A stretch of DNA of 64,000 nucleotides from a virus: positions 104,427-168,426 of the IMG/VR virus record IMGVR_UViG_3300042691_012617; one strand, given 5' to 3'. The notes beneath the pieces are model-generated. The model had not been told where the DNA came from and did not search any database. It saw only the letters and a program-made list of their open reading frames with translations. Position numbers and translations under genes: made by a program. Position 1 is the first letter of the stretch, and the number at the start of each line of letters is the position of its first letter. Shown here piece after piece: positions 1 through 64,000 of the stretch.

Positions 1-978
1 TCTTATGATGTCATGTTGGATGTTTGTCCTGCCGTTCCCTGCAAGAACCATGTCATTGATATCCTTCAACCCACGGAATCTCTCAGACCAAACACATACC
101 TTATGACCGTCCTCCAAAAGACGCTCCATCGCTTCGGCAACTTGCTTGTTGCGAGGCTCATTGTCCAATGCATAGATTAGGTCTGAATCCTTCAGTTCAT
201 CGGGAATATTCGTGGCATCCGACAATCCGACCATGGCTACGCAGTTGTCCAAGAACAGACTGTCCAATGGACCTTCGACTACGATGACTTGCTTCTTGGG
301 ATCGCATCTGTCCAAGCCATACCATGTCTTTCCCGCGTCCTTGTCTGCCTTGACTGTCAGATATCGAATGGTGCTTCGATCAGGCTTACCATTCCCAATG
401 ATACGACCCTGTGCGCCAACCACCTTGCCATCTGTATCCAAGATCGGAATGACGATTCGTTCATCATCCCCTGCCTGTACATCGGGGTCAATGTTCTTAG
501 CCCACTCGCCATAATCCTCTGAGTAATAGAGCCGACTCAGACTTTCCTTTGGCAAGCGTCTCTTGTGTGCCCACTTGACGGCGGGGTGATCGTCAGGCAG
601 GGAATCCAATCGGGGAAGAAGGGCGAGGATCTTATCCTCTCTACGCACGGGCGCGTGTGGGAGCGCGTCCGCGTGTGTGCGCGTGTGCCCGTGCGAGACC
701 CCCGTTTCCTTGAGTACTTCGAAGATGTACTGCTTGTATAGATTGGGATCTAGCATCTTCAACAGCCAACCTATGCTTGCGCTATAGTCGCAGTTGTGAC
801 ACTTGCAGGAAAAGGATCCCTTCTTCTCGTACAGATAGAACCGAGCCTTGCTCTTGCTCTTCTGACTGTCACCACACATGGGACATCGACACACCGCAAG
901 ACTCTGCTTCTTCCATTGAAAGCGGTCTAGGCGTGGTGATAGCAAGTTGATGTACTTCGTGTCGATGTGGATCGGCAT
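1..978 (-). CDS. gp61: DNA primase (T4 gp61-like), 3' end truncated by window edge
   Basis: Manual translation from ATG at 978: MPIHIDTKYINLLSPRLDRFQWKK..CRCPMCGDS..KARFYLY..CKCHNC zinc finger; TOPRIM-like VVEGPLDSLFL and LDNEPRN further in. Absent from the ORF track because it runs off the window. Confidence 0.93.
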   Translation of the reverse strand, partial: MPIHIDTKYINLLSPRLDRFQWKKQSLAVCRCPMCGDSQKSKSKARFYLYEKKGSFSCKCHNCDYSASIGWLLKMLDPNLYKQYIFEVLKETGVSHGHTRTHADALPHAPVRREDKILALLPRLDSLPDDHPAVKWAHKRRLPKESLSRLYYSEDYGEWAKNIDPDVQAGDDERIVIPILDTDGKVVGAQGRIIGNGKPDRSTIRYLTVKADKDAGKTWYGLDRCDPKKQVIVVEGPLDSLFLDNCVAMVGLSDATNIPDELKDSDLIYALDNEPRNKQVAEAMERLLEDGHKVCVWSERFRGLKDINDMVLAGNGRTNIQHDIIR

Positions 979-990
979 TAGATTTGGAAT

Positions 991-1019
991 ACTGTACCCC
1001 ACGATCTGTGGGGTGTCAA
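991..1019 (-). promoter_or_regulatory. sigma70-like promoter for primase
   Basis: TTGACA-N17-TACAGT on minus strand just upstream of ATG 978. Confidence 0.6.
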
Positions 1020-1149
1020 GTAAAATCGCCCATGATGAGCAAAGTTATAGGATGTTATGACTTGACGATTTTGGAAATCGACAAATACAAAATCTTATCA
1101 ATCTACTTAAAAGTCAGCAGATTCTTATTGACATGCTTATAGATAGCCG

Positions 1150-1749
1150 TCAAAGTTTGCGCTTCAACTTCTTGTTAAGGTCTTTGGTCTTCTTCAGGTT
1201 ACGAGCGAAGTACATGCCACGCTTGCCTGGTGGTTCTTGTCCTGGAGACACACCCGCGATGTTCCCACCCCCGACATTGTTGACGGGAGCATCTTCGCGC
1301 TGAACAGATTCGATGGTGAAGACTTTTCCTTCATGCTTGTAGATCGGATGTCCCAAGAACTCATCCGATGGAAGAAGTTCTTCCTCTAGCACGATGGACA
1401 TTGCGATTCCATGGATAGAAATCGTTCCCGCAGGAATCGCAACTGGCTCTGCATTTTCCATGATCGTGCGGTGAGTCAATCCACGCTTGGTCAGTTCCTC
1501 AAGCATTAGTCTTTCGATTGCGCTTTCGGGCATGTCATCGCTGCAATACTCTTGGATCTTATATCCATACTCTGCGACTGCATGTGGGGTGTACGGCTGC
1601 GACCAAATGGTAAACGGTTCACCCGCCTCCATGACTTGGCGCAGTTTATAGATGTACGATTCAAACCTATTCTTGCGCTCAGGGAAGTCCCTCCAAGGGC
1701 AATTCATGAGATGCTTGAAACGCTCTGTGATCAGGTGTTGAATGTCCAT
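1150..1749 (-). CDS. hypothetical T4-like phage protein
   Basis: 199-aa ORF; C-terminal EDAPVNNVGGGNIAG motif of the kind seen upstream of primase in T4-like phages. Confidence 0.7.
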   Translation of the reverse strand: MDIQHLITERFKHLMNCPWRDFPERKNRFESYIYKLRQVMEAGEPFTIWSQPYTPHAVAEYGYKIQEYCSDDMPESAIERLMLEELTKRGLTHRTIMENAEPVAIPAGTISIHGIAMSIVLEEELLPSDEFLGHPIYKHEGKVFTIESVQREDAPVNNVGGGNIAGVSPGQEPPGKRGMYFARNLKKTKDLNKKLKRKL

Positions 1750-2141
1750 CAGATGCTCCGCAGTTTCTTTATGATGTCCTTGTCCATTGGAATCTTGACG
1801 AGGTCAATGCTCAGGTGAAACCGAGTCGGTTGGCTGTCGGGCAAGTACTCCAAGAAGACCAAGAATGTCTTCAGTATGTAGTGCAAATCCTCGTCTATCT
1901 TGAAGAACAGGAGTTGCGTCCCTGCCTCCACCCCGAAGACATTGCAGAATGTGATTATGTGATTGAGGATCAGACGATCCCGAAGGACACCCGACTTCTT
2001 GTAGCGTCGAAAGAGACGCTTCAGGTAGACGATACGGGCAAGATCTTCTTCGAACTCTTTGACCCCCATGCATTGGGGATTGTCGTAGTTCCGCATCGCG
2101 TATCGGACATAGTTTTCATCGGTCAGGCTGTCGCCTTTCAT
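1749..2141 (-). CDS. conserved T4-like phage protein (YDNP/EFEEDL family)
   Basis: NYDNPQC..EFEEDL.RIVYLKRLF..RLILNHII..NVFG motif. Confidence 0.8.
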   Translation of the reverse strand: MKGDSLTDENYVRYAMRNYDNPQCMGVKEFEEDLARIVYLKRLFRRYKKSGVLRDRLILNHIITFCNVFGVEAGTQLLFFKIDEDLHYILKTFLVFLEYLPDSQPTRFHLSIDLVKIPMDKDIIKKLRSI

Positions 2142-2159
2142 TACGAAGAGCCATGGCTA

Positions 2160-2651
2160 TTAGCCGTTGGGCACGATCATCGCATGGACTTGAGTCAATC
2201 CATTTGGCAACTTGTTGGTCTCAACACGGAGTGCGAGACCATGACCGAGCATGGGGGTGATTCCGTCATCGTGATTTGTTCCGTAGGTCGTGCCGTCAGA
2301 ACCAAACACGCCACCGAAACGAACAAGAGGAAGAAGTTCCTCTGTCTGTGTTGAGAGACGCATGGCACAGTCACGATCCATATGGAAATCTAGACCGACC
2401 ATCTGAAGCCGACCCTGTGCCTGTTTTAGGGCAGACACAGGGTCGATGTATGGCTTCGCAGATAGCGCACCGAGATAGGTGTTGATACGAGCAATCGCTG
2501 CATTCGAAAGAGAGGACAGGTTGATGTCGGTGCCATCAAGTGCGTTGTCGCCATCCTGTGGACCTACCCGACCACGAATGCCCACCATGTCATATGCGGC
2601 ATGGGCAGCGGTTTCGTTGATTGTCTTTCTCAGTTCTTTGAACGATCTCAT
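2160..2651 (-). CDS. hypothetical protein with capsid-targeting-like leader
   Basis: Starts MRSFKELRKTINE; GGAG RBS upstream of ATG 2651. Confidence 0.7.
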   Translation of the reverse strand: MRSFKELRKTINETAAHAAYDMVGIRGRVGPQDGDNALDGTDINLSSLSNAAIARINTYLGALSAKPYIDPVSALKQAQGRLQMVGLDFHMDRDCAMRLSTQTEELLPLVRFGGVFGSDGTTYGTNHDDGITPMLGHGLALRVETNKLPNGLTQVHAMIVPNG

Positions 2652-2662
2652 GTTAACTCCTA

Positions 2663-3448
2663 TCAAGCGGTTGTACCAAAGGACACATAGAAGGTAGTGG
2701 CAGCAGTCAGTCCACCCGCACCATTATCGGTGACAAGAAGAGTTACTGTGCGAGGTCCGCTGTTTGCAGTTGCACCAACCTTGTTGATCTTGAACACGGC
2801 GATGTTGTTGTTGATGTCCGAAGTGGGGCCAAAGAAGGTTTCATAGATCGCGGAGGGAACACCAGTTAGGAGAGTGCTTCCTGAGATGATGTTACCCGCT
2901 GCGCCGAACTGATCGGTTACTTCAGAGAAAGAAAGATTCTGCGTGAAGTTAGCGTCATTTGCAACAACCTTGATGTAAGCGGTCTGACCACCACCAAACT
3001 GCAAGGTAGAGACTCCGTAACCATTTACGGCATAACTTCCATAATTGGCACCACTTCCAGTAGCAGAGTTGGCGAAAGAGAGACCAAGCCCATCAACACC
3101 ACCCGCAGTTGCGCTGTCGCCGCTGAACGGACATGTAAAGTACGGACGAGTGTTTGCCGCTTCTCCCGATGCAGCCGCGCCACCCGTAGCCGAAATGCGA
3201 CCCGCATAGGATGAACTCGTAACGCCCGTGATCGATGGATCGATTGGCATTGCAACGAGAAGTTCCATAAACGGAGTACTGAATGTCAGGGAGGTCGCAC
3301 CTCGGACACCCATCAACTGACCGCCAAGCGAAGTGCCGTCAAGTGGAAGTTCCCAACCCGCAACTGTGCGGATGCAGCGAATCTTTTGCGATGCGTTGAG
3401 CCATGTAGGCTTAGATTCCTCGCGGTCGTTTGCGTTCCAGTAAGACAT
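2663..3448 (-). CDS. putative virion structural/decoration protein
   Basis: G/S/T/A-rich, beta-prone 261 aa; late promoter ATAAATA at 3474-3480 and AGGAG RBS. Confidence 0.55.
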   Translation of the reverse strand: MSYWNANDREESKPTWLNASQKIRCIRTVAGWELPLDGTSLGGQLMGVRGATSLTFSTPFMELLVAMPIDPSITGVTSSSYAGRISATGGAAASGEAANTRPYFTCPFSGDSATAGGVDGLGLSFANSATGSGANYGSYAVNGYGVSTLQFGGGQTAYIKVVANDANFTQNLSFSEVTDQFGAAGNIISGSTLLTGVPSAIYETFFGPTSDINNNIAVFKINKVGATANSGPRTVTLLVTDNGAGGLTAATTFYVSFGTTA

Positions 3449-3476
3449 TTTTGTGGTTCTCCTCTGTGCTTTCTAT

Positions 3477-3914
3477 TTATCCGCCGATTTTCGGTGGGTT
3501 CTTGCCCTTGCCTGCTAGACCGTCATTGGTACCGAGACTCGACTTGGAAGTCGGCTTGGCAGTCTTGCTAGCAACAGAGGCGGGGGTTTCTAGTTCATTT
3601 GCCTTATGCGAAGGGTTCGAAACCTTTCCTGCGGGAACGACTGCTGTCTTTCCCTCAAGGTGCAGTTGAACTGCCTTGGCAAAGTCATTGGCTTCCTTGG
3701 TGGTACCACGGCAACCACAATCCTTCACAGCCTCATTGAAGAGATTGACAAGGGTGTTGCGACGATCCTCAAGGACGGTCTTTTCTGCAACGATCTTGGC
3801 GGCTTCAGCAGCCTTCTCTCCCAAGCAAGGGAGGATGTCTACATCGTTGCGATGTTCGTTTAGGAACTTGGTGATGTCAGCGACCACCTTAGAGTTGAAT
3901 GGATTGTGGAACAT
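3477..3914 (-). CDS. hypothetical late protein
   Basis: 145-aa ORF with AGGAG RBS and perfect TATAAATA upstream. Confidence 0.7.
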   Translation of the reverse strand: MFHNPFNSKVVADITKFLNEHRNDVDILPCLGEKAAEAAKIVAEKTVLEDRRNTLVNLFNEAVKDCGCRGTTKEANDFAKAVQLHLEGKTAVVPAGKVSNPSHKANELETPASVASKTAKPTSKSSLGTNDGLAGKGKNPPKIGG

Positions 3915-3936
3915 GGTGTCTCCTGTTGATACTGGT

Positions 3937-3944
3937 TATTTATA
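3937..3944 (-). promoter_or_regulatory. T4 late promoter (gp55-type)
   Basis: Exact TATAAATA on minus strand. Confidence 0.8.
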
Positions 3945-3952
3945 GATGCGCG

Positions 3953-4213
3953 TTATCCGCCCTTTGCTTTCTTCCAAAGATCGGCATCAGCAGTCTTGCG
4001 GGTCTTGCCACCCACAATGAAAGAGTTCACACGGGCGAATGCCCATTGATGGCTTGTAGCACCAGGACGGTGTCCCCCCTTCCATGCAGCCATGCCCCTG
4101 TCATACACTTTCTTGAGGATGCCGTATGAAATGCCGCTAGCCTTTGCTTTTTTTTCCAAAGCGGCGATGCGAGCCTCTGTAATGTCTTGTTTCAGGGACT
4201 TGTAGTTTTTCAT
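3953..4213 (-). CDS. small basic DUF5824-like protein with capsid-targeting-like leader
   Basis: MKNYKSLKQDITEA..ILKKVYDRGMAAW..HRPGAT..QWAFARVNSF; ATGA overlap with upstream gene. Confidence 0.7.
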   Translation of the reverse strand: MKNYKSLKQDITEARIAALEKKAKASGISYGILKKVYDRGMAAWKGGHRPGATSHQWAFARVNSFIVGGKTRKTADADLWKKAKGG

Positions 4214-7200
4214 GACTTCTTCTCGGGGTTGTAGCCCCATACCTTGAGTGCGAGCAACTTGCGTGTTGGGCGACCCTTCTCGTCACGCATGCCGCCCTTG
4301 GCACCCTTCATGCGGTTGATGAAGTTAACTTGCTTACCCGCCCATTTCCAATCGTTTGGTGTCCACTTTTCCTTGGGGGTGTCAAGCATGCGGATGATGG
4401 CACGGGCAGAGTCACGACCACTTGTGATCTTCTTGCCTCCTGCTCCTGCCTTTCCTGCCTCCTTGCGAGACAGACCCGCTTCCTTGCCCTCGTCAGAATC
4501 AAGGAACGACTGAATCTCCTTGCCCGACATGTTTACGAGTTTCTGCCACTCCTTGTAGAGAGCCGACTTTTCCTCTTCCGACTTCTCTTCGCCAAGCCGC
4601 TCACGCTCTCCTGGAGTGTCCTTCTTATATGTCTTGACGATCTCGTCGCTGCCGACCAACAGCGGGCCTCTCTTGCCCATTGCAGTCCATTGCAGGACAG
4701 CATTGATCTTCTTCGATTCGTTCAGCCAGTTCTCTGTGGTATCGGTTTCCTCGCCGTGCATCTTCCACGCAGTAGCATAGAAGACTTCCTTCCAACGCTT
4801 GCCATATCGCTTTTGGAACTCCTTCTTGATCTTCTCTTTCTTGGAGAAGCGACGAGCAGGGCCGCTTGGAGGACTGACTTCGACCAAGAGGTAGTCAAAG
4901 TCTTCGTTGATGTCGGTCTTGGGCAATTCGCTGCCCATCTCGCTATCGCGGATTTCCTTCAGCAAATCAATGTATGAACGAGTCAATTGGGCAGCCTCCT
5001 GCATGTTACGAGTCAAGCAACGCTCCTCGTAGGCAATTGCCATACGAAGTTTGATTGCGTTTCTTTCATCAGATTCATCGATCTTGGACAGACGCTCCAT
5101 TGCATCGTCGTGTTCGTAGCCATTCTTGAGAGCCTTCAACTTACCCTTCTTGGCGAGTTTCTTGTACAGGGTGCTGTACTTCGATGGCTTGGTCTTGATG
5201 TCTTTCTCATCGGGATTGACAAACTCCCATGTCTGTGGATCGTCATCAGACATTGTCTTGCGCTTTTCAAGACGCTTCTTGCGAAGTTCGGCTTCTTTCT
5301 TGCTCAGACCCGCGACATACTTCTTGGGTAGACCCGAACCCTTGTCCTTTGGGCTTTCCTTTGTTTTACCTGTCTTGGTCTTGAACTCCTTGCCCTTCGT
5401 GACATCTGCTTCAATAAGGGGATTGCCTTCCATCTCATCGCCCATACCGAGCATGCTGAGGAAACTCATGGCACCCGACACCAACTTAGTGGCGTAGACA
5501 CCAATATCAATACCACCCGATTCCATGAACTTGTGGAATAGTTTGGCAATGATCTTGCCAATCTTGTTGTCTTGGGCAAACATTGAAAGGGTAACCCCTG
5601 CGCCCGAAGCCTTGTATGCCTGAAGCATGACTTCATCGCGGACACGCATGACTTCTCGCTTGAAATCTGCGGGTGGAATCTTGCCTTTCTTGTTCACCAA
5701 AGTGAAGACCTTTGCGCTGACTGCGGGAGTCTTCATGATCTCCGCAACAGCCTTCGCAGCATCTTTGACTGCGGTCTTTTCAACAAGTTCTTCCTCTTCT
5801 TCCTCGTCGCCCTTGCGCTTGGAGTTGATATCGGGCTGTGGGTAGATCGCTTCTGCGGGATCGACAACCATGCCTGTCTTACTGAGGAACTGCAATCCAA
5901 TCAGCACCTTTGTGGACATGTGACTGCGGTCGCCAAGGCTGAACTTGATGTTGGGATATTTCTTGCCATGGAACTCAATGTCCATGAGAACCACAAGACG
6001 CTTCTTCTCACCGATACCGCTCTTGACGGTGATGCGACTGACGATCTTTTTAGTGACCTTCTTGCCATTGGGCAACTTGAAGGTGACTGTGTGATCGCCG
6101 TTGTCCTTGATGTCCTCGGCATGGATCATGTTGTAGCCGCTGTTGCCCGTGTCGATCTTGGCGGTGTACTCCGCACCATCGATCTTCACTTCTTCACGCA
6201 CGGCTAGGTTGGAGAACAACTTCCAATGTGCCTTGTTGAGGATGTAATCGACCAAGTCCTCTACAAGTTCCTCCCCCTTGACATTGTTCTTGCCCTTGCC
6301 ATCCTCGTAGTAGCGGTAGTAAATGTTTCCGCTACCTGGGCTTGCATTCATCTCAATGATGTATGGCTTGCCCTGATTGATGACATGGTCGATACCGACA
6401 TAGTAGCACTTGCTTACCCTTGCAGCCCGCTCCACCAACTTTATTTCCTCGTCAGAAAGTTGGAAAGACCCGCCCTTTGAACCACGGGCGATATTCGTGC
6501 GGAAGTCCTTGGGTGCCTTGTCTCTCTTGGCACACGCAAAGATCTTTCCGTTCAGCACGATGCTGCGGACATCGTTCTTGAAGTCAGGTAGGAACTCCTG
6601 AATGATGACTTCTGCCTTGTACTTCCATAGCGTCTGAAGCACCGACTTCAGGCTCTCCATGCTTTCGATCTTGGAGACACCGATGCCTTCCGCGCCCGTG
6701 AGAGTCTTCACAATGATCGGGAACTTGCCACCGACTTCCTTGACCGCAGTTTCAATGTTCTCCTCGTTGGCAACGAATGCCGTGCGGGGGTGGGGCAACT
6801 CATGCTTCTTCAGGGCGATTGCCGTCTCCAACTTGTTGGCGCACAGTTCCATGCCACCACGCTCGTTGACCATGAACACGCCATTGTTCTGTAGGATGGT
6901 CATGATTGCGACTCCGATGTCGCTATTCATCACGCCACCGCGAACAATAGCAACCGTGTCGCTTGGATTGATGGTGCAGTCCTTGCCTTCACCGTCATAG
7001 TTCTTGATGACGATCTTCTTCGATGCAACGCTAGAAATGTCAACCTGAGCCTTGCTCGTCTTCACGGCATAGAACTCAATCTTTCGTCGCTTGCAGATCG
7101 CTTCCATCTTCTCAATGGTGTCGCTCAGATCCTTCTCCGACGATGTGAGGGCTAGGATGGTTACCTTGTCCTCTCCATCCTTGGCTTCGAAGATGTACTC

Positions 7201-7815
7201 TTCCTTGAGGTTCAATCCTTTTCGGACATCGTTGTACATCTTCTTCTTGAGAGCCATGTCGGTTCCCGCGACACCTGTGGCAAACTTCTTGAAGTCGCCA
7301 TCAAATGCTGCTGCTCTCATCTTGGAGGCAGACATGCCCTGAACGCCCTGTGCATCATCGTCACGGGCTTCCCCTGCCTGTACGACTTCGAAGTTGTCGA
7401 ATGAGTACTTGCGCTTCTTTGGATCGCGCTCGGCGGTTCTGCCCTTGTACTTTGCGATGTTCTTGAAATTCTCGACCTGATCGCTGCCTGCAATCATCAC
7501 GATGTTCTTGTAGCCCAAGTCACAGACATGCAGAACCGCAGAGTATGGATCTCCCGCCTTGTTCAGAGGGAACTTCGCCTTGGGGAAGAACTTCTTCAAG
7601 TACTCCACCTTCTGCTTATGTGTCAGGGGATTCTTTTTGGGATCCTGTGAGGTAGAGGCAAAGATGAAGTGATCGGCATTCCGCTTGGATGCCTCGGAGA
7701 GAACTTTGTCAACAAGCACACCGTGACCGATTGTCGGTGGGTTCATGCGACCGAATGCAATGACTACCGTGTCTTTCTTCGGTGCTTCCGTGAGGTGCTG
7801 TGCAAAGTTCTTCAC
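4210..7815 (-). CDS. multidomain polyprotein: cytidylyltransferase-like + RimK ATP-grasp ligase + RimK-associated retropepsin-like protease + DUF5824-like + DUF3140-like
   Basis: FGRMNPPTIGH/SASKMR (HIGH-superfamily NTase); FPIIVKTLTGAEGIGV, QEFL, DFRTNIARG, IIEMNASPG (RimK); AKIDTGN..VLIG (aspartyl-protease-like); WQKLVNMS..SGRDSARAI..LKVWGYNP (DUF3140-like). Confidence 0.85.
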   Translation of the reverse strand: MKNFAQHLTEAPKKDTVVIAFGRMNPPTIGHGVLVDKVLSEASKRNADHFIFASTSQDPKKNPLTHKQKVEYLKKFFPKAKFPLNKAGDPYSAVLHVCDLGYKNIVMIAGSDQVENFKNIAKYKGRTAERDPKKRKYSFDNFEVVQAGEARDDDAQGVQGMSASKMRAAAFDGDFKKFATGVAGTDMALKKKMYNDVRKGLNLKEEYIFEAKDGEDKVTILALTSSEKDLSDTIEKMEAICKRRKIEFYAVKTSKAQVDISSVASKKIVIKNYDGEGKDCTINPSDTVAIVRGGVMNSDIGVAIMTILQNNGVFMVNERGGMELCANKLETAIALKKHELPHPRTAFVANEENIETAVKEVGGKFPIIVKTLTGAEGIGVSKIESMESLKSVLQTLWKYKAEVIIQEFLPDFKNDVRSIVLNGKIFACAKRDKAPKDFRTNIARGSKGGSFQLSDEEIKLVERAARVSKCYYVGIDHVINQGKPYIIEMNASPGSGNIYYRYYEDGKGKNNVKGEELVEDLVDYILNKAHWKLFSNLAVREEVKIDGAEYTAKIDTGNSGYNMIHAEDIKDNGDHTVTFKLPNGKKVTKKIVSRITVKSGIGEKKRLVVLMDIEFHGKKYPNIKFSLGDRSHMSTKVLIGLQFLSKTGMVVDPAEAIYPQPDINSKRKGDEEEEEELVEKTAVKDAAKAVAEIMKTPAVSAKVFTLVNKKGKIPPADFKREVMRVRDEVMLQAYKASGAGVTLSMFAQDNKIGKIIAKLFHKFMESGGIDIGVYATKLVSGAMSFLSMLGMGDEMEGNPLIEADVTKGKEFKTKTGKTKESPKDKGSGLPKKYVAGLSKKEAELRKKRLEKRKTMSDDDPQTWEFVNPDEKDIKTKPSKYSTLYKKLAKKGKLKALKNGYEHDDAMERLSKIDESDERNAIKLRMAIAYEERCLTRNMQEAAQLTRSYIDLLKEIRDSEMGSELPKTDINEDFDYLLVEVSPPSGPARRFSKKEKIKKEFQKRYGKRWKEVFYATAWKMHGEETDTTENWLNESKKINAVLQWTAMGKRGPLLVGSDEIVKTYKKDTPGERERLGEEKSEEEKSALYKEWQKLVNMSGKEIQSFLDSDEGKEAGLSRKEAGKAGAGGKKITSGRDSARAIIRMLDTPKEKWTPNDWKWAGKQVNFINRMKGAKGGMRDEKGRPTRKLLALKVWGYNPEKKS

Positions 7816-9014
7816 GACTCGTTTACCTTTCTATTCTGTCTGCTGAACCGCAGACGATTGACCAACTTGACCGCCGTACCCGTTCTGACGATCACGATTC
7901 CTTCGGGGTCGGTGGGACGAATACCATCAGCATCCATGAAGAAGTGACCAAGGGCAGAGACCGCATACAACTTTCCAAGGATCATCTCCTTGACCTTTGC
8001 GATCTTGTTATGCAGTTCAAACATAGCATTGAACTGATCCTCGTAAGCATCGATGAAAGCGAGGATGTCGTTCATGGCGGTTTCCTTCGCCTGTCTCCCC
8101 TTCTCGGTCTTCAACTTATTTAGTTCCTTTTCCAACTTAGTCTTTACATACAGTTTCAGACCACTTGCGCTGAAACTGGTCAGACCGCCGTTGATCGTGC
8201 TGTTGATGTAGGGGAGCATCAGCGGCATGAGGTCTTTACGGGCAAGCAGGGGCTTCAGGAAAGGCTTTACCTTCTTGGCTAGCGTCTCGCACTCGGTGAT
8301 GCCCCGAAGCGCGGTATCGCCTTCCCCGCCCTTCAGGAGGGCAGGGGTGAGGTCGTAGATGTTCGGATCGGTGAACCAAACATCAGGATGCTGCTTGAGT
8401 TTGCTAGCGTTGAAGTTGAAGGTGGTTGCCTTCAAATCGGCAAGGGTCTTGCCTGAATACTCGGTGTGGAATGTAATTCCAATCTTTGCGGCTGCAATCC
8501 GCTTGCCGATTTCGCTGTCAGACGGGACGGTGTATAGAATCGTATTTGGTTGGAATCCAATATGTGGCTTTCCGCCAATCGTCAGACTCTTCTTACCATC
8601 AGCGGTGAACATCAGGTCGCCCTGAAGCACACCCTTGATTCCTACCTTTGGCAAATACTTCAGGCATTGAACCAACTTGTCTGCCAAGTCCTTGATGTCA
8701 AATCCCTTGCGAATCTCTTCTTCGGTATGAAACACCTTCTGCACTTGCTTGCCGAAGACACCCTTGATAGCGACGAAAAACTTCTTGTTCTCGGGATTGA
8801 TGCCGCAGATAACAGCAGGCTTTCCATCCCATTTTGTGGACATTCCTAGCGATGTGTTGCCCGTCTTGAGACTCTGAACGATGTCCTTCATGAAGGCAAT
8901 CGCATTGTCCAAGCCACTCCCACCCTTGAGGAGCATGAGATCTTCGATGTGATCTAGGTGCTTGTTCTGCTCAGTTTGCTCCATGAGAGGGAGCATTTGC
9001 TTAAATGACAGCAT
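7812..9014 (-). CDS. DUF6267-like protein with RNA-ligase-like nucleotidyltransferase motifs
   Basis: NKHLDHIEDL, KWDGKPA (KxDG), LQGDLMF, PEGIV, KLVNR; neighbour of cytidylyltransferase as in other T4-like phages. Confidence 0.7.
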   Translation of the reverse strand: MLSFKQMLPLMEQTEQNKHLDHIEDLMLLKGGSGLDNAIAFMKDIVQSLKTGNTSLGMSTKWDGKPAVICGINPENKKFFVAIKGVFGKQVQKVFHTEEEIRKGFDIKDLADKLVQCLKYLPKVGIKGVLQGDLMFTADGKKSLTIGGKPHIGFQPNTILYTVPSDSEIGKRIAAAKIGITFHTEYSGKTLADLKATTFNFNASKLKQHPDVWFTDPNIYDLTPALLKGGEGDTALRGITECETLAKKVKPFLKPLLARKDLMPLMLPYINSTINGGLTSFSASGLKLYVKTKLEKELNKLKTEKGRQAKETAMNDILAFIDAYEDQFNAMFELHNKIAKVKEMILGKLYAVSALGHFFMDADGIRPTDPEGIVIVRTGTAVKLVNRLRFSRQNRKVNES

Positions 9015-9033
9015 AGGGTGTCTCCTGTGCGGT

Positions 9034-9040
9034 TATTTAG
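9034..9040 (-). promoter_or_regulatory. late promoter CTAAATA
   Basis: CTAAATA followed by AGGAG RBS and ATG 9014. Confidence 0.7.
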
Positions 9041-9052
9041 GCTCATATGAAA

Positions 9053-9127
9053 TAGGCGGGGCGGGAGTCGAACCCGCATGAGGGCGATTATAAGTCACCA
9101 CCTTTTACCACTATCAGGCACCCGCCC
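9053..9127 (-). tRNA. tRNA-Ile(UAU)
   Basis: GGGCGGG..GGTGA-CT-TAT-AA-TCGCC..GGTTCGACTCC..CCCGCCTA cloverleaf. Confidence 0.85.
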
Positions 9128-9132
9128 GTAGT

Positions 9133-10566
9133 TTAAGACCAACCCTTTATGGTTGGCTTCTCGCGCCCGTACCCGCCCGTGCGCCTGTGTGCGCCCCCGC
9201 CCCCGTGCGCGTGAGGGGCATCGTCTTCGTCTTGGTCATCGGCACCGTTGCCTTGAATCAACTGCTGTTGCGATTCGTCCACATCAAACAACTTCATCTT
9301 GGCACGGTCGATCCCGATCACGAACTTGCGATTCGTGGCGACATCGTTGTAGCGGTTCTTCAACTGCTTGACCATGACCTGTCCCAACTCGTCCAACTGT
9401 TCCGTGGCGATGAGGGCGAACATGAAGTCTGCGGTGGCGGGTAGACCAAAAGATTCCGATGTGTCAGTCAGTTCCACATCGGTATTGCCGAAGCCCGAAC
9501 GATTGGTCTGTGTTGCGGTGAAGATCGGCACCCCAACCTCCACAGCCAAGCCGCGAAGTTCCTCTGCAATTGCCTTGACATAGGTGTACGAATTGACATT
9601 TCCGTTCGCCTTGAAGCGAGACGATGCACAAATGTTCAGGTAATCGATGAAGATAACATCGGGCTTGAAGTTCTTCTTCAGGCGCAGTTCATCCAACAAG
9701 TGACGGAAGTGATTGGCATTCGCAGATGCCGTGGGGTACTCCTTGATCAGAAGTTTGCCTGTGATGCCCATGGTCACCTTGGCAAGCCGCTTGGCATAGA
9801 TCTCCATTGGCAACTTCTTGAGATCGTCTAATGTGATATCCATAAGGTTAGCATCGATTCGCTCTGCAATCCGCTCCTCTGCCATCTCACAGGTGATGTA
9901 CAGGACATTCTTGCTCTGTGACAAGCAGTTAGCGGCATGGTGGCACATGAACAGGGACTTGCCCACGCCTGTACCCGCGAGGATGACATTCAGAGTCTTG
10001 TCGGGCACACCGCCGTTGGTGATCTTATTGAAGTAGTCTAGGTCGAATGGTGTCTTCTTTTCTACGCGGTGGTAGAAGTCGTACCGCTTCTCGGCATCCT
10101 CAATGAAATCGTGACCGATGTGTTCATCGAACGACACGCTGAGTGCCTTGGTCAGGATCTCGGGGATGGCGTTCTTCGACCGACCCTTCGCCTTCTTCTC
10201 GTCAAGGAGTTCGATGGACTCCATCAGGGCGTTGTAGACCGCCTTGTCCTTGCAGAACTTCTCGGTCTGATCAACAAGCCACTCCTCATCAGGCTCCTCG
10301 GTGCCTTTGTCCATCGTCTCTACCAACTTGACACACTCATCAAACTCACCCTGAGATAGACCGTCCTGTTGATTCAGGATGATCTTCAGGGCTTCGCGGG
10401 TGGGAGCGGTGGAGTACTTTTCGATGAACTCAGACACCGTGTTGAACAGCCGCTTCTCACAGGAGTCGTGAAAGTACTCCTGCTTGAGAAATGGTTGGAC
10501 GCGGCGTGTGAACTCGGGTCTGTGAAGAAGACTGCGTAGGATGATGAGTTCAATCTTGTCGCTCAT
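9133..10566 (-). CDS. gp41: replicative DNA helicase (T4 gp41, DnaB-like)
   Basis: AGTGVGKS Walker A, IFIDYLNIC, AEELRGLA, TATQTNR, TSESFGLPATAD, KQLKNRY. Confidence 0.96.
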   Translation of the reverse strand: MSDKIELIILRSLLHRPEFTRRVQPFLKQEYFHDSCEKRLFNTVSEFIEKYSTAPTREALKIILNQQDGLSQGEFDECVKLVETMDKGTEEPDEEWLVDQTEKFCKDKAVYNALMESIELLDEKKAKGRSKNAIPEILTKALSVSFDEHIGHDFIEDAEKRYDFYHRVEKKTPFDLDYFNKITNGGVPDKTLNVILAGTGVGKSLFMCHHAANCLSQSKNVLYITCEMAEERIAERIDANLMDITLDDLKKLPMEIYAKRLAKVTMGITGKLLIKEYPTASANANHFRHLLDELRLKKNFKPDVIFIDYLNICASSRFKANGNVNSYTYVKAIAEELRGLAVEVGVPIFTATQTNRSGFGNTDVELTDTSESFGLPATADFMFALIATEQLDELGQVMVKQLKNRYNDVATNRKFVIGIDRAKMKLFDVDESQQQLIQGNGADDQDEDDAPHAHGGGGAHRRTGGYGREKPTIKGWS

Positions 10567-10612
10567 ATGTTAATGCAGATCATAACATACCTTCTTCAGA
10601 AGGCAATAGAAA

Positions 10613-11242
10613 TCATTTCTGAAGAACAAAGATTCCACACCCATTCCACCAACCACTTGAATCGTCTGAGCCGTAAAACTCTTGCTTATGAAGCGTTTTA
10701 AGTTTTAGTTCGTTTATGGCACGATATGTTCCATTTTGAACTTTAGACCATGACCAATCATCAACCATGAAGATGAAGGTTTCTGCCATCGAATCGTAGT
10801 AATGTTGAAGTGCGCGGTACTGATTGATCTCTTGATGCTCACCATCGTAGAAGTAAACATCAATATTTGAGATGCCTCTTTCTATTGGATTGAATGAGAA
10901 GCAATCCTGATCGATCAAGTTTGGCTCTCCTCCGATCAATCGCTTCCAATTATCAACAAACTCTTGACGAGGTCCACCAAATTCAGAGAAGTCATCGATA
11001 ACTGTGTAGTTGAGTCTGCTGTGGTTTCCACGGAGGGCTGCAATTGCAGTAGATCCCTTCCACACCCCAATCTCCAAGTAGTTCTTTACGATTTCCTTAG
11101 AAAGCAGTCTGTTTGCAAACCTCTTGTATTTCGCTCCCGAAAATCCCTGAATAGAAAGGATATCGTCAGTTACATTTGACGGCTGCGTGTCATCTAGAGA
11201 CTCTTGTAGGGAAGTAATGAGTTGTTCTACTCTGTTTGTCAT
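10613..11242 (-). CDS. class I SAM-dependent methyltransferase
   Basis: YLEIGVWKGST, YFYDGEH, VDDWSW. Confidence 0.8.
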   Translation of the reverse strand: MTNRVEQLITSLQESLDDTQPSNVTDDILSIQGFSGAKYKRFANRLLSKEIVKNYLEIGVWKGSTAIAALRGNHSRLNYTVIDDFSEFGGPRQEFVDNWKRLIGGEPNLIDQDCFSFNPIERGISNIDVYFYDGEHQEINQYRALQHYYDSMAETFIFMVDDWSWSKVQNGTYRAINELKLKTLHKQEFYGSDDSSGWWNGCGIFVLQK

Positions 11243-12168
11243 TGTGTTGCCTCTGTTGTACGAATGTTCTCACCTAGCCATGCCATGAGTTTTACCTTTG
11301 GTGTCCAATCAAGAAGTTCCCGTGCTTTTGTATTGTTGCAAAGAGTATGTCGGGCTTCACCTTGTCTAGGAGGAAGGAATTTGATCGTACCATCCTCTCC
11401 TGCAATGGTTCTAGCGATATGAATTACAGAATGAGATTGTCCTGTTCCGATGTTGATGATTCCACCATTGAAGAATTTGGTAGAGGTTCCTGCTAGTATG
11501 TTTGCTGACACAATATCGGACACATGTATGTAATCCCGTGTTTGCATCCCATCTCCAACAACTGTAAGAGGCTTACCCTCTTCCTTCTGCCGCTTGAAGA
11601 CAGCGACCACGGGACAGTACTGCCCCTTGTTTGACTGCCCCTCCCCGTACACATTGAAGTATCGAAGACAAACAGTATCCATGAACCGTGGCTCGGCATA
11701 CAGTTTGCACAGTTGCTCACACATCAACTTGCTTGTTGCGTAGATGTTCAGACAATCGACAGGCTCGTTTTCGTCCTGTCCACCGCCATAGCCACCCTTA
11801 CCGCCGTTACCATAAATTGCGGATGTGGAAGAGAAGACAAATCGATTGACTCCACCCTTCTTTGCACAGTCCAAGATATTGAATGTCCCTGTGACATTCG
11901 ATGCAAATGTCTTGGCGGGATCAGCAATGCAACGCTGAATGCTAACCTCCGCTGCCATGTGAAACACAGTATCAACTCCCTCAAAATCCGAAGGGACTAG
12001 GTCATTGATGTCTGAATTGATGTTGATGGCACGATCATTCCACTTGAAAGATTCATGCCCTTCCGAACTTTCGTTGTCCACACAGATGACTGTGTGTCCT
12101 TGTTCGATGAGTGTGTTGACTAGGTGTGAGCCGATGAAGCCCGCACCGCCAGTAACCATGTATTTCAT
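11239..12168 (-). CDS. NAD-dependent sugar epimerase/dehydratase
   Basis: TGGAGFIGSH, YATSK, LRYFNVYG, GDGMQTRDYIHV. Confidence 0.93.
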   Translation of the reverse strand: MKYMVTGGAGFIGSHLVNTLIEQGHTVICVDNESSEGHESFKWNDRAININSDINDLVPSDFEGVDTVFHMAAEVSIQRCIADPAKTFASNVTGTFNILDCAKKGGVNRFVFSSTSAIYGNGGKGGYGGGQDENEPVDCLNIYATSKLMCEQLCKLYAEPRFMDTVCLRYFNVYGEGQSNKGQYCPVVAVFKRQKEEGKPLTVVGDGMQTRDYIHVSDIVSANILAGTSTKFFNGGIINIGTGQSHSVIHIARTIAGEDGTIKFLPPRQGEARHTLCNNTKARELLDWTPKVKLMAWLGENIRTTEATQ

Positions 12169-12178
12169 TGTGCATACC

Positions 12179-13096
12179 TCATGATGTAAATTTCTTCAAT
12201 TGCTTGCTGTGGATATGTAGGCTGAGAATTTTGGCTCTATCTCCCGTTCTGCGATCTACCACGGAGAAATACCGTTTTCCTTGCTTGTCCCGCATCTCCT
12301 CGAATCCCCACTTTTTCGTTGCCAACATTCTTCCAATGTAATGATGACCAAAGATAGTGCCAGGTGGATTTCCATTGTTACATCCACCAAAGAACTGACC
12401 GATGCTGATCGGATCAAAGATGCCTCCGATGAAAGACCAAAACTTTGAGAAGTCGCCTTCGACCCAAACGGGAAGAGTATTCACATACACATCTCCCAAC
12501 TCTCTCTGAACACGCTTCCACAAGTACATGTCATACGCTGCTTGTGGATTGTCCTTCTCGTTCATCATCTCCCAAAACTTGTCATTGATGTCCATCAAAG
12601 ACCTGTAATCCTTGATGTACACCATTCCAAAGATCAGGGCATTTTCATGCTCGGCAGTCATGGCGGTTCTGTTGTACAGACGCTTCACTTTTTCGGCTAC
12701 CTCATCCATATTACAATAGATCATGACATCGTTGTCGAACGAGAATGTGTTCTTCAAGTTGTGCTTTTTCATGACCTCTTCAATATAGAAGGGGCGCATC
12801 AAGCAAGCCTTCCAAAGAGGATCCCGATCTCCTGCCCAATGCCCCGTCGAGTCAACATCATACCTAGGCTTCAGATCAGAGATTTTTTCCCACTTGACAT
12901 TCAGCCGTTCGAAGTTTTCTTTGTTGGAAACATTCTCATCGTCCAAGATAACGACGATATCGCTGTTAGGCGACCACTTTCTCGCTTGCTCTAGAGATGT
13001 CCAAATGTGGTTTTCCCACGGATCGTAGTGGGTGTTCGTCTTGGGATCGTATGACTTGTTTCCCATTTGAAAAATGACAATAGATGATTCTGACAT
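12179..13096 (-). CDS. putative glycosyltransferase-like protein
   Basis: FDNDVMIY DxD motif, LHIHSK terminus; lies within sugar island. Confidence 0.55.
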   Translation of the reverse strand: MSESSIVIFQMGNKSYDPKTNTHYDPWENHIWTSLEQARKWSPNSDIVVILDDENVSNKENFERLNVKWEKISDLKPRYDVDSTGHWAGDRDPLWKACLMRPFYIEEVMKKHNLKNTFSFDNDVMIYCNMDEVAEKVKRLYNRTAMTAEHENALIFGMVYIKDYRSLMDINDKFWEMMNEKDNPQAAYDMYLWKRVQRELGDVYVNTLPVWVEGDFSKFWSFIGGIFDPISIGQFFGGCNNGNPPGTIFGHHYIGRMLATKKWGFEEMRDKQGKRYFSVVDRRTGDRAKILSLHIHSKQLKKFTS

Positions 13097-13108
13097 GATG
13101 ATTACCTT

Positions 13109-13819
13109 TCAGGATGGATTTCTTGTGTGAATGATGCAGGGGTCTACTGGATTGCTGTATTGAGTTATGTCCTTTTCCGAGTAGACAAATGTGTTGTGCT
13201 TCCATGAGAGCAGGCTCATGATGCTTTGGTCGTGTCTGTGATCCTTGAACTCTTCGTAGTTGGGCAACCGCTGTGTGTTGGGCAAGTCTGTGAGAATCCT
13301 AGGATCTTTCGCGTACTCCAACCACTCCTTGACAAAGGACATGCTGCCCTCCGTCTTCTTGCATACGAAGATGCTAGCCATTCGCTGATCTGCTCTTCGC
13401 ATTTCCTCTGTGTCCATGCCCATCAGGACAAAGCAGTCTCGTTTTGTGAACATGCCGTTGGTCCCACACCAACCGAATGTGAGGATGCCCATGCTGCCGA
13501 TGCGATCTTCTATAGCATCTATGTCAAGCCATTTCCATGGATTACTTTGGAAGTACATTCCTGCGTCCGTGTACATGAGCCAATCGTTGGTGTTCATTTG
13601 CTCCAAGTGACGGAGAATCAGGTATGGCTTCCAAAGCCAGTATCCCGCACCTCTTGTCTGAGAAAGCGTATACGCATTCTCTTCTCTGAAGCGATCATCC
13701 AAGTCTTCAAGACCATATCCGATGCTCTTGTCGAATCCACCGTGAGATAGTGCGGTATCGCAACACAGTTTCTGTGATGCTTTGTATCTACCGTGGGCGT
13801 AGTTGATGTGAATTTTCAT
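13109..13819 (-). CDS. putative glycosyltransferase-like protein
   Basis: RGAGYWLWKPY, YTDAG, HRHDQS motifs. Confidence 0.6.
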   Translation of the reverse strand: MKIHINYAHGRYKASQKLCCDTALSHGGFDKSIGYGLEDLDDRFREENAYTLSQTRGAGYWLWKPYLILRHLEQMNTNDWLMYTDAGMYFQSNPWKWLDIDAIEDRIGSMGILTFGWCGTNGMFTKRDCFVLMGMDTEEMRRADQRMASIFVCKKTEGSMSFVKEWLEYAKDPRILTDLPNTQRLPNYEEFKDHRHDQSIMSLLSWKHNTFVYSEKDITQYSNPVDPCIIHTRNPS

Positions 13820-15198
13820 GCAGTTGCAGAAAGATTATTAAAGAACTGATCCACAATCTTGGAGATGTATGAAATCTGTTCCTCTGTGATAACGGGGCTT
13901 GTCCCCAAGAAGAAGGTGTCTTTGGTCACCTTGGTTGCCACGGGGAAGTCATTCTTGGCATCCATATCAACTGCTAGATGCTCATATCCAGGCTGTAGCA
14001 GAATGTTGCCACCGAAATAGTTCCTTGTTTGAATCTTGTTGTCTTCCAAGAACATCGTGAGATCGGTTCTCTTGAAGGGTGCCCCATCTCTGATTGTAAG
14101 TGGAAATGCAAACCAAGCAGGATCGGCCTTTGGTGTGGGGATCGGCAAGTGGAAGTACTGCCCGTACTTGGAGAACACATTCAAGAGCAGGGAGTAGTTT
14201 CGCTTTCTGATGTCGATGATGTTGTCCAACCGATCAAGTTGAACAAGTCCCATCGCTGCTTGCAGATCAAGAGGCTTTAGGTTGTAGCCAATCTCCTCAT
14301 AGACATACTTGTGATCGAAGATCTCATCAGGCATGCTTGGAAGCCAGTTGCTGAACCGCTTCTTGCACATACCGTTCTTAAGACAGGACGCAGCCTTGCC
14401 CGAGCAATAACAGCCTCGCCCCCACTCCCTCAGACTCTTGATCAGCATTTCCTGCTCTTTAGTTCTAGTGGCAATGAAACCACCTTCGCCCATCGTTATG
14501 TGGTGGGCAGGATAGAATGAACAACTAGCCATCTCACCGAACGAGCCTAGCATCTTGCCATCGTAGGTGCTTCCCAAGGCATCGCAGCAGTCCTCAATCA
14601 AGATGAGGTCATACTTTTTCACGATGTCCATCACGGCATCCATGTTGGGAGGATTGCCTAGGACATGTGCAAACATCAATGCCCGTGCCCCGTTCTTGGC
14701 GGCTTCCTCCAACTTGACCACATCCAAATTCAGAGTATCGACTTCAATGTCGATGAATACTGGCGTGAATCCGTTCTGAATGATGGGGTTCACAGTAGTC
14801 GGAAATCCTGCAACAGGGGTGATGATCTTGGACCCCTTCGGAAGATTCCAAATCTTCCGCGATGTGAGAGCAGACACCATCAGGAGGTTTGCGCTAGAAC
14901 CGCTGTTTGTGAGACAGCCGTGATCCTTTCCAAGCCGCTTGGGGAACTTGTTTTCAAACCTAGTACCGTTCTCTCCTAGGCAGAGCCAACCACCCAAGAG
15001 GCATTCAATGACTGCGATGTACTCCTTCTCGTCCATGAACGAGCCTGAATACTGCACCCAATCAGTTCCTTCCTGCCAAGTCTTTTTCTTGGAAGAAACA
15101 ATTTCGGTGACCAGTTTGTTGATCAACTGCTGCTTGTCTTCAAGACGAATGTTTAGTTCCACCACTTGTAGATACCTCTTGCTTGCTTTGGTGTCCAA
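13816..15198 (-). CDS. rfbH: CDP-4-keto-6-deoxyglucose 3-dehydrase RfbH/DdhC (DegT family); start uncertain
   Basis: NSGSSANLL, AGFPTTVNP, IEDCCDALG, SFYPAHHITMGEGG, WGRGCYC, DHKY, GYNLK. Confidence 0.88.
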   Translation of the reverse strand: MDTKASKRYLQVVELNIRLEDKQQLINKLVTEIVSSKKKTWQEGTDWVQYSGSFMDEKEYIAVIECLLGGWLCLGENGTRFENKFPKRLGKDHGCLTNSGSSANLLMVSALTSRKIWNLPKGSKIITPVAGFPTTVNPIIQNGFTPVFIDIEVDTLNLDVVKLEEAAKNGARALMFAHVLGNPPNMDAVMDIVKKYDLILIEDCCDALGSTYDGKMLGSFGEMASCSFYPAHHITMGEGGFIATRTKEQEMLIKSLREWGRGCYCSGKAASCLKNGMCKKRFSNWLPSMPDEIFDHKYVYEEIGYNLKPLDLQAAMGLVQLDRLDNIIDIRKRNYSLLLNVFSKYGQYFHLPIPTPKADPAWFAFPLTIRDGAPFKRTDLTMFLEDNKIQTRNYFGGNILLQPGYEHLAVDMDAKNDFPVATKVTKDTFFLGTSPVITEEQISYISKIVDQFFNNLSATA

Positions 15199-16046
15199 CC
15201 TATGTTGCGAATTTTACTGGTGTTCAGCGAGTAGCGCAAGTCTTGTCCCCACCGATTCGGAACAAATTGTATCTCGTCTCTTGTTTTTCCAAAGACATTC
15301 AAAAGCGTTTCAACCACCTCAAGATTGGTCATGTGGTTGTCTGCACCGATATTGAAGGTATCGTTCTTGACACCGTTCGCAATCAGGGTGTAGATTCCAT
15401 CTGCATTGTCCTTCACATAAATCCAATCTCGCACATAGGAACCGTCTCCGTGGAGAGGAATCTTCTTTCCAGTTTCAAGGCAGCGAATCGACTTGGGGAT
15501 CAACTTTTCATAATATTGCCGCTGACCATAGTTGTTCGAACTGCGGGTAATCAGGTAGTTGATTCCGTAGGTGCGATGATAGGAAAGAACAAGCATTTCC
15601 GCTGCTGCCTTGGACGCGGAATACGGGTTGCTAGGAGTCAGTTTGTCAGACTCGCTGAAAGACCCATTTGGTCTATCTCCATAAACCTCATCTGTGCTGA
15701 TCTGTACAAATAGAGGTCTCTCATGTGGTGGCTTGCCACGGATGATCTCAAGTAGATTGTGAACCCCAATGATGTTGCTTCTGATGAAGGGGTTTGTATC
15801 GTTGATTGAGTTGTCAACATGAGTTTCGGCAGCAAAGTTGACAAGAACATCACAAGAAGGGAGATGCTTTATCTCGCAGATATCTGCCTTGTGGTGCTTG
15901 TAGTTTGGATTGCCATCGAAAGGCAGTTCCTCATTTGAGCAGTAGGTCATGCAGTCGAAATCAACGACCTTATGCCCCTCTGCAAGAGCCTTTTCGACAA
16001 AGTGACTACCAATAAAGCCACGCCCGCCTGTCACAACTAGTTCCAT
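15153..16046 (-). CDS. rfbB: dTDP-glucose 4,6-dehydratase
   Basis: TGGRGFIGS, NFAAETHVD, ISTDEVYG, PYSASKA, NNYG, EKLIP. Confidence 0.9.
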   Translation of the reverse strand: MELVVTGGRGFIGSHFVEKALAEGHKVVDFDCMTYCSNEELPFDGNPNYKHHKADICEIKHLPSCDVLVNFAAETHVDNSINDTNPFIRSNIIGVHNLLEIIRGKPPHERPLFVQISTDEVYGDRPNGSFSESDKLTPSNPYSASKAAAEMLVLSYHRTYGINYLITRSSNNYGQRQYYEKLIPKSIRCLETGKKIPLHGDGSYVRDWIYVKDNADGIYTLIANGVKNDTFNIGADNHMTNLEVVETLLNVFGKTRDEIQFVPNRWGQDLRYSLNTSKIRNIGWTPKQARGIYKWWN

Positions 16047-16063
16047 GATAAACCTTTCAGATG

Positions 16064-16891
16064 TCAAATGCCTAGAATTTTGTCAACCGCTTGCATCGTA
16101 TTTATGGATGGTCTGTATCCATAGGATCGAAGTTTGTCGTTGTTGAGACAAACATCTTTCACCTGTACAACCCGATGAAAATGCGGAGTTTCAATCGACA
16201 CCAACTCCGATGATGAGTTCAGTTTGTCCTTGCTATATCGTATGATGTCGCCAATCTTGCTTGGCTCAGAGTTGCTTATGTTTATGATCTCGCCCACGGG
16301 GGCGCGAGTCACGGATGTGTTGATAGCCCTACATGCATCTTCAACATCCATGAAATCTCTGATGTTGGAACCCCCGTCATAGAGTTTAACTGGCTCGTCT
16401 GCTCTCAAGAGGTTGATCATGTTTTGCAGAGCGTTCTTCTTGGGGGAAACACCCCTATCACCGCTGCCAATGATGTTGGTTAAGCGAAGTATTCGGTACT
16501 TCATCCCCATCGTTTCACAGTAGCAAATCAGCATCTGCTCTGCCGCTCTTTTTGTGATGGAATAGAATCCTCTAGGATCGCAGGGATCAGATTCCTTTGT
16601 GTCTAGAGTGCAGTTCATCCCATATACAAACCAAGAACTCACAAAATTGAAAGTGGCAGTTGGATACTTCTTTCGTGAAGATTCCAACACATCAATCAAC
16701 TTGCTGAGATTGGTGTCGATGTCCTTGTGCGGTTCTGTAAAGATGTGATAGTTGTGAGTCGTACTGATGAAGTACAAAATGCTGTCGGACAGCGGCTCGT
16801 CTTGATCCCGAGGAACCAACACAGTATCACCGCCATACATCTTCGCGTATGTTCCACCAACAAATCCTGTGCCACCATATACAGAGATCAT
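16064..16891 (-). CDS. NAD-dependent epimerase/reductase
   Basis: GGTGFVG, SSWFVYG, YSITK, RDFMDV. Confidence 0.85.
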   Translation of the reverse strand: MISVYGGTGFVGGTYAKMYGGDTVLVPRDQDEPLSDSILYFISTTHNYHIFTEPHKDIDTNLSKLIDVLESSRKKYPTATFNFVSSWFVYGMNCTLDTKESDPCDPRGFYSITKRAAEQMLICYCETMGMKYRILRLTNIIGSGDRGVSPKKNALQNMINLLRADEPVKLYDGGSNIRDFMDVEDACRAINTSVTRAPVGEIINISNSEPSKIGDIIRYSKDKLNSSSELVSIETPHFHRVVQVKDVCLNNDKLRSYGYRPSINTMQAVDKILGI

Positions 16892-16895
16892 GATG

Positions 16896-17780
16896 TTAGG
16901 CCCCAATCTTCATCTGTTCAATCCACCAAGAAGACTTCAACATATTCATATTCCATGTTGTCTTACTGAACTCTTCGTATGTCTTGTTTAGAAGGTCTTC
17001 AGTCACATCTTGGTACGAATTTACGAACAGAATCGGTAGATTTCTCTCTAGCGAGGAGTGAACATGATTCCTCTGAACAATAGGAATCACACCACAATAA
17101 AGAGACTCCCACATTCGATGTGTATCAACTCCATTACCACGCGGGCAAAGCATGAACTTGTGATCAAGAAGTTCTTCTTTGTATGACCCCAATTGACCAC
17201 CCTCTACGGGCTGACGAACAGTAGCCCACGGCTTGTCCGAGAACATTGGATACAGAGGCTCACGAACATCAGGTCGAGTCCATGTACGATGGTTCACATA
17301 AAGAAGACGGTTGCCTTTTGTTTTGGCAGCATCAAGCCCCCTCTTAGCGGTTAGACCCAACACACAGAAGTCATCCGCGATTCCTAGGGGGACACCGTGT
17401 GCCCTACTGCACTCATTATTACATCCCCACCATGTGACTGAAAGTTTTGACTGCATCGCGTCAAAGATAGAGTCGGTGATTGCGTAATCACTTTGTCCCG
17501 TCAGTAGAATGAAAGGAGTGCTACATCTGTTGTTGTTCAGGTACGCAACTAGATGTCGCAAGTAGTCGAACTTACAGTAGACTACGGATTTTGGAGTTAG
17601 GGCAGCAAAGTTAAACAGATTGATATAATCGCCGTGATGATTGCTTCTACGGGCAACTTGCTGTGCTGTTGGGGGAATTCGATATGCGCCATCCAATGCA
17701 GATATGGCAAACCAAAAATCACATTTGGATATTAGGTTTTGAGAACTTAGTACCTCTGTTGGCTCAATTTGCAGATTCAT
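16896..17780 (-). CDS. exostosin-like (GT47-like) glycosyltransferase
   Basis: FMLCPRGNGVDTHRMWESLYCGVIPIV. Confidence 0.7.
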   Translation of the reverse strand: MNLQIEPTEVLSSQNLISKCDFWFAISALDGAYRIPPTAQQVARRSNHHGDYINLFNFAALTPKSVVYCKFDYLRHLVAYLNNNRCSTPFILLTGQSDYAITDSIFDAMQSKLSVTWWGCNNECSRAHGVPLGIADDFCVLGLTAKRGLDAAKTKGNRLLYVNHRTWTRPDVREPLYPMFSDKPWATVRQPVEGGQLGSYKEELLDHKFMLCPRGNGVDTHRMWESLYCGVIPIVQRNHVHSSLERNLPILFVNSYQDVTEDLLNKTYEEFSKTTWNMNMLKSSWWIEQMKIGA

Positions 17781-18568
17781 AGTTCGTGTCGATTCTCCCT
17801 GAACCATGTCTCCCCTGGGTACATGTGAGGAGTTTCCATGCCCGTTCTAGTCTTGAAGGGCGTAGCCATGCAGCCACATGCTTTGTTAGTTCCTGTCGGA
17901 TCCTCTTCCATCTTCATCCCAAACATGAAGTGAGTATTGTAAGCGGTGTACTTACTGTTTGGCTTGGTCTTGGTGTTCTTTCCAGGCAAGCACTTTTCGT
18001 CGCAGTTGTAGAGCAGATTTGGTGTGAGATAGTTTCGCATGTGGCGACCAAAACGATTCTCAAATCGCCACATCCAATCGCCATCCTCCTCACCAAAGCC
18101 AATCAGTCTCTCGTCAAAGTATCCAACTCTTGATGGATCCGTCATGTCCTTTCGATACACACAGAAATGACCCCAATGGTAGTTGATTCGGAAGGACTCG
18201 TCGCTCTGAGTCCGATTTTCAACAAGCATCTTCTCAAAGTCATCGAAGAACCCATCCTTGAAAATGGTGTCATCGCTGAGGATCAGGGTGTAGTCATGGC
18301 TTGTGAAGTTCACGGAGGTGTTCCACATGAAAGAACAACCACGCATAAATGGCGACATCACAAGGTAGGTGTTTGGGAAGTTGGAGGCATAGTTAAGCAT
18401 GCCCCTTCGATAGTCTTCACTAAACGGCTCGTTGTTTTGACCGTTAACAAAGATCACCTTCTCAACGCTCGGTCTCTGACGGTGAAGGTTCGCAAGAAGA
18501 ACCTTGAAGTACGAATCGAATCTATAGACATATGTCTGAACTGCGATGCTGTAAGTTGGTTTTTCCAT
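17777..18568 (-). CDS. GT2-like glycosyltransferase
   Basis: ILSDD, GYFDERLIGFGEEDGD. Confidence 0.7.
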   Translation of the reverse strand: MEKPTYSIAVQTYVYRFDSYFKVLLANLHRQRPSVEKVIFVNGQNNEPFSEDYRRGMLNYASNFPNTYLVMSPFMRGCSFMWNTSVNFTSHDYTLILSDDTIFKDGFFDDFEKMLVENRTQSDESFRINYHWGHFCVYRKDMTDPSRVGYFDERLIGFGEEDGDWMWRFENRFGRHMRNYLTPNLLYNCDEKCLPGKNTKTKPNSKYTAYNTHFMFGMKMEEDPTGTNKACGCMATPFKTRTGMETPHMYPGETWFRENRHEL

Positions 18569-18579
18569 GTTGTAGTCTT

Positions 18580-19227
18580 TCAAATCTTAACTCGTTGAAT
18601 TTGATCGTGTGGGATCGGCTGAAATGGTGCTTGCGAAACAGTCGAAGACCATTGATACTTGCACATCACCTTGTCGATTACCAATTCTGTCTTCGCTTTT
18701 GAGATTGCGTCCATGACAAAGATGGTGTCCTCTTGAGTGTTTGAATCGCCAAAAGGAATGTTTCTTGCAAACGCAGTCTTCCATGCACACCAATGCCAAG
18801 GCGGTCGATTACAAGGAATGGGATTGCCGCGATCATCTGTGGCTAGTTGATCGAAAGGAAACTTACAGTTGTGCTTGAGACTTGTGCGGATAGTCCACGA
18901 CTTGCCATCGATGTTTGCATCTTGGTTATAGCAAATGACATCCACATCCAAATCGTTGATAATAGCCTTCCGCATGGTTTCAACGAAGTCAGGGGTCACA
19001 TCGTCATCATCATCAATGATGCATGTGTACTTGCCTTGAGCGATGTGAAACAGGCACGACCTCTTTCTGCCAATGCTCATGACCCTGTTGTCCATGATAG
19101 TCAGCACTTCAATGTCCTTCTGATCACCGATCTGTGACAGAAGCCTAGCATAAAGAGGCTCCAAATGCATTCGTGTTCTGTTCGGAAGGCTCGGAATACC
19201 GATTGTAAGTTTGATGTTCTTGTTCAT
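18580..19227 (-). CDS. GT2 glycosyltransferase
   Basis: LTIGIPS, SIGRKR, IIDDDDD, QED. Confidence 0.8.
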   Translation of the reverse strand: MNKNIKLTIGIPSLPNRTRMHLEPLYARLLSQIGDQKDIEVLTIMDNRVMSIGRKRSCLFHIAQGKYTCIIDDDDDVTPDFVETMRKAIINDLDVDVICYNQDANIDGKSWTIRTSLKHNCKFPFDQLATDDRGNPIPCNRPPWHWCAWKTAFARNIPFGDSNTQEDTIFVMDAISKAKTELVIDKVMCKYQWSSTVSQAPFQPIPHDQIQRVKI

Positions 19228-19805
19228 CGTGCCACCTGATGGTTGTGCGTCTCTTCGAAAGTCTTGCTGCACTTGTAGTTGTAGATCACTCCCTCAATCC
19301 ACTCCTCTTTCTTGAGGTAATGGCGAATACCCATGCTGAACGAACGGTCCTCCCCGCTGTTCCATGGTGGAAACCCAACCTGTACAGCAATTGCCCTACG
19401 AACAGCATTGAGGTGGTTCGGGGGTCGATAGTACACCTTGCCCTCATGATCATCAATCCATTGAGTATAGCGAAGCGAGTGAATGAACGGTCGGCTATAA
19501 CCATCTGAGAAGACGATCTCGCCCGTGAGGGACGAGCAGTCGGGGTTCTTCGTCAGAGCATTCAGAACCTTTTCGATATAGTCGGGGCTGACCGTGTCAT
19601 CGTCATCAACAAAGGCAACATACTCGCCTGTTGATTGGGTGAGCAGCATGTTGCGCTTCTGCCCGATGCTCATCTGCCTGTTGTCAGACAGGGACAGCAC
19701 TTCGACATTTCGCTTGCCGATCTGATTTGCCAGTTCGGCTTTCAGTTGCTCAAGTTTGGGCTTCCGCTCCTCTAGGCTAGGAATCAGAATAGAAAGTTTA
19801 TGCAT
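19224..19805 (-). CDS. GT2 glycosyltransferase
   Basis: LSILIPS, SIGQKRN, FVDDDD, GED. Confidence 0.82.
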   Translation of the reverse strand: MHKLSILIPSLEERKPKLEQLKAELANQIGKRNVEVLSLSDNRQMSIGQKRNMLLTQSTGEYVAFVDDDDTVSPDYIEKVLNALTKNPDCSSLTGEIVFSDGYSRPFIHSLRYTQWIDDHEGKVYYRPPNHLNAVRRAIAVQVGFPPWNSGEDRSFSMGIRHYLKKEEWIEGVIYNYKCSKTFEETHNHQVAR

Positions 19806-20526
19806 TGGTCGCCAAGACATTCTTGATCTCCTCGGGCTTTAGGTCAAAGTTTCTTGCAAGACGCTCCTCAAAAAGCGGCTTGTCGTGTGCATACATTTCG
19901 GGAGACTCGTTCCGCGCATGGAGTGCATCGGGAGTCGTAGCCCCAACCCATTGGTGCTGAATGATGACATGATCAATGAACACGACCTTGCCAAGCATCT
20001 TCGCAACTTCCGTGAACTCATTGTCGCAGAATACGGACTTATACCCAGGGTAGTAAAGGTACCCAAAGCGTTCGAAATACTTGCGCCCCAAGATGGATAG
20101 TGTGATCAACTTGTTGCCTCCTGAGAATCCATCGTTAAACCACAGGACACCATCCGTGTCGGGGAAGAACTTCGCCATCGCCCGTGCAATGACATCGTCG
20201 TAACCTCCGTGGATAGGAATCATATCATCGGATGCAAGCAGGATGACATCGGGATTCAGGCGACGAACCACATCCAAGTCAGCGTTGATGGCAGAGATCT
20301 TGCCCGTGGACTTGCCACATACGGGATGGATACGCCCCTCAAGTTGTGAATTCAAACGACTGAACAGCGACCACATGTTGTCATTGTTCATGCTCGGATC
20401 GTCGTGATCAAACGAAACAACGAAATGTACCTCATGCATCCCCGAAAGGAAGTTGATGTACTTGTTCAATACTCCCACAAACTTTTCAGGTCGCCCCCGC
20501 GTGGGGAACTTAATCACCATTCTCAT
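19798..20526 (-). CDS. GT2-like glycosyltransferase
   Basis: FPTRGRP, LASDDM, SVFCDNE. Confidence 0.72.
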   Translation of the reverse strand: MRMVIKFPTRGRPEKFVGVLNKYINFLSGMHEVHFVVSFDHDDPSMNNDNMWSLFSRLNSQLEGRIHPVCGKSTGKISAINADLDVVRRLNPDVILLASDDMIPIHGGYDDVIARAMAKFFPDTDGVLWFNDGFSGGNKLITLSILGRKYFERFGYLYYPGYKSVFCDNEFTEVAKMLGKVVFIDHVIIQHQWVGATTPDALHARNESPEMYAHDKPLFEERLARNFDLKPEEIKNVLATNA

Positions 20527-21022
20527 CGGTCTCTCCCTTGTCATCATCGATGAACTCTACGACAGCATTCCCCGAATAATCGGCGGCATACTGCTTGGCT
20601 CGGCTGTAAAGAGATGAATCAACCTCACGGACATACTTGATGAAGTTGAGTGCGAAGTTCTGAATCGCATCATCAACCATCTGCTGCTCCTCTTCAGTCA
20701 TCTCCTCGTCTTCCTCAGGATGCTCGTCGCCGTAGTCGCGGTCATCGTTTGGTAGATTGATGCCACACTCCTCGGCAAGTTCCCGCATAGAGCAACCGAA
20801 GACCATGGCGGGTGTTCCCTCTCCAAGCCAACCGCCCAAGCAGTTGTGTTCAATCCATTCAACTGCCTCGTCTTCCTCCATGTTGTCTCGCTTGATCAGA
20901 ATGTCAATACAGCGACCATAGTCATAGACCGCGATTGCGCTCTTCTGACCGAATCGGCGCAGGACACCGATGAATGCGGGTTCAAAGCCGTCCCATAGGA
21001 GCGGCGGTGTATCATTCGACAT
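20510..21022 (-). CDS. conserved hypothetical phage protein
   Basis: DGFEPAFIG..AVYD..EAVEWIEHNCLGGWLGEGTP. Confidence 0.7.
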   Translation of the reverse strand: MSNDTPPLLWDGFEPAFIGVLRRFGQKSAIAVYDYGRCIDILIKRDNMEEDEAVEWIEHNCLGGWLGEGTPAMVFGCSMRELAEECGINLPNDDRDYGDEHPEEDEEMTEEEQQMVDDAIQNFALNFIKYVREVDSSLYSRAKQYAADYSGNAVVEFIDDDKGETDENGD

Positions 21023-22058
21023 CCTTGACCTCCTCCATGTCCTCATCCTGTCCGTACTTGAACTCCTTGGCAGCAGCCTCATCAAGAGCCTTGATCACAT
21101 CCTCTGTGAACCACTTCTCAGGATTCTTGATGATCTTGGATTCAAAGTCAGACTTGCCATCAGGGAATTGAACCTTGTTTGCAACCTTCTTGAAGATTGC
21201 ATGCTTGATGCCTAGATCGATCAGACCGTAATACCGATCAAGACCGCTATCGAAGTTCAGGAGGACATCAACCACGCGGTTCTCCTTGGTGAGGCGGCTC
21301 TTGTAAGCCTTGCAATGAATGATGTTGCCGATGATCTGTCCGTCACCGTCCTTGTGCTTCTTCTTGGACAGGTAGATGATCGTAGTTGCGGCGTACTTGA
21401 GACCGCTGCCGCCACCCATCTCCTTGGTCGGGACATATGCACCCACAACATCGTAGGTGTGGTTCGTCACAATCATGGGAATGTTATGCTTGCCCAACTT
21501 GAGGGTCACGGTGCGGAAGACAGACTTGATGACCTGACTGCGGGTCATGTCGCGGACTTCCTTGCCTTCTGTGCTGTCGTTCATCTCCTTGGAAGTCGAA
21601 AGCATTCCAAGAGAGTCAAGCACGATCATCATCGGCTTTCGCTCTGCCTTGTCCAACTTGCCGTAGTTCTCAAGGATCTGAAGCACCTGATGACGGAACT
21701 GCTCCACGGTGGAGACAGGGAACACGGCAACGCGAGTCTTGTCAAGACCACGCTCGGCAATCATCGTGCTTGTCACAGCCTGTTCGGAATCGAAGTACAG
21801 GATCGCCCCGTCCTTGTTGTCCTTGAGGAACTGCGCTGCGATGCCTAGGGCAAAGTATGTCTTGCCCGTGGCAGACTCACCCGCGATTCCTAGGATCTTG
21901 TTGTCGGGGATTCCCCCCTTCAGACTGCCCGATACGAGGGCATTGAAGGCGTAGGAGCCTGTATCGATGAAGCCACCGACATCGGCTTCCAAACCATCGT
22001 TTGCGATAGAGGCGTATTCGTTACCGCTGTTCTTGACGAGTGTCTTCAGAAAGTTCAT
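21012..22058 (-). CDS. uvsX: UvsX RecA-like recombinase
   Basis: IDTGS, GESATGKT, DSLGML, VTNHTY, MGGGSG. Confidence 0.95.
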   Translation of the reverse strand: MNFLKTLVKNSGNEYASIANDGLEADVGGFIDTGSYAFNALVSGSLKGGIPDNKILGIAGESATGKTYFALGIAAQFLKDNKDGAILYFDSEQAVTSTMIAERGLDKTRVAVFPVSTVEQFRHQVLQILENYGKLDKAERKPMMIVLDSLGMLSTSKEMNDSTEGKEVRDMTRSQVIKSVFRTVTLKLGKHNIPMIVTNHTYDVVGAYVPTKEMGGGSGLKYAATTIIYLSKKKHKDGDGQIIGNIIHCKAYKSRLTKENRVVDVLLNFDSGLDRYYGLIDLGIKHAIFKKVANKVQFPDGKSDFESKIIKNPEKWFTEDVIKALDEAAAKEFKYGQDEDMEEVKDVE

Positions 22059-22091
22059 TGTGTATACCTCACTAGGTTGATTTAGTTAATC

Positions 22092-22865
22092 TTACACCAA
22101 GCCATCGGGCTTGTCAAAGGGATCCGAGCCATATTTACAAACCTTCTCAAAAGTTTCGTATGTGTAGCCAACTTCATTCAGAGTCTTTAGGACTTGCTCC
22201 AACTCCTCCCGCGTGATGTGCGCGTCCGCGTGTGTGCCCGTGTGTGCGTCCGCGCCCGTGGGGCGAATGTCATGGAAGATGATGCTGATGCCCTTCTGAG
22301 CCTCTGCGGTCTCCCGTAGCCCCTCTAGGACGCGCTCCATGGCTCCGCTGCGGATCAGGGCTTCCCGTGGCTCCTCTTCCTTACCGAGTCTGTTCGGACT
22401 GAAAAACATGCGTTGTCCTGAGTAGAAGTGCGACTCGTTCCCAGGTCTTACATAGCAAAAGAATGGACTCACGGCTGAGTAAAGAGTCTCATCAAAGTGA
22501 GAGTATGGAAATGCGAAGTGGGTCGGCTTGAATCCCGCTCCTGCCATGTCTTCCATTGCGGGAAGCACCTCGTCATCGATGTAGCGGTCGATGTCATAAC
22601 GGCGACTGTACACCAATGCATCCTTATGACTCTTGCTATGACAGCCAATCACATGACCATCCTCGCGCAGTTCCTTGAGCATCTGAAGTTCGCTGACTTC
22701 CAACATGTGGAACGAATCGACATAGAACGCAACCTTTGCGTTGTACTTGTTGAACAGGTCACGGCATGCATACCAGTTCGACACCGAATGGTCATCGAAC
22801 GAAAGGTGTACATGTGGGTACTTGACCTTTTCCTCGCTGAGAAATGATCGGAATGCCTGAGCCAT
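22092..22865 (-). CDS. polysaccharide deacetylase (NodB/CE4-like) with capsid-targeting-like leader
   Basis: LSFDD, GCHSKSH, FAFPYS, IFHD; N-terminus MAQAFRSFLSEE; CTAAATA at 22872-22878. Confidence 0.75.
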   Translation of the reverse strand: MAQAFRSFLSEEKVKYPHVHLSFDDHSVSNWYACRDLFNKYNAKVAFYVDSFHMLEVSELQMLKELREDGHVIGCHSKSHKDALVYSRRYDIDRYIDDEVLPAMEDMAGAGFKPTHFAFPYSHFDETLYSAVSPFFCYVRPGNESHFYSGQRMFFSPNRLGKEEEPREALIRSGAMERVLEGLRETAEAQKGISIIFHDIRPTGADAHTGTHADAHITREELEQVLKTLNEVGYTYETFEKVCKYGSDPFDKPDGLV

Positions 22866-22879
22866 ACGCTCTATTTAGG

Positions 22880-25423
22880 TCAGGCGAACAGACCTTCCAA
22901 CGAGCCTTGCTCCTTGACCTTCCACCCGATGCAGTTGAGAATGTTCGATAGTGGTTCGATGAAAGCCTTCTCAAACTGAGTCTCACGGTCAATGAAGCCA
23001 TCAAGCGCAAACTCCTCGGGGAATGTAGCGGGGAACGAAAGCACTTTCTCCTTCAGCGGATTGGGAACCTTGAGTTCAACATACTTGATCTTCTCGCTGT
23101 TACGGATCAGGGGATACTTCTTTGACAGCCCCATCTTCTTGATCCAATAGTTGTAGACAAGCGACCCCTTGACATGCATGGGTGTGCCCTTCTTGTAGAT
23201 GCTTGCAGCATCAGCGTAGTCATCCATGCCGTTGCACCCACGCGGGAACGCAATGTCATAGATCGGAAGAGTCACGAACTCGTCATGAAACTTCTCCACG
23301 AAAGAATGCAATGCGCCTTCGTCAGCGGTCAGGATCAACTTGATCGCTTCCTTGAGTCGTGTGCGGACGATCTGCGGGGTGGACGAACGGGCGGTTTCGA
23401 TACCCATGATCTTGAGATCGGGATCGTCCATGTAAACATTGTCTTCGCCAAGGTGAACCGCAAGCATGTAACGCTTCTTGGCGGTGAACACACCCTTTGC
23501 AGCGATGGCTTCTCGCTTCATCGACATCCGATTGGCGTAGGCATTCATTCGACCCGACAACTGCTCATACCACTTGTTGATCTTCGGGGAGATCACATCG
23601 TTGCAGAACTTGTCAACCATCTCGGTGGTCTTCTTTTTGTCCTTCTTGGGGAAAGCCTTGGCAACAAGCGGACCAAGCCTGAGGTACACCGAATCTGTGT
23701 CCACGGCAATCACATAGTCCTCGCCCTCCGTGCTGCAAGCCTTGTTGAGGAAACGGTTGAGATTGTCCTCTGCCCAACGAATCGACAACTGCCCCGACAC
23801 GGTGATCGCTTCTGCCATACTGAGGTTGTAGTAACGGCAGTACTGATTGCCCAAAGCACCGAATGCGCTGTTCAACTGCACCTTACGCACCAACTGGAAG
23901 TTATGAAACTTGGACACTTCCTTCTTCTTGGCGGCAACAGTAGCGGGATCAGCCTTGGTTCCCTCGGTCTTGATCCATCCCTTCGCGTCAAGCATGCGCC
24001 TCTTGTATTCCTTGCGTTGGGCATACATGGTGTCCATGAGTTCGGGGAGGAAGCCTCGGACATCCCTGCGGTACATCGTGCCGTTCGCAGCCACGCAGAT
24101 GTTCTTCTGCTTTGCCATGGAGAGGAAGCCCTCCAAAGAGGGATCCTTACCCTCGGTCAGCAACGAGTCCACGGACACGGCAGGAACCCTGTCGCTCATG
24201 ATGGTCTCGGGGCTGAGGTTGTACTGCATGATCAGGTGAGGATACAGCGAGTCCAAGTCGAAAGAGACCACCCACTCATGTTCACCCACGATGGGAGTCT
24301 TGACATATGCACCTTCGAACTGGTTGTCCTTGTCGTTGCCTGTCTTGGGCGGGATGGCGATCTTCTTGGTGCGGAGGTGGTTGTAGATGATGCTGTCCCA
24401 CATGCGTACCTGTGAGAAGACATCCCCGAAGTTGCTTCTTGCGCTGTACGCAAGTGCCTGTGCGAGTTCGATCAGCCGCAACTTGTCTTCCAACTTGGAA
24501 ACAAGCACCGTATCCTTGATGTTGTACTCCATGAACCGCTGAAAGTCCTTGCGGTACAGGTCCGTCAGGGTACCGACATCTGAGTAGTCCATCTTCGTCT
24601 CGCCCAACTCAACGGACGCGATGTGCTGCAACTTGTATGACTCGGGGGTAATGAAGGTGAACTTCTTGTACAAGTCCATGTAGTCAAGGATGGTGATCCC
24701 TGAGAACTCGTACACCATGTTCTTGCGCTCCATGACATAGACCTCGCGGGAGCGGTACTCGCCCCACGGGGACAGTCTCTTGGCAGACTTGGTTCCTAGA
24801 ACCCGTTCGATGCGGCGGCAAAGATAGGGCATGTCGAACATGTTGACATTCCACCCCGTGACGATGTCACAATCCAACGATTCCCAAACATCCAAGAAGC
24901 CGTGGAGCAACTGTGACTCTTCGGAGTAGCGATGGGCAACCACTCCCTCGGGAGCCTTGAAATCGCCCAAGCCAAATGCATGGATCTCCTTGCCCTGCAT
25001 GATCGTAATTGCATTGACCTTTTCGGATGCCTCCTCGGGGGTGGCAAATCCGTTTTCGCTCTCAACTTCGATGTCGATGTAGGAGATGCGGATCAGGGTT
25101 GGGTCGTATTCAAGTTCACCCTCGCTGCCATAGTTCTCAGCGATGAACTGATACTGTGATTCGATATCGCCGTAGACTGTGAAGCCCTCCACATCGGAGT
25201 ACTTCTTGATGAACTCCCGTGCTTCGAACATGTTTTCAAAGTCAACGGGATCGACCCTGTTCCCGTCGATGGTGTGCCATGAATCAGGCTTTACCTTCTT
25301 CGTGGGTACGAACAGGGTTGGTCGAAAGGTAAGGGATTCATGCACACGCTTGCCATGCTTGTCATAGCCGCGATGCAGGAGTCTGCCGCCCTTGGTAACA
25401 ACATTAGTGTAGAATGGATTCAC
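22880..25423 (-). CDS. gp43: family B DNA polymerase (T4 gp43)
   Basis: DIE (ExoI), SFDLDSLYP, KVQLNSAFG, VDTDSVY, KKRY; no intein or intron evident. Confidence 0.97.
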   Translation of the reverse strand: MNPFYTNVVTKGGRLLHRGYDKHGKRVHESLTFRPTLFVPTKKVKPDSWHTIDGNRVDPVDFENMFEAREFIKKYSDVEGFTVYGDIESQYQFIAENYGSEGELEYDPTLIRISYIDIEVESENGFATPEEASEKVNAITIMQGKEIHAFGLGDFKAPEGVVAHRYSEESQLLHGFLDVWESLDCDIVTGWNVNMFDMPYLCRRIERVLGTKSAKRLSPWGEYRSREVYVMERKNMVYEFSGITILDYMDLYKKFTFITPESYKLQHIASVELGETKMDYSDVGTLTDLYRKDFQRFMEYNIKDTVLVSKLEDKLRLIELAQALAYSARSNFGDVFSQVRMWDSIIYNHLRTKKIAIPPKTGNDKDNQFEGAYVKTPIVGEHEWVVSFDLDSLYPHLIMQYNLSPETIMSDRVPAVSVDSLLTEGKDPSLEGFLSMAKQKNICVAANGTMYRRDVRGFLPELMDTMYAQRKEYKRRMLDAKGWIKTEGTKADPATVAAKKKEVSKFHNFQLVRKVQLNSAFGALGNQYCRYYNLSMAEAITVSGQLSIRWAEDNLNRFLNKACSTEGEDYVIAVDTDSVYLRLGPLVAKAFPKKDKKKTTEMVDKFCNDVISPKINKWYEQLSGRMNAYANRMSMKREAIAAKGVFTAKKRYMLAVHLGEDNVYMDDPDLKIMGIETARSSTPQIVRTRLKEAIKLILTADEGALHSFVEKFHDEFVTLPIYDIAFPRGCNGMDDYADAASIYKKGTPMHVKGSLVYNYWIKKMGLSKKYPLIRNSEKIKYVELKVPNPLKEKVLSFPATFPEEFALDGFIDRETQFEKAFIEPLSNILNCIGWKVKEQGSLEGLFA

Positions 25424-25698
25424 TCAGATTCCTTGCGGTCAACGGCGAGAATGATGTCTTGGTGAATGATATCACAAGACTCATGACCGCGACCTCTTCC
25501 TTTGGTGATGTCCCAAAGAACCTTATCACCAACACGAATGTCCTCGGTGACCTTATCGCCCACCGAAACAACTACGCTCCAAATGTTTGGATTCGTGATC
25601 TTCTCTGTATAGATGATCCCTGCGTCAGTCTTCTTTTGCTGACCAAGACCTTCTGTTCGTACAGAAACCCACTTGCCGATTGTCTTCAGTTTACTCAT
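25420..25698 (-). CDS. GroES-like co-chaperonin
   Basis: KTDAGIIY, VVSVGDKV, IRVGDKV, DIILAV. Confidence 0.7.
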   Translation of the reverse strand: MSKLKTIGKWVSVRTEGLGQQKKTDAGIIYTEKITNPNIWSVVVSVGDKVTEDIRVGDKVLWDITKGRGRGHESCDIIHQDIILAVDRKESE

Positions 25699-26618
25699 GT
25701 GCCCCTCTGTTTAGGATATGGTAGTGTCTTGTTACGGGCTTCGAACTCTCTGCGGAGTTTCTTCGTCTCTGCCTTGGTTGTGGCAAGTACATAAGCATAC
25801 TTGTGCTTCGATGGCATGTCAATCGAAACCGATTCAGATTGCTTCAACTTGCTATGGGATCTCAGCGCAGCCTCAACCAACGGGGGCACATTTGCCCAAA
25901 GCATTCCGCTGTTGTCGCACCATGACTTGTCCCATTGGATTCCCAACTCTTTGGCATACTTCTTGTATGCACTTCGTTGGCGAAAGAAACGATCAGATAC
26001 GATTCGACCTGTGTATGGGTTGATGTATCTCGTAGTCGTTCCCGATTCATTGCCCAAATAATAGAAGTTGCATGCCTGATAGATGGTACCAATTTCTTTT
26101 GCTGTGGGATCGGAATACGCGGTGAACAGCCTGTACTGCGTGTTCTTTACCATCCACCCTATGCTTGACATGAGGAACGATGATGCAAGATTCTTTGGAC
26201 TCCATGAAATACATGCACCCCTGCTGATCAGGCGTTCGATGTTTTTTGTATCTTCGCCAAGCAACTTGCTGAATGCATTTGGTAGGTTCATGAGAGTCAC
26301 CCCTGCGAGGATGTCCTTGCCCATAAGACCTTGATCGGGATCGTGATAGTATGCACCAAACCAATGTGTGGTGTACTGTGAGAGATTGCCTAGCCACTCA
26401 TGCCGTTCGATGAACGCGGTGGCATCCTGACGATCACGCTCCGTGGTCAGCGGTCGGAAATGAAAGTCTGCGGCGGTAAGAGTCTTGATGCGCTCAGGAT
26501 CGATGCCACTCTCTTGAATGTCCTGTTCAAGATTGTTTACGCGGATATCGTACTGCCAACAATGGTTCTTGTCGTAGTTCTTGGCGCGTTCGATGATGTC
26601 TACCGCAGATCGTTTCAT
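25695..26618 (-). CDS. Mom-like GNAT acetyltransferase, putative DNA modification enzyme
   Basis: FIERHEWLG, PKNLAS, AYSDP..GTIYQACNFYYLG, KHKY. Confidence 0.65.
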   Translation of the reverse strand: MKRSAVDIIERAKNYDKNHCWQYDIRVNNLEQDIQESGIDPERIKTLTAADFHFRPLTTERDRQDATAFIERHEWLGNLSQYTTHWFGAYYHDPDQGLMGKDILAGVTLMNLPNAFSKLLGEDTKNIERLISRGACISWSPKNLASSFLMSSIGWMVKNTQYRLFTAYSDPTAKEIGTIYQACNFYYLGNESGTTTRYINPYTGRIVSDRFFRQRSAYKKYAKELGIQWDKSWCDNSGMLWANVPPLVEAALRSHSKLKQSESVSIDMPSKHKYAYVLATTKAETKKLRREFEARNKTLPYPKQRGT

Positions 26619-27697
26619 TTCTTGCCGATGTATTCATGTGAGTAGCAGAGGCGATGGGCATGCTTCATCTTGTAGCCCTCTTCGTATGTGCTTCTGCCCT
26701 TGCTGTAGTCCTCGCGTGTGCGCTCGTTCTTGCTCGTCGGCTTCCACAGGGGAGACCGATTCCTGTACTCGCCCATGCGCGGGTGTGCGGTCTTGGAGAA
26801 GTACCGACAGCCCTGACGGACGAAGAGTTCAGCCGTGGCATCAGAGATTCGTACCCCTAGCCCCAAGCCTTGGTAGTCAGGAAGCACCACCGTCCTATGA
26901 CCACGCCAAGCATTCTTCAGGTTTCCATTGGGGAACGAAAGGGCAGCGGAGAATCCGACAGGAGTTCCGTCCCAAGCAACGATCCAACATCGTGCGCCTT
27001 TATTGATGTTTCCGTCGAGATAGTGATGGTGGCGGAACATTGCCCACGCTTCGGGTGAGCAAGGAAGCATCTCCAAAACGATTTCGGGTTGCCTTTCATA
27101 CCCCCTTGCGGTCAACTTACCGCTGCTCGTATCAAACACCCAATCGGGACGCAGCCATTCGATGATGTCGTAGTGACATGACGCGAACACCAAGCCCTTG
27201 ATGTTCTTCTGATCGGCATAGCGGCGAATCGAATGGGCACATGACTTGGCGACATTCCTATCTACCACAGATGTGAACTCATCGATCACGGCACCGTCTT
27301 GCAGCCGTCTAGCCAAGTCGGCACGGAACTTCTCTCCTGTGGACAGGACATGATATGGACGCATCCATGCGGGAATGGAGTTGAAGCCTACCGCTGACAG
27401 CCGCTCACGGGCATCCACGGCGTTGTTGAAGTGCGAACAGACCGCTAGAGAAGGATCCCAATCGATTCGCTGCTCTTCACCAAACTGACGGAGGATGGTT
27501 GACTTGCCTGTTCCCGATGGACCTACGATCAACCCGATCCCATACTCCGATGGGAGTGGTGGGAGAGCGGGGGGTGTGAAGGTGCTTGTCCCCGTGAACG
27601 GATAGTCAAATGCCGATGACAGTTCCTTGACGGTATCATCGACCTTTACATGACTGATCAGTTCTGTTGATTTGGTAGGCTCATCGAAAAGACTCAT
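26615..27697 (-). CDS. ABC-type ATPase fused to GNAT acetyltransferase
   Basis: GPSGTGKS, LSTGEKFR, IDEFTSVVDR; C-terminal HHYL, RTVVLPDYQGLGLG acetyl-CoA motif. Confidence 0.85.
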   Translation of the reverse strand: MSLFDEPTKSTELISHVKVDDTVKELSSAFDYPFTGTSTFTPPALPPLPSEYGIGLIVGPSGTGKSTILRQFGEEQRIDWDPSLAVCSHFNNAVDARERLSAVGFNSIPAWMRPYHVLSTGEKFRADLARRLQDGAVIDEFTSVVDRNVAKSCAHSIRRYADQKNIKGLVFASCHYDIIEWLRPDWVFDTSSGKLTARGYERQPEIVLEMLPCSPEAWAMFRHHHYLDGNINKGARCWIVAWDGTPVGFSAALSFPNGNLKNAWRGHRTVVLPDYQGLGLGVRISDATAELFVRQGCRYFSKTAHPRMGEYRNRSPLWKPTSKNERTREDYSKGRSTYEEGYKMKHAHRLCYSHEYIGKK

Positions 27698-28128
27698 GTT
27701 TCATGCCACTTCTTAAGGATCCAACTGGAGGAATTCTTCTTGTCCTCGCCGCCGACACCAAACACAAACGATAGGTTGCTGTCTTCAATATCCATCTCGG
27801 GGATGTTTTCCTTGGTCCGATCACCCCCGTTTGCAAACACGATGTGTGCATCAGGGTACAACTTTCGCAGGGTGATGATAGCCTGTTTCGCGCTGTTATC
27901 ATCGTCATTGAAGGCAATGATATCATCAACCATCCACAAAGACGAGACAATAGTTGCCCGTTCGTGAAGAGGCATGAATGGCTTTCCCTTCTTTCGGGTC
28001 AGCCATTCATCAGAGTTGAGACCTACAACAAGGCGGTCGCCAAACCCTCGCGCCGCCTTGAAGTATGCGATATGTCCGCTGTGAAGGGGGTCGAACCCCC
28101 CTGTCATCAAAACGACCTTCTCCATCAC
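27694..28128 (-). CDS. cytidylyltransferase-like nucleotidyltransferase (TagD/RfaE family)
   Basis: GGFDPLHSGH, NSDEWLTRKKG, FANGGDR, NSSS. Confidence 0.88.
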   Translation of the reverse strand: MMEKVVLMTGGFDPLHSGHIAYFKAARGFGDRLVVGLNSDEWLTRKKGKPFMPLHERATIVSSLWMVDDIIAFNDDDNSAKQAIITLRKLYPDAHIVFANGGDRTKENIPEMDIEDSNLSFVFGVGGEDKKNSSSWILKKWHET

Positions 28129-28580
28129 AACTCCTTCTTAATCTTATTCCAGTACTTCGTGGTGTTGTCCCACGCCTTCTTTTCCTTTGCCTTCTTGCTG
28201 TGCTGCTTCTTCAGGATGTTGCACCCGCCGTTGTGAATTCGGGCAAGTTGCTCAACAGTCGCATCAACGGGCGCGTATCGCTTGAGATAGGCTCGGACAA
28301 CCCGCTCGGCGTACTCAGGATTGAAGCAGTCCTTGTACGATCCTCCAAGCGACTTGTCGAAGTCAACTGCATCCTGCCAGTATCCTTGGTGGATCTGATA
28401 GATTCCAATCGCAGCACCTCCGTCCCCAACAGCCTTCGGATCGTTCCGCGACTCCACCCGTGCCAACGCAGGAAGCAGTCGGTCGATGTTGTCTGTGAGA
28501 TCTGCATTAGCAAGTCTGCACGGAAGGAGAAGGCTCGTAAAGAGGATGACCACCAAGAGGATTCGACGGGACATGTTCAT
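28125..28580 (-). CDS. lysozyme/transglycosylase-like protein with N-terminal hydrophobic signal
   Basis: ARVES..AVGD..GIYQI..YW.DA, ARIHNGG. Confidence 0.72.
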   Translation of the reverse strand: MNMSRRILLVVILFTSLLLPCRLANADLTDNIDRLLPALARVESRNDPKAVGDGGAAIGIYQIHQGYWQDAVDFDKSLGGSYKDCFNPEYAERVVRAYLKRYAPVDATVEQLARIHNGGCNILKKQHSKKAKEKKAWDNTTKYWNKIKKEL

Positions 28581-28902
28581 GCTTCTGCTCCTTCTTTGAC
28601 TGAAGGTATGAATAGAAGAGGACTGAGTAGTTGATCAGGTCAAGACAAGTGTCCTCTACAGACTCGTCCTTCACCTCTAGGGTGCCCGATTCAACAAACG
28701 ATGAGAGGCGGGACATCTTGTCGGTCATGCGGACAAGCATACCCGCTTCGGTACGGCAGATGCCCATGGCTTCACAGCGAGTGAAGTTGGCGAACGGCTC
28801 GTCGCCGCCCTTTCCTGCATAGTCGGCGTTCTTCTTCTGCATCAGGGAGAAAGCCTTGTTGCAGAGGGTCTTGTGGTGGGCAAGCAGTTCATCACGATCC
28901 AT
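28507..28902 (-). CDS. DUF1599-like nucleotide-modification-associated protein
   Basis: KKNADY, PFANF, VRMTDKMSRL, ESVEDTCLDLINYS. Confidence 0.72.
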   Translation of the reverse strand: MDRDELLAHHKTLCNKAFSLMQKKNADYAGKGGDEPFANFTRCEAMGICRTEAGMLVRMTDKMSRLSSFVESGTLEVKDESVEDTCLDLINYSVLFYSYLQSKKEQKHEHVPSNPLGGHPLYEPSPSVQTC

Positions 28903-28904
28903 TA

Positions 28905-29444
28905 TTAAGCCTTTCCTGTTGAGCCGAAGCCGCCGCTACGGTCGGTCTTACCCTTAACTTCATCGGCAATCTGCACGATGTTCGTGTAGATTTTCTCGAC
29001 AATTTCCCCTTGGCAGATGCGGTCTCCATGGGTTATGCGGACATTCACGGTGCTAGTGTTGGTTACTGGCACCATGAGTTGGTGGGTGTAGTCGGAGTCG
29101 ATAACACCCTCACAGTTCGAAAGCATCAGACCTCCCTTGAGCGCGAGACCTGAGCGCATGTGTAGGCGCACGGAGTAGCCCTCGGGAATGTCTAGGACAA
29201 GTTGAGTCGGGAGCAGGGCGCGTTCGTTCGGTCTGATAACGATGGCGGCATCCTTGCTGCCTTGCACATCGTCCACGAACGCGAGAGCCTTGTAGTTGAC
29301 GCTGTTGGCTCCCCACATGTCAACCTCGCGCTTACCCGCAGGGAGGCACACGCGCACATCGAAACATGCTGAATGTTGGGTTGCGTAAGCGGGAAGGAAT
29401 GCATCGGGGTGCAACTTGTGGCACCCAAGGGTCACTTGCTTCAT
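28905..29444 (-). CDS. dut: trimeric dUTPase
   Basis: ACFDV, RSGLA, GVIDSDY, GDRICQ, RSGGFGSTG. Confidence 0.93.
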   Translation of the reverse strand: MKQVTLGCHKLHPDAFLPAYATQHSACFDVRVCLPAGKREVDMWGANSVNYKALAFVDDVQGSKDAAIVIRPNERALLPTQLVLDIPEGYSVRLHMRSGLALKGGLMLSNCEGVIDSDYTHQLMVPVTNTSTVNVRITHGDRICQGEIVEKIYTNIVQIADEVKGKTDRSGGFGSTGKA

Positions 29445-29478
29445 GGTGTAGATTTCACTTTGCATTACGAAGATTGTA

Positions 29479-29910
29479 CTACGGGTTTGGCTTCTCGTCA
29501 AGGGGTTTCTTGCGAACACCAATCCGATACTTGGGAATCAGTTCCCAATCTTTCTTCTCACCAAATGGAAGGATCTTAAAGTGGGAGATCGGGCATACAG
29601 GATCTTTTGTTCCCTCAGGGTTCACGATCTTTACAAGTCCCCATTGCTCCAAGAGATTGACGATTGTGTTGCGCCGAGCCTTGTCAGAGTCGCTGAAGTC
29701 ATTCGCCAAGCCATCAAGCATAAAGAGTTCTTTGAAGTGGACAATGTAGTACTTGCCCCTCTTATGCAAGATGTGGCAAGACTGATACAGTTTGCGTTCA
29801 GTCTTGGACGAGATGCCAATACGAGTAAGCGTCTCTTTCACCTTCAGAAAGTTGTCTGCCGAAGGAAGGGTTACTTCGACTAAGTTGTTCACTATATCTT
29901 CTGTGTTCAC
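29479..29910 (-). CDS. regA: RegA translational repressor
   Basis: FLKVKETLTRIGI, LYQSCHILHK.GKYYIVHFKELF.LDG. Confidence 0.95.
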   Translation of the reverse strand: MNTEDIVNNLVEVTLPSADNFLKVKETLTRIGISSKTERKLYQSCHILHKRGKYYIVHFKELFMLDGLANDFSDSDKARRNTIVNLLEQWGLVKIVNPEGTKDPVCPISHFKILPFGEKKDWELIPKYRIGVRKKPLDEKPNP

Positions 29911-29942
29911 GGTTCATGCTTTCCATGATTGTTAGTCATGGA

Positions 29943-30338
29943 TTATTTAGCATTAGAACCGCCTTTGCTCTTCAGGAGAGCATCTAATCGCTCCTTAGGC
30001 AGTAAACGAATGTATTCAATCGCCCGCTTGCGTCCAACCTTGTAGGCAAGCATAACAGCCTCAAGCAGAGCCTCGCTCTCTTCCTCAGGCTTGATCCACT
30101 TGTCGAATCGCTTGCGCTTGCGGATGGAGTTGTAGAGATAGTCATACTGCATACGCTTCTCAGTCAGCGGCATGCAGTTCATCTCGTTGGCATACAGGAT
30201 CGTATCGGGGCTGAAGGACAGACCGCGATTGACCACGAAAGGAACATAGTCCCGTTCTGCATCGGGACTCATGTCCATCATGTTTCCTGTCTTTTCGTTG
30301 ATGCTTTTGATGTAGTCGAAAGGGCTGAGTTTGCTCAT
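29943..30338 (-). CDS. gp62: clamp loader small subunit (gp62)
   Basis: YVPFVVNRGLS, ANEMN, QYDYL, RKRKRF.KW, KGG. Confidence 0.9.
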   Translation of the reverse strand: MSKLSPFDYIKSINEKTGNMMDMSPDAERDYVPFVVNRGLSFSPDTILYANEMNCMPLTEKRMQYDYLYNSIRKRKRFDKWIKPEEESEALLEAVMLAYKVGRKRAIEYIRLLPKERLDALLKSKGGSNAK

Positions 30339-31063
30339 GTCATTTCCAAGCCTTCAATATCGATATCATCAGACTTCACATTGACGATCAGGCGCATAGG
30401 GAGATAGATCCACTTGCGCTTCTTGATGTCATACACGCTGTGAAGATAGAACTGATCATAGGCGTTTGACCCATGATACCTGTCGATCAGGGGTGCTTCA
30501 ATGTAATCCTTGCCGACAACGCAGATTCGGTGCGAAACCTTTGTCTTGACTCGCTTGCCGTTCATGTCCTCATATTCGATATCCAAGTGATTCGGATAGA
30601 TCTTTTCAAGCAGAGAATCCAACCATTCGGCAAGCATGACATCGGTCATGCCCGTGATGTCGAAGTAGGTTCCCAAGCCACCGTTGCCGCTTTCATCGCT
30701 GTGCTTCTTCGCCACCTTCATGGAGAAGTAGGATTTGCGCTCCCGAAGAAAAGCCTGACGGGCACTTTCACATTCCTTTACGAAATCGGTATATGAATAC
30801 TTAAGATCAAGCCGCTTGTTGATCTTGGAGACCTTCTCCAGTTCATCGTCCGTGATGACGCTAGACAGGAGCATGATCTTCTCCAAAGGATTCACAACCT
30901 CGCTTGCTGTTGTAGATCGAAGACCGTCAAACTCATCCCAAAACTTAGAGTTAACTTCAGAAGTCATAGATGACTTGAACTCATCGATGTAGTCCTGAAT
31001 GTTGTACCTCTTGCCGATCTCATGGATCGTGATAGACAAGTCGTTGAGGCTGTTTACAACCAT
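30335..31063 (-). CDS. hypothetical protein inserted between gp44 and gp62
   Basis: ORF with GGGAGG RBS and own CTAAATA at 31087-31093. Confidence 0.65.
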   Translation of the reverse strand: MVVNSLNDLSITIHEIGKRYNIQDYIDEFKSSMTSEVNSKFWDEFDGLRSTTASEVVNPLEKIMLLSSVITDDELEKVSKINKRLDLKYSYTDFVKECESARQAFLRERKSYFSMKVAKKHSDESGNGGLGTYFDITGMTDVMLAEWLDSLLEKIYPNHLDIEYEDMNGKRVKTKVSHRICVVGKDYIEAPLIDRYHGSNAYDQFYLHSVYDIKKRKWIYLPMRLIVNVKSDDIDIEGLEMT

Positions 31064-31089
31064 CCCGTGCCTCCCTTCGCTACCTGTAT

Positions 31090-32022
31090 TTAGGCTTTGA
31101 AGGTGCATTCGGATGCCAAGGCAACGCAACAAGCGGCTAGGTTGATCTCTTGATCGGCGGCAAAGGCTGCACGGTGCTGATACTCCGAAAGGGTGAGAAC
31201 AGCCTGTGGAATCGCTGATGTTTGCAACTCATCCAACAGGGTCTCATAGATCTTGCGGAACACATGTGCCGTATCCCTGTCTGAATTGTCAACCACCCAC
31301 TTTCGGATCTCTCCAAAGTTCTTGGTCTTGAGAGCCTTGACAAGAGTCTCGGTGCTGATATCGGACGCGACAAGGATGCCTGTGTCGATAGAGCCTGAGA
31401 CAGCGTATCGCTGAATCTCGTTCAGCACCCTGCGAAAATCGGGGAAGTGCTGAATGATGAGTTCCGCTAACACACGCTCGTCATATTCGATCTTCTCTGT
31501 ATCCAAGATCATTTTTGTGCGCGAGAGGAACTGCTTCGCCATCTTCGGCTTCTCCTTCGCGGGGATCTTGAAGTCGATGCATGTGCAGCGGCTGTGCAGC
31601 GGCTCAATGATCCGATGCTTGAAGTTGCATGTGAGTATGAAGCGACAGTTCTTGGCGAACTCTTCGATGAAGCCACGAAGAGCGGGTTGCGTTGACTGTG
31701 GATTCAGATAGTCAGCCTCATCTAGAATGACTACCTTGATACCACCGCCCAAAGAAACAGCGGATGCGAACTGCCGAATGCGAGTCCGAAGCGTGTCGAT
31801 GCCACCGTCTTCGGATGCATTGATGAACAGCACATCGCGTCCCAACTCATCGCAGAGGGCGCGGGCTACGGTTGTCTTTCCACAACCCGCGCCCCCTGAC
31901 AGGATCATGTTGGGAATGTCGCCCAACTTCACGATGTCCGTGAAGGTGTCGGCAAGTGCCTCGGGTAATACACATTCCGCGACCGTCTTTGGACGGTACT
32001 TCTCTACTAGTAGGTCGTTCAT
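31090..32022 (-). CDS. gp44: clamp loader large subunit (gp44)
   Basis: VEKYRP, GGAGCGKTT, ILDEAD, LHSRC, FPDFRR. Confidence 0.95.
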   Translation of the reverse strand: MNDLLVEKYRPKTVAECVLPEALADTFTDIVKLGDIPNMILSGGAGCGKTTVARALCDELGRDVLFINASEDGGIDTLRTRIRQFASAVSLGGGIKVVILDEADYLNPQSTQPALRGFIEEFAKNCRFILTCNFKHRIIEPLHSRCTCIDFKIPAKEKPKMAKQFLSRTKMILDTEKIEYDERVLAELIIQHFPDFRRVLNEIQRYAVSGSIDTGILVASDISTETLVKALKTKNFGEIRKWVVDNSDRDTAHVFRKIYETLLDELQTSAIPQAVLTLSEYQHRAAFAADQEINLAACCVALASECTFKA

Positions 32023-32025
32023 GTA

Positions 32026-32724
32026 TTATCCCTTGGAGGTGGTGCTGTCGGATTCCATCGCTACCCAATAGTTGACAGGTACCGTTGCTCCGCTGAACTT
32101 CGCAACACGCTTCTCCGCGAGATATACGGTGTAGTCACCATGAATCATCTTCAGGTTCTCCACCTTGAACCAAAACTTGAACGAGAGGTCGTTGGGATTC
32201 TCGCCCACAGTCAGACTCCAACTGTGTGCCGTGGGATCCTTCTTGTCACAGACGCGGATGCAGATGCCATCGTCACAAGACTCCACGCACATGTCGGGTG
32301 CCTGAAGAACCGAAGCCGCCTTGAGAATGGATACCAAGTCGGCACCACTCAGGTCAAACGAGACGAACTCCTTTGGCATGTTGATCTTCTTGTCAGCCTT
32401 GGTCAGCAACTGAGGGTCGCTGTAGAAGTACTTGACCGAAGCCTTCGAACCCGTCGAACTCACCGTGACGAAGTTCTCGTTGAACTCAAACTCGGCATCC
32501 TTGAACAGGCTCACCGTAGACAGGAACTTTGCCATGTCCCAAATGCCGAACTCCGTATCGAACTCCTCGGCAACCGTTGCCTCAGCAAGGATGGTCATGG
32601 ACGGCGAGACGGTAGTGATTGTCTTGCCCTGCTTCACATGCAGATTGCTGTTGATGGAAGCGAAGTTCTTGAGAATGTTGATGGTGTCGGAAGAGATCTT
32701 GATCTTGTTCATAGTCGCGCTCAT
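32026..32724 (-). CDS. gp45: sliding clamp (gp45)
   Basis: ILKNFASIN, FGIWD, KVENLK..GDY, YWVAME. Confidence 0.93.
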   Translation of the reverse strand: MSATMNKIKISSDTINILKNFASINSNLHVKQGKTITTVSPSMTILAEATVAEEFDTEFGIWDMAKFLSTVSLFKDAEFEFNENFVTVSSTGSKASVKYFYSDPQLLTKADKKINMPKEFVSFDLSGADLVSILKAASVLQAPDMCVESCDDGICIRVCDKKDPTAHSWSLTVGENPNDLSFKFWFKVENLKMIHGDYTVYLAEKRVAKFSGATVPVNYWVAMESDSTTSKG

Positions 32725-32784
32725 TGTGTAGAAGCCTCCTTGGCTCAGGTCGTTTGGGTAATCATACTGTGTGTATGGTCGAAG

Positions 32785-33492
32785 TCAAGTGGGGAAGAGA
32801 GATAGTTGTCCCGATTCTTTGAGATCGTTGATGATCGTTTGGACAGGCACGATGTACAGAAGGTTTGCCATCCGATTGAGACGAACAACGATGCCAATAC
32901 ATTTACCAGTATGAATGTCGTAAACACCACCGCCACTCAGACCACCTGTTCCGTTGTTCGTGATGACAAAATGCTTGTCCTTGTTCCACGGAACGGCTCT
33001 ATTTCGGTGTGCTACGATTCCTTCAGTCACCGTGTTGTCCTCGCCCATCGGTGAACCCGCTGCATATACCCCGTCTCCAACCCGTGGGGGCAAGGGCATG
33101 AAGGTAGTTCCACCCCTGATGCACCGAGTGTCCCCCACGGGCCGAAGGATCGCCCAATCAGATTCGGTTTCGTATGCAACGACATCAGCGGTGAATATCT
33201 CTTTTACATCATCATTATCAGGGTCAGTCTGAGAGACAAGATAGAGTCCCTTTCCATCGCCAATCACATGCGCTGCTGTCAGGATGAAGAGTTGTCCATC
33301 CTTCGTATACGCAACACCCGATCCAACTGAAATTGTTCCGTCCACACAGGCATGTATCTCAACGGTACTACGAAGCACCTGTTCAGCGATAGTCTCTTTT
33401 GTATCCTGTGTTGATGATATTGAGGGCGAATTGATGGCGACTCCCATCAGAAGAATCGCGGCAACTGCGAAACCGAACAGCCTGTTTCCCAT
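32785..33492 (-). CDS. exported trypsin-like serine protease
   Basis: Signal peptide; ILTAAHV, DWAIL, GLSGG; late ATAAATA at 33529-33535. Confidence 0.82.
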   Translation of the reverse strand: MGNRLFGFAVAAILLMGVAINSPSISSTQDTKETIAEQVLRSTVEIHACVDGTISVGSGVAYTKDGQLFILTAAHVIGDGKGLYLVSQTDPDNDDVKEIFTADVVAYETESDWAILRPVGDTRCIRGGTTFMPLPPRVGDGVYAAGSPMGEDNTVTEGIVAHRNRAVPWNKDKHFVITNNGTGGLSGGGVYDIHTGKCIGIVVRLNRMANLLYIVPVQTIINDLKESGQLSLFPT

Positions 33493-33573
33493 AGCACACC
33501 TCCTCAGAGGGGTGACTCGCCCAAAGGTTATTTATCATTATGTAATGTCATCGCGGACAAGAAATCTCGGAAA

Positions 33574-33647
33574 TGACCCTAAGGGGATTCGAACCCCTGT
33601 TATCTCCGTGAAAGGGAGGTGTCCTAGACCAACTAGACGATAGGGCC
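33574..33647 (-). tRNA. tRNA-Glu(UUC)
   Basis: GGCCCTA..CTCC-CT-TTC-AC-GGAG..GGTTCGAATCC..TAGGGTCA. Confidence 0.92.
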
Positions 33648-33684
33648 AAAGAAAGGGGGGAGGGGACTACGCCCACTCCCCCCA
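33648..33684 (-). terminator. rho-independent terminator-like hairpin
   Basis: GGGGGGAG..CTCCCCCC stem followed by TTTCTTT. Confidence 0.55.
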
Positions 33685-33708
33685 AAGCGCAAAGGTGTTT
33701 CCCTTTGC

Positions 33709-34134
33709 TTAACGCTTAGAGGAGGACTTTTCCTTGAGTTCGTAGAAGTCTTCCTTCATCTCGCTGAGGTCACGCCACACGGCGGCAAGATCCTTTTCAG
33801 AATCATTCTTGCGCTTCTCTTCAAGCGTGTCGATGTGCGTGTACAGATCCTCAAGTTGACGCTGATTGCTTGCGCGGCGTTCCTCTTCTTCTGCCTCCTT
33901 GAGAACCTTCTTCACACGATCATTCGCATCCATGATGCACATTCCTGCCTGATTCACGATGAGACCCATCGCAATCCACAGCAGGGCATTTGCGCCACCC
34001 TGATACGCCTGATACGCACCGAAGCCGACAGCGACAAGACCCGTAAGAACAAACAGCCCACCGAAGTCAACCTGTTCGAACCACGACTTGCTCGTACTGC
34101 CGCTGTAATACCGATTCATTCTCACAATGCTCAT
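33709..34134 (-). CDS. membrane protein with C-terminal coiled coil
   Basis: Two hydrophobic segments then charged helix; AAGGAG RBS; sigma70-like promoter at 34187-34214. Confidence 0.7.
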   Translation of the reverse strand: MSIVRMNRYYSGSTSKSWFEQVDFGGLFVLTGLVAVGFGAYQAYQGGANALLWIAMGLIVNQAGMCIMDANDRVKKVLKEAEEEERRASNQRQLEDLYTHIDTLEEKRKNDSEKDLAAVWRDLSEMKEDFYELKEKSSSKR

Positions 34135-34229
34135 ATCAAATCTCCTTGGTGTCTGTGACACCTTCTTGGGTTCAAGATCATGGGAGATGCTAACAGGTCT
34201 CCCATTCATGTCAAGCAAAATCAAAGGCT

Positions 34230-34637
34230 TCATATGACTGTCAGAGAGCAATATGCTCTGTTTGGAGTTCCACGGTAGTAGCCGAAGATAAGAAGGTGTC
34301 TCTTGTTCTGCTTGCCGCCGCGAACGATTGTTCCGTACTTTATGATTCGCTGACCCATCGTCCGCTGCCAACTGTTGCTAGCAGCAAAGGCTGTGATTGC
34401 GCTTCTCATAGATGTATCGATGGTTCCCTTGAAGAAGTACCCCTTGGTGGAGCCGCCCCATACATTCGACTCCTTCATGAGTTCTACAAGTTGAAGAATT
34501 TCCTTGTAGCCTTTGCTATCAGCCTTGCCGTTCTTCCCCAACTTGGTCGCAAGCAACGCCTTCATCTCGCCCGTGGGGGCGCATGTGCGTGTGCGACACG
34601 CAGTCACACGGGCGTTGTTGCGAAGTGATTTAGCCAC
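34230..34637 (-). CDS. hypothetical protein (start uncertain)
   Basis: ORF in gene-dense strand. Confidence 0.55.
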   Translation of the reverse strand: MAKSLRNNARVTACRTRTCAPTGEMKALLATKLGKNGKADSKGYKEILQLVELMKESNVWGGSTKGYFFKGTIDTSMRSAITAFAASNSWQRTMGQRIIKYGTIVRGGKQNKRHLLIFGYYRGTPNRAYCSLTVI

Positions 34638-35034
34638 CGCTCTTCTTCTTCTTGATCAGCGTGATCTTTCTCTTGACATCAGGACGCTTCATGAACTCCT
34701 CAACATCAGCAAGTGCCTGTAGTTTGAAGGCAATGTACATGTTGGAGGAGAACTTGCCCTTTACATCACCAAGCATCGCTACCAGTTTTACCGATTCAAC
34801 TACTCCAATGTACTCGGCAAGACGCATCGCATCCCGCTGAATGTCCCTCTTCAGGGTGGACACCTTCATGGTTCCATACCCGATCAAGTGAACCACAGGA
34901 TCATTTACATCATCGCTGAAATCCAAACTCTTGGCATTGATACCATTTATGGGCAGGAAATAAGAAGGAGTGTCCTGCTCGTTAAGCATGTTGCGAATGT
35001 CGTTCACAAGTGGATTGTTGAATGGGTCTTTCAT
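34630..35034 (-). CDS. hypothetical late protein
   Basis: CTAAATA at 35041-35047, 6 nt before ATG; ..IRNMLNE.. leader. Confidence 0.65.
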   Translation of the reverse strand: MKDPFNNPLVNDIRNMLNEQDTPSYFLPINGINAKSLDFSDDVNDPVVHLIGYGTMKVSTLKRDIQRDAMRLAEYIGVVESVKLVAMLGDVKGKFSSNMYIAFKLQALADVEEFMKRPDVKRKITLIKKKKSGG

Positions 35035-35043
35035 ATCCACTAT

Positions 35044-35700
35044 TTAGTCCCAACTGCTATCAGGATTCTGCTCGGAAAGAATCTCATACTCCATGCGGGT
35101 CGCACAGTCTTCGCAGAGAGTCTTGATCCAAGAGCCGTTCTTGCGCTTGCAGAGGGTTCCAAGGGTGCCGCAGATCTCACACACGCTGCCCGACAGGTTC
35201 TCTGTCATGTCTACGAGACCGCGAATCCTATCGTTTCCACCCCCATAGTAGAAGCGGAGAGTGCCGAACTTCTCCTTCATCTGAAGGATCTGAAATGGAG
35301 TGTCCCCCTGCGCGAGGGAGGGATCGCGTTCGATCTCGCGGTCGATGGCTGCGGCTAGGTTCTCAATCAGACCATCCCATCCGTACCCGAACTCCCAATA
35401 AACAGTTCCGACAGATCGTTGTGGATCATCGACTTTGGTGCCGCTCCCGAAGACTCGGGGGTAACGGGCTTCGATGTCTTCTCTTCGCTTTTCCTGCGTG
35501 TATACGAGGTCTCCGCAAAGTTTGTTGACGGCTTCAACGACTCGGGAGTCTGAAGAGCCGTTTCGACTTCCTCCCCCTCCTCCTGCTTGAACCTCACCGC
35601 CCTGTAGTTGGTCTTCGACGCGCTCTTCTTGTGTATCTCGTTCAGCCATTTTGTATCCTTTTCTGCATCTGATTCGCTTGCGTAAACACAGACAACACAA
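35044..35700 (-). CDS. conserved phage protein (KEKFG motif); start uncertain
   Basis: GWDGLI, QMKEKFGTLRFY, CEICG, LCEDC. Confidence 0.72.
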   Translation of the reverse strand: MCCLCLRKRIRCRKGYKMAERDTQEERVEDQLQGGEVQAGGGGGSRNGSSDSRVVEAVNKLCGDLVYTQEKRREDIEARYPRVFGSGTKVDDPQRSVGTVYWEFGYGWDGLIENLAAAIDREIERDPSLAQGDTPFQILQMKEKFGTLRFYYGGGNDRIRGLVDMTENLSGSVCEICGTLGTLCKRKNGSWIKTLCEDCATRMEYEILSEQNPDSSWD

Positions 35701-35774
35701 CCATGGTCTATTAGATAGCCATGATCGTCATTTCCATGAAAGACCCTTACTGCCCATTGCTTTGCTTTTGCCAC
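35367..35774 (-). CDS. hypothetical protein overlapping downstream gene
   Basis: ORF coupled to upstream gene; long 3' overlap. Confidence 0.45.
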   Translation of the reverse strand: MAKAKQWAVRVFHGNDDHGYLIDHGCVVCVYASESDAEKDTKWLNEIHKKSASKTNYRAVRFKQEEGEEVETALQTPESLKPSTNFAETSYTRRKSEEKTSKPVTPESSGAAPKSMIHNDLSELFIGSSGTDGMV

Positions 35775-36079
35775 TTCTTCACCTCTTTGTATGCCTTCTC
35801 GTTGTATTCTACGGAGATCAGCACGGCAGCGTAACCATCATGCCCTGAATCGATTGGCTGAATGGCAGCGATTGTACCAAGGTGATAGAACTGCTCACCA
35901 ATCATGAGGAAAGGCCCACCTTCGAAGTCATACATGTCATGACCCCCGCGAGTAAAGCATGCCTTGCCCATCACCTTGTAGACACCGCGCTCGACATCGG
36001 TCGGCTTGATAGTGCGAATGTCCCCGTAGCGACTTCGGACATCGAATTCAAAGTGCTGCCAATTTGATTTGGTGTTCAT
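35747..36079 (-). CDS. hypothetical early protein
   Basis: ORF directly after consensus sigma70 promoter. Confidence 0.7.
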   Translation of the reverse strand: MNTKSNWQHFEFDVRSRYGDIRTIKPTDVERGVYKVMGKACFTRGGHDMYDFEGGPFLMIGEQFYHLGTIAAIQPIDSGHDGYAAVLISVEYNEKAYKEVKKWQKQSNGQ

Positions 36080-36086
36080 AGCGTTT

Positions 36087-36115
36087 AGTATACCTCAGGA
36101 AAAGAGGCGTGTCAA
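36087..36115 (-). promoter_or_regulatory. sigma70-like promoter
   Basis: TTGACA-N17-TATACT. Confidence 0.8.
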
Positions 36116-36116
36116 G

Positions 36117-36198
<82 letters not shown>

Positions 36199-36201
36199 GA
36201 A

Positions 36202-36273
36202 AGCCACCTATCGGATTTGAACCGATGACCTGTTCATTACAAGTGAACTGCACTACCGCTGTGCTAAGGTGGC
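36202..36273 (-). tRNA. tRNA-Thr(UGU)
   Basis: GTTCA-CT-TGT-AA-TGAAC cloverleaf. Confidence 0.93.
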
Positions 36274-36276
36274 GTA

Positions 36277-36347
36277 TTCCCTCGTATGGATTCGAACCAT
36301 AACTAGAAGAATCAAAATCTCCTGTGCTACCGTTACACAACAAGGGA
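36277..36347 (-). tRNA. tRNA-Gln(UUG)
   Basis: GGAGA-TT-TTG-AT-TCTTC cloverleaf. Confidence 0.88.
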
Positions 36348-36348
36348 A

Positions 36349-36420
36349 CTGGTTCGGAAGGATTCGAACCTTCAACCGTCCCGTTAACAGCGGGATGCAC
36401 TACCGTTGTGCTACGAACCA
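36349..36420 (-). tRNA. tRNA-Asn(GUU)
   Basis: TCCCG-CT-GTT-AA-CGGGA cloverleaf. Confidence 0.92.
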
Positions 36421-36425
36421 TCAAG

Positions 36426-36499
36426 GGTGTCTGACGGGACTTGAACCCGCAACGGGGAGAATCACAATCTCCTGCACTACCAATTGTGCTACAGTCACC
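36426..36499 (-). tRNA. tRNA-His(GUG)
   Basis: GGAGA-TT-GTG-AT-TCTCC, G-1 and C discriminator. Confidence 0.9.
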
Positions 36500-36502
36500 G
36501 TA

Positions 36503-36582
36503 AGCGTAGTGAGGGTCTTGAACCCCTTCTCAATCGCTGCTTGCAAGTCAACGATCCTATCCAACCTAGTGTCGGGCTACGC
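36503..36582 (-). ncRNA. non-canonical tRNA-like RNA (UGC at loop centre)
   Basis: GCGTAG/CTACGC acceptor, GGTTCAAGACCC T-arm, 7-bp anticodon stem with 9-nt loop, atypical D-arm. Confidence 0.55.
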
Positions 36583-36586
36583 GAAA

Positions 36587-36658
36587 AGCGAACGATGGGA
36601 TTCGAACCCACGACCATCGGTTTGGAAAACCGAGACTCTACCGCTGAGTTACATTCGC
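36587..36658 (-). tRNA. tRNA-Gly(UCC)
   Basis: TCGGT-TT-TCC-AA-ACCGA cloverleaf. Confidence 0.92.
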
Positions 36659-36663
36659 GTGAA

Positions 36664-37006
36664 TGGAGTCGGGGGGAATCGAACCCCCGTGTTGACATGC
36701 TTTCCGTGGTGCCTACTACGCCAATAGCCTTCACTTGTTCAGATCCGCCGCTGAAGGCGACTTAGCGGATCAGAGTGGGACTCTTTGTTCTCGGCTTCCT
36801 TCGGCGTTCCCGTTCCCGAAAGCCCAACCGCTGATTTGCTCCTTACACCCTAGCGGTGTCGTAGTGCTTGGAGGTCACGCTGCGAGAGCGTAACGGCGAG
36901 TCTGCTTGTTGGCAGTTTTGGTTTCCATACGCTTTTAAGAGCCTAGCATGGTTCCTCTTGGCGCATCACTCATCAGTCTTCATGCAATCGATGCCTGATC
37001 GACCCC
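36664..37006 (-). ncRNA. ssrA: tmRNA; tag ORF 36875-36913 = ANKQTRRYALAA*
   Basis: 5' GGGGTCGA..TCGA, 3' GGGTTCGATTCCCCCCGACTCCA with G3:U70, resume context AAAACT-GCC, tag ending YALAA. Confidence 0.92.
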
Positions 37007-37028
37007 TTATGAACTTGTCAAGACATGT

Positions 37029-37057
37029 AGTCTAGCACACATCTTGGTTCTTGTCAA
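37029..37057 (-). promoter_or_regulatory. sigma70-like promoter driving tmRNA/tRNA cluster
   Basis: TTGACA-N17-TAGACT. Confidence 0.75.
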
Positions 37058-37059
37058 CC

Positions 37060-37425
37060 TCACTTTAGGCGAAGTAGATACTTTGTTTTGTTCAGGTCGC
37101 CTACCATCTCGTCGCGGATGTTGAGAAGATCCGTGTCCTCGGGCTTGAGCATGGCAGGAACATCCTTGGTCATGTACGCAATAGTTTTGTCGATGAATTC
37201 GACACAACCCGCGTTGTCCTTGTAGTTGACCACGGTCAGTTTGTAATCGTTCTTGGCAGTAGGAACGCCATAACGCCCTGAGAAAGTCTCAACGAACTCA
37301 TCGATGTTGCTACCCAGGGAATCATAGAGACCTCCCAAAGCCTGATGTTCGGCGTAAGACTTGGTTTGCCAATGGAAGACTCGGATTTGAGCCTGAAGGG
37401 TGAGTAGGGTGGTGATGAGTGTCAT
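37060..37425 (-). CDS. ferritin/Dps-like DUF5856-type protein
   Basis: HWQTKSYAEHQALG..YD..IDEFVE..G; DLLNIRDEM..NKTKYLL. Confidence 0.78.
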   Translation of the reverse strand: MTLITTLLTLQAQIRVFHWQTKSYAEHQALGGLYDSLGSNIDEFVETFSGRYGVPTAKNDYKLTVVNYKDNAGCVEFIDKTIAYMTKDVPAMLKPEDTDLLNIRDEMVGDLNKTKYLLRLK

Positions 37426-37433
37426 ACCGCTAT

Positions 37434-37673
37434 TTAGCCTTCCTCTGTGAGGTACTGGCTGATGTCCTTTTTCATCTCCTCAATACTTCTTTTTGCATCC
37501 TCAAGGATCTTGCGCGAAGCCTCGGCATAACCAATCCGATACTCCTCCCAATAGACAGTCTTATCACTAGTTGCGCTGCCCCATCCCATAGGGGAGGCGT
37601 TTGGCTTCCCCGCTTGGCGGTCGTTCCAACCATCCTTGTACCCCTGACCAGGGGAATAGATCACATCACTCAT
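37434..37673 (-). CDS. hypothetical protein
   Basis: 79-aa ORF, ATGA-coupled to upstream gene. Confidence 0.6.
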   Translation of the reverse strand: MSDVIYSPGQGYKDGWNDRQAGKPNASPMGWGSATSDKTVYWEEYRIGYAEASRKILEDAKRSIEEMKKDISQYLTEEG

Positions 37674-38011
37674 GACTTCTTTCCCTTTCCAACCTTGCGG
37701 GTGACGAGGATCTTGCCATCGCGGACGCGGATGTCAAGAGGAGTCCCCACCCGAATCTTCATCTTGCGACAGACCTCAGGTGGGATGCGAATATAGCACT
37801 TCTTCTCACTTGTCTCCTGACCCGTCTTGGGGTCTAGGTCAAGGAAAAGAGATTCTTCGATGGGAACGATCCATGAAGTGGGTGGCTTCTCCGAACGCTT
37901 CTGTTTTGGCTTGGACTTTTCACCAAAGATCGCGTCATAGTTCCTGTCGAACTCGGACTTGTTGATTGGGCGATACGAGTCGCCCTTTCCTGCACCGTGA
38001 ATACCTTCCAT
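37670..38011 (-). CDS. protein with C-terminal AbrB/MazE-like domain
   Basis: GKGDSYRP N-terminus; YIRIPPEVCRKMKIRVGTPLDIRVRDGKILV. Confidence 0.65.
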   Translation of the reverse strand: MEGIHGAGKGDSYRPINKSEFDRNYDAIFGEKSKPKQKRSEKPPTSWIVPIEESLFLDLDPKTGQETSEKKCYIRIPPEVCRKMKIRVGTPLDIRVRDGKILVTRKVGKGKKS

Positions 38012-38033
38012 AACAACTCCTTTCAATCACTAG

Positions 38034-38106
38034 TAGCGCGAGTGGGATTCGAACCCACACTATGTTGATTTTGAGTCAACTGACTCTGCCGTTGGTCTAC
38101 CGCGCC
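38034..38106 (-). tRNA. tRNA-Leu(CAA) with short variable loop
   Basis: GTTGA-CT-CAA-AA-TCAAC; 73 nt. Confidence 0.85.
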
Positions 38107-38112
38107 ATGAAA

Positions 38113-38715
38113 TCATTGTACAGATCTGAACCATGCAGTCATAAAGGAATCCGCTTCCTGATATGACTCAAACACGAATGGCTTGCCCTTCATCTTGCTG
38201 TAGAACTGGCTCACCTTCATCGGCTTGAAGTCTCCGACAGAGACCTCTTTCCCCATGCCTGGAAACTCTACTGCATTTCCATCCTCATCCTTGCCTTGTG
38301 TGCCGATCAGCATGCCCTTGCCATCGAACGACTTGTACAACACGGAGTCTTGGTTGTACTTCGATCCCAACTTCTTTAGCATGCCCTTCAACTTACCGCT
38401 GTCATCGCCTTTGTCTCCAATGACGAGAAACGCCTGTTCCTTCACATCCTTGGATACCTCGGAGCCGTACCCTTCGATGTAATGTCCTTCGACCTTGTAG
38501 AAGCCAAACCCCGCAGAACGAATCTCTGCTTGGAGTTGTGCATTCCGCTTCTTGTTCTCGGACACAGGATAGCGACCGCGATAGGCGGTGATGATCCCGA
38601 TGTTGCGCTCCTGCGTGTGCTGCCACAGGCGAACGAGCGATGCCTCGTCAAGGATCTGCATGCTGCTTACTTCATTTGCAGTCTCTGTGAGATTCTTTAG
38701 GGTGTCCTTGTCCAT
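38113..38715 (-). CDS. conserved hypothetical phage protein
   Basis: EASLVRL, GIITAYR, VEGHYIE, KYNQDSVL. Confidence 0.72.
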   Translation of the reverse strand: MDKDTLKNLTETANEVSSMQILDEASLVRLWQHTQERNIGIITAYRGRYPVSENKKRNAQLQAEIRSAGFGFYKVEGHYIEGYGSEVSKDVKEQAFLVIGDKGDDSGKLKGMLKKLGSKYNQDSVLYKSFDGKGMLIGTQGKDEDGNAVEFPGMGKEVSVGDFKPMKVSQFYSKMKGKPFVFESYQEADSFMTAWFRSVQ

Positions 38716-38725
38716 GCTGCGCCTT

Positions 38726-39253
38726 TCAGTAACCCAACTTCTTTAGCGCAGCAATTGTCTCTGCCGCACTCTTGTGCTTGATCCCGATGCCACCACGGGC
38801 TTCCCATTCCTTGATGTTCTTTCCCCAATCATCGATGAGGATGTTGGGAACTCCCTTGGTGACAGCGTAGTCCTTCTTCTGATCCCGCAGGAGAACATGG
38901 CTCTTGGCGGGAAGGGGGCGAAGGTTCTTTTCGATCCACTTCATCTTGTCCTGCTTGGATTTTGACTGCCACGATGTCGTGTGAGCGGACAGGATGTTGG
39001 GATCGTGCTTGGAGATGTATGCCCACAACTGCTTGCCGTCCTTCATCCAAGGAAGTTCCGCAAACAGGTGCGGGTGTTCCTTGTCGATGCGAGGCTTGAG
39101 TGGATTGACATACGAGTCAAAGTTCTTGTTGTTCAGGTCTTTGATACCATAAAGGTTGGCGATGCCGCCGATGATGTCCACCAAGACACCGTCCATGTCG
39201 CAGTAGATCTCGCCCTTGACGGCTTCGTTGATGTGGTGGAGGAATGACTTCAT
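38726..39253 (-). CDS. HAD-family 5'(3')-nucleotidase-like phosphatase with capsid-targeting-like leader
   Basis: MKSFLHHINEA; IYCDMDGVLVD, ILIDD..NI.EW..GGIGI.H; CTAAATA at 39261-39267. Confidence 0.85.
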   Translation of the reverse strand: MKSFLHHINEAVKGEIYCDMDGVLVDIIGGIANLYGIKDLNNKNFDSYVNPLKPRIDKEHPHLFAELPWMKDGKQLWAYISKHDPNILSAHTTSWQSKSKQDKMKWIEKNLRPLPAKSHVLLRDQKKDYAVTKGVPNILIDDWGKNIKEWEARGGIGIKHKSAAETIAALKKLGY

Positions 39254-39273
39254 GACCTGATATTTAGTCGAAA

Positions 39274-39346
39274 TGCTCTCGGTGGGGTTCGAACCCACGA
39301 CTCTCAGATTAAAAGTCTGATACTCTACCAACTGAGTTACGAGAGC
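39274..39346 (-). tRNA. tRNA-Lys(UUU)
   Basis: TCAGA-CT-TTT-AA-TCTGA cloverleaf. Confidence 0.93.
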
Positions 39347-39349
39347 GTA

Positions 39350-39423
39350 CATCCCCGACAGGATTCGAACCTGTAACCAACGGATTAGAAATCCGTTGCG
39401 CTATCCTATTGCGCCACGGGGAC
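39350..39423 (-). tRNA. tRNA-Arg(UCU)
   Basis: ACGGA-TT-TCT-AA-TCCGT cloverleaf. Confidence 0.93.
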
Positions 39424-39431
39424 AGGTTGAC

Positions 39432-39773
39432 TCAGTACTCTCGTTTCCACTTGATCACGGTGCCGATGTTGAAGGAACGCCATGCTTCCTTCTCCAAGTC
39501 CCAAATGGAAATATTGCTTTGGGGCTTGGGCTTCCGCTGCGGAGGGGCAGACGGATCGGTCGGCGGTACAGCGTCAGGATTGGCGGTGTCCACCTTGACG
39601 GATTCCTGCACGGGCAGAAGACTCTGCGCGAGGGTGCATCGCATCGTCCGTTCGGTTCCATCCGTCTTGGTGAAGATCACCGTGCAGATGCCGCCTCGGA
39701 GACCGTCAAGGATCTCACGGCGGTAGGTTTCTTGTGCGGGGGTGAGGGCGATAGGTGCTTGGGTGTTGCTCAT
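39432..39773 (-). CDS. DUF2693/WYL_2-like SH3-fold protein
   Basis: FTKTDGTERTMRCTL..WDLEKEAWRSF; sigma70-like promoter at 39781-39808. Confidence 0.8.
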   Translation of the reverse strand: MSNTQAPIALTPAQETYRREILDGLRGGICTVIFTKTDGTERTMRCTLAQSLLPVQESVKVDTANPDAVPPTDPSAPPQRKPKPQSNISIWDLEKEAWRSFNIGTVIKWKREY

Positions 39774-39791
39774 ATCGAAAATCTTACCACA

Positions 39792-40310
39792 TTACTCAGA
39801 CTTGTCAAGACCCAAATCGCCAAACGGATCAGAATCGTTCTCGTTGGGTGGGGGAGCGTCCTGCCACTCTCCTTCTAGGTCGCCGCCGAAGTTATTCGGA
39901 CTGATCGGGAACTTGATCTCCCCATCCTGCGGCGGGGGGAACTTCATGTTCATCAAATCATTGATCATCTTATTGAAGAAATCGTGCATCTCTTCAGGAG
40001 AACCATGAAAGAACCCGTGCATGATGTTCTGATCAGCCTCAGCCAACTTTCCCAAGTCCTTCTTGGTTGGGCTTCGCAGGGTTCCCATCTTTTCGAAGTT
40101 GCGAATGTCGTTCGCAGAGATCACCTTACGCATGTCCATGCAGAGGGCATGGAGTTCCTTGAGGTCAACGACCCCCGAGTCTTTGCCTTCCTTGGTGAGG
40201 ACACGCAGCGTCATTTCGACTACCCGTAGGTACTCCATGAGTTGCTGCTTCTCGCGCAGGAGGGCGGCGTTCTGAGTGATGAGCGACTTGACTAGGCGTG
40301 GTTTGAGCAT
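39792..40310 (-). CDS. hypothetical early protein
   Basis: ORF after TTGACA-N17-TAGTAT (40317-40345). Confidence 0.65.
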   Translation of the reverse strand: MLKPRLVKSLITQNAALLREKQQLMEYLRVVEMTLRVLTKEGKDSGVVDLKELHALCMDMRKVISANDIRNFEKMGTLRSPTKKDLGKLAEADQNIMHGFFHGSPEEMHDFFNKMINDLMNMKFPPPQDGEIKFPISPNNFGGDLEGEWQDAPPPNENDSDPFGDLGLDKSE

Positions 40311-40341
40311 TCCCAAATACTACCTCATGTTAGATGACTTG

Positions 40342-41403
40342 TCAACCCCGAACGCCCAAAGCCTTCAAAGTTGTTGGGTGAACTTGCGTCCCGCCGCCCG
40401 ATGCAATCGCAGAAAGGGCAGCGGTCTGCGCCTTTTCAGGAGTAATGTCGGGAGTGGGAGCATACTTCTTAATGTAGTCCATAATAGCAACCAAAGACTC
40501 GCGGTTGATCTCGCGGCTTCCTGCCTTCTTGACACGGAAGTACTTGAAGTCCATGATTGCAACGCCTTTGAGATCGTGATTCAAGGCAATCGTCTTACCA
40601 CGGTTTGTGCCCGACTGATAAGTGTACTCACCGCCCTTCTTGATTTCAATGGTGTTCGCCTTGCCGCCGAGAATGACAGCGATATCGCCATTGATACCGA
40701 GAGAAGGATAGGTGCGGAACATGATGTCCTGCATGGTTCCTGCTGCACCACGATGTGTCTTAAAGAGAATGTCGGTGGGCACAACGCGACCACGGGTGAG
40801 GTTCTGCTGAAGGGCGATCTGATAGTCCGTGAGAATCCATACGATATGGATGTTCTCAGGCTGATAGCCACCCTGCTTGAGGAACTGGAGGACACCCTGC
40901 TCCCCGCCCATTTCTCCGACAAGCGCACCCATGTCCTTTAGAGTCATGTCGAACATGACATTCGGAAGTTGTGACCGAGTCTTATCCGCAAAGAATGTCA
41001 TAAGTTGCTTCTGATCCAAACCAAGACCCTTGACCGCCATGTGCAATTTGCCTGTGTCGTTCGGATCCTTGAGATCAAGTGTACGAAGCAGAGGGATGAC
41101 ATCCTTGATCGACTGTGCCTTTGGAAGATCCATCTTGGCGGATGCAATCGCATCGCGCATCTTGAGGAGCGCGTCCTTGATGTCATCGGGATTGAAGATC
41201 TTGAACTTATCTCCCTGCATGAGATTCATTGCAGCGAACGACTTGCCCGATCCTGCTCCACCCGCAAGGATGACTGCATTGCCATAGTTGCCGCCCTTGC
41301 CAAGGATCAGCAACTTCTCCTCTAGGTACTTCTGAATCTCTTCGTAGAGGGGGGCGTTCTCTTCCTGAATGTGTTCGTCGCGCAGTTGGAAAAAGGTCTT
41401 CAT
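40342..41403 (-). CDS. zeta-toxin-like P-loop kinase with capsid-targeting-like leader
   Basis: MKTFFQL..LEE; ILAGGAGSGKSF, NPDD, FDMT, ALQQNLTRGRVVP; ATAAATA at 41413-41419. Confidence 0.72.
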   Translation of the reverse strand: MKTFFQLRDEHIQEENAPLYEEIQKYLEEKLLILGKGGNYGNAVILAGGAGSGKSFAAMNLMQGDKFKIFNPDDIKDALLKMRDAIASAKMDLPKAQSIKDVIPLLRTLDLKDPNDTGKLHMAVKGLGLDQKQLMTFFADKTRSQLPNVMFDMTLKDMGALVGEMGGEQGVLQFLKQGGYQPENIHIVWILTDYQIALQQNLTRGRVVPTDILFKTHRGAAGTMQDIMFRTYPSLGINGDIAVILGGKANTIEIKKGGEYTYQSGTNRGKTIALNHDLKGVAIMDFKYFRVKKAGSREINRESLVAIMDYIKKYAPTPDITPEKAQTAALSAIASGGGTQVHPTTLKALGVRG

Positions 41404-41415
41404 GGCATTTCCTAT

Positions 41416-41598
41416 TTATGGTCTCGTACTAATGGTTGTCTTCTGTGCCGAGTGGGGTGCCATCACCGTATTGTTCGGGATCGCATTGCTCTTGGGCTTC
41501 CCGCCCTTCTTCAAGGACTTCTGTTGCATGATGTAATCGTCCATTCCCTTGCGGAACTGAAACCAATCCTTGCCGCGTTGAATGATGTCTTCTTTCAT
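41416..41598 (-). CDS. small hypothetical protein
   Basis: 60-aa ORF, ATGA-coupled. Confidence 0.5.
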   Translation of the reverse strand: MKEDIIQRGKDWFQFRKGMDDYIMQQKSLKKGGKPKSNAIPNNTVMAPHSAQKTTISTRP

Positions 41599-42524
41599 AC
41601 GGGCAACTTTGGATCAGGACTCATGAAATTGTTCTTCTTCATGGCGGTCATCATCACCATCTTCTTCATCTTGCCATCCCAATCAAGAGTGAACGGCATG
41701 TTGAGACTCTTACTCACATCAAGAATGATCGCCTTCCAATCGACGGGGTGATCCTTGATCTTCTGTGCATGCTTCTCATATGTCTTGCGGAAGGCATCCT
41801 GAATCTCAGGAATCGTGACCGTGCCACCATAGCCACGACTGCCGTTGATGCGTTCCCAAAAGTGTCGGGTGAAGGCGATGTCCAACTTTGCCGATGCGAA
41901 CATGGCATCAAGGACAGACTCAAGTCGCTTCAGGTCATTCCATGCCACGGGCGTGTGCGCCTGCGGCTGCACATACGAGTGCCCCCGCGCATACCCGTGA
42001 CCCGTGGTCGGGCGACCCGTGACGATGCCTTCGCTGACATCCTCTGTGAAGAACGACATGAGTTTGGGGGAGACGCGAACCTTGCGCTTCCCGATCTTGC
42101 GGGTGCTGCTGATGAAGGTGGTCTCTTCCAATTTCTCGTCCAAGTCCCACGGACCATAGTGTCCCGTGCTTCTCAACTTGCGAGTCATCTCAATGTAGGT
42201 GTATGTCTTGTATGCACCCTTCTCGTTCGGTTTGATCTTTCCGATTGCGTAGTAGACACGCTTGTCAATTCGGATGTCATTGCCATTCGATTGATCGATC
42301 ACCATGTCACCGTCCTCCACCCATGCGTGGGGAAATCGTAGCCCTGCCACAGATCCCTGCCCATACACCAAGGCATGGACGAGGACGGGCTTGCCTGAGG
42401 TGGACTTGATCGGTTTGCCGAAGAAGGCTGAGTTGAAGCGCATCATGAGATTTACTGCGGCTGTCATACAGTCGCCATCTCCATCGTGTCGCTCCGTTAG
42501 ATATTGATTGAAAGACTTGGTCAT
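41595..42524 (-). CDS. two-domain hypothetical protein with capsid-targeting-like leader
   Basis: MTKSFNQYLTE; GDC..HAWVE..ID (Cys-His-Asp, transglutaminase-like) then FTRHFWERIN domain. Confidence 0.7.
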   Translation of the reverse strand: MTKSFNQYLTERHDGDGDCMTAAVNLMMRFNSAFFGKPIKSTSGKPVLVHALVYGQGSVAGLRFPHAWVEDGDMVIDQSNGNDIRIDKRVYYAIGKIKPNEKGAYKTYTYIEMTRKLRSTGHYGPWDLDEKLEETTFISSTRKIGKRKVRVSPKLMSFFTEDVSEGIVTGRPTTGHGYARGHSYVQPQAHTPVAWNDLKRLESVLDAMFASAKLDIAFTRHFWERINGSRGYGGTVTIPEIQDAFRKTYEKHAQKIKDHPVDWKAIILDVSKSLNMPFTLDWDGKMKKMVMMTAMKKNNFMSPDPKLPV

Positions 42525-42823
42525 CTATTCCTCGACTGCCAATCAGGAGTGATTGGAATACTCTTATCGCTCACGGCTCTCTTGCTCTGCGCTCCTGCCG
42601 CCTTGAGCCATTGCAGGACATGTGTTCTTCGCGTGGTCGCTTCGACTGCATTGGTGACTTCCCAAGGCCCCATTTGATCCTTGTCATCTGCCCAAGTTTC
42701 AACATCGAAATCTGTGGGAACTTGGTCAACTGCAAAGTTTGCACCGTCATAGCCTACTGCCCTTGTGTAGACCATGTTGGCGGTGCTATTGCTCTCATGG
42801 ATGTACTGCTTGAAGGACTTCAT
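42521..42823 (-). CDS. hypothetical protein with capsid-targeting-like leader
   Basis: MKSFKQYIHES; CTAAATA at 42830-42836. Confidence 0.7.
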   Translation of the reverse strand: MKSFKQYIHESNSTANMVYTRAVGYDGANFAVDQVPTDFDVETWADDKDQMGPWEVTNAVEATTRRTHVLQWLKAAGAQSKRAVSDKSIPITPDWQSRNR

Positions 42824-42840
42824 GTCCTTTATTTAGCCGT

Positions 42841-42873
42841 AAAAGAAAGAGGGAGACCCGAAGGTCTCCCCCT
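42841..42873 (-). terminator. rho-independent terminator
   Basis: GGGAGACC-TTCG-GGTCTCCC then TCTTTCTTTT. Confidence 0.85.
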
Positions 42874-42900
42874 ATCCAATGTATGAAATGTTTTACCGAC

Positions 42901-43059
42901 TCACTTGGTCAGCGTGGTGACGGCGGCTTGCACCGTCTCCCAAGCCACCACAAGACCCTTCAGGGCGAAGGGGAGGATGGCAAGGAACAGAACCGCATGA
43001 ATCGGGTTCTTCCAGCAGAAACCACAGCCAGTAACGGGGCACTTGTTGTTAGCACTCAT
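42901..43059 (-). CDS. small membrane protein
   Basis: AAGGAG RBS; CPVTGCGFC then hydrophobic helix. Confidence 0.6.
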   Translation of the reverse strand: MSANNKCPVTGCGFCWKNPIHAVLFLAILPFALKGLVVAWETVQAAVTTLTK

Positions 43060-43103
43060 TTTCGTTTTCTCCTTTGTAGAAATTGGAAAGTACATTACAA
43101 ACC

Positions 43104-43886
43104 TCAGAACTTGATGCCGACTCCGAAGGTGACGATTGCGTCAGCCTCAGGGGTGGCGACATCCTGCGACACAGGGACAAGCACCCCTGCATTCAGATCA
43201 ATGTTCGACGCGACATGCCAGTTGGCGACAGGACCAAGGAACAGTTGGTTCTCACCGCTGTTCACATAGTAGACCTGATCGAACTGTACGCCAAGGTCGA
43301 ACGAATTCCACTTGTAGGAAAGGTCGGTGCCGAGCGTAACGACATCGGAGTCTGTCTTGGCACCGAGCCAAGTGATATACGACTCCCCGCCGTCGAAACG
43401 ATATTCGGCAGTCTGCTTGAAGTCGAAGACCCACAACTTGCAGTCGAACGCCGCGTTGATGTACGGGTTGACATTCGCGTTACGGAAATACTCCGAACCC
43501 ACAGGCAGATACACACCGCCGCCAAGAGCCAAATCCCACTTACCGATGACATCGTTGTTTCCTCCGATGAAGTCCCACGAACCGCCGAGGCTGATGTTGC
43601 TCACGGTTGTGTTGTCATCCTGCGAGTACACAGGAATGTTGAGATCAAGGCTGATGTCCTTGGTGAGGTCAACGCCGAGAGTCGAGTTGAAGGCGAACAG
43701 AGTGCTGCCCGAACCCTTGAAGGTGTGGATGTCAACGGATTCGCTGAGGTACCACTTCAGGTCAGACACCGCGCTGATTGCGGGTTCTGCCTGAGGAGCC
43801 GCCGTCTGTGCCTGAGCAACAGCAGCGGTGGAGATGAGAGCAGCAGCAGCCACACTCGTTCCGATCTTACTAGTCATGTTTGTCAT
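43104..43886 (-). CDS. outer-membrane beta-barrel protein
   Basis: Signal peptide (AAAALISTAAVA), alternating amphipathic strands, C-terminal VTFGVGIKF beta-signal. Confidence 0.8.
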   Translation of the reverse strand: MTNMTSKIGTSVAAAALISTAAVAQAQTAAPQAEPAISAVSDLKWYLSESVDIHTFKGSGSTLFAFNSTLGVDLTKDISLDLNIPVYSQDDNTTVSNISLGGSWDFIGGNNDVIGKWDLALGGGVYLPVGSEYFRNANVNPYINAAFDCKLWVFDFKQTAEYRFDGGESYITWLGAKTDSDVVTLGTDLSYKWNSFDLGVQFDQVYYVNSGENQLFLGPVANWHVASNIDLNAGVLVPVSQDVATPEADAIVTFGVGIKF

Positions 43887-43988
43887 TCCTATCTTTCTCC
43901 TTTGCACCGCCCGTTCATTCGGGAGGTGCGGATACTTATACCTGATGATGGTGAACCTGAGCGCAATCTTAACCAACTCCAATCAAGT

Positions 43989-44022
43989 GAAAAGAGAAAC
44001 CCCCACCACAGAGCGGCAGGGG
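43989..44022 (-). terminator. rho-independent terminator
   Basis: CCCCTGCC..GGTGGGGG then TTTCTCTTTT. Confidence 0.6.
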
Positions 44023-44060
44023 CTTATCTTTCTTTCGGACTTGACCGCTTTCTTTTCTGC

Positions 44061-47000
44061 TTAGGTCAGAACTCTGTCCTTGATCAATGCTTCGATGGTG
44101 GTCGCATCGACATTTCTGACAGCCGTTCTGTACCCGATGGCTTGGTGAACGAGATCCACTTTGCCCTTCGCGTTGGTGGCTACCTTATAGTTCTCACCCT
44201 TCACCACGCTGCCGCTCATCATACTCTTGCTCTGAAGCGCACGGAGTCTTTGACCGACATAGACCATCTTCGATCCTTGTACCGCGACACGATCCTGCTC
44301 TTCGATCACTTCACCATCGATCTCTGTGATCTCAGATACGGTTCCCTTATCTACTAGTTTCTTCCAAATCTCCCATGCCTTCCCCTGCTGCGTTTTGGCT
44401 CTTGTGTACATGCTCTTCAAGTTTTTATAGGATGGAACTGCTCCTTCAAACGGAGGAACCGCTCCTGTTGCCTTGTACCAAGTCCTCAGATCATTCTCAC
44501 TTGGAACACCCTTCGCCTCTGTGACATCGATTTCTACACTCTCTGCCTTCACATACTTGACATGGTTGCGGATCGCCCACTTCTCCATCACGGGCTTGCC
44601 GTCCGCACCTTCATCAACGGCGATGTAGCAGACGGTTCCCTTGACATTGGCTGATCTCCATTGCTCCTTGCGGTCCCCACCATAGGAGACGCAGACTTCG
44701 TGCGGGAGACCATGGCTCTTGCCCCATGAGTCGGTTGAGTTGCGGTACTCAAACCGCTTCTTATAAGTTGCCTCCGTGAAGGCACCGACGATTCCCTTCG
44801 TGTCCAAGGGAGCGTATGCTTCTGTGAATGATTCGAACACAGCCTTGATCTTAGAGTTGTTGCGATCCTCAGGCTTGAGGAATTCACGAACTCCCTTAAG
44901 AACATGTGCAACCATGTTCTTCGGTTCTCCACGCAGGAAGTCGGTTAGCCCGTCGATCATTTCCCACACAGGGCCTGAGTCACCGTTCGGAACTTTCATA
45001 GTTCCATTGAGACCACCCTTCTTATATGCCTTCTCTAGGTCATCGATCAAACCATCGGCATCCGTCTTGGTCAGGGAGTCTGTTCCCTTCCACCACACCT
45101 CGCTGATGTCGAATGATTCGACCATCGACATGCCGTGCTTGTCCATCCACATGGCGACAGCCTTGAGCAACTGACGAGGAGCGAAACGCATTTCCTTGTC
45201 ACCGACGAAGCGTGTCGTGCTGTCGGGGAAGGCAGTCAGAACCAACTTTGGATTACCCTGCTGCTTCGTGTTGAAGAAGACCTTATGTGGTGCAATCGAT
45301 GTGCGGGTGTTCTTCTTGGCGGGTTCTTCGATGAAGCCTACCTCGCCCTTGTTTTGAACGCTGATGAGCCAACCCTTGAGACTGCCCTCCACGAACGAAG
45401 TGAAGCGATACTTGCCGATGACCTGTTGGGCTTCGGTCAGTTCCTCGCCGTCCTCTTCGACGCTCTCGCCCCAACTCTTGTTGACGAAGGCAGCGGCTTC
45501 TCTCTCGCTATTCATATCCTTGACCCACTTGCCGCTCATCGTATAGATTCCGATGATTCTCTTGGAGTCACGCTTGCCAGGACCCGTGAGATATTTTACC
45601 TTTGCCTCTTCGATATCTACTTCTTCCTTCTGCACCTTCTGCTTGGGAACGAGTACGCTTGCAGGCTCACCGACATCGACCACATAGCCACCGCCATGCT
45701 GCCGTGCCTTGTCCGTGCCGCCGTCATCGTAACGGACGATCTTGCCGCTGACCATCTTGCCCTTATGCGGAACCTTGACCTTGTCGCCCGCCTTGAACTG
45801 TTCAGCGACTTCGACTTCTTCCTTGATGGCGACCACGGTGACCTCGCCGCCCGACCAACTTCCCTTGGAGCCGACCTTGGCTTCAGGCTTCTTGGTGAGT
45901 CCCTTGGTGAGAGAAGCGAAGTCGCTAGGAGCATACACCTTGATCGACATGCTCTCGGGACTCTTCTCCTTGGTGACAACCAACACGCTGCCCGTGGGCT
46001 TGCCCTCAAGAGACTTCTTGGCAGCACGAAGAGAACTGACCATGGAGGATCCGCCGATAGGATCGTCCTTGACCATCTTCTCGGCACCCGCCATCATGCG
46101 GACACCTTCTTCAACATTTTCAACTTCTTCCTTCACTCCTGCGTTTCTCTTCGCAGCGGCGATGGCTTCGTCCCTAGTGGCATATCTGCCGATCACCGTT
46201 CCCTTGCGACCATCGGGGAAGCGGACACTACCTTGGCTGTAACTTAGTTGGTACAACACGAACTTGCCGCTATCTCGGTCGAGGCGAAACCCATAGGTGC
46301 CGATGTTCAAGTTCTCCTCGTTGACCTCGACCTCTTCCTTAGTTCCAAGATATTTGACTTCGTTCTTGTGCTTGGCGATGTCATATCTCGGATTGCTACC
46401 GACATTCACCATCAGAGCGTCTGAGCCAACCTTGACCACGACTCCACGACGAGGCTTGCCGTTGACCATGGTCTGCACGGCATCACCAACACGGAACTGA
46501 TGTGTATCGGTTGCCTCTGCAACCTCGACGCTCTCACCGTGGAATGTGTTGAACATCATCTCTAGTGCAGCGATGTCCGACTCCCGTGACTTGTCGCCCA
46601 TGGCAGGAGCGACCTTGTTCTTGTCTAGGAGTTGCTTGAGTTCCTTGCGAACGGGATCGGTCTTGGACAATCCCTTCATCTCTGCTGCCTTGAGTTTGGC
46701 ACCGTACTTGCGACTGATCTCCGCAACCACAGCCTTGGGCAGACCTTCGACCCAATCCTCCATGGCTGCTTTGACTGCGCCCTCTGTGATGTACTCTTCG
46801 TGAAGCGATTCAAGCATGAGGAACAGATGCGACTCTTTGTCCAAGCCCTCTGTCTTGAGCATGCTGAAGTCAACGGTGACGATGGCATTGGTTCCCGCAG
46901 GAGCCTTGACCTTGTCGAACGATGTGTTGATCGACGCGGGTGAACCCGTGGCTTGACGCTTGGTCAGACCGTTGAAGGTGATGATGAAGTCCCGTGCCTT

Positions 47001-47264
47001 CGCAGCGTTAGCGAAGTACAGCATCATCTTCTTGTCGCTGACTTCCATCTTGTTGATGCCCTTTTCGAAACCCATCTTTTGGATGAGTTGACGCATCTTG
47101 GCTTCGAACTGCTGCTTGCTGTAGCCGAACATCGCGCCGCCCCCGCCTGTGGCGAACAGGGGTGCTTCGTTGATCGCCTTCGCCATCTGCTCGTTCTTAG
47201 AGGTGGCGGCACCGCCGAACTTGGCGGCTTCTGCGAGGATTCGTCTTTGGAATTCGTTCATCAT
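44061..47264 (-). CDS. large modular polyprotein with repeated acidic E-x-V-E-x-x-E linkers
   Basis: 1067 aa from ATG 47264 (AGGAG RBS, CTAAATA at 47290-47296); KOW/SH3-like modules FRVGDAV, FKAGDKV. Confidence 0.8.
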   Translation of the reverse strand: MMNEFQRRILAEAAKFGGAATSKNEQMAKAINEAPLFATGGGGAMFGYSKQQFEAKMRQLIQKMGFEKGINKMEVSDKKMMLYFANAAKARDFIITFNGLTKRQATGSPASINTSFDKVKAPAGTNAIVTVDFSMLKTEGLDKESHLFLMLESLHEEYITEGAVKAAMEDWVEGLPKAVVAEISRKYGAKLKAAEMKGLSKTDPVRKELKQLLDKNKVAPAMGDKSRESDIAALEMMFNTFHGESVEVAEATDTHQFRVGDAVQTMVNGKPRRGVVVKVGSDALMVNVGSNPRYDIAKHKNEVKYLGTKEEVEVNEENLNIGTYGFRLDRDSGKFVLYQLSYSQGSVRFPDGRKGTVIGRYATRDEAIAAAKRNAGVKEEVENVEEGVRMMAGAEKMVKDDPIGGSSMVSSLRAAKKSLEGKPTGSVLVVTKEKSPESMSIKVYAPSDFASLTKGLTKKPEAKVGSKGSWSGGEVTVVAIKEEVEVAEQFKAGDKVKVPHKGKMVSGKIVRYDDGGTDKARQHGGGYVVDVGEPASVLVPKQKVQKEEVDIEEAKVKYLTGPGKRDSKRIIGIYTMSGKWVKDMNSEREAAAFVNKSWGESVEEDGEELTEAQQVIGKYRFTSFVEGSLKGWLISVQNKGEVGFIEEPAKKNTRTSIAPHKVFFNTKQQGNPKLVLTAFPDSTTRFVGDKEMRFAPRQLLKAVAMWMDKHGMSMVESFDISEVWWKGTDSLTKTDADGLIDDLEKAYKKGGLNGTMKVPNGDSGPVWEMIDGLTDFLRGEPKNMVAHVLKGVREFLKPEDRNNSKIKAVFESFTEAYAPLDTKGIVGAFTEATYKKRFEYRNSTDSWGKSHGLPHEVCVSYGGDRKEQWRSANVKGTVCYIAVDEGADGKPVMEKWAIRNHVKYVKAESVEIDVTEAKGVPSENDLRTWYKATGAVPPFEGAVPSYKNLKSMYTRAKTQQGKAWEIWKKLVDKGTVSEITEIDGEVIEEQDRVAVQGSKMVYVGQRLRALQSKSMMSGSVVKGENYKVATNAKGKVDLVHQAIGYRTAVRNVDATTIEALIKDRVLT

Positions 47265-47309
47265 AGGGTTAATGCTCCTGAGTAAGGAGTATTTAGCCTT
47301 TGACAAACG

Positions 47310-47425
47310 GGGAAAGAGAAAGAGTGGGGAACCTGTTCAACCACCCACGGCTGCTAATCGTGCAACCTTGCTCCTGTCTTAGTACCCCCGCTAGTGGGGC
47401 GCAGGACGGCTTTACTAGACGGATG
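47310..47425 (-). ncRNA. candidate small structured RNA
   Basis: Promoter TTGACA-N16-TATAGT (47428-47455), nested hairpins, terminator-like GTGGG..CCCAC-TCTTTCTCTTT; no credible ORF. Confidence 0.45.
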
Positions 47426-47476
47426 TAACTATACAGCGACGAAAGTTGCTGTCAAGAACCTTGTCGAAAGATTCTT

Positions 47477-47806
47477 TTACTTGGCTCTACCGCCAAGGAA
47501 CTTCGTGTGGATAGGATCGCCCTTCAGATGAATGCCGACGATCTCATATCCGTTTGTTTTGAGTCCCGCAACATACGCATTTAAGTGTCGATTAAATTCG
47601 TACTTGTTGTCGGTCGTCTTCAGTTGCACGGGTGGGAACACCGCATTGACCGTGGTCTTCTCGCCCGTCTTTGGAAGAACGATTCGATAACGAACGACAG
47701 CCCTGATGTCATACTCATCATCAGGTTCGTATGCGTTCGATTTGTACTTGAAAACCTTGAACGAGTCGAATGTCGATTCGCTGATGTAGTCCTTGTATGA
47801 CTTCAT
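47477..47806 (-). CDS. hypothetical protein with capsid-targeting-like leader
   Basis: MKSYKDYISES. Confidence 0.7.
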   Translation of the reverse strand: MKSYKDYISESTFDSFKVFKYKSNAYEPDDEYDIRAVVRYRIVLPKTGEKTTVNAVFPPVQLKTTDNKYEFNRHLNAYVAGLKTNGYEIVGIHLKGDPIHTKFLGGRAK

Positions 47807-47808
47807 GG

Positions 47809-48198
47809 TCAGCCGTATGCCTTCCCGCGAACGAAGAAGTGATCCTCATGCTCCTTGAATCCGAAGCACTCCCGAGCGTAGTCAAGGATCACCTGTTTGT
47901 CAAACTCCTTGCATGAGTAGACATCAAGGGTGATGAAGTGAGTCGGTTCGATGGAGTGAATCTGAATGCCGCTTTCGATCAGGGGCACCCACCCACTCAC
48001 TCCTGCCTTCTCAGGATATAACTCGCGTCCGTGGTCAGTCGGGCCGTGGATCACTACGGGCTGCGACATGCGAGTCATGCCGATGCGATCCACTAGCCGC
48101 TCAAGGAACCGATAGGTCAGTTCCATGTCATCTGCTACTCCCTCGTTACATCCATACATGTCGAGAAAGTATGAGTATCCAAAAGCCTTGTTCTTCAC
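47809..48198 (-). CDS. speD: S-adenosylmethionine decarboxylase proenzyme-like
   Basis: LDMYGC, GVSG..LIES (self-cleavage E-S), ITLDVYSCKEF. Confidence 0.8.
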   Translation of the reverse strand: MKNKAFGYSYFLDMYGCNEGVADDMELTYRFLERLVDRIGMTRMSQPVVIHGPTDHGRELYPEKAGVSGWVPLIESGIQIHSIEPTHFITLDVYSCKEFDKQVILDYARECFGFKEHEDHFFVRGKAYG

Positions 48199-48539
48199 TT
48201 GATCACTACCTTTGCGTTACGAAGTGTCTCTTCCAATCGTTGCTCAATCAGGTTCATGTTTCCACCATTATCAGCCTCATGTCGCATCTCAATGATGGCA
48301 GCATGAAGGGCCGCATAACGAGCGAGTTCCTTGACCACCACCCGTTCAGCCTTGGTCAGGCGGCTTGCCGAGGGGGCAGCAGGACGGCTCACGGGCGCGG
48401 GGGCAGGGGGAGCCACCGCTACCGCCTCTCTCAGGGCGCGGGGCAGGAGGGGCTGCTTGGGGGCTTCCTGCGCGTCCTTCTTCTTGCCTCCCCCGAGGAT
48501 GCCCATGGCTTGGGCAATCACATCATGGTTATCAGCCAT
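48195..48539 (-). CDS. hypothetical protein
   Basis: 114-aa ORF with GGAGG RBS. Confidence 0.6.
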   Translation of the reverse strand: MADNHDVIAQAMGILGGGKKKDAQEAPKQPLLPRALREAVAVAPPAPAPVSRPAAPSASRLTKAERVVVKELARYAALHAAIIEMRHEADNGGNMNLIEQRLEETLRNAKVVIK

Positions 48540-48663
48540 TACGAGCCTCCCGCTTCTTGGAGGTTCCCTCTTGGTTGCGCTTGCGGTTCAGAGCCTTTAC
48601 GAAAGCGGCATGCTTCTGCGCTCTCTTGCTTGCGTTGCGAAAACCACCTTTGCTGCTTGCCAT
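48532..48663 (-). CDS. very basic 43-aa late peptide
   Basis: MASSKGGFRNASKRAQKHAAFVKALNRKRNQEGTSKKREARNG; GAGGAGG RBS; CTAAATA at 48686-48692. Confidence 0.6.
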   Translation of the reverse strand: MASSKGGFRNASKRAQKHAAFVKALNRKRNQEGTSKKREARNG

Positions 48664-48702
48664 GAAATGCCCTCCTCTTTGCTGATATTTAGGGAAGCCG
48701 AT

Positions 48703-49770
48703 TCATACCCGTGGCTTGCCTGTCGGAGGATCTGTGTTGATTGTCCCCGAGGTAACAACGGCTTGTTGAAAAGTTGGAATATTGTATGACCCCCATGCTG
48801 CCAGTACGCGAGAGAGATCGATCCCATCAACCTTGCCGTCCCCATCCATGTCCTCAAAGATAGGTTTCGTCTGTCCCCACCGAGCAAGGATTTGGCTCAG
48901 GTCTGCCCCATCGACCACACCGTCCTGATTGATGTCTTCCTTCTTGGCAGACAACTTCACATGCTGCAACTCATATCCGAAGGGAGCAAGTGCTGCAACG
49001 AGGTTGGCAAAGGTAGCCTTGTTGATCGACTGACCACCATACTGCAATCCAACGAAGACGGTCTCTCCATATGCATCCCGTACCATCACGGGAGAACCCG
49101 AGTCGCCCACGAAGATCGCAATTGTTCCATTCGGATACGCACCATCATTGATGCCGTCCAAGGACGGTGTCAAGTTGTATCCACCTGTATCGTTCGTAGT
49201 TGTATTCAGATATGCATTCTTAAAGAGTGTCTTGTAGATCTTACCGTTGCTGTCCTTCGTCCACAGCGAAGTTCCCGTGGGGATGTAAAGCGGGTCAGCG
49301 ATCCTGTTGTAGATCTTTAGGTCTGCATTTGGGAACTCTCTGTCGAACTCAAGCAGGGTCAGGTCGGGACCGATGTTGAGATAAACACGGGTCACCTTGT
49401 TCTCATAGAACGCACCGCCCTTGCCGAGAAAACGAATGCCACCCGTATTGATATTTGGGTCTGCGTGTCCACCACGGAAGTGTTGACAGATCAATGCATG
49501 GCGGGGCGAGATCAGTACCGCACCGTAGGTGCATTGGTTCCAAAAGTTCACGCTGTTTCGATCATACGGAATCGTAAACATACCGCTGTTCGAAATGTTG
49601 TTGCAGAAGTATCGATGGAGGGCGCGTGTGCCCGACCAATCGATGTACTCATATGTTTGACATTCCGAATTGTAACCATCGGGCGCAATACCCCCGCTCG
49701 TTGGTGTGGCTTGTGTTGGGTAATGGTATACATCATGGATCGCGGGTGTGTAATAGCGCAGGACTGCCAT
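48703..49770 (-). CDS. trypsin-like serine protease with C-terminal dockerin/EF-hand-like repeats
   Basis: ISPRHALICQH, DLTLL, GDSGSP; DINQDGVVDGADLSQILARWG and DMDGDGKVDGIDLSRVLAAWG; CTAAATA at 49797-49803. Confidence 0.8.
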   Translation of the reverse strand: MAVLRYYTPAIHDVYHYPTQATPTSGGIAPDGYNSECQTYEYIDWSGTRALHRYFCNNISNSGMFTIPYDRNSVNFWNQCTYGAVLISPRHALICQHFRGGHADPNINTGGIRFLGKGGAFYENKVTRVYLNIGPDLTLLEFDREFPNADLKIYNRIADPLYIPTGTSLWTKDSNGKIYKTLFKNAYLNTTTNDTGGYNLTPSLDGINDGAYPNGTIAIFVGDSGSPVMVRDAYGETVFVGLQYGGQSINKATFANLVAALAPFGYELQHVKLSAKKEDINQDGVVDGADLSQILARWGQTKPIFEDMDGDGKVDGIDLSRVLAAWGSYNIPTFQQAVVTSGTINTDPPTGKPRV

Positions 49771-49812
49771 GTGACTCTCCTTGAAAGGGTTGCCACTATT
49801 TAGCCCAAAATG

Positions 49813-49847
49813 AAAAGACCGCCCCCGTCTTTCGACGGAGGCGGCCC
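49813..49847 (-). terminator. rho-independent terminator
   Basis: GCCGCCTCCGTC-GAAA-GACGGGGGCGGT then CTTTTC. Confidence 0.8.
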
Positions 49848-49886
49848 AAAGTTCAGGTCTTCAGTTGTCAGCGGGAACCGTTAGGT

Positions 49887-50186
49887 TCACGCCGTGGCGA
49901 ACTGCTCTTCAAGCACATCGAAGTAGTTCGGGTAGCCGTTGCGGCGCAGCGAGTTGCGGCGGTACGCATGACGGGCAGCGGTCTCAATGATGAGAGCCTT
50001 GCGACCCCAAGTGTACTTGCGCTTCATGCCGTTGCTGAAGGTGACGGTGACGATGCCGCCGTCCTCGTTGCGACGAACCTTCTCCACGAAGATGTTCGGC
50101 TCACCGTGCATGACGAACTCGTCGCCCTCCATGAGGTTCTGCGAAGCGACCCACGAACGATTCCCATTGCTGTTCTTGCTAGCCAT
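49887..50186 (-). CDS. hypothetical early protein
   Basis: 99-aa ORF in early operon. Confidence 0.65.
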   Translation of the reverse strand: MASKNSNGNRSWVASQNLMEGDEFVMHGEPNIFVEKVRRNEDGGIVTVTFSNGMKRKYTWGRKALIIETAARHAYRRNSLRRNGYPNYFDVLEEQFATA

Positions 50187-50294
50187 AACTAAAACTCTAA
50201 CTCTTTCTGAGTGGAAGACTGTCCACTCGCAGTTGTGACTGCTCCACACGCAGTCTTTGGTGATGATCCTAACCTTCGGATACGACCGACAGGA

Positions 50295-50621
50295 TTAGGA
50301 GTTGTGGTTTGATTCCTCGCTGCCCGTGGCGGGAGTATCATCAACGGGGGTCGCAGAATTGCTCTGGCCCTTCCATGAGTTGTACTCCGTCCATGCTGCC
50401 GACATCAAGAATTGTCCCCTGCGGAGACTCTTGAATGGACGGTCAGCGGACTGATTGTAGGTCAGCCACGCAGGCCACCGTAGGGTAAACCCTAGCGGTC
50501 CCTTTGCCCCCTTGTGCTTCTCGACAAACTCAAGGAGCGTTTGCCGAGCCACATAGTCGGGCTGACCATGCTCTGCCTCAAAGGCAGCGAGGAAGTTGAA
50601 CTGACGGGGTCGTAGTGACAT
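50295..50621 (-). CDS. hypothetical early protein resembling N-terminus of the CobS ORF
   Basis: LRPRQFNFL..R..L..WPAWLT..RGQF versus LTPKQSAFV..R..V..LPQWLT..RGRY at 63935. Confidence 0.65.
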   Translation of the reverse strand: MSLRPRQFNFLAAFEAEHGQPDYVARQTLLEFVEKHKGAKGPLGFTLRWPAWLTYNQSADRPFKSLRRGQFLMSAAWTEYNSWKGQSNSATPVDDTPATGSEESNHNS

Positions 50622-50639
50622 ACTGTAAAACTCCTTGAA

Positions 50640-50888
50640 TCAGGCGACCGCCGTCAGGTCGGGGGTGTTGGTGTTCACCGAGGTCGTGGATGCAGCGCGA
50701 ACGCCGCCGTTGCGACCAGGGACGAATTCGATCTTGTCACCGAAGTACTCGCTCAGGTACCGCTTGATCACGGGAGGGCAAGTGCCGTACTCAGCAGCGA
50801 GAACCTTCAACTTAAGAGTCTCGCCGCGAGTGATGGCGGCTTCGATGGCGGGGAAGTTCAGGGTGACGATCTTGCGAGGACGAGGCAT
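50640..50888 (-). CDS. small HTH-like early protein
   Basis: LKVLAAEYGTCPPVIKRYL; AAGGAG RBS; promoter TTGACA-N16-TATACT at 50948-50975. Confidence 0.6.
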   Translation of the reverse strand: MPRPRKIVTLNFPAIEAAITRGETLKLKVLAAEYGTCPPVIKRYLSEYFGDKIEFVPGRNGGVRAASTTSVNTNTPDLTAVA

Positions 50889-51048
50889 TTTGTATTGCTC
50901 CTTGTTGAGTGTGTGGTGTGTGGCGAACTTGTTTTGTTCTTGCGTTAAGTATACCGTCTGTTTTGGTCTTGTCAAGCCCTTTTGGAACCTGACTCAAAGA
51001 TTTTTTACTGACTCACTTCTGCTTGCTGTTTCTGCGTTGATAGGGTGA

Positions 51049-51077
51049 AGTATACACTCCACCCTAGCCGTTGTCAA
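51049..51077 (-). promoter_or_regulatory. sigma70-like early promoter
   Basis: TTGACA-N17-TATACT. Confidence 0.75.
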
Positions 51078-51084
51078 TCCTTTT

Positions 51085-51984
51085 TTAAGCGGTGGTCTTC
51101 AGGGCGACGAGGGCAACAGCCGAAGCATCATCGCGCCCGTTCGCATTCTTAACCATATCGGTGAGGACTTCAATCAGTCGCTCACGCACGGACGCGGCAT
51201 CGTAGCCCGTCTGCTTGAGCCATGCGGCGACCTGATCCTTGTACCACTTGGTAGCCGCCCGAGTACCGACACCGTCAGCGTCAGCACGGGCAGCAACATT
51301 GTCAGCGAGAGCCGCGCCCACCGTGGCGGTTGCTGCGCTATCGGGCACATACTCAAGGTTCTTGAGGGCGACAAAGACAACATCAAGGTTGCGACCACGG
51401 GGATCCTTGCGGTCAGAGGTGGAGAGACCCACACTCATACCCCAACCCTTATCGCCAAACCAAAACACCTTGCCCGTGGTGCCGAGCGGAACCTTGCGTC
51501 CGCGCACCACCTTATATGTCTGTCCTTTAGCAAGGGCAGGGGGCGCAGCCAACTGCTCACTCGCCTCGTCAAGTTCCTTGATGTACTGAGCCTTAGCGGA
51601 CTCGCCAACCTTCACAGCCTGAGACGGCAGAGAGATCGACAGGTACCACTTGTAGTACGCCGCCATGACATCGGGAGACGCATCGACATCCCACGCGGTG
51701 GCGCGACCGCCCGTGCCGTAGTACGCAACATCGGAGTCGAAGGTCGAAGCCTTGACTCCGTCGAAGACCGTCACGGTGCGGCGGTAGACATTGTCACCAT
51801 CGTCCCACCCGCGAGACTCGTAACGCTCGTTATCGGACACGGCAACCACCATGCCCAAGTACTGCTGCCGCTTGGCGCGGTACTCTTCATGCACCTTCAG
51901 CCCGTGCTGAGTGTCCCCGCGCTCACCGAGATGTTCGGGGGTCAGGGCGGCGAGGGTGACTGTCGGTAGTGGAGTCGTTGGCAT
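51085..51984 (-). CDS. hypothetical early protein
   Basis: VDASP, VVRGRKVPLGTTGKVFW motif; promoter TTGACA-N17-TATCTT at 52010-52038. Confidence 0.72.
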   Translation of the reverse strand: MPTTPLPTVTLAALTPEHLGERGDTQHGLKVHEEYRAKRQQYLGMVVAVSDNERYESRGWDDGDNVYRRTVTVFDGVKASTFDSDVAYYGTGGRATAWDVDASPDVMAAYYKWYLSISLPSQAVKVGESAKAQYIKELDEASEQLAAPPALAKGQTYKVVRGRKVPLGTTGKVFWFGDKGWGMSVGLSTSDRKDPRGRNLDVVFVALKNLEYVPDSAATATVGAALADNVAARADADGVGTRAATKWYKDQVAAWLKQTGYDAASVRERLIEVLTDMVKNANGRDDASAVALVALKTTA

Positions 51985-52098
51985 GAGGGGTGTTCTCTCC
52001 TACACCCAAAAGATACACTATGTCGGGGTGGCTGTCAAGCCACTTAGACCATCAGAAAGAGATTTTCTGCAAGTCCTGATAACACAAGCAGTTATCGG

Positions 52099-53682
52099 TC
52101 ACAGGGGGCGAACGCCTAGCCATGTGATGTTACGGGACGGGTCTCCCGCAGACTGCTTGCCGCTGTCGAAGACCATGCCTCCGCTGTTCGCGCTTGCCTG
52201 ACTGACCGTGAAGACCGCCTTCCCGCTGCGAACGAACTCCATGTTGTTCAGGGTGACTTGCCATGAGATGGAAGGACGGAAGTCCGAAGTGTCATGGTTC
52301 AATCCATAAGTGATGGCATCACAGAATATGTCGGATATGTACTTGCAGAAGTCCTTCCATTGGAAGGGCTGAATGTACTTGGCAGCATTCTGATTCAGGG
52401 GTGCCCGAACGCCGATGCCCGTCAACGGAATGCCATTGCTGTTCTGCACGAACTTCTGTACGAGATGTACATCGCGCTCAAGATCCTTCATCTCCTGCGC
52501 GGTAAGTTTGCCCTGACGCTTGCCATGCAACTTGCAGATGTCGTTCCAAAACTTCACGGGATCTTGGATCTTGAGTTTCATGACTTCCTTGATCATGAAC
52601 GGGTAGATCGTCTGTGCGCCACGGCTAGATGTCTTAAAGTAGGGAAGCATCGCAACCAAGAACTTGTTGCTGAGTACCTGTAGGTTCGTGAGGTTCTTTC
52701 CCATGGAGTGCAACTTGGGAAGGATGCTTGATCGCGCTCCCTTGTTGCTGCCGCTAGACATTGCCTTCGAAGACACCTTGAGGTTACCGATCTCGCCTGT
52801 CTTCAGCGTACCTCTGAGATATGAGTCATAGGATGTATTCGTGTTGTCGGTTGGCACCGCGAAGAATGTCATCGTGCTGAAGTTCGGGAAGTTGCCGATG
52901 CTCTTGCCGCCCCAAATAAGAAACGGATATGACAACTCCGATATGAGATAGATGCCAAACTTCGCCTTGTCCTGTGGTGCCATGATCTCGCCAACCTCAG
53001 ACCAATCGAACTGTACTGCACCACCGTTGAAGAACTCCTCGGTCGCCTTCAGCACCGCAGGATCCTTGAGGATCGCATAGGAACTGCCCTTCATGTTTGT
53101 GAGGATACGACTCTTCAATTCCTCAAGGCCCTTGAAGATGTAGTGAGGCACATCGTTGTCGCTGATGCGGATCGCCTCTGTCCTATGCCCTTCAAGGAAG
53201 TGAGAAGCAGTCAGGGTCTGCAACTGGCTACCCGCCTTGGTGCGTCTCTTAAATCCCGCGTCCGAGAACTCGGAGTTGTTAATCTTCAGGGGATCGCTGT
53301 CCTTGGGCAAGTGTCGCCCGACGATGATCGTCTTGCTCTTCGAATCCTTCAGCGTGACAAGAATGATTCCCTTGCTCTTGGTCTTCGCTTCATTGGTGTC
53401 GATTGGTCCAATGAACAGATTGACATTGATCAGAGCCTTCAGGAACTCGGGGTTCTCACCCGCAGACAATCTTGCTTTCTCTTTTGAATGCAAGCCACCG
53501 CTAGAAAGATATCGGGGGACGAACACCCAATTCGTCGCAGCCCAAACGCCGCCTTCCTTGTCGCTGAACAGAATCTCTCCCGCAGCAACGCGGTCGGGCT
53601 GAACGCCCTTCGACTCCGCAAGCATGCGCTCGGTTGTCTCTCTGCGTGTCTCCTCGGTGACTCGTTCGATGAATTTCTTCAT
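52099..53682 (-). CDS. large hypothetical protein with capsid-targeting-like leader; possible PD-(D/E)xK-like motif
   Basis: MKKFIERVTEE..MLAES; SE..PTDNTNTSYDS..KVSSK. Confidence 0.65.
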   Translation of the reverse strand: MKKFIERVTEETRRETTERMLAESKGVQPDRVAAGEILFSDKEGGVWAATNWVFVPRYLSSGGLHSKEKARLSAGENPEFLKALINVNLFIGPIDTNEAKTKSKGIILVTLKDSKSKTIIVGRHLPKDSDPLKINNSEFSDAGFKRRTKAGSQLQTLTASHFLEGHRTEAIRISDNDVPHYIFKGLEELKSRILTNMKGSSYAILKDPAVLKATEEFFNGGAVQFDWSEVGEIMAPQDKAKFGIYLISELSYPFLIWGGKSIGNFPNFSTMTFFAVPTDNTNTSYDSYLRGTLKTGEIGNLKVSSKAMSSGSNKGARSSILPKLHSMGKNLTNLQVLSNKFLVAMLPYFKTSSRGAQTIYPFMIKEVMKLKIQDPVKFWNDICKLHGKRQGKLTAQEMKDLERDVHLVQKFVQNSNGIPLTGIGVRAPLNQNAAKYIQPFQWKDFCKYISDIFCDAITYGLNHDTSDFRPSISWQVTLNNMEFVRSGKAVFTVSQASANSGGMVFDSGKQSAGDPSRNITWLGVRPL

Positions 53683-53972
53683 GGGATCCTCACGATCAGA
53701 TTGCCGTTCCAAATGCGAATGGTCGCATCGGGATACATTTCCTGCACCAGTTCGATGAGTCTCCGTTCACGCTCTTTCCTACTCTCTCGCTTTGCCTTGG
53801 TGGGATTACCAATCGGCATGCCGCCGTTCAGCGACTCGTTCAGGTTGAAGTCAGGTGCGTTGTCGAAGTTCGGGATCGTCATCAACAGATCGTGAATCGG
53901 AATAACGACCGTCTCCGCTGCCACCGCAGGAGTAGAAAGGAGAAGAGACAGGGAGACGATCATCGATTTCAT
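53679..53972 (-). CDS. small exported protein resembling a secretin N-terminal segment
   Basis: Signal peptide; IHDLLMTIPNFDNAPDFNL; WNGNLIVR. Confidence 0.6.
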   Translation of the reverse strand: MKSMIVSLSLLLSTPAVAAETVVIPIHDLLMTIPNFDNAPDFNLNESLNGGMPIGNPTKAKRESRKERERRLIELVQEMYPDATIRIWNGNLIVRIP

Positions 53973-54664
53973 ACGATTCCCTTTAGCAGACTATGGTCTT
54001 CGATGATATTTAGGGCAGACTCCGCAAGCATCTTTCCTGCCCTCAGGTCGGATGGGAAGTGTACCCCTGCGACCACCCGCGAGTGACTGATCCCATCGGC
54101 AATCGTATAAAACTTCCTTTCATGGACAGGATGTCTCTTTGATAGAACGAAAGCGAACATCCATGCGTCCATGGAGTGACCCGATGGATATGAGGCTGTC
54201 CTTGGGTCGGGGATGATCTTGTCCACGCGCTTGCCCATCAAGGGTGCCAACTGGTACGGACGAGGACGGTCGTACTTCATCTTCATGTAGTTGAGGTAGC
54301 CGTCGATGCAGTCAGAGATCTTGAAGAAGAAGTCATAATCATATTTCTGTCCCGCGATTCGGCTTACTTCCTGCGCCCACATCTCGTAGTGGTTCTTCAG
54401 GATGTCCATGCTCACGGCATACTCACGCTCCTGCTCGGTTGAACTCGTCTGCACATCGATCATATAGTTCAGTTCGATGATGGTATCTGCTCCTCCGTTC
54501 GGTGGGGGTGGAGGCAGGGGGCAAGGACGAGTCGGCATGGAGAGGTACACGCCCAACACGGTGGACATGTCCCTGCTCTGAGCGTTCACCTTGTCGATGT
54601 GCTTCTGAGCGGTGTTGCCATAATTGAGTGCGTCCACTTTGGTGTGCCCCCTGAAAGTATGCAT
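53969..54664 (-). CDS. PAP2/acid-phosphatase-haloperoxidase family protein
   Basis: K..YDRPRP, SYPSGH, SRVVAGVHFPSD. Confidence 0.88.
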   Translation of the reverse strand: MHTFRGHTKVDALNYGNTAQKHIDKVNAQSRDMSTVLGVYLSMPTRPCPLPPPPPNGGADTIIELNYMIDVQTSSTEQEREYAVSMDILKNHYEMWAQEVSRIAGQKYDYDFFFKISDCIDGYLNYMKMKYDRPRPYQLAPLMGKRVDKIIPDPRTASYPSGHSMDAWMFAFVLSKRHPVHERKFYTIADGISHSRVVAGVHFPSDLRAGKMLAESALNIIEDHSLLKGIV

Positions 54665-54666
54665 GG

Positions 54667-55200
54667 TCAGAACTCCAATGGCTTTCGTGTGACCGCCGTG
54701 ATCTTTGCGATCTGCTTGTTCACCATCTCGGTTCTGTTAGACCACTTGATGTATTCTTTGTCGGGGTTCTTCAGGAGGTTGTAGAGAAGCGGGAGGATCA
54801 ATGCCTCCACTTCCTTCATCCCTGCGTTGTACGCATCAACAACCACCTTCTTGCGCTCATCCACCTCATCGATGATGGCGCGGATGTTTCCCTCGGTACC
54901 CTCAAGGCTTGTCGCAAGTTCCTTGATCTCCATCGACAGCACCTTGTCGATCTTCTCCTCCACTCGGGCGATTTCTGCCTTACGGGCTAGGTCGGATGGA
55001 ATCGTGACGGTGGGTGCTGTCGTGGGAATGCGCGAGATGCGAGTAAGGATCTCGTTCAACTTCCCTTCGACGCTTGACATATCGACCACGGGTGCAGCCG
55101 TGGTGACAGGTGCAGCCGCTGTCTGCTCGGGGGCATCAACGATCTCAAACCCGAAGTCCTGTTCGGCAAATGGATTGTTTGGGTCGAAGGTATCTGACAT
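54667..55200 (-). CDS. conserved T4-like coiled-coil protein
   Basis: DFGF N-terminus; ILPLLYNLLKNPDKEYIKW.NR; CTAAATA at 55221-55227. Confidence 0.72.
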   Translation of the reverse strand: MSDTFDPNNPFAEQDFGFEIVDAPEQTAAAPVTTAAPVVDMSSVEGKLNEILTRISRIPTTAPTVTIPSDLARKAEIARVEEKIDKVLSMEIKELATSLEGTEGNIRAIIDEVDERKKVVVDAYNAGMKEVEALILPLLYNLLKNPDKEYIKWSNRTEMVNKQIAKITAVTRKPLEF

Positions 55201-55223
55201 TCCGCAACTCCTGTGTGGAGTAT

Positions 55224-55712
55224 TTAGGGAATGCGCTCGTAAGTCCGTTCGAACTCTGCCTTGGCAATACGATAGTAACCATTGCCGTCAGCCTCGCGGA
55301 CGATGTAGTCGCCCTGCTTGACAATCATGTCCTCGCCCCATTGTGCCTTGAAGGTGATCGACTTGGAGTCCGTATAACGGGCAACCATGCGGGGGGTCTG
55401 CTCGGGATTGACGGTGCTGCCAATGCTCCCCGTGTACAACTTGGAGAACTTCGCAGCCTTCACCACATACTTCTCTCGGCTCACGCCCGACATGATAATG
55501 TCACCCTTCATTGCAATGTTTTCCGTTTCCTTGCCATCGGGCAGGACGGTCATGACCTTGACATTGTTCTCGGGGTTCACTCCGTAGGACAGGGCAGGCA
55601 TCGCGTTCATGTCCCGCTTGTTCAGGTCGAAGAAGACATACGGCAACTGCTTCTTGCGGACGGGACGGTACGAAAGCGATGAGAGAACCGAATGGGTGGA
55701 GAAGGTTTGCAT
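55224..55712 (-). CDS. PGDYG-like protein
   Basis: GDIIMSG..EKYVV..F.KLY; WGE..GDYIV..YRI..EF..TY. Confidence 0.65.
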   Translation of the reverse strand: MQTFSTHSVLSSLSYRPVRKKQLPYVFFDLNKRDMNAMPALSYGVNPENNVKVMTVLPDGKETENIAMKGDIIMSGVSREKYVVKAAKFSKLYTGSIGSTVNPEQTPRMVARYTDSKSITFKAQWGEDMIVKQGDYIVREADGNGYYRIAKAEFERTYERIP

Positions 55713-55725
55713 GACGATTAGTATA

Positions 55726-56493
55726 TCACGCTTTTGCGTAGTTTGCAAGGGGATCGAATTGCTTTGTTTTGTCGAGCCAAATCATGTTCGCATGCTTCAT
55801 GTTGTCGCGGGGAGAGTATGGGATGGTGATGACTTCTCCTGCGTTACGCTTCGCCATGCCGACATAGATCCGACCCCGCGCATCCTTCGCCGTGGACTTG
55901 GTACCGATAAGGATGCCCTTGGGCTTGTGCTTCGAAACGAATGCCTTGCTGATGTCAAGTACGGTAGCCAACACCATCGCTGCATCCGCTCCACTCATGA
56001 TGCCCAAGTCCTCGTCGCCGCCATTTATGCTGCGGTCATAGTCCCAATACCAACGAGACCTCGGACCTCCACTCATGACGGGGCGTGGGCGAGTTGAATA
56101 CTTCAGGATGGAATCCATTCTCTGAAAGTAGAGTTCATAGACCTTGCCCATGTCGGAGTCGTTGAGGTTCGACTTTTCCTTGAGCGGTGCGTACAGACTG
56201 CTTTGATATGAGAGAGTATGAAACCCGACCTCGTACACCACACCAGGCAACGGAGTCGCATCCTTCTTGTTGTTCAAGAGCGGTCTGTCTTGTTCGTCCT
56301 TGCCCGTGATCTTGAGACCGTTTTCCTCATAGAACTTTTCGATTCCGTTTCCGTCCATGGGACATGGGAGCATCTTGCCACCGCGCACCTTTCCGAAAGC
56401 GAATCGATAGATGTCTAGACCACCACCCGTGGAGAACTCGTTCCATGGGTGAGCCTTGTCAAACAGTTCCGCGAGATATGCGTTGAACTCCAT
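55726..56493 (-). CDS. hypothetical protein with capsid-targeting-like leader
   Basis: MEFNAYLAEL. Confidence 0.7.
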   Translation of the reverse strand: MEFNAYLAELFDKAHPWNEFSTGGGLDIYRFAFGKVRGGKMLPCPMDGNGIEKFYEENGLKITGKDEQDRPLLNNKKDATPLPGVVYEVGFHTLSYQSSLYAPLKEKSNLNDSDMGKVYELYFQRMDSILKYSTRPRPVMSGGPRSRWYWDYDRSINGGDEDLGIMSGADAAMVLATVLDISKAFVSKHKPKGILIGTKSTAKDARGRIYVGMAKRNAGEVITIPYSPRDNMKHANMIWLDKTKQFDPLANYAKA

Positions 56494-57899
56494 CACCATT
56501 CCTGCACCTCTTCCTTTGGATCGAACACCTTCTTGCCGATCATGAGTCCGCTGTAGAGAAGGTTGTATGTGTACTTCGACTTCGTGGGATTGCCGCTAGG
56601 CTTGAACTTGTTCTTCGCCTTGTTGAACTCCTGCACGGACGGGATCTTGCCTTGGCTCATCGCGGTCTCATACTCTTTTATGATTCCATCGATGTCCTGA
56701 CGGAGCGACACGACACGATTGACCAACTTTGCCTTCCTCTTCGGATCCTCAATCAGGCTCATGCTTGTGCTGTACGCGCCCCATGTGAGCAACGCCATGA
56801 CAAGAGTTCCCATCTCGTCCATCTTCACCCCGCCAAGCCCGATCTTCTTCAGGTGATCGGGGATCCACGGTTCGGCAAGATTGTCCTTGACCTTTCGCTG
56901 AAGATCAGCGACAACGATCTCTGCGACAGCCTTGCACTTTGCGGTCTTGGTCAGGCTGTTGAAGGAAGCCTTGTCCCGCATCGCATTCAATGCAGCGCGT
57001 TCATTGGTCGCCGCGATCAGGAAGGAAGCGAACGCATCCTCAATCTCTGATGCCGCGCCTTGGAAGTATGCGTTCCATTCCGCATCGCTTGTGTAGTAAG
57101 CCTTGCGGGTCTCAGGTGTGCTGTTCGGATCCCATGATGCTTTGATGCCCTTCTCAATGTTCCCTGGTCTGTCGCTGCTCGACTTGTATCGGATGTCATC
57201 AAGGAAGTGGATGTACTCATGGATGAAGATGTCTCGGAGGAACATCAGTTCCTGCTCAAGTCCCTCAAGCCACTTGTTCATCGGACGAACCATTGCTTGC
57301 TTCGACTTGCCGCTGAACTTCGCCTTCATCGCATCGCGCAGGGCTTGGTGCAGCGGAGTGTCCTTGCCCAACGACAGGTGGCTGAGGTTGTAGAACTCAA
57401 GTGTGGGATTGACCTTGGTCTGCTTGCCTGAGATGTAGACTCCCTTGAAAGACATCGCCCCGCTTCCGCGTGGATAACCGCGAAGCGTGATCAGCATCTT
57501 CACCATGTTGCTGCTCGGTGTCATCTTGTCGAAGTCGCTAGGCTTGATGCTCGGTGGGAGGAAGACCTGTGCGGCATCCCTGATGGTGTATGCAAGAGTC
57601 ATCTGCCCCTGCGTCAGGACTGACATGAGCATCTTCTTGTCATCGAACTGCTTCCGCATCGAATCGGTGAGCGAGTTCGCCAAGTCATTGATGGCGAACT
57701 CATAAGATACGATGTCCTTGGTAGATGGATCTGTTCCCTTGCCACCCGATGTGTGCTTGTTGATGAAGTCATTGACACCTTTGGTCGCCATGACCATGAG
57801 GTTCTTCGTGAACCTGTCGAACGACTTGGCTGCGGCATCGCGCATCGAACGGTCAAGTTCGCGCTCAAGCAGCAGGGCAAGTTCGTGGTATGACTTCAC
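56493..57899 (-). CDS. HExxH zinc-metalloprotease-like protein with capsid-targeting-like leader
   Basis: MKSYHELALLLE; IFIHEYIHFLD..YYTSDAEWNAY. Confidence 0.7.
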   Translation of the reverse strand: MKSYHELALLLERELDRSMRDAAAKSFDRFTKNLMVMATKGVNDFINKHTSGGKGTDPSTKDIVSYEFAINDLANSLTDSMRKQFDDKKMLMSVLTQGQMTLAYTIRDAAQVFLPPSIKPSDFDKMTPSSNMVKMLITLRGYPRGSGAMSFKGVYISGKQTKVNPTLEFYNLSHLSLGKDTPLHQALRDAMKAKFSGKSKQAMVRPMNKWLEGLEQELMFLRDIFIHEYIHFLDDIRYKSSSDRPGNIEKGIKASWDPNSTPETRKAYYTSDAEWNAYFQGAASEIEDAFASFLIAATNERAALNAMRDKASFNSLTKTAKCKAVAEIVVADLQRKVKDNLAEPWIPDHLKKIGLGGVKMDEMGTLVMALLTWGAYSTSMSLIEDPKRKAKLVNRVVSLRQDIDGIIKEYETAMSQGKIPSVQEFNKAKNKFKPSGNPTKSKYTYNLLYSGLMIGKKVFDPKEEVQEW

Positions 57900-58426
57900 A
57901 GTCCCGATCCCTTCGGCAGAAAGATGATGAGTGCCTTGGGTTCGATGCCATGTATGAACGCCATGTCCATGCGGGTGTTCCCTGCGAGGATGCGATCCCG
58001 ATAGCCCAATGCGATCTCCTTCATCTCCTTCTCGGCATGATAGTCGGAAGACTCCGCTGTGGGGCGAACGATGATCGGCATATCCATGGGCTTGCCTGAC
58101 AGCATGGCTTCCTTCATGGCGTTGAGGGTGTCCTCGTTGCGGTACTGCGGGTACGAGCGATAGGTCTTAATGAGGTTCAGCAGTTCCTTCATGTTCCTCG
58201 TATGAGACCTGTTGGCGATGTAGTAGTCGTGCCCCTTGGTGATCGTCCGCACGATGCCTTCCTTCGCCGCCTTGAGGAATGACTCCACGGTGGGGAACAC
58301 ATCCTTGTCCAACTCATGGACGAGGTGCTTCTTGTATTCGATCTCATACTCCTGCTTGAGCATGGCGACCTTGGGGCGAACCCAATTGCCCTTCGCTTCG
58401 GTGATGTGCTGTGAGAAAGACTTCAT
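57896..58426 (-). CDS. ParB/Srx-like protein with capsid-targeting-like leader
   Basis: MKSFSQHITEA; MPIIV..ILAGNTR. Confidence 0.6.
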   Translation of the reverse strand: MKSFSQHITEAKGNWVRPKVAMLKQEYEIEYKKHLVHELDKDVFPTVESFLKAAKEGIVRTITKGHDYYIANRSHTRNMKELLNLIKTYRSYPQYRNEDTLNAMKEAMLSGKPMDMPIIVRPTAESSDYHAEKEMKEIALGYRDRILAGNTRMDMAFIHGIEPKALIIFLPKGSGL

Positions 58427-58716
58427 CTCTTCTTCCGTCCTTGGCAATGCGCCCGTTGTGAGAATCCCTTCGGGTTGTTGCAGTTGATCGACTTCTTGTA
58501 CTTCGCAGTCCAATCCTCACCGATCTTGTACTTCTTGAGGATGGCGTTGCGCTTGGCTTGCAGTTCCTTCTGCCGTGGAGAACTCGGCATCGTCTTCAGG
58601 ATGAGTATCGTCAGACGGTTCGCCTCCTTGCGATCCTCGGGCGACATGACAGCCCAAGGATCCTTGAAGTCCTTGAAGTCATGCGAACCTTCCATGAATT
58701 GCAGGAACGATTTCAT
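58423..58716 (-). CDS. small protein with capsid-targeting-like leader and Cys-containing C-terminal module
   Basis: MKSFLQFMEG; EDWTAKYKKSINCNNPKGFSQRAHCQGRKK. Confidence 0.72.
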   Translation of the reverse strand: MKSFLQFMEGSHDFKDFKDPWAVMSPEDRKEANRLTILILKTMPSSPRQKELQAKRNAILKKYKIGEDWTAKYKKSINCNNPKGFSQRAHCQGRKKR

Positions 58717-59792
58717 GTGAAGTCCTTCACCAATTGCTTGAACACCTTCGTCTTGGCAAAGGCATCTGCGCCCTTCACACCAAGGCGGCTGATGGCGCGG
58801 TTATAGACATACATCCTTGCATTGTCACCCATGTTTCGTGTTGATGAGTTCAAGACAATGATGTCCTCTATGCTGCTCACCTTTACATAGACCGTGACAG
58901 GGAGCGGGGCATTGCCGACACGGATGACCTCTCGCTCAGGCTTCGCTCCCTTGCCGTATCCCGACACTTGCTTGACCACATCGGGACTCAGGAGAGTGTC
59001 GCTCCTCTTGAGGTTCACTTCGAACACCACGGCGATTGGATTCTCGACACTAGACATGTTGGTGTCGCTGAAGTCCTCTGCGGTGCGCCACTCGTCAGAC
59101 CATGACTGCGCCTCGTAGCGGCTCTTGTAGGTTCCCTTGGCGACAAGCCATTCGTTCTTGCCGATCTTCTTGACCTCTCCCGTGAAGTCATACTTGGAGA
59201 CCACGGCGGTGGTTCTTGACACGCCACGGTACGCCTTGCCGCTCCATGCCGCCCACGGGGCACGGCTCTTGCAAGCAACGATCTGAGCGAAGATGTTCGT
59301 CATCTTCATCTTGCGACCGCCCTGTGATTCGAACCACTCATCGAACGCTTCCTTGATCTCCTGCAACTTGGTGATCCACTTGGCAGACGCATCAGGGATC
59401 TCGCCCTTGATCAAATCGATGAACCTGTTGGGCTTGGGGTCGCTGAGGAGGTCGCAGATGGTGTAGGGATTGGCGAGTACCTTCTTCTCGTCGGCTTCCG
59501 CCTTGCGGTAGATCGCATCGGTCTTCAACTCCCGTTTGATCTCCTTGCCTATGTCCTTGAGGTGCGGGATGACCACCTTGAAGTTGGAGTTCTGATAGGA
59601 GGGAGAAGTGTAGTCGTTCAACGACAGCATCTTGATCCTGTGCTTCAGGTTCTTGATCGTCTGCTTGGAAAGATTGGGTGTCTTGATAGCCTTCTTCAGG
59701 GCTTCGATGGCATCCTTGCGAAGACGCTCTGCCTCAATGGCAGCGGGCTTCGGGCCCTTGGCTTCGGTGATGTGGGCAAGGAAGGATTGCAT
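58713..59792 (-). CDS. ADP-ribosyltransferase-like protein (R-S-E clade) with capsid-targeting-like leader
   Basis: MQSFLAHITEA; AYRGV, QSWS..A..F, PEREV; CTAAATA at 59798-59804. Confidence 0.68.
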   Translation of the reverse strand: MQSFLAHITEAKGPKPAAIEAERLRKDAIEALKKAIKTPNLSKQTIKNLKHRIKMLSLNDYTSPSYQNSNFKVVIPHLKDIGKEIKRELKTDAIYRKAEADEKKVLANPYTICDLLSDPKPNRFIDLIKGEIPDASAKWITKLQEIKEAFDEWFESQGGRKMKMTNIFAQIVACKSRAPWAAWSGKAYRGVSRTTAVVSKYDFTGEVKKIGKNEWLVAKGTYKSRYEAQSWSDEWRTAEDFSDTNMSSVENPIAVVFEVNLKRSDTLLSPDVVKQVSGYGKGAKPEREVIRVGNAPLPVTVYVKVSSIEDIIVLNSSTRNMGDNARMYVYNRAISRLGVKGADAFAKTKVFKQLVKDFT

Positions 59793-59811
59793 CCCGATAT
59801 TTAGGATATGA

Positions 59812-60252
59812 TCACTTCATGACTTCGCCCGTGACGGGTTCGAACCGCCCACGCATCTTCTCAATGGCTTCGGGGGGAACGCCATGGATCGAACCATAGT
59901 TGCCCGTCATGCGGATCACCCGCACCGTCCAACCCAACTCTTTGGCGAGTTCGATGTACGGCTGCATCTCCCACTTCATGGTGAATGTATTGGAGACCGC
60001 GACTGCCTTGTGCTTGCCACTCGCCATCGCCCTGCGGGTACGGGCAAGGCAGTCACCATGGGCATCCTTCAACTTGGTCGGGTCGAAGTCATACTTGCCG
60101 CCCCTGTAGAAGTACTGGTCGGCTTCGAAGTGCGCCGATGCCTGAACGAGGGTCTTCGCATGGGTTGACTTCCCCGAACCAGGGAGTCCACGGACGAGGT
60201 ACAGAATGTTTCCAATCGATTCGTTCATGATGAAGTTCTTGAAGTCGCGCAT
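59812..60252 (-). CDS. AAA_33/polynucleotide-kinase-like P-loop protein with capsid-targeting-like leader
   Basis: MRDFKNFIMNES; RGLPGSGKST, EADQYF, VSNTF..WE..PY, HGVP. Confidence 0.85.
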   Translation of the reverse strand: MRDFKNFIMNESIGNILYLVRGLPGSGKSTHAKTLVQASAHFEADQYFYRGGKYDFDPTKLKDAHGDCLARTRRAMASGKHKAVAVSNTFTMKWEMQPYIELAKELGWTVRVIRMTGNYGSIHGVPPEAIEKMRGRFEPVTGEVMK

Positions 60253-60368
60253 TCTAATCTCCCAATCCGTACTTGTCAATAGCCCACCATTCGGTCATGT
60301 CCATGGAGGATGCCAATCCATCGATGCTCATCCCCCGTCCCTCCTTCTCACTAGGGACTGCCGCGCCC

Positions 60369-61067
60369 CTAGAGCGAGTTCCGCACCGTCTCCCATCGAT
60401 TCTCATCGACGGCAATTCGCTTCTCCGTATTCGGAGCATTCCCAACCTTCGTCAGTTCGAAAAAACTCGGCGGCTGTCCCTTGAACGACATCAGGATCTC
60501 GTCCATCGCCTTCTTCATGGAGTAGCCGCTCGTTCCTTCGATGGACAGCAACTGACCGCCGTAGACCTTGAGCCATCCCTTGGAGTATGCGACCATTTGG
60601 ACATGGTAGGCGAGATCCATGCTGCCGTTGCTCAGAGCCGAACGAACCGTTTGGACTTCCCTGTCGGTGATCGGAATGTTGAGATTCTTGAAGCGATGCT
60701 CCGCTTCCTTCCGAAGACCCGCATTGAGTTCATCCTCCGTGATGCCAAAGCGAGGAAACTGGTTCACGATCTTCGTGACATGGTAGTAGCCATCGAAAGT
60801 AAACCATTGCAACGAAGGGTGCCACCATCCCGTGAAGATGTCGCTCTTGTTCGCCCATGGGTAGGAAGCACGGGCGGGTGTCGCGGGGATCTGCGGAGTG
60901 GGTACGGGCTTGGAGACGAAGGTGCGACGAACAGGCTTCTTGACAGGTGCTGCCTTGACCTTGGACTTCGCCGCTGCCTTCGCGCTTGATGCCTTGGGCT
61001 TGGCGATCCTTGTCTTGGTCGCTGTCGCTTCCTGAATCGATTGCAATAGATCGAAGTAGGTCTTCAT
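60369..61067 (-). CDS. hypothetical protein with capsid-targeting-like leader and K/A/P-rich tail
   Basis: MKTYFDLLQSIQEA. Confidence 0.72.
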   Translation of the reverse strand: MKTYFDLLQSIQEATATKTRIAKPKASSAKAAAKSKVKAAPVKKPVRRTFVSKPVPTPQIPATPARASYPWANKSDIFTGWWHPSLQWFTFDGYYHVTKIVNQFPRFGITEDELNAGLRKEAEHRFKNLNIPITDREVQTVRSALSNGSMDLAYHVQMVAYSKGWLKVYGGQLLSIEGTSGYSMKKAMDEILMSFKGQPPSFFELTKVGNAPNTEKRIAVDENRWETVRNSL

Positions 61068-61076
61068 GCCATCACA

Positions 61077-61865
61077 TCACTTCTGATACTTCTTCAGTTC
61101 TCTGATGACCGTCGAAAGGTCTTTCATGATCTCCATGTTGCCATGCTTCGAAGGACTCATTGTTTTCTTATGGACTGCCTCAAGGCTATAGATCAGACCC
61201 TGAAGGAAGTCACGCTGCTGTGCATGCTTCTGCCTGAGGGAACCCACGATCTGTAGAAGATAGGAATGAACATCGAACTTTCCCACCCATGCGACATTCG
61301 TCGTTGCCTTCTGAATGTTCGTCGCCATGTCATCAAGGTCAGTCCAATACCTTCCGAGATCCGCTGCCTCGCTTACAAGAGTCTCTTCCTTTCTGATGGA
61401 AGGAAACCCTAGAGAAGACAGTAGATCCGAAGCAGCCTTCTTGTTGGCTTCTTCTGCCGCCTTGAGAACTTCATTCTTGTCCAACGAGGCTACCTTGCCC
61501 ACGACACGAAGACCGCTCCCACCTCTTCCGACTGCATAGAGGGTGTATCCCTTGCCATCAATCGCCTTGCGTACTTGGAATGAAGAACCCTTCATCATGA
61601 ACTTCTTGTCGAGCGGAACATCGGACTCGTCCAGTTCAACCTCTTCCTTTTGCCACGGCTGTCCGATGTTCTTGGGGGTGAGGGTGACGAACACCTTGCC
61701 CATCTTGAGACCGCCATGCTCCTTTGCCTTCTTGAGGCATTGCTGCTTGCTGCCACGATAGATGATCTTGTTGTCCACGACGAGGGCATACCCGACCTTG
61801 GTGAGTTCTGCCTCGCTGAGGGTCTTGCGCTGAATGCCGTCCCAATTCTCGTTGAATGACTTCAT
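61077..61865 (-). CDS. three-module polyprotein with capsid-targeting-like leader
   Basis: MKSFNE..LSEA; linkers KEEVELDES and KEETLVSEA; AGGAG RBS; CTAAATA at 61883-61889. Confidence 0.72.
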   Translation of the reverse strand: MKSFNENWDGIQRKTLSEAELTKVGYALVVDNKIIYRGSKQQCLKKAKEHGGLKMGKVFVTLTPKNIGQPWQKEEVELDESDVPLDKKFMMKGSSFQVRKAIDGKGYTLYAVGRGGSGLRVVGKVASLDKNEVLKAAEEANKKAASDLLSSLGFPSIRKEETLVSEAADLGRYWTDLDDMATNIQKATTNVAWVGKFDVHSYLLQIVGSLRQKHAQQRDFLQGLIYSLEAVHKKTMSPSKHGNMEIMKDLSTVIRELKKYQK

Positions 61866-61993
61866 GCTTCTCTCCTGTCCCGTATTTAGATATTTGGAGT
61901 TCGACCTGTAAAAAGGCTCGGGCCAGCGGGAAAATTTTTGGGGGGTGGGGGGTGTAATCAGAGAAGGGGGCGGCGTAGGGGGAGGGGGCCTCT

Positions 61994-62057
61994 TAAGTAT
62001 TTTGGGAGAGAGGGGAGAAACGGTAAGTGTTTTGGGATGGGCGTAAGTGTTTTGGGA
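61994..62057 (+). repeat. three 14-bp direct repeats TAAGTRTTTTGGGA
   Basis: Copies at 61994, 62024 and 62044 in a G-rich non-coding tract. Confidence 0.8.
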
Positions 62058-62614
62058 GAATGCCCAAGTCGTATGCGGGAATCGACACGGGGCGTAGAGT
62101 TGTGCATACGGGATGGGGATGGGGTGAATGGTGGAAATTGGAGTTTGTTGGAAAGCGACGAGGGTGTGGGGGTGCTTCGCCACCCCGAGGCTCCACGCCA
62201 CATCCCGCCAGTTTATAAAGTGGGCCGCGAGTTTTCATATCCCTTGCAATTTCTACGAAAGAGTTTCGGCACAACTTCATCGCGCCTGCGAGAGCCTGCG
62301 ACTCGCCCGCAACCAGTTGAAACCAGTTGCTCTCCCTCTCATACTCATACTCCCTCATGACTTCCCTCTCGCTCACTACGCTTTGCTAAACCCCGTTAGC
62401 GTAATCTCATTCCTACCATGTGAGAAAACCCCTATGTTTCTAGGGGTTTCGTGCAGGGCATTTGTGGCTAGTGGTTAGATAGTACCTAATCCCATCGAAG
62501 CCTCTCTGATGGGTAGCGTAGTCATAAGATTGGAATCAATCATGAGTATGTGTGGGGGCGACTTGTCGAGAGCCAGTTGAACTCTCTCGACACTTCGATC
62601 TCATCATGCATACC

Positions 62615-62654
62615 AAAAAGAAAGAAACCCCCGCCCACTTCGGAGCAGGGGTTC
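62615..62654 (-). terminator. rho-independent terminator
   Basis: GAACCCCTGC..GCGGGGGTTT followed by T-tract. Confidence 0.75.
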
Positions 62655-62687
62655 CTGTGAGAACCCGACGATTGTCTACCCGTTACA

Positions 62688-63935
62688 TCAGAACGGGCAC
62701 TTGTTGGAGTTGGTCGCGGTCGTGGGTGCCGCAGCAGTAGCCGAGGTCGGAGCCGCACCAAGGTTCTCCGAGTTGTCGCCCGAGACCGTGACATCCAACT
62801 TCTTGTACAGGTCGATGAAGGCGGCACGGGTCGCGGCATCGAACCGAGTCGTGACCTTATCGATTGCCTTCTCGCGGTCGCCGTAGATGGCGAGGGCGTT
62901 CGCTGCCTGAACGAGGCGGCGGGTCGTGATCACATCCTCAACCGCACCCTCAGCATAGGACTTGCGGATCGACTGCGCCCACTTGACGATGGTGACCGCG
63001 AAGTCATCCTGATCGGTCACGCCGAGGTAGTTCAGGACTCCCTTGACGATCTTGGTCTCCACAGCCTCAGACGGGTAGTCCTGTTCGACCGTCTCAGGGA
63101 CACGGTCAAGGAAGGCTTCGTTCATCGCGTTGGTGCCGACGAACTTGCCCGTATCGTCACCGCGACCCTTGGTGTTACCCGTCAGGAAGACATTGAACCC
63201 CTTCTCAGGCTTGACCCAAGTATTGGTCTTCTTGAGGAACACGGGCTTGCCTTCCAGTACGGGCTGCAAGCACATGATCTTGACGGTGCCGAGATCGACC
63301 TCGTCAAGCAGCAGGATGCCGCCGCGCTTCATGGAGACGATGACGGGACCATCGACCCATACCGTCTCGCCGTTGACGAGTCGGAACCCGCCGAGCAGAT
63401 CGTCCTCGCTCGTCTCAGGCGTGATGTTCACGCGGAAGAACTCGCGGTTGTTCTCAGCACAAGCCTGTTCCACCGTAGTGGTCTTGCCGTTGCCCGACAG
63501 ACCCGTGATGTACACAGGGTAGAACTTGCGGCTCTTCACGACAGCCGAGACATCGCGGTGCGCTCCGAAGGGCACATAGGTCGGCAGACGGTCGGGGACG
63601 AGAGATGCCCCGCCCATGAAGGCGAGGTTCAGGTCAGCGGTCGGCACAGCGGGTGCCACCTTGACAGCGGGAGCCGCAGCGACTGCCACAGGAGCAGGAG
63701 CAGCGACAGGAGCCGCCGCGACCGCGACAGCAGGAGCGTCAGCGGAGGTGACGGGCAGACGGTAGCGACCGCGACCCGCACGATAGGCGGTATCGTTGGT
63801 CAGCCATTGGGGGAGGTTCAGCCCCGCAGACTTGGCGACTGCCTCTACCTGAGGGCGCGTCAGCACGGAGGCGGTCGGGTACATCGCACGGGCGGCGCGA
63901 ACGAAGGCAGACTGTTTTGGCGTTAGGTTGGTCAT
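62688..63935 (-). CDS. cobS: CobS/MoxR-like AAA+ ATPase
   Basis: GLSGNGKT, RVNIT..EDDLLGG, LLLDEVD, NTKGRG, NEAFLDR, TTRRL; promoter TTGACT-N16-TATTCT at 63960-63987. Confidence 0.88.
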   Translation of the reverse strand: MTNLTPKQSAFVRAARAMYPTASVLTRPQVEAVAKSAGLNLPQWLTNDTAYRAGRGRYRLPVTSADAPAVAVAAAPVAAPAPVAVAAAPAVKVAPAVPTADLNLAFMGGASLVPDRLPTYVPFGAHRDVSAVVKSRKFYPVYITGLSGNGKTTTVEQACAENNREFFRVNITPETSEDDLLGGFRLVNGETVWVDGPVIVSMKRGGILLLDEVDLGTVKIMCLQPVLEGKPVFLKKTNTWVKPEKGFNVFLTGNTKGRGDDTGKFVGTNAMNEAFLDRVPETVEQDYPSEAVETKIVKGVLNYLGVTDQDDFAVTIVKWAQSIRKSYAEGAVEDVITTRRLVQAANALAIYGDREKAIDKVTTRFDAATRAAFIDLYKKLDVTVSGDNSENLGAAPTSATAAAPTTATNSNKCPF

Positions 63936-64000
63936 GGTTTGTGTTCCCTTCACATCCAAAGAATACTCTATCCCCCATAGAAGTCAATGCCCTAGGACGA

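Follow-up and report, generated by a model that had tools for sequence, protein, structure and literature searches.

The window (64,000 nucleotides, positions 104,427 to 168,426 of the IMG/VR virus record IMGVR_UViG_3300042691_012617) raises the question of why about 20 late genes of one uncultured T4-like phage begin with the same kind of short peptide. All 20 N-termini listed in a preliminary description of the window are found at their positions on the minus strand, but the genes at 7815 and 57899 begin with GTG and not with the ATG reported. The proteins are unrelated as claimed, showing no pairwise similarity among the 20 after removal of the leader. The shared N-terminus is interpreted, with a probability of about 0.78, as a capsid-targeting sequence (CTS) of the T4 internal-protein type that is cut by a gp21-type protease and loads about 20 late proteins. 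The kind of system is already known from T4; its scale and its enzyme cargo are new.

When the 20 leaders are aligned on Glu, this residue occupies P1 and a hydrophobic residue (I/L/V/M/F) occupies P3 in every one, with H/Y/F at P4 in 10, F/Y at P7 in 10 and A/S/G at P1' in 12. Leaders are typically 10-14 residues long (full range 9 to 18, both anchors kept), and the 10-residue form has the consensus M-K-[S/T]-[F/Y]-x-x-[H/Y/F]-[I/L]-x-E. The strict regular expression of the preliminary description matches 13 of the 20 listed N-termini at gene starts, all inside the window, versus 0.9 expected in shuffled N-termini; in the remaining 104 kb of the genome it hits no gene start, and it hits none of 930 internal Met positions. 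The exact type MKSFxxHIxE begins 64 proteins (30 clusters, 97 IMG/VR contigs), and of 81 exact matches to the DNA pattern in IMG/VR, 74 are at the start of an ORF.

The leader genes, all on the minus strand (a slash marks the putative cut), start with a 163-aa protein (2160..2651, MRSFKELRKTINE/T, mature pI 5.6) that has no matches in Pfam or PHROG, a DUF5824 protein (3953..4213, MKNYKSLKQDITE/A, 86 aa, pI 10.7), a multidomain fusion of 1201 aa (4210..7815, MKNFAQHLTE/A, GTG start) and a DUF6267 protein (7812..9014, MLSFKQMLPLME/Q, 400 aa, own TAAATA box). Next are an acidic polysaccharide deacetylase (22092..22865, MAQAFRSFLSE/E, 257 aa, pI 5.5, TAAATA box 6 nt before ATG), an NT5C-type 5'(3')-deoxyribonucleotidase (38726..39253, MKSFLHHINE/A, 175 aa, pI 9.4, own TAAATA box) and a phrog_5268 protein (40342..41403, MKTFFQLRDEHIQE/E, 353 aa, pI 9.3, own TAAATA box). 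A 309-aa protein (41595..42524, MTKSFNQYLTE/R, pI 9.5; MKTFNTYLNE in an orthologue) is translationally coupled to one of 100 aa (42521..42823, MKSFKQYIHE/S, TAAATA box 6 nt before ATG; MKSFLQHVME in an orthologue). Beyond these lie a 1067-aa protein of bead-on-a-string modules (44061..47264, MMNEFQRRILAE/A, pI 9.1) and proteins of 109 aa (47477..47806, MKSYKDYISE/S, pI 9.5), 527 aa (52099..53682, MKKFIERVTE/E, pI 9.5), 255 aa (55726..56493, MEFNAYLAE/L, pI 9.2; the L058 orthologue starts MKSFRGHITE/VFDTTHSW), 468 aa (56493..57899, MKSYHELALLLE/R, GTG start, pI 9.4; the L006 orthologue has an ATG start and MKTFGNWLLLE), 176 aa (57896..58426, MKSFSQHITE/A, pI 9.3) and 97 aa (58423..58716, MKSFLQFME/G, pI 10.2; MQSFRQHILE/A in the L007 orthologue). 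The gene of a 359-aa protein (58713..59792, MQSFLAHITE/A, pI 9.7, TAAATA box 5 nt before ATG) is the first of five leader genes in a coupled operon; an AAA_33 P-loop kinase (59812..60252, MRDFKNFIMNE/S, 146 aa, pI 9.6), a 232-aa protein (60369..61067, MKTYFDLLQSIQE/A, pI 10.0) and a long-form leader protein of 262 aa (61077..61865, MKSFNENWDGIQRKTLSE/A, pI 9.5, own TAAATA box and Shine-Dalgarno sequence) complete the set. The cargo had been described as enzymatically diverse, which holds for about six of the 20, but no function could be recognised for the remaining 14. A second class, of longer leaders ending in DI-x-x-[F/M]-L-N-E, overlooked earlier, begins at 3914 and 35034 in two paralogues (3477..3914, minus strand, MFHNPFNSKVVADITKFLNE/H, 145 aa, own TAAATA box, L008 orthologue MIIMKDTFNNPLVNDIKKMLTE/Q; and 34630..35034, minus strand, MKDPFNNPLVNDIRNMLNE/Q, 134 aa, TAAATA box 6 nt before ATG).

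The leader is a flexible add-on outside the fold: in an AF2 model of the nucleotidase (38726..39253), residues 1-10 have a pLDDT of 57 compared with above 90 for the domain, and a short helix is predicted at leader residues 4-8. Orthologues in related phages (38-85% identity) keep the motif in varied form, and the leader is absent from homologues outside T4-type phages, cellular ones included, in the NT5C and AAA_33 kinase families, as had been expected for cellular homologues. NT5C homologues from non-T4-like phages are acidic and leaderless, and DUF6267 proteins start with MAKNTHLEHLEDD, without a leader, in cyanophages and with MKSFKTHIAE/AVNTHMIHIEDM in other IMG/VR lineages. Mature pI is at least 9.1 in 17 of the 20 tagged proteins versus 19% of other genes (IPII and IPIII of T4 have pI 9.3 and 9.5), the remaining three tagged proteins being acidic. 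Kinase homologues with the extension (n=21) have a median pI of 9.2, versus 6.3 for those without it (n=84; Fisher p 3e-10).

The genome has genes for a gp21-type protease (Peptidase_S77, E 1.3e-33) and for a gp22-like, acidic scaffold protein. By alignment, the maturation site of its capsid protein is Y-L-R-E/SAPTN, and its leaders, ending in [H/Y]-[I/L]-x-E/[A/S], resemble that site (Y-L-R-E/S). The corresponding capsid-protein sites are Y-L-K-E/AAPTN in the relative G001, F-L-A-E/APTN in S-CRM01 and L-L-T-E/APT in S-CREM2, the latter two phages having leaders with the ending F-L-x-E. The gp23 cut site of T4 (AQAFGSFLTE/A) is nearly equal to the deacetylase leader (MAQAFRSFLSE).

Virion-associated enzymes (cytidylyltransferase/NMNAT-like, Ser/Thr kinase, SAM hydrolase) are reported from proteomes of the T4-like cyanophages S-CREM2, S-SZBM1, S-SCSM1 and S-CRM01. 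The passages on them examined in PMC10665884 and PMC9146016 give neither a leader nor a packaging mechanism. The published virion proteomes report no N-terminal processing; their authors caution that abundant enzymes might co-purify, and contamination is allowed for in PMC10665884. Among 84 non-structural genes of S-CREM2, all three strict-leader proteins (SAM hydrolase, kinase and the cytidylyltransferase ORF154, MKNFSSFLTE) were detected in the virion, whereas the leader is missing from all 71 genes that went undetected (p=0.003). The sole virion enzyme of S-SZBM1 is likewise a cytidylyltransferase with a leader (gp140, MRFRQFIIE/A), and the leaderless DUF6267 homologue adjoining its gene is absent from the virion list; the virion kinase of S-CRM01 corresponds to g130, with the leader MISFDQFLSE. 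Thus, the tagged enzymes are those found in purified virions of cultured relatives. Since S-CREM2 ORFs 17, 155, 156, 165, 174 and 176 were virion-detected although leaderless, the tag cannot be the sole route into the particle. The capsid-targeting reading is supported by every check that could be run: enrichment, homologues, protease gene, cut-site likeness and the virion proteomes of relatives.

For the present phage we infer physical packaging, binding to the core, cleavage after Glu and injection. As the prohead assembles, aromatic residues 4 and 7 of a short amphipathic helix formed by the leader would bind the scaffolding core; the gp21-type prohead protease would next cut at the [I/L]-x-E site, leaving the mostly basic mature proteins enclosed in the head alongside the DNA, from where they would probably enter the next host cell. 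The tag would act as a transferable address for about 20 late-expressed proteins that are unrelated to one another, among them the nucleotidase, the P-loop kinase, the deacetylase, the 1201-aa nucleotidyltransferase/RimK ligase/protease fusion and the 1067-aa module chain.

The leader might instead be an amphipathic docking helix for some other late partner, such as a chaperone, a membrane or replication-factory site or an oligomerisation partner, its likeness to the T4 CTS being convergent. This is unlikely, though it deserves more weight than the explanations considered below. Leader genes are located among replication and nucleotide-metabolism genes and not in the head module, many relatives of the deacetylase keep only the F-x-x-F half without the [I/L]-x-E protease site, basic pI is shared by leaderless cyanophage homologues of DUF6267 and the cytidylyltransferase, and T4 gp61.1, for which the literature yielded no report of packaging, has a CTS-like start (MKTFKEFIKE). 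Docking would not, however, need the invariant P1 Glu, hydrophobic P3 and usually small P1' that mark a protease site; the leader also ends like the capsid-protein maturation site, and it is the tagged enzymes that occur in virions of three cultured relatives.

Every leader gene belongs to a TAAATA late operon; of 62 TAAATA boxes, 42 precede a gene start by no more than 50 nt. Most leader genes had been placed behind late promoters, which is only partly correct: eight have their own (C/A)TAAATA box, but the remaining 12 follow such a box at a distance of one to three tightly packed genes. The motif is enriched among the genes of late operons. It is missing from early genes and, as had been stated, from replication genes, sugar genes and genes behind sigma70-like promoters; the 22 genes on the plus strand at the left end lack it too. 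In five leader genes just 5-9 nt separate the TAAATA box from the ATG, implying mRNAs that are nearly leaderless, and the shared start could on this account be a translation feature of such mRNAs or a cassette for recombination that shuffles 5' ends, with no functional peptide. This is very improbable: nine genes without the peptide leader share the short spacing, elsewhere among the leader genes Shine-Dalgarno sequences are normal or translation is coupled, and leader length varies with both anchors retained. Synonymous codons differ at conserved residues and the 30 nt upstream are 26% identical, the random level, which argues that the constraint acts on the peptide.

Just as little likelihood attaches to a RiPP-like recognition tag for a modifying enzyme, for which the RimK-type ATP-grasp ligase and protease of the 1201-aa protein would be the candidate. 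Both domains are present in the genome and Glu termini are the site of RimK action, but a radical-SAM gene is absent from the genome, the RimK protein bears the leader itself, and S-CREM2 and S-CRM01 have leader families with no RimK fusion annotated in their examined regions. Chance resemblance among MK-rich N-termini with frequent [ILV]-x-E triplets, although loose forms of the regular expression match many random positions, is refuted by the gene-start, shuffle and internal-Met counts and runs against both the conservation of the motif in orthologues and the placement of IMG/VR matches at ORF starts.

Like the present leaders, the CTS of T4 (IPI, IPII, IPIII and Alt; removed by gp21) is a propeptide at the N-terminus, about 10 residues long (MKTYQEFIAE), with K2, S/T3, F/Y4, an aromatic residue at 7, I/L8 and E10 in common. 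Mutagenesis of the T4 CTS assigned residues 4 and 7 to targeting and 8 and 10 to processing (PMC9026906), the same positions that are constrained in the 10-residue leader. Both phages have a gp21-family protease, a gp22-like scaffold, mostly basic mature proteins and late expression, and Alt is a precedent for an enzyme as cargo. The present phage has about 20 tagged genes versus four to five in T4, scattered through a replication and accessory region instead of a small hyperplastic locus. Its putative cargo, in contrast to that of T4, extends to proteins as long as 1067 and 1201 aa, to enzymes of recognisable metabolic function and to a chain of modules whose acidic linkers recur, and none of the mature parts is homologous to T4 internal proteins or Alt. 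Cyanophage virion enzymes include a homologous cytidylyltransferase with the same kind of leader, but the present phage has many more tagged genes, of different families. The giant phages phiKZ, 201phi2-1 and SPN3US also have many internal head proteins cut after Glu (at [A/S/G]-x-E) by a T4-gp21-related protease, and their propeptides are thought to direct incorporation into the head (PMC5694885); unlike the present leaders, these mostly exceed 100 residues, have a small P3 in place of I/L and include no common short portable leader. The Dar anti-restriction proteins of phage P1 (DarA, DarB, Hdf, Ulx; PMC9024508, PMC12810830) include large capsid-packaged enzymes that are injected and act before phage gene expression, but their incorporation is hierarchical and protein-dependent, and they are not known to share a short N-terminal leader cut by a gp21-type protease.

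The 1201-aa protein comprises cytidylyltransferase-like, RimK ATP-grasp, Zn_protease (RimB-like), DUF3140 and DUF6321 domains, with candidate internal joints at KEEYIFE/A (residue 210) and EEEEEELVE/K (residue 679); its N-terminal, cytidylyltransferase-like domain shares about 35% identity with its virion-detected homologues, S-SZBM1 gp140 and S-CREM2 ORF154. The modules of the 1067-aa protein are joined by about nine acidic linkers, (K/G)E[E/S]VEVxE/, which also escaped the preliminary description; the motif E[ES]V[ED], present seven times here, is found no more than once in any other protein. The prohead protease would probably cut the chain apart at the E-[E/S]-V-E-V-x-E linkers. Relatives reshuffle the protein at the linker joints, where the module gain and loss in L008 also falls, this relative retaining modules 1-250, 489-553 and 811-908 with boundaries at linkers.

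The observation that about 20 unrelated ORFs in the window share a short N-terminal leader, M-x-[S/T/N/D]-[F/Y]-...-[I/L/V/M]-x-E, is confirmed and extended. All 20 N-termini listed in the preliminary description are present (two of the 20 start with GTG), and after removal of the leader no pairwise similarity is detectable among the proteins. Alignment of these leaders (9-18 residues) on the terminal glutamate (P1, the residue before the proposed cut) gives Glu at P1 and I, L, V, M or F at P3 in 20/20, H, Y or F at P4 in 10/20, F or Y at P7 in 10/20, and A, S or G at P1', the residue after the cut, in 12/20. Seven leaders of 10 residues conform to M-[K/Q]-[S/N/K]-[F/Y]-x-x-[H/Y/R]-[I/L/V]-x-E, with F or Y at position 4 in all seven, and H or Y in six and R in one at position 7. 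The conserved residues use varying codons and the 30 nt upstream are only 26% identical; thus, selection acts on the leader peptide. The best-supported reading, to which we assign a probability of roughly 0.8, is that the leader is a capsid-targeting sequence of the T4 type, removed by a protease and carried by a large cargo that consists in part of enzymes; packaging, cleavage and injection are predicted for this phage.

The capsid-targeting sequence (CTS) of T4 is a textbook curiosity, known on a handful of small proteins. In the T4 record, IPII and IPIII start with MKTYQEFIAE, and the maturation site of gp23 is ...KIAQAFGSFLTE↓AEIGG (the arrow marks the proposed cut). Targeting depends on CTS residues 4 and 7 (Mullaney and Black) and processing on residues 8 and 10, Asp10 blocking cleavage but not targeting (review PMC9026906); the same review already suggested that T4-like phages may incorporate varied proteins via the CTS. 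The constrained positions of the leader are the same four: the aromatic residue 4 and the H or Y at position 7 correspond to the targeting half, the [I/L]-x-E end corresponds to the gp21 processing site, and the leader length is that of a short CTS propeptide (10-19 residues). The deacetylase leader (22092..22865), MAQAFRSFLSE↓E, is almost identical as a string to the gp23 maturation site. By alignment, the capsid protein is cut at Y-L-R-E↓SAPTN here, Y-L-K-E↓AAPTN in the relative G001, F-L-A-E↓APTN in S-CRM01, F-L-S-E↓AAPTN in Melnitz and L-L-T-E↓APT in S-CREM2, and the leader ends track these sites ([H/Y]-[I/L]-x-E here; F-L-x-E in S-CRM01 and S-CREM2). [quoted passage not shown] T4 also encodes an uncharacterised 54-aa protein, gp61.1 (L011:1467-1631 of the T4 record, minus strand), starting with a near-perfect CTS (MKTFKEFIKE), for which no report of packaging was found; primase gene 61 and helicase gene 41 flank it in the genome, which is also where leader genes cluster here and in cyanophages.

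The window is the final 64 kb of a 168,426-bp IMG/VR record (93% complete, GC 0.51), with nearly all window genes on the minus strand. The record represents a T4-like phage, with a DNA polymerase 49% identical to those of marine cyanomyoviruses and the gene order of Kyanoviridae (gp43, uvsX, gp41, DUF6267, cytidylyltransferase ... gp61). Outside the window it encodes a gp21-type prohead protease (gene at genome 16320-16964; PF03420 match at 16467-16904, E 1.3e-33) with His71 and Ser124 invariant among 61 homologues, adjoined by the genes of an acidic 365-aa gp22-like scaffold protein and the major capsid protein; a gp21-family protease and a scaffolding core protein, the companions of a CTS, are both present in the same genome. 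Docking of the protease with residues 1-40 of the NT5C nucleotidase cargo scored 0.00, which weighs neither way.

Structure and homology indicate that the leader is an add-on. In an AlphaFold2 model of the NT5C nucleotidase (38726..39253; 59-sequence alignment), the mean pLDDT is 94 and that of residues 1-10 is 57; a short helix (residues 4-8) is followed by coil to strand 1 at residue 16, leaving the leader outside the fold. For most 10-residue leaders, the helical hydrophobic moment is above that of their own shuffles. Cyanophage homologues of the 400-aa DUF6267 protein (7812..9014) begin with MAKNTHLEHLEDD, exactly where homology starts after the 12-residue leader here, and leader-bearing DUF6267 proteins are present in other uncultured lineages. 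The comparison of homologues proposed in the preliminary description agrees: the NT5C proteins of BiPBO1, Xoo-sp13, Atu_ph04 and ORM_20 have no leader, with a pI of 5.2-6.6 in the three with an annotated gene, whereas those of the T4-type marine phages Melnitz and HTVC008M have leaders and a pI of 9.1-9.7. Homologues of the AAA_33 kinase (59812..60252) that start at the P-loop strand (n=84) have a median pI of 6.3, 5% of them exceeding 9, versus 9.2 and 71% for those with an N-terminal extension, mostly M[KQR][TDS]F..F[IV]xE (n=21; Fisher p 3e-10). In this genome, 17/20 mature cargo proteins have a pI of at least 9.1, versus 19% of other genes. Basic pI is weakened as proof of packaging by the cyanophage DUF6267 and cytidylyltransferase homologues, which are leaderless yet basic. 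Deacetylase family members are all acidic, and in the distant ones the leader is reduced to its F-x-x-F targeting half, the cleavage half having been lost. An exception to the pairing of leader and basic pI is the NT5C homologue of Flavobacterium phage immuto (L016), with an N-terminal extension (...DLLLEE↓) and an acidic pI of 5.5. A 231-aa protein (53969-54664, minus strand) starts with MHTFRGHTK, which, like the N-termini of the distant deacetylase relatives, has the targeting half (here F4 and H7) and no [I/L]-x-E.

Virion proteomes of cultured relatives point in the same direction. According to PMC10665884, CsCl-purified S-CREM2 virions contain 52 proteins, among them the SAM hydrolase ORF6, the kinase ORF14 and the cytidylyltransferase ORF154, and the authors consider contamination possible. 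When the N-termini of the 84 genes annotated in the two non-structural regions of S-CREM2 were all scored, a strict leader was present in exactly three: ORF6 (MKDFDSFLEE), ORF14 (MKRFDAFLTE) and ORF154 (MKNFSSFLTE). All three are virion-detected, and the leader is found in 0/71 undetected genes (Fisher p=0.003); two near-matches, ORF13 (MKDLHSFLTE) and ORF12 (internal ...LRFASFMAE↓A), are also virion-detected. Some non-structural proteins detected in the same data have no leader, so other routes or contamination exist. In S-SZBM1, the only enzyme among 30 virion proteins (PMC9146016) is the cytidylyltransferase gp140, which starts with MRFRQFIIE↓A; its neighbour gp141, a leaderless DUF6267 homologue, is absent from the virion list. 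The N-terminal domain of the 1201-aa fusion (4210..7815) shares approximately 35% identity with each of gp140 and ORF154; a proposed match of S-SZBM1 gp139 to the C-terminal part of the fusion was dropped for lack of BLAST similarity. S-CRM01 virions contain a putative Ser/Thr kinase stated to be 32% identical to ORF14 (PMC10665884), and g130 of S-CRM01 (MISFDQFLSE) aligns with ORF14 over 797 residues at 32.0% identity; because the stated identity is reproduced, the virion kinase is apparently g130. A four-gene cassette encoding a small protein, a Ser/Thr kinase, a small protein and a large nuclease-like protein is syntenic between S-CREM2 (ORF12-15, L124:7704-13331) and S-CRM01 (g131-g128, L004:7230-10954); 4/4 products are virion-detected in S-CREM2, and 3/4 start in leader fashion in both phages. 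A lead from phiM12 proved uninformative on virions, only a 94-aa domain being in common. The literature was searched for accounts of CTS families having expanded in cyanophage-like phages, and none was found. The leader could possibly be a docking helix for a partner other than the capsid, but such a helix would explain neither the invariant protease-site half nor the virion data.

The leader genes belong to late operons. Of 62 TAAATA occurrences in the genome, 42 precede a gene start on the same strand by at most 50 nt (2.7% of positions qualify), and 41 of those 42 follow a C or A; as with T4-type late promoters, the element is also found upstream of scaffold, tail and baseplate genes. The earlier claim that late promoters precede most leader genes holds for operons only, not for individual genes: eight of the 20 have their own box, and between a box and each of the other 12 the distance is one to three genes, tightly packed or overlapping. 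In 14 genes genome-wide, structural and non-structural, only 0-7 nt, and mostly 5-7, separate the box from the start codon (window positions 22865, 35034, 37425, 39253, 42823 and 59792), which implies leaderless or nearly leaderless late mRNAs. That the peptide is a translation signal for such mRNAs is unlikely, and this explanation was rejected, because genes lacking the peptide show the short spacing equally, and a Shine-Dalgarno sequence or translational coupling is present in many leader genes. A 97-aa protein with its own TAAATA box (53679-53972, minus strand) has a classical signal peptide, MKSMIVSLSLLLSTPAVAA↓E, and its gene immediately precedes the leader gene at 53682, with an overlap. 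A recognition tag for a radical-SAM maturase is rejected, the genome having no radical-SAM gene. Chance is excluded by the genome-wide enrichment that had been proposed as a check: under the strict regex, 13 gene starts match inside the window and none in the remaining 104 kb, versus 0.9 in shuffled N-termini and 0 at 930 internal methionines. The leader is indeed missing, as described previously, from the replication, sugar and sigma70-driven genes, and also from the left-end plus-strand genes. The sugar-gene run (11239-20547, minus strand) comprises about 10 leaderless genes with epimerase/dehydratase-like N-termini (GGAGFIGSH) and other sugar-metabolism-like genes, and has a single internal TAAATA box at 16067.

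Orthologues on related IMG/VR contigs (38-85% protein identity) keep the leader and vary it within the motif, as in NT5C (MKSFLHHINE, MKSFTHHIKE, MRDFQTHINE, MRDFHQHINE). A degenerate DNA pattern for the 10-mer matches 7-8 times per genome in two relatives, 7 times in S-CRM01 and 5 times in T4 (ipII and ipIII among them), versus 0-2 for reversed-pattern controls. MKSFxxHIxE in its exact form is present on 97 IMG/VR contigs, with 74/81 matches at ORF starts; its 64 complete proteins form 30 clusters and have a median mature pI of 9.4.

The 1067-aa leader protein (44061..47264) is apparently a polyprotein with protease-cleavable joints. It has about nine acidic linkers, (K/G)-E-[E/S]-V-E-V-x-E, 60-110 residues apart, each terminating in a [V/I/L]-x-E site; the core linker motif, present seven times here, never occurs more than once in another protein of the genome. 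In the 457-aa orthologue on the related contig L008, modules 1-250, 489-553 and 811-908 are retained and their boundaries fall at linkers, the joints at which relatives swap modules, and another L008 gene combines a similar leader with different modules. Evidence is weaker for the 1201-aa fusion, with only two candidate joints beside Pfam domains, KEEYIFE↓A (residue 210) and EEEEEELVE↓K (residue 679). An internal-joint regex requiring an aromatic P4 had zero matches. No PDB relatives were found for the 1067-aa, 309-aa and DUF6267 proteins, the 359-aa protein matched only viral hypothetical clusters in the ESM atlas, and PHROGs for cargo of no assigned function were unknown-function families only.

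The kind of system is already known from T4; what is new is its scale, a cargo that includes enzymes and a polyprotein, the association with a charge shift and a connection to unexplained cyanophage virion enzymes. Within 64 kb, one gene in five has a T4-type address, large enzymes and a cleavable module chain being among the products, and the address recurs on dozens of protein families and approximately 100 uncultured viral contigs. The chances are about even that in T4-like, cyanophage-related (Kyanoviridae-like) phages a leader of about 10 residues is a general, evolvable address for head loading, protease trimming and injection of enzymes. Any gene gaining the leader would have its product loaded into the head, where the protease would trim the leader and cut polyproteins into modules; the injected cargo would be a large, lineage-specific enzyme set, acting ahead of any phage gene expression and here including a RimK-type ligase/protease/nucleotidyltransferase, a dNMP nucleotidase, a kinase and a deacetylase. 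If so, the address would explain the unexplained "virion-associated enzymes" of cyanophage proteomes, the leader offering a sequence-level mechanism for the kinases, cytidylyltransferases and SAM hydrolase in purified virions. It would also be a simple predictor of injected proteins, early-acting in host takeover or anti-defence, in abundant aquatic phages, and a natural packaging tag for engineering.

Two paralogues in the window (3477-3914 and 34630-35034, minus strand), behind TAAATA boxes, share a different leader of about 20 residues, M..[ND]PFN..[VL]V.DI..[FM]LNE↓, which is conserved in L008 and may represent a second class of protease-processed propeptide. The window also encodes 11 tRNAs, including tRNA-Ile(tat) at 9053-9127, immediately upstream of the leader gene at 9014, and a tmRNA identified by ARAGORN (36664-37006, minus strand; tag peptide ANKQTRRYALAA) inside a tRNA cluster (36116-36658, 38033-38106 and 39274-39424).

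Follow-up and report, generated by a model that had tools for sequence, protein, structure and literature searches.

A conserved fusion of a nucleotidyltransferase with a RimK-like ligase and a RimB-like protease is candidate head cargo of uncultured T4-like phages

The window analysed here, a stretch of 64,000 nucleotides (IMGVR_UViG_3300042691_012617:104427-168426) from the 168 kb genome of an uncultured T4-like phage, contains at 4210-7815 on the minus strand a single open reading frame with a GTG start that encodes a protein of 1201 amino acids (P0001), in which a short leader is followed by a nucleotidyltransferase, a RimK-type ligase, an aspartic protease and further small modules (Table 1). 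This raises the question of whether such a fusion is real, whether its enzymes are intact and where and on what they might act. An earlier note on this DNA had described the domains and the linkers between them and had taken the protein for a genuine fusion. Indeed, every domain and linker was found at its place within the reading frame, and all four conserved domains were kept in 24 of 24 sampled homologues (46-90% identity). The fusion cannot be put down to an assembly error, since over 120 protein clusters and 171 IMG/VR loci, from independent assemblies, have the same architecture and the gene order DUF6267 / polyprotein / DUF5824. At the level of sequence, all three enzymes retain their catalytic motifs.

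Table 1 Features of the polyprotein locus (window coordinates)
Feature	Position	Strand	Basis or remark
CTAAATA late-promoter-like motif	9034..9040	minus	26 nt before the start codon of DUF6267
DUF6267 gene (P0002), 400 aa, first gene of the operon	7812..9014	minus	PF19782, E 3e-94
Leader of 10 residues, (M)KNFAQHLTE/A	7786..7815	minus	resembles the T4 capsid-targeting sequence MKTYQEFIAE/A
HIGH-superfamily nucleotidyltransferase, residues 11-210, ending in linker LKE205 / IFE210	7186..7785	minus	profile, motifs, AF2
RimK-family ATP-grasp alpha-L-glutamate ligase, residues 211-535	6211..7185	minus	profiles and invariant residues
RimB-like retropepsin-type aspartic protease, residues 536-660	5836..6210	minus	PF05618; catalytic D555-T-G at 6145-6153
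Linker with Glu6 (E671-E676), then LVE679	5779..5835	minus	candidate RimB self-cleavage and gp21 site
Variable middle, residues 680-1076, small basic helical modules	4588..5778	minus	bounded by LIE802, INE971, LVE979, LNE1033, LGE1076
DUF3140/DUF6321-like basic C-terminal domain, residues 1077-1201	4213..4587	minus	Pfam match
Polyprotein stop codon	4210-4212	minus	sequence
DUF5824 gene, 86 aa, downstream; leader MKNYKSLKQDITE/A	3953..4213	minus	ATG overlaps the polyprotein stop (ATGA)

Residues 8-208 matched the phage 'cytidyltransferase' family phrog_3041 (E 1e-52), and the domain is 41% identical to Syn9 gp184. The Pfam score stayed below the cutoff (18.3 vs 21; cytidylyltransferase-like, PF01467 clan). 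The motifs TIGH (28-31, HIGH-type) and MSASKMR (161-167) are conserved, giving the combination of (H/T)xGH and ISxTxxR-type motifs on a Rossmann-like fold by which HIGH-signature nucleotidyltransferases of this clan are recognised. The AF2 model (pLDDT 88) was matched by Foldseek to NadD, NadM and PPAT with a probability of 1.00; the fold scored alike against NadD, PPAT and FAD synthetase and no single substrate was favoured. Judged by its modelled fold, the domain is NadD/PPAT-like.

The ligase was recognised by PF08443 over residues 215-530 (E 5e-30, 105 bits vs a cutoff of 21) and by TIGR00768 over residues 236-494 (146.5 bits vs a cutoff of 143.4), which places it in the RimK family, and it aligned with Pseudomonas RimK 7qyr with an E-value of 1.5e-26. 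The earlier note had named degenerate catalytic residues as a reason to doubt the ATP-grasp; among 24 homologues, K370, Q406-E407, D415-R417, R439/N441, D476, E488 and N490 either never vary or reach a conservation of at least 90%, and the conserved ATP- and Mg-binding residues align with the motifs of 7qyr. The S6--L-glutamate ligase equivalog NF007764 was not reached (72.1 bits vs a cutoff of 331) and therefore the substrate cannot be assigned from the sequence. The protease, in turn, matched PF05618 over residues 540-656 (37.5 bits vs a cutoff of 27), with D555-T556-G557 invariant in 24 homologues; the RimB equivalog NF052261 was not reached (28 bits vs a cutoff of 200).

How the enzymes came together can be read from relatives that hold only parts of the protein. 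Syn9 gp184 aligns with residues 16-204 and then, with its tail, with residues 919-1070, skipping the RimK-RimB block, while the pelagiphage Mosig has this block alone, colinear with residues 287-653. Both alignments fit the RimK/protease cassette that the earlier note saw inserted here. Several independent architectures join the nucleotidyltransferase to RimK-RimB, however, so that the association recurs and is no one-off insertion. The two pairings on which the note had drawn are known ones, as RimK and this protease family are established partners (PMC11957791) and the nucleotidyltransferase stands beside DUF6267 in T4-like cyanophages as well (Syn9 gp183/gp184).

Recurrent fusion could also mean that nucleotidyltransferase, RimK-like ligase and DUF6267 belong to a common pathway whose target is a small molecule or nucleic acid, modified for example by nucleotidylation followed by glutamate addition, rather than a protein such as S6. 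DUF6267 joins one of the fused architectures (P0244), and its conserved KxDG and EG-V-V motifs resemble those of covalent nucleotidyltransferases. MptN and CofF add glutamate to cofactors, so that the RimK family does include cofactor ligases, and the MptN model was the second-best NCBIfam match of the RimK domain. Moreover, phage YerA41, which has a RimK-RimB protein, is reported to contain hypermodified thymidine. We nevertheless consider a common small-molecule pathway highly improbable: the top structural and sequence matches of the RimK domain are protein-modifying RimK enzymes, the partner protease is specific for poly-Glu peptides and no modification-pathway genes were linked to the polyprotein locus in this analysis. 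Fusion of neighbouring cargo genes would be harmless if a protease separates the products again, and hence need not indicate a common pathway.

The DUF6267 gene, the polyprotein gene and the DUF5824 gene are coupled by overlaps (GTGA, in which the TGA stop of DUF6267 overlaps the polyprotein start, and ATGA); DUF6267 was upstream of the polyprotein in all relatives examined, and the downstream position of DUF5824 is kept in relatives. The CTAAATA motif preceding the operon is present in 40 copies in the genome, 27 of which precede a same-strand gene start by 10-70 nt, and the operon has it in common with the gp23 homologue and other structural genes. An identical consensus was derived for the late promoters of the T4-like phage Aeh1 (PMC1524935), and from this Aeh1-type motif we infer late expression of the operon.

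The leader matches the T4 type position by position, with about 10 residues, an aromatic residue at position 4 and an [I/L]xE end; in the T4 sequence, residues 4 and 7 serve targeting and residues 8 and 10 processing. It is disordered in the AF2 model. A leader ending in [LIVM]xE was found in 50 of the 57 complete IMG/VR homologues and was missing in 7, and leader-like N-termini occurred in 28 of 189 ORFs, as compared to ~ 4 expected. The phage encodes the head machinery that would be required, namely a gp21 protease (PF03420, E 1e-33), gp23 (PF07068, E 2e-150) and a gp22-like scaffold, and the propeptide of the gp23 homologue ends with YLRE/SAP immediately before the mature core. Conservation across 21 homologues singles out six [LI]xE positions in the region 661-1201, each of them among the 177 of 541 residues for which AF2 gives a pLDDT below 50; with nine control tripeptide motifs, the number of conserved linker sites was 0-2. 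A site of this type at the nucleotidyltransferase/RimK junction is present in all 57 complete IMG/VR genes. The fragments predicted from these sites are basic like the T4 internal proteins, with a pI of 9.4-9.9 overall and of 9.4-9.8 in the variable middle, and T4 Alt is cut at similar sites, ITE-6 and LTE-619 (PMC5694885). As for virions, the cyanophage cytidyltransferase T4-GC190 was recorded with 25 counts in S-SM1 but was not detected in the other two proteomes of the same table (PMC3037559 Table S8), and the orthologue ORF154 was found in S-CREM2 virions, with a warning of carry-over by the authors (PMC10665884).

The leader, the late-promoter motif, the six sites in disordered linkers and the orthologue in virions point to cargo that is packaged into the head and processed by gp21. 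The earlier note had likewise spoken of a packaged polyprotein, and this part stands as a prediction from these features and the gp21 homologue. Alternatively, the protein could be a late multi-enzyme that stays unpackaged in the cytoplasm of the infected cell, where it would work as a single chain or an oligomer; leader and linkers would then be shared junctions left over from recombination among neighbouring genes instead of signals for targeting or cleavage. When homologues are compared, modules of the middle part, modelled as helical units between linkers of pLDDT below 50, are gained and lost exactly at the linkers, which could thus be recombination joints. Furthermore, [LI]xE is short and also occurs inside folded domains (E407, E462, E488, E519), so that the motif alone does not define a cut; the RimK-RimB gene of Mosig is surrounded by replication genes; and detection of the orthologue in virions is inconsistent. 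The RimK-RimB protein of YerA41 is listed as particle-associated, in a list that holds many replication enzymes as well. Mere leftovers would, on the other hand, hardly match the T4 targeting sequence at the positions that matter, be enriched at N-termini or fall six times out of six into disordered linkers where control motifs do not, and the operon shares its promoter motif with structural genes in a phage that encodes a gp21-type protease. We regard an unpackaged enzyme as unlikely and lean, somewhat, towards a late-expressed, capsid-targeted polyprotein that is cut by gp21 and injected.

For such an injected polyprotein, we envisage that the leader would guide the precursor to the prohead's scaffolding core, the role that the T4 sequence has for IPI-III and Alt. 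The gp21-type protease would then cleave behind the conserved [LI]xE sites of the disordered linkers and set free a nucleotidyltransferase (~ 22 kDa), the RimK-RimB enzyme (~ 52 kDa) and fragments that are small and basic. The products would remain with the DNA and be ejected into the next host, where the RimK-RimB pair might write and trim alpha-linked glutamate tails and the nucleotidyltransferase might act on some phosphorylated substrate. As target of the pair, the tail of the host ribosomal protein bS6 is our best guess, albeit a doubtful one.

A further clue to processing is the Glu6 tract directly behind the protease. Pseudomonas RimB, for which this was measured, cuts at least six contiguous Glu residues, including an internal E8 linker (PMC11957791), and the tract has the length that RimB requires. 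A complex model of Glu6 with the RimB-like dimer scored 0.62, the best control 0.01; 58 of 80 solved complexes reached this mark, as did 2 of 110 mismatched pairs. At least 65% of contacts were common to the runs, and the partner had a pLDDT of at least 44. Since retropepsin-peptide complexes are common among solved structures, the score may reflect likeness to them. Both D555 residues of the modelled dimer contact E672-E675. The position of Glu6 directly after the protease, newly noticed here, fits the published RimB specificity, and by this model the embedded protease may itself cut the adjacent run in the subclade of this polyprotein.

The proteome contains only two runs of at least five Glu, the first behind the RimB domain and the second within the gp22 scaffold homologue, with ~ 0.001 runs of at least six expected by chance. 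The pair might work mainly on the phage's own head proteins, RimK extending the Glu ends made by gp21 and RimB cutting the poly-Glu of polyprotein and gp22 scaffold as a second maturation protease beside gp21. Cleavage of internal poly-Glu by RimB and the modelled placement of Glu672-675 across both catalytic Asp are in line with this, as is the presence of both runs in G000 and G004 and of neither in G002, although this co-occurrence covers three genomes from two independent lineages. Against it, poly-Glu of at least six residues is found in only 38 of 120 homologue clusters; as more than half of the clusters are without the run, such a role cannot be ancestral. Besides, T4 scaffold proteins are acidic anyway, and ATP and glutamate would have to reach the enzyme inside proheads. 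We consider work mainly on own head proteins very unlikely. A related and broader possibility, to which we give a slim chance, is a second, cargo-borne maturation system in which RimB would release itself at the encoded poly-Glu, comparable to the retroviral protease in Gag-Pol, and cut the scaffold run while RimK adds tails to gp21-made Glu ends, so that tags would be written and erased in the virion or on injected contents.

The closest models for the favoured packaged polyprotein are T4 IPI-III and Alt, which share with it [I/L]xE sites and a leader of ~ 10 residues that is aromatic at position 4 and hydrophobic at 8 and has Glu at 10, as well as basic mature products and a late promoter, both of which are predicted here; Alt is enzyme cargo and is also cut at both ends. 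Unlike in T4, one precursor with three enzyme domains would give about seven products, packaging and cutting being predicted from sequence here; neither these cargo enzymes nor such a polyprotein is known from T4. Many head-internal proteins of phiKZ-like giant phages are cut after Glu by a gp21-related protease, often at several sites per precursor. Their three-residue motif also ends in Glu but reads S/A/G-x-E instead of L/I-x-E, and these phages belong to a different lineage without RimK-RimB cargo. The cyanophage 'cytidyltransferase' T4-GC190 (Syn9 gp184), detected in some virion proteomes, has the orthologous nucleotidyltransferase, a homologous tail, a similar leader (MKKFSAFLSE/A in gp184) and DUF6267 upstream, but gp184, with 382 aa, is without the RimK-RimB block, the poly-Glu run and the DUF3140-like end. 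Pseudomonas RimABK and the bacterial RimBK hybrids (PMC11957791) likewise pair a RimK-family ligase with a D-T-G retropepsin-like protease; the phage pair differs by the order RimK then RimB instead of RimB then RimK, by the lack of RimA and by being phage-encoded inside a larger protein, far below the curated equivalog scores and with its poly-Glu genetically encoded in the same chain.

If the protein is packaged and cut in this way, a widespread uncultured clade of T4-like phages would deliver a ribosome- or protein-glutamylating pair and a nucleotidyltransferase with its DNA, a new class of injected host-takeover activity besides ADP-ribosylation by Alt. The capsid-targeting and gp21 system would then handle multi-enzyme polyproteins, and the freedom with which neighbouring cargo genes fuse and split would find an explanation. 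With Glu6 beside a RimB-type protease, it could be tested in a simple way whether a bacterial-type retropepsin processes a viral polyprotein, and the tract offers a natural substrate for studies of RimB specificity.

With three enzymatic domains besides its modules, the protein has the two or more unrelated effector domains by which polyvalent proteins are defined, and its injection is predicted. Polyvalent proteins of phages and conjugative elements likewise unite unrelated enzyme domains in one polypeptide, are predicted to be packaged and injected and contain peptidases for which self-processing has been proposed (Iyer et al. 2017, PMC5512222). A search of that paper by terms gave neither RimK-type amidoligases nor RimB-like proteases, and targeting here is apparently by a T4-type leader and gp21 sites, not by MuF/portal fusions. 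The C-terminal domain, which matches DUF3140 over residues 1089-1171 (29.9 bits vs a cutoff of 25) and is the best-conserved non-enzymatic part, provides a link: elsewhere it is found alone with similar leaders or fused to NT5C and ART-PolyVal domains, the latter in P0241, and, should packaging hold, it could be placed as a basic module that recurs in head cargo.

P0001, the putative cargo polyprotein, is encoded by a single-frame ORF of 1201 codons. Its GTG start shares bases with the TGA that terminates the DUF6267 gene upstream (GTGA), and the ATG of the downstream DUF5824 gene overlaps the stop of P0001 in turn (ATGA). Profile searches recovered the four domains at the places named in the earlier note, and all of the linkers quoted there were found. 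The RimK domain passed the RimK-family model (146.5 bits; cutoff 143.4), its nearest solved structures being Pseudomonas and E. coli RimK, and its ATP-grasp residues are invariant or nearly so among the sampled homologues and thus not degenerate, one of the two cases that the earlier note had named as fatal to its reading. D555-T-G of the protease domain is likewise invariant among homologues; for this domain a weak match (E 0.099) was obtained to 9g58, a protein of the PF05618 type titled "putative ATP-dependent zinc protease domain". The nucleotidyltransferase retains TIGH and MSASKMR and has a predicted fold with a pLDDT of 88. Judged by these motifs, the enzyme domains look active. The curated S6-ligase equivalog was missed by the RimK domain (72 bits; cutoff 331); glutamylation of host ribosomal or other proteins had been suggested, and host bS6 as the target is a best guess, more likely wrong than right. 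Since the modelled nucleotidyltransferase fold is about equally like NadD, NadM, PPAT and FAD synthetase, "cytidyltransferase" is to be read as a family label only; a PDB sequence search with this domain, alone or as a profile, gave only weak matches (PPAT, E 0.18; MJ0951, E 0.0015).

Positions of the features discussed in the text (window coordinates unless stated otherwise)
Feature	Position	Strand	Remark
DUF5824 protein	3953-4213	-	86 aa; E 9e-19
P0001, polyprotein	4210-7815	-
P0002, DUF6267 protein	7812-9014	-	first gene of the operon
Phage "cytidyltransferase" domain	P0001 residues 8-208		phrog_3041, E 1e-52 (profile search)
RimK ATP-grasp domain	P0001 residues ~215-530		PF08443, E 5e-30 (profile search)
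RimB-like protease domain	P0001 residues 540-656		PF05618 (profile search)
Glu6 tract	P0001 residues 671-676
DUF3140 domain	P0001 residues 1089-1171		profile search
CTAAATA copies, examples	9034-9040, 22878-22872, 39267-39261, 42836-42830, 47296-47290, 59804-59798	-
Leader-bearing ORFs, examples	38726-39352, 40342-41403, 41595-42524, 42521-42823, 44061-47306, 47477-47806, 52099-53712, 55726-59792
gp22-like scaffold with Glu7	G000:C1:15176-16273 (outside window); L003:2905-4002	-
tmRNA	36664-37006	-	tag ANKQTRRYALAA
tRNA genes	9053-39424		11 genes

Over 120 clusters with 42-89% identity to P0001 came from a search of 5.8 billion proteins, and 171 loci in IMG/VR encode relatives. The nucleotidyltransferase, RimK, protease and C-terminal domains were present in 24 of 24 sampled homologues; the middle alone varies. 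The order DUF6267-polyprotein-DUF5824 repeats in contigs of different samples, including one with a relative at 57% identity, which excludes an assembly artefact as the source of the fusion. Among cultured phages the full fusion is absent (0 of 510 matching records cover 80% of P0001); megablast gave no matches there for the first 20 kb of the window, and tblastn with residues 660-1201 only two weak ones, to small proteins of Methylophilales podophages. The IMG/VR record amounts to 168,426 bp with a CheckV completeness of 93%. Its DNA polymerase is of the T4 type (~50% identity to that of cyanophage S-RIM8), and it encodes a gp21-family prohead protease at genome positions 16320-16964, a gp23 capsid protein and a gp22-like scaffold. 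It also carries, within the window, the tmRNA and tRNA genes listed in the table.

P0001 begins with the ten residues (M)KNFAQHLTE, with Ala next. They agree with the capsid-targeting sequence of T4 (MKTYQEFIAE/A) at positions 4, 8 and 10, which are the positions shown to matter in T4 (aromatic 4, hydrophobic 8 and Glu 10); the leader is disordered in the predicted structure. Similar leaders begin 28 of the 189 ORFs of the genome where ~4 are expected (P ~1e-15, or 3e-5 if three candidate starts per gene are allowed). In the window, ~16-20 otherwise unrelated ORFs (2160-61865) start with M-K/x-x-F/Y ... [ILV]-x-E leaders, which implies an unusually large candidate set of head cargo proteins. 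Within residues 661-1201 of P0001, a comparison of 21 homologues showed conservation of [LI]xE at six positions, and all six lie in linkers with an AF2 pLDDT below 50, as compared to 0-2 for nine control motifs. Furthermore, a site of this type is found at the nucleotidyltransferase/RimK junction in 57 of 57 complete IMG/VR genes. The injected T4 enzyme Alt is cleaved at ITE-6 and LTE-619 (PMC5694885), and in the gp23 homologue of the phage YLRE/SAP directly precedes the conserved mature core, which fits a protease cutting after [L/I]xE. The predicted products of P0001 are basic (pI 9.4-9.9), as are the internal proteins of T4, with the exception of RimK-RimB (pI 8.1). T4-GC190, the cyanophage orthologue, was found in purified S-SM1 virions (25 counts) but was undetected in two other proteomes of the same table (PMC3037559 Table S8); its member Syn9 gp184 is 41% identical to the nucleotidyltransferase of P0001 and starts with the leader MKKFSAFLSE/A. 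The proteome of S-CREM2 virions included an annotated cytidylyltransferase, for which the authors note possible carry-over (PMC10665884). The RimK-RimB protein of YerA41 is labelled "structural protein", which we treat as weak evidence because the particle proteome lists many replication enzymes. Taken from sequence logic and orthologue proteomics, the best-supported explanation, which we favour by a narrow margin over its being wrong, is that P0001 is a capsid-targeted cargo polyprotein processed by gp21.

CTAAATA, the late-promoter consensus derived for the T4-like phage Aeh1 (PMC1524935), occurs in 40 copies in the genome, 27 of which lie 10-70 nt upstream of a same-strand gene start. It precedes gp23 and many further structural genes as well as DUF6267, the first gene of the P0001 operon; several of the genes behind it encode products starting with a capsid-targeting-like leader. 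By position, CTAAATA is the probable late promoter sequence of this genome. Immediately upstream of the candidate late promoter of the P0001 operon lies a tRNA-Ile(TAT) gene. The canonical T4 late promoter, TATAAATA, was found once in the window, which is not above chance; the informative form is the CTAAATA variant. A scan of window 3300-9300 revealed no sites resembling sigma-70 promoters, and sites resembling terminators occurred about as often as in shuffled sequence.

The earlier note had described a RimK/protease cassette inserted into a packaged polyprotein. Insertion is supported by two alignments: Syn9 gp184 aligns with residues 16-204 and then 919-1070 of P0001, including the LVE/VSPP and TPGE motifs, and leaves out the first two modules together with the RimK-RimB block, and pelagiphage Mosig encodes a RimK-RimB protein of 461 aa with a leader-like start that is colinear with residues 287-653. 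The claim has to be qualified, since a search of 1.84 billion representatives revealed RimK followed by RimB in many other contexts: alone (~450-500 aa, several with leaders such as MKTFKETLIE/K), following a nucleotidyltransferase (P0249, P0251), extended by an HNH domain (P0248), or as a nucleotidyltransferase-RimK-RimB block fused with DUF6267 (P0244, 1325 aa). Such recurrent fusions could mean either that the proteins cooperate or that adjacent cargo genes are free to fuse, since their products are re-separated by a protease.

Modules were gained or lost among homologues exactly at the linkers of the P0001 family. P0115 and P0120 carry an insert of ~200 aa containing DGHHRWAA (~residues 880-1040), P0034 a short Cys-containing PCWxG...NC motif (~residues 880-905), and P0014 and P0020 small beta-rich inserts, all at linkers. 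The "DGHHR" insert resembles a ParB-like module by eye; Pfam found no family in P0120:840-1040 and the assignment was dropped. Residues 661-1201 of P0001 were modelled by AF2 with a mean pLDDT of 62; Foldseek against the PDB found nothing below E 2.5, and VIA-align against 48,161 chains returned generic helical bundles only (best Z 9.1, a designed protein), so the small modules and the DUF3140-like domain were given no fold assignment. A literature search gave no papers mentioning DUF3140. This DUF3140/DUF6321-like C-terminal domain, invariant in the family, also stands alone with a leader (e.g. MKTYTQLIVE/L), occurs as a tandem duplication in a protein encoded on a 305-kb contig, and is fused elsewhere to an NT5C nucleotidase or ART-PolyVal (P0223, P0241, P0237 and P0170 were examined; in P0237 it comes after an N-terminal region without a Pfam match). 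With stand-alone, tandem and fused forms, it looks, as far as sequences tell, like a basic module used repeatedly in putative cargo proteins of this kind. The small DUF5824 protein likewise starts with a leader, and its translation is coupled to that of P0001. Residues 830-890 of P0001 show a weak match (E 0.07) to the other half of the Pfam model that the DUF5824 protein matches, which points to free-standing as well as fused versions of one DUF5824-related module.

Pseudomonas RimB cuts an internal E8 linker as well as tails of at least six contiguous Glu (PMC11957791). P0001 has exactly six Glu, ten residues past the end of the protease domain, and the sole other run of at least five in the whole proteome is the Glu7 of the gp22-like scaffold; ~0.001 runs of at least six are expected by chance. 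A model of two protease domains plus a 45-residue linker scored 0.62 against 0.01 for the best control. Of 80 solved complexes 58 reached the mark applied, as did 2 of 110 mismatched pairs; the model runs agreed in at least 65% of contacts with a partner pLDDT of at least 44. In the modelled dimer, E672-E675 are contacted by D555 of both chains, by G557 and by residues 594-601. Retropepsins with bound peptides are common among solved structures, and the model may have passed on account of its resemblance to these. Both tracts are present in the genome under study and in G004 and both are absent in G002 (three genomes, two independent lineages), and a relative with Glu7 in the polyprotein has Glu8 in the scaffold. 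At least six Glu were found in only 38 of 120 homologue clusters and, therefore, the tract is a subclade feature. Self-cleavage at Glu6 together with action on the scaffold is an attractive idea, which we consider improbable.

The DUF6267 protein gave nothing meaningful in a sequence search against the PDB and no matches in NCBIfam. It conserves K-x-D-G (STKWDG in P0002, SVKYDG in Syn9 gp183) and, towards its C-terminal end, EG-V-V and K-x-VNR. Covalent nucleotidyltransferases (ligases or capping enzymes) have similar sequences as their motifs I, IV and V.

Follow-up and report, generated by a model that had tools for sequence, protein, structure and literature searches.

The window, a stretch of 64,000 nt, belongs to the 168-kb genome of an uncultured phage of the T4 superfamily. 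On its minus strand lies a gene for a protein of 1067 aa (47264..44061; ATG at 47264, stop codon at 44063-44061) with a predicted full-length mass of 117 kDa, and an identical protein is on record (P0002, on a contig of 168,426 bp). An earlier note, made from the sequence alone, had listed this open reading frame at 44061-47264; the frame and its length of 1067 aa stand, with the strand corrected to minus. A start at TTG 47306 was ruled out: ATG 47264 was chosen because a late-promoter-like motif falls inside the TTG extension and because a Shine-Dalgarno sequence, AGGAG (47275-47279, minus), is placed 10 nt 5' of this ATG. The stop codon is directly followed by a terminator-like hairpin (43997..44025, minus) of 13 pairs with a T-run. 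Antisense ORFs occur inside the gene, such as one of 370 aa at 45135-46247 on the plus strand, and presumably arise as by-products of the Glu/Lys-rich coding strand. The upstream intergenic region gave no credible match in Rfam, and its predicted RNA fold was not significant (z-score 0.71).

The late-promoter-like motif, CTAAATA (47290..47296, minus), is located 32 nt 5' of the ATG. Across the genome it is found 36 times on the coding strand and four times on the other, with most copies 11-51 nt 5' of ATGs, including that of the major capsid gene; it also precedes numerous further ORFs in the region where virion genes lie and is kept upstream of orthologues of this gene in L004, L016 and L017. 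That the gene is a late one, as previously proposed, is supported by this motif, the same as that before the major capsid gene. A strong sigma-70-like promoter (11/12 matches) was also identified 160 nt upstream, which may also allow early, non-capsid expression. The cognate gp21-type prohead protease called for by the earlier note is encoded in the same genome (Peptidase_S77, PF03420, E 1.3e-33; genome positions 16320-16964, minus strand). It aligns with gp21 of T4 (5jbl, E 4e-20), including the motifs GELGHP and SSRGVGS, and its gene adjoins ORFs that are placed as the portal, scaffold and capsid genes are in T4, the capsid gene being confirmed as Gp23. The putative scaffold protein, in the gp22 position between the protease and capsid genes, is Glu-rich. 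Among relatives, the protease was not found in five IMG/VR contigs, all 19-65% complete, and the capsid gene was likewise absent from the four of these that were checked for it, so that nothing follows from the missing protease.

The 1067-aa protein, hereafter the polyprotein, consists of twelve small unrelated modules on one chain, behind two leader peptides. No Pfam family was matched at E up to 0.01, no peptidase family was detected in Pfam and PHROGs scans, and in the PHROGs scan a single module was matched and the rest were without match. Against cultured phages, megablast with the gene returned zero matches and the sole tblastn match was that same module (phrog_23785); no whole-protein homologue in cultured phages and no paper describing the polyprotein were found.

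Leader peptide 1 (aa 1-12, 47229..47264, minus) has the sequence MMNEFQRRILAE, is followed by A and is a putative capsid-targeting propeptide. In this region Q6, E12, A13, K15 and G17 are invariant among 32 relatives, and relatives with divergent leader classes retain [IL]-x-E in the corresponding position. Leader peptide 2 (aa 13-33, 47166..47228, minus) ends in AINE/A, with E33 invariant in the 32 relatives. Among shuffled relatives, BLAST segments stop at aa 32 and resume at aa 31. While the two leader ends (ILAE12/A and AINE33/A) are conserved, the likeness of MMNEFQRRILAE to the capsid-targeting sequence (CTS) of T4, MKTYQEFIAE (PMC8442874), is loose. It is unlike the MKSF..I.E leaders of neighbouring genes, which match the T4 CTS much better. 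The upstream neighbour (47477..47806, minus; 109 aa) has the N-terminus MKSYKDYISE/S, which resembles the T4 CTS, and four further genes with CTS-like leaders start at 39253, 42823, 58426 and 59792; the pattern M[KQ]S[FY]xx[HY]IxE begins five neighbouring ORFs, and a relaxed version of it 13 ORFs on the coding strand against one on the other. A second, small polyprotein of 262 aa (61077..61865, minus) belongs to the same system. It possesses a leader (MKSFNENWDG..TLSE/A), the internal linkers KEEVELDE/S and KEETLVSE/A, a late motif 24 nt upstream and modules of the same family (89% identity to P0074:699-753).

The modules of the large polyprotein are 58-128 aa long and all lie on the minus strand. 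The conserved first module (aa 34-161, 46782..47165; ends YITE/G) belongs to segment cluster 0, the largest cluster among the relatives (95 segments). It is followed by a helical module that occupies many positions in relatives (aa 162-250, 46515..46781; ends GESVEVAE/A), by a module with FRVGDAVQ... that is missing in two near-identical orthologues (aa 251-316, 46317..46514; ends KEEVEVNE/E), and by one found directly after the MKSFNENWDG leader in P0142 and P0143 (aa 317-386, 46107..46316; ends KEEVENVEE/G). An alpha/beta module missing in P0003 and P0005 comes next (aa 387-488, 45801..46106; ends KEEVEVAE/Q), and then one modelled as a Tudor/SH3-like beta barrel (aa 489-553, 45606..45800; ends KEEVDIEE/A), the most widespread module, with 16 left and 22 right neighbour types. 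The module at aa 554-611 (45432..45605) ends in GESVEEDGEELTE/A; that at aa 612-722 (45099..45431; ends VESFDISE/V) comes first after the leader in P0057, P0060 and P0151, and aa 723-815 (44820..45098) ends in FESFTE/A. The module at aa 816-916 (44517..44819; ends AESVEIDVTE/A) is phrog_23785, which cultured phages carry as a gene of its own (about 93 aa); the homologues there are ordinary small genes in gene-dense regions. After aa 917-989 (44298..44516; ends VSEITEIDGEVIEE/Q), the chain is closed by a module of pI 10.2 (aa 990-1067, 44064..44297), which is C-terminal in every relative that has it: matches to aa 988-1066 end at the subject C-terminus in P0008, P0065, P0066, P0070-72, P0085, P0086 and P0097. 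Some modules correspond to families of small phage genes that stand alone and encode 50-129 aa. Annotated modules are few and occur only in relatives (HicA toxin, LPD29). The modules are not repeats of one another, as had been noted, and fall into different clusters (architecture 0-67-5-7-1-6-2-12-3-28). Their description as basic needs qualifying: with the acidic tails attached, the predicted pieces of 6.5-14 kDa are not uniformly basic, their pI ranging from 5.4 to 10.2.

All thirteen linkers that had been quoted are present in the polyprotein, with Glu at P1 at positions 12, 33, 161, 250, 316, 386, 488, 553, 611, 722, 815, 916 and 989. The linker core [KGAV]E[ES][VIFL][EDT] occurs nine times in the polyprotein; no other ORF has more than one copy, as compared over coding-strand ORFs of at least 60 aa in the whole genome. 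Over 105 long relatives the commonest 4-mers are EEVE (194) and ESVE (164), and the linker consensus is K-E-E-V-E-[VIL]-x-E followed by A, E, Q or G. A hydrophobic-x-E triplet follows within 12 aa of 93% of family linker cores, compared with 27% of random windows. The hydrophobic-x-Glu pattern put forward as a cleavage rule is present at the junctions: whatever lies upstream, E at P1 and I, L or V at P3 precede every module in nearly all distinct contexts, including junctions of non-canonical sequence (PIAE/A, ILRE/S, PINE/G, QMAE/A). For aa 162-250, all 17 of the distinct upstream contexts combine E at P1 with L, I, V or M at P3; E at P1 is found in 60/71 contexts for aa 489-553 and in 33/35 for aa 816-916. 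Common descent of the linkers could be a partial source of this conservation. Being short, the hydrophobic-x-Glu triplet also arises often by chance: shuffled versions of the polyprotein hold 24 +/- 4, and the real one 34. Its sites include ELTE/A, SFTE/A, DVTE/A and ILAE/A; in T4, gp23 is cleaved at ..FLTE/AE, the precursor having 521 aa and the mature protein 456.

AlphaFold2 was run on two segments with colinear relatives. A MAFFT alignment of the query with 123 module fragments was discarded, since fragment identity in it was 10-20% compared with 60-99% by BLAST. Both modelled segments are predicted to hold separate small domains, and neither looks like the single integrated structure that the earlier note had weighed. 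Confidence falls below a pLDDT of 50 at aa 1-44 (leader peptide 1 included), 241-250, 378-384, 484-488 and 549-561, and these dips coincide with predicted cut sites; in the model of aa 387-488, for example, pLDDT is 78-88 and drops at aa 484-488. The first module (aa 34-161) is modelled as an alpha/beta domain at a pLDDT of about 70-80 without a clear fold match (Z at most 5.8); the search with the model of aa 1-250 likewise gave a best Z of 5.8, which is not interpretable. Residues 489-548 have no Pfam match, but their model aligned with 6wau by VIA-align (Z 8.0, rmsd 2.1, 55 aligned residues) and with many Tudor domains at Z 7-8, scores at which the tool cautions that common arrangements can match. 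One of the two suggestions of a KOW/SH3-like domain is plausible on this model as a fold class, that of small beta barrels, with Tudor the best match.

In about 225 metagenomic relatives the same modules recur in varying order; there are 127 segment clusters, and 90 architectures among 105 long proteins. Similarity breakpoints lie within 8 aa of a predicted site in 131 of 196 cases (20.7% expected, p 6e-44), and 51 of 86 unique breakpoint endpoints are near sites (p 7e-15). Between three near-identical phages (flanks 96-99% identical) there are four indels, each of an entire module, with junctions at microhomologies of 8-14 nt within linker codons (GTCGAGGT, AAGGAAGAAGT and GGCGAGAGCGTCGA). 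Deletion of module aa 251-316 has its junction in the GTCGAGGT microhomology, found inside both flanking linkers; loss of module aa 387-488 has its junction in AAGGAAGAAGT; and P0005 has an additional module of about 150 aa, inserted at GGCGAGAGCGTCGA in the region of module aa 554-611. The linkers double as DNA recombination points, and related phages therefore carry different module sets. The role of linkers as swap points, raised earlier as a possibility, is in this way directly visible in the DNA; breakpoints, architectures and indels together describe autonomous modules exchanged at linkers, and orthologues that are colinear without exchange are clearly not what is found.

We favour, with moderate confidence, the explanation that the product of the gene is a 'beads-on-a-string' polyprotein with which this T4-superfamily phage probably loads many small proteins into the capsid at once, as cargo. 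The polyprotein would be made late in infection, and its bipartite N-terminal propeptide, cut after E12 and E33, would probably target it to the prohead core, as for the internal proteins of T4. There the gp21-type protease would cut after the Glu of hydrophobic-x-Glu at the end of each acidic linker and free about 12 proteins of 6.5-14 kDa, each independently folded, which would stay in the head and enter the cell together with the DNA. We infer cleavage by the prohead protease and packaging into the head from motif logic and the analogy with T4, which packages CTS-fused proteins up to the size of beta-galactosidase (PMC9026906). In T4, Asp in place of the P1 Glu prevents processing but leaves targeting intact (PMC9026906). 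Injection and an effector function of the modules are inferred in turn; the injected modules would presumably be early-acting host-takeover or anti-defence factors. Through the near-identical linker codons (8-14 nt), whole modules would be inserted, deleted and reordered in frame, and each phage strain would therefore have its own cargo set.

The acidic linkers might instead be mere flexible spacers and recombination sites in an uncleaved 'polyvalent' multidomain protein. Its modules would act jointly on a single chain, in the cytoplasm or after packaging of the entire protein, as happens with the virion RNA polymerase of N4. LPD29, a domain defined in polyvalent proteins, occurs in relatives, some polyvalent proteins are delivered unprocessed (Iyer et al. 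2017, PMC5512222), and the recombination role, being directly observed, could alone maintain the linker sequence. A spacer or recombination role, however, does not need the hydrophobic-x-Glu that quite different junction sequences keep right before the module, nor the same site at the end of the N-terminal leaders, and the almost free module order (90 architectures in 105 proteins) argues against cooperation between adjacent modules; we regard this explanation as unlikely, though the most serious of the competitors.

Cleavage might also occur without packaging: the phage protease, or another one, would act in the cytoplasm, and a single late (or early) transcript would economically yield many small proteins. 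The sigma-70-like promoter (11/12) fits such an arrangement, and so does the occurrence of homologues of one module as ordinary small genes where the genomes of cultured phages are gene-dense. It would, however, render the conserved propeptide with two cut sites superfluous; T4-type prohead proteases work inside assembled proheads (PMC5694885), and the gene is preceded by a late motif and surrounded by genes with CTS-like leaders, so that this version appears quite improbable. Least credible, and very improbable in our judgement, is a scaffold- or core-like prohead filler that is chopped and expelled like gp22, gp67 and gp68 of T4, with no function after injection. Many cleavage sites and acidic stretches would suit it, and the putative scaffold protein is Glu-rich too, yet the modules are predicted to be folded globular domains, are highly diverse and strain-variable, and in some cases equal stand-alone phage genes or a HicA toxin; this pattern of diversity suggests selection on cargo rather than a structural role.

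If, as the cargo explanation has it, the pieces are cut free and injected, a dozen pre-made proteins would be delivered at DNA entry, before phage gene expression and at the moment when anti-defence and takeover factors count most. The family comprises at least 127 types of small module, 50-130 aa long, that are candidates for first-strike effectors. In-frame exchange at linker microhomologies, seen between phages that are 96-99% identical, could explain the turnover of such an arsenal. A more tentative step, to which we give a little less than even weight, is to regard the polyprotein as a cassette array at the protein level, in which one short linker serves twice: its amino acids form a prohead-protease site and its codons a microhomology for recombination. 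Were this true, a capsid-delivery polyprotein could take up, in frame, any small linker-flanked ORF; different and rapidly reshuffled sets of injected effectors would occur among populations of a single phage species, and the array would be a functional analogue of the integron for co-injected proteins. The data also suggest a natural design rule, leader plus linker, by which T4-like capsids might be loaded with several foreign proteins.

Of known systems, the internal proteins of T4 (IPI, IPII, IPIII and Alt) share with the polyprotein the T4-superfamily setting, a gp21-type protease, late expression (here predicted from the motif), a short N-terminal propeptide ending in I/L-x-Glu (here putative), a highly strain-variable locus and the size range of mature products (predicted pieces here of 6.5-14 kDa), and genes neighbouring the polyprotein have leaders very like MKTYQEFIAE. 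No sequence homology to them was seen. In T4 each internal protein has one gene and one CTS and is cut once, whereas about 12 cargo units, separated by internal sites, stand here behind one leader that is longer than the T4 CTS and bipartite; the T4 proteins are also strongly basic, which the pieces (pI 5.4-10.2 with tails) are not. In phiKZ-like giant phages, head proteins are cut after Glu, often at several sites per protein, by a gp21-related protease (PMC5694885, PMC9026906). The ejection and inner-body proteins of phiKZ, 201phi2-1 and SPN3US resemble the polyprotein in their short Glu motifs for such a protease; the cuts, however, strip propeptides from single large proteins at A/S/G-x-E motifs, and neither an exchangeable string of mini-domains nor a conserved linker has been described there. 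Eukaryotic RNA virus polyproteins offer an analogy only: they too are one product with conserved inter-domain sites and a viral protease, but they comprise replication and structural proteins in a fixed order, with an embedded protease and without cassette-like shuffling. Polyvalent proteins, for which Iyer, Burroughs, Anand, de Souza and Aravind (2017) themselves draw the analogy with viral polyproteins, combine 2-15 unrelated domains per polypeptide and are predicted to travel with the DNA (PMC5512222). Combinatorial architectures, several unrelated domains per chain and the LPD29 of the polyprotein's relatives are common ground, although domains of the polyvalent network (LPDs, MPTase, ART, ParB, methylase) gave no Pfam hit in the polyprotein at E up to 0.01. 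Polyvalent domains are larger and mostly enzymatic, and their release, where it is proposed, is ascribed to an embedded peptidase (MPTase), which is frequent but not obligatory; for the polyprotein, the prohead protease would bring about release in trans, its target being a conserved linker that is also recombinogenic.

The IMG/VR virus record, of which the window covers bases 104427-168426, has an estimated completeness of 93%. The genome codes for a T4-type DNA polymerase (best identity approximately 50%, to cyanomyovirus polymerases), UvsX and a DnaB-type helicase, along with a T4-like head gene block comprising a gp21-type protease, a gp23-type capsid gene and, on either side, ORFs located where T4 has its portal and scaffold genes. 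On these features this uncultured phage is a distant member of the T4 superfamily. Its prohead protease matched PF03420 (E 1.3e-33) and is alignable to the T4 gp21 structure (5jbl).

One minus-strand ORF, not a plus-strand one, encodes the polyprotein (ATG at 47264, stop codon at 44063-44061; 1067 aa) and is followed by a terminator-like hairpin. A TTG at 47306 was rejected as its start, as the late-promoter motif would fall inside the extension and AGGAG lies 10 nt before the ATG. Megablast with the gene against 50,697 phage records returned no match. All linkers quoted in the note were found, with P1 glutamates (the residue before the predicted cut) at 12, 33, 161, 250, 316, 386, 488, 553, 611, 722, 815, 916 and 989. 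The linker core [KGAV]E[ES][VIFL][EDT] is present nine times in the polyprotein; no other coding-strand ORF in the genome (168,426 bp) has more than one copy. Aligned contexts gave the consensus K-E-E-V-E-[V/I/L]-x-E, then A/E/Q/G, with a longer form G-E-S-V-E-E-D-G-E-x-[L/I]-x-E; EEVE and ESVE are the top two 4-mers among 105 long relatives. Approximately a third of linkers carry an additional hydrophobic-x-Glu at their start (e.g. AIKE|EVEVAE|Q), which could allow excision of an acidic peptide.

The linkers are real recombination points. Two contigs from other metagenomes, L016 and L017, match the window at 96-99% identity across the gene and its surroundings, yet the three proteins are set apart by four whole-module indels: residues 251-316 and 387-480 occur only in the polyprotein described here, while P0005 lacks the Tudor-like module (489-553) and has an additional module of approximately 150 aa. 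All indel junctions fall inside the codons of linkers, where the sequences have a string in common (GTCGAGGT, AAGGAAGAAGT in two cases, or GGCGAGAGCGTCGA), and reading frame and protease site are restored in each event. The suggestion that linkers serve as swap points was thus upheld. As linkers inside the gene differ at synonymous positions, their protein sequence, beyond the DNA alone, appears to be under selection.

Approximately 225 relatives were identified among 5.8 billion proteins, every one metagenomic. Searched against 1.84 billion representatives, a profile of residues 1-250 hit just 123 clusters, showing the family to be rare. High identity is typically limited to small parts of the query, and BLAST showed the same modules in varied order and position. 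The proposed comparison of orthologues uncovered gain, loss and reordering alike. When BLAST segments were restricted to 55% identity or more, 131 of 196 internal ends lay no further than 8 aa from a predicted site (20.7% expected, p 6e-44), as did 51 of 86 unique breakpoints (p 7e-15). When the 105 long proteins were split at their linker cores, the 622 resulting segments grouped into 127 clusters, and 90 different architectures were seen; the Tudor-like module was flanked by 16 kinds of neighbour on its left and 22 on its right. The leader plus first-module segment is mostly N-terminal, and every relative possessing the query's last module has it at the C-terminus. In relatives P0125-P0131, P0136 and P0167, modules one and two are separated by an additional mini-module of ~45 aa (columns ~180-235 of the relatives' alignment, A2) whose edges are exactly SIEE|A and DIEE|S, again an in-frame insertion at sites of the protease type. 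More distantly related is P0106, a protein of 1146 aa with an N-terminal HicA toxin domain and ~13 or more segments bounded by linkers. It is encoded at 8001-11441 of L015 (JGI 3300035670 contig, 61 kb), adjoining an 815-aa Zeta-toxin/AAA_33 protein. Since its neighbour genes are unlike those found here, the design may occur in more than one lineage.

The residues directly before the conserved start of each of the 12 modules were surveyed in all relatives. Almost every distinct context has Glu at P1 and I/L/V(/M) at P3, as in 60 of 71 contexts for the Tudor-like module, 33 of 35 for module 816-916 and 17 of 17 for module 162-250. This rule is kept at canonical and long linkers, at the short junctions ILRE|S, PINE|G, DLRE|G and QMAE|A, and at an N-terminal leader (..PQPIAE|AFKNGD). 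That such varied junctions have only hydrophobic-x-Glu in common is the main argument that the cleavage-type site itself is probably under selection. In T4, cleavage of the capsid protein at ..FLTE|AEIGG shortens it from 521 to 456 aa; by analogy, YLRE|S, ~29 residues before the conserved LVRRAMPNL (32 in T4), is the putative capsid cleavage site of this phage.

AlphaFold2 modelling of residues 1-250 (32 sequences; mean pLDDT 62) gave two domains, one alpha/beta (45-138) and the other helical (146-240), with leader 1-44 and linker 241-250 below 50; a fold search with these domains found no clear match. For residues 378-561 (11 sequences; mean pLDDT 73) the model has two domains, one alpha/beta (pLDDT 78-88) and one a small beta barrel, with values below 50 at 378-384, 484-488 (VEVAE) and 549-561. 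The barrel resembles Tudor/chromo/KOW-type domains (Z 8.0-7.0); of the two modules guessed to be KOW/SH3-like, this one may be so as a fold class, its scores lying in a range that common arrangements of strands also reach. The first half of the modelled linker (..AIKEEV) ends the last strand of the preceding module and the second half is disordered. A Pfam scan of the polyprotein gave no match. Module 816-916 is phrog_23785, which exists as a separate gene (~93 aa) in Sinorhizobium phages phiM12, phiM7 and phiN3 and Limnohabitans phage DC31. Found in relatives are LPD29 (equivalent to phrog_10415), a HicA toxin and three more small PHROG families. AcrVA2-like, SAM-lyase and WYL genes in one related contig are suggestive, no more, of a counter-defence region.

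The T4 late promoter is TATAAATA. The heptamer CTAAATA, with 36 copies on the coding strand of the genome versus 4 on the opposite strand, is read as its counterpart in this lineage. Most copies lie 11-51 nt 5' of ATG codons, including those of the major capsid gene and many virion-region ORFs; the polymerase, UvsX and helicase genes have none upstream. One copy lies 32 nt 5' of the polyprotein ATG and is kept before orthologous genes in three other contigs. A near-consensus sigma-70-like promoter (TTGACA-16-TATAGT) 160 nt 5' of the polyprotein makes additional early transcription possible. The intergenic region holding it (47297-47455, minus strand) contains a block, GCCGTGGGTGGTTG..GGTTCCCCAC.CTTTC, also kept in the divergent relative L004, which may represent a leader or small RNA; the region has no Rfam match, and its predicted fold was no more stable than shuffles.

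Five minus-strand ORFs of the window (38726-39253, 42521-42823, 47477-47806, 57896-58426 and 58713-59792, the higher coordinate being the start) begin with M[K/Q]S[F/Y]xx[H/Y]IxE, then A or S, and this family has other members. The T4 capsid-targeting sequence (CTS) is MKTYQEFIAE (PMC8442874), in which targeting depends on residues 4 and 7 and processing on 8 and 10 (PMC9026906); the corresponding residues here are aromatic, aromatic/His, Ile and Glu. A relaxed pattern found 13 ORFs on the coding strand versus 1 on the other. These late ORFs suggest a large set of capsid-packaged proteins. The ORF starting at 47806 is the immediate upstream neighbour of the polyprotein, and that starting at 39253 encodes a HAD-type enzyme (DMDGVL motif). 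A second polyprotein of 262 aa (61077-61865) has the leader MKSFNENWDG..TLSE|A, two internal linkers and modules in common with the large family.

Directly 3' of the polyprotein, the product of 43104-43982 (minus strand; ~260-290 aa, signal-peptide-like N-terminus, C-terminal ..GVGIKF) looks by eye like an outer-membrane beta-barrel; Pfam and PHROG scans gave no match, and L004, L016 and L017 have a similar gene of 248-260 aa at this position. A late 355-aa protein (48703-49770, minus strand; CTAAATA 33 nt upstream) carries a dockerin type I domain at its C-terminus (E 4.5e-7) and is conserved in relatives. The ORF at 4210-7815 (minus strand, 1201 aa) joins cytidylyltransferase-like and RimK/S6-glutaminyl-transferase-like domains.

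From sequence and T4 analogy, we favour with moderate confidence a polyprotein that would be expressed late, targeted to the capsid and cut by the prohead protease into ~12 proteins sized like T4 internal proteins, which would enter the cell together with the phage DNA. Packaging of a 117-kDa precursor is feasible, as T4 takes CTS fusions up to the size of beta-galactosidase (PMC9026906). That the modules, found exchanged whole and bounded by hydrophobic-x-Glu, instead stay joined as an uncleaved polyvalent protein is unlikely, LPD29 in relatives notwithstanding. A cytoplasmic polyprotein, set against the CTS-like late neighbours, is quite improbable, and a scaffold-like filler, set against modules of distinct predicted fold, is scarcely credible.

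Parts of the favoured capsid-targeted, cleaved arrangement are already known: T4 internal proteins each carry a CTS, polyvalent proteins have been described (PMC5512222), and multi-site processing occurs in phiKZ-like phages. No description of exchangeable mini-proteins strung between sites for a protease acting in trans, the same sites also serving in recombination, was found in open-access papers or preprints. What would be new here, compared with these systems, is such a string, with predicted cut sites that are also the points of recombination.
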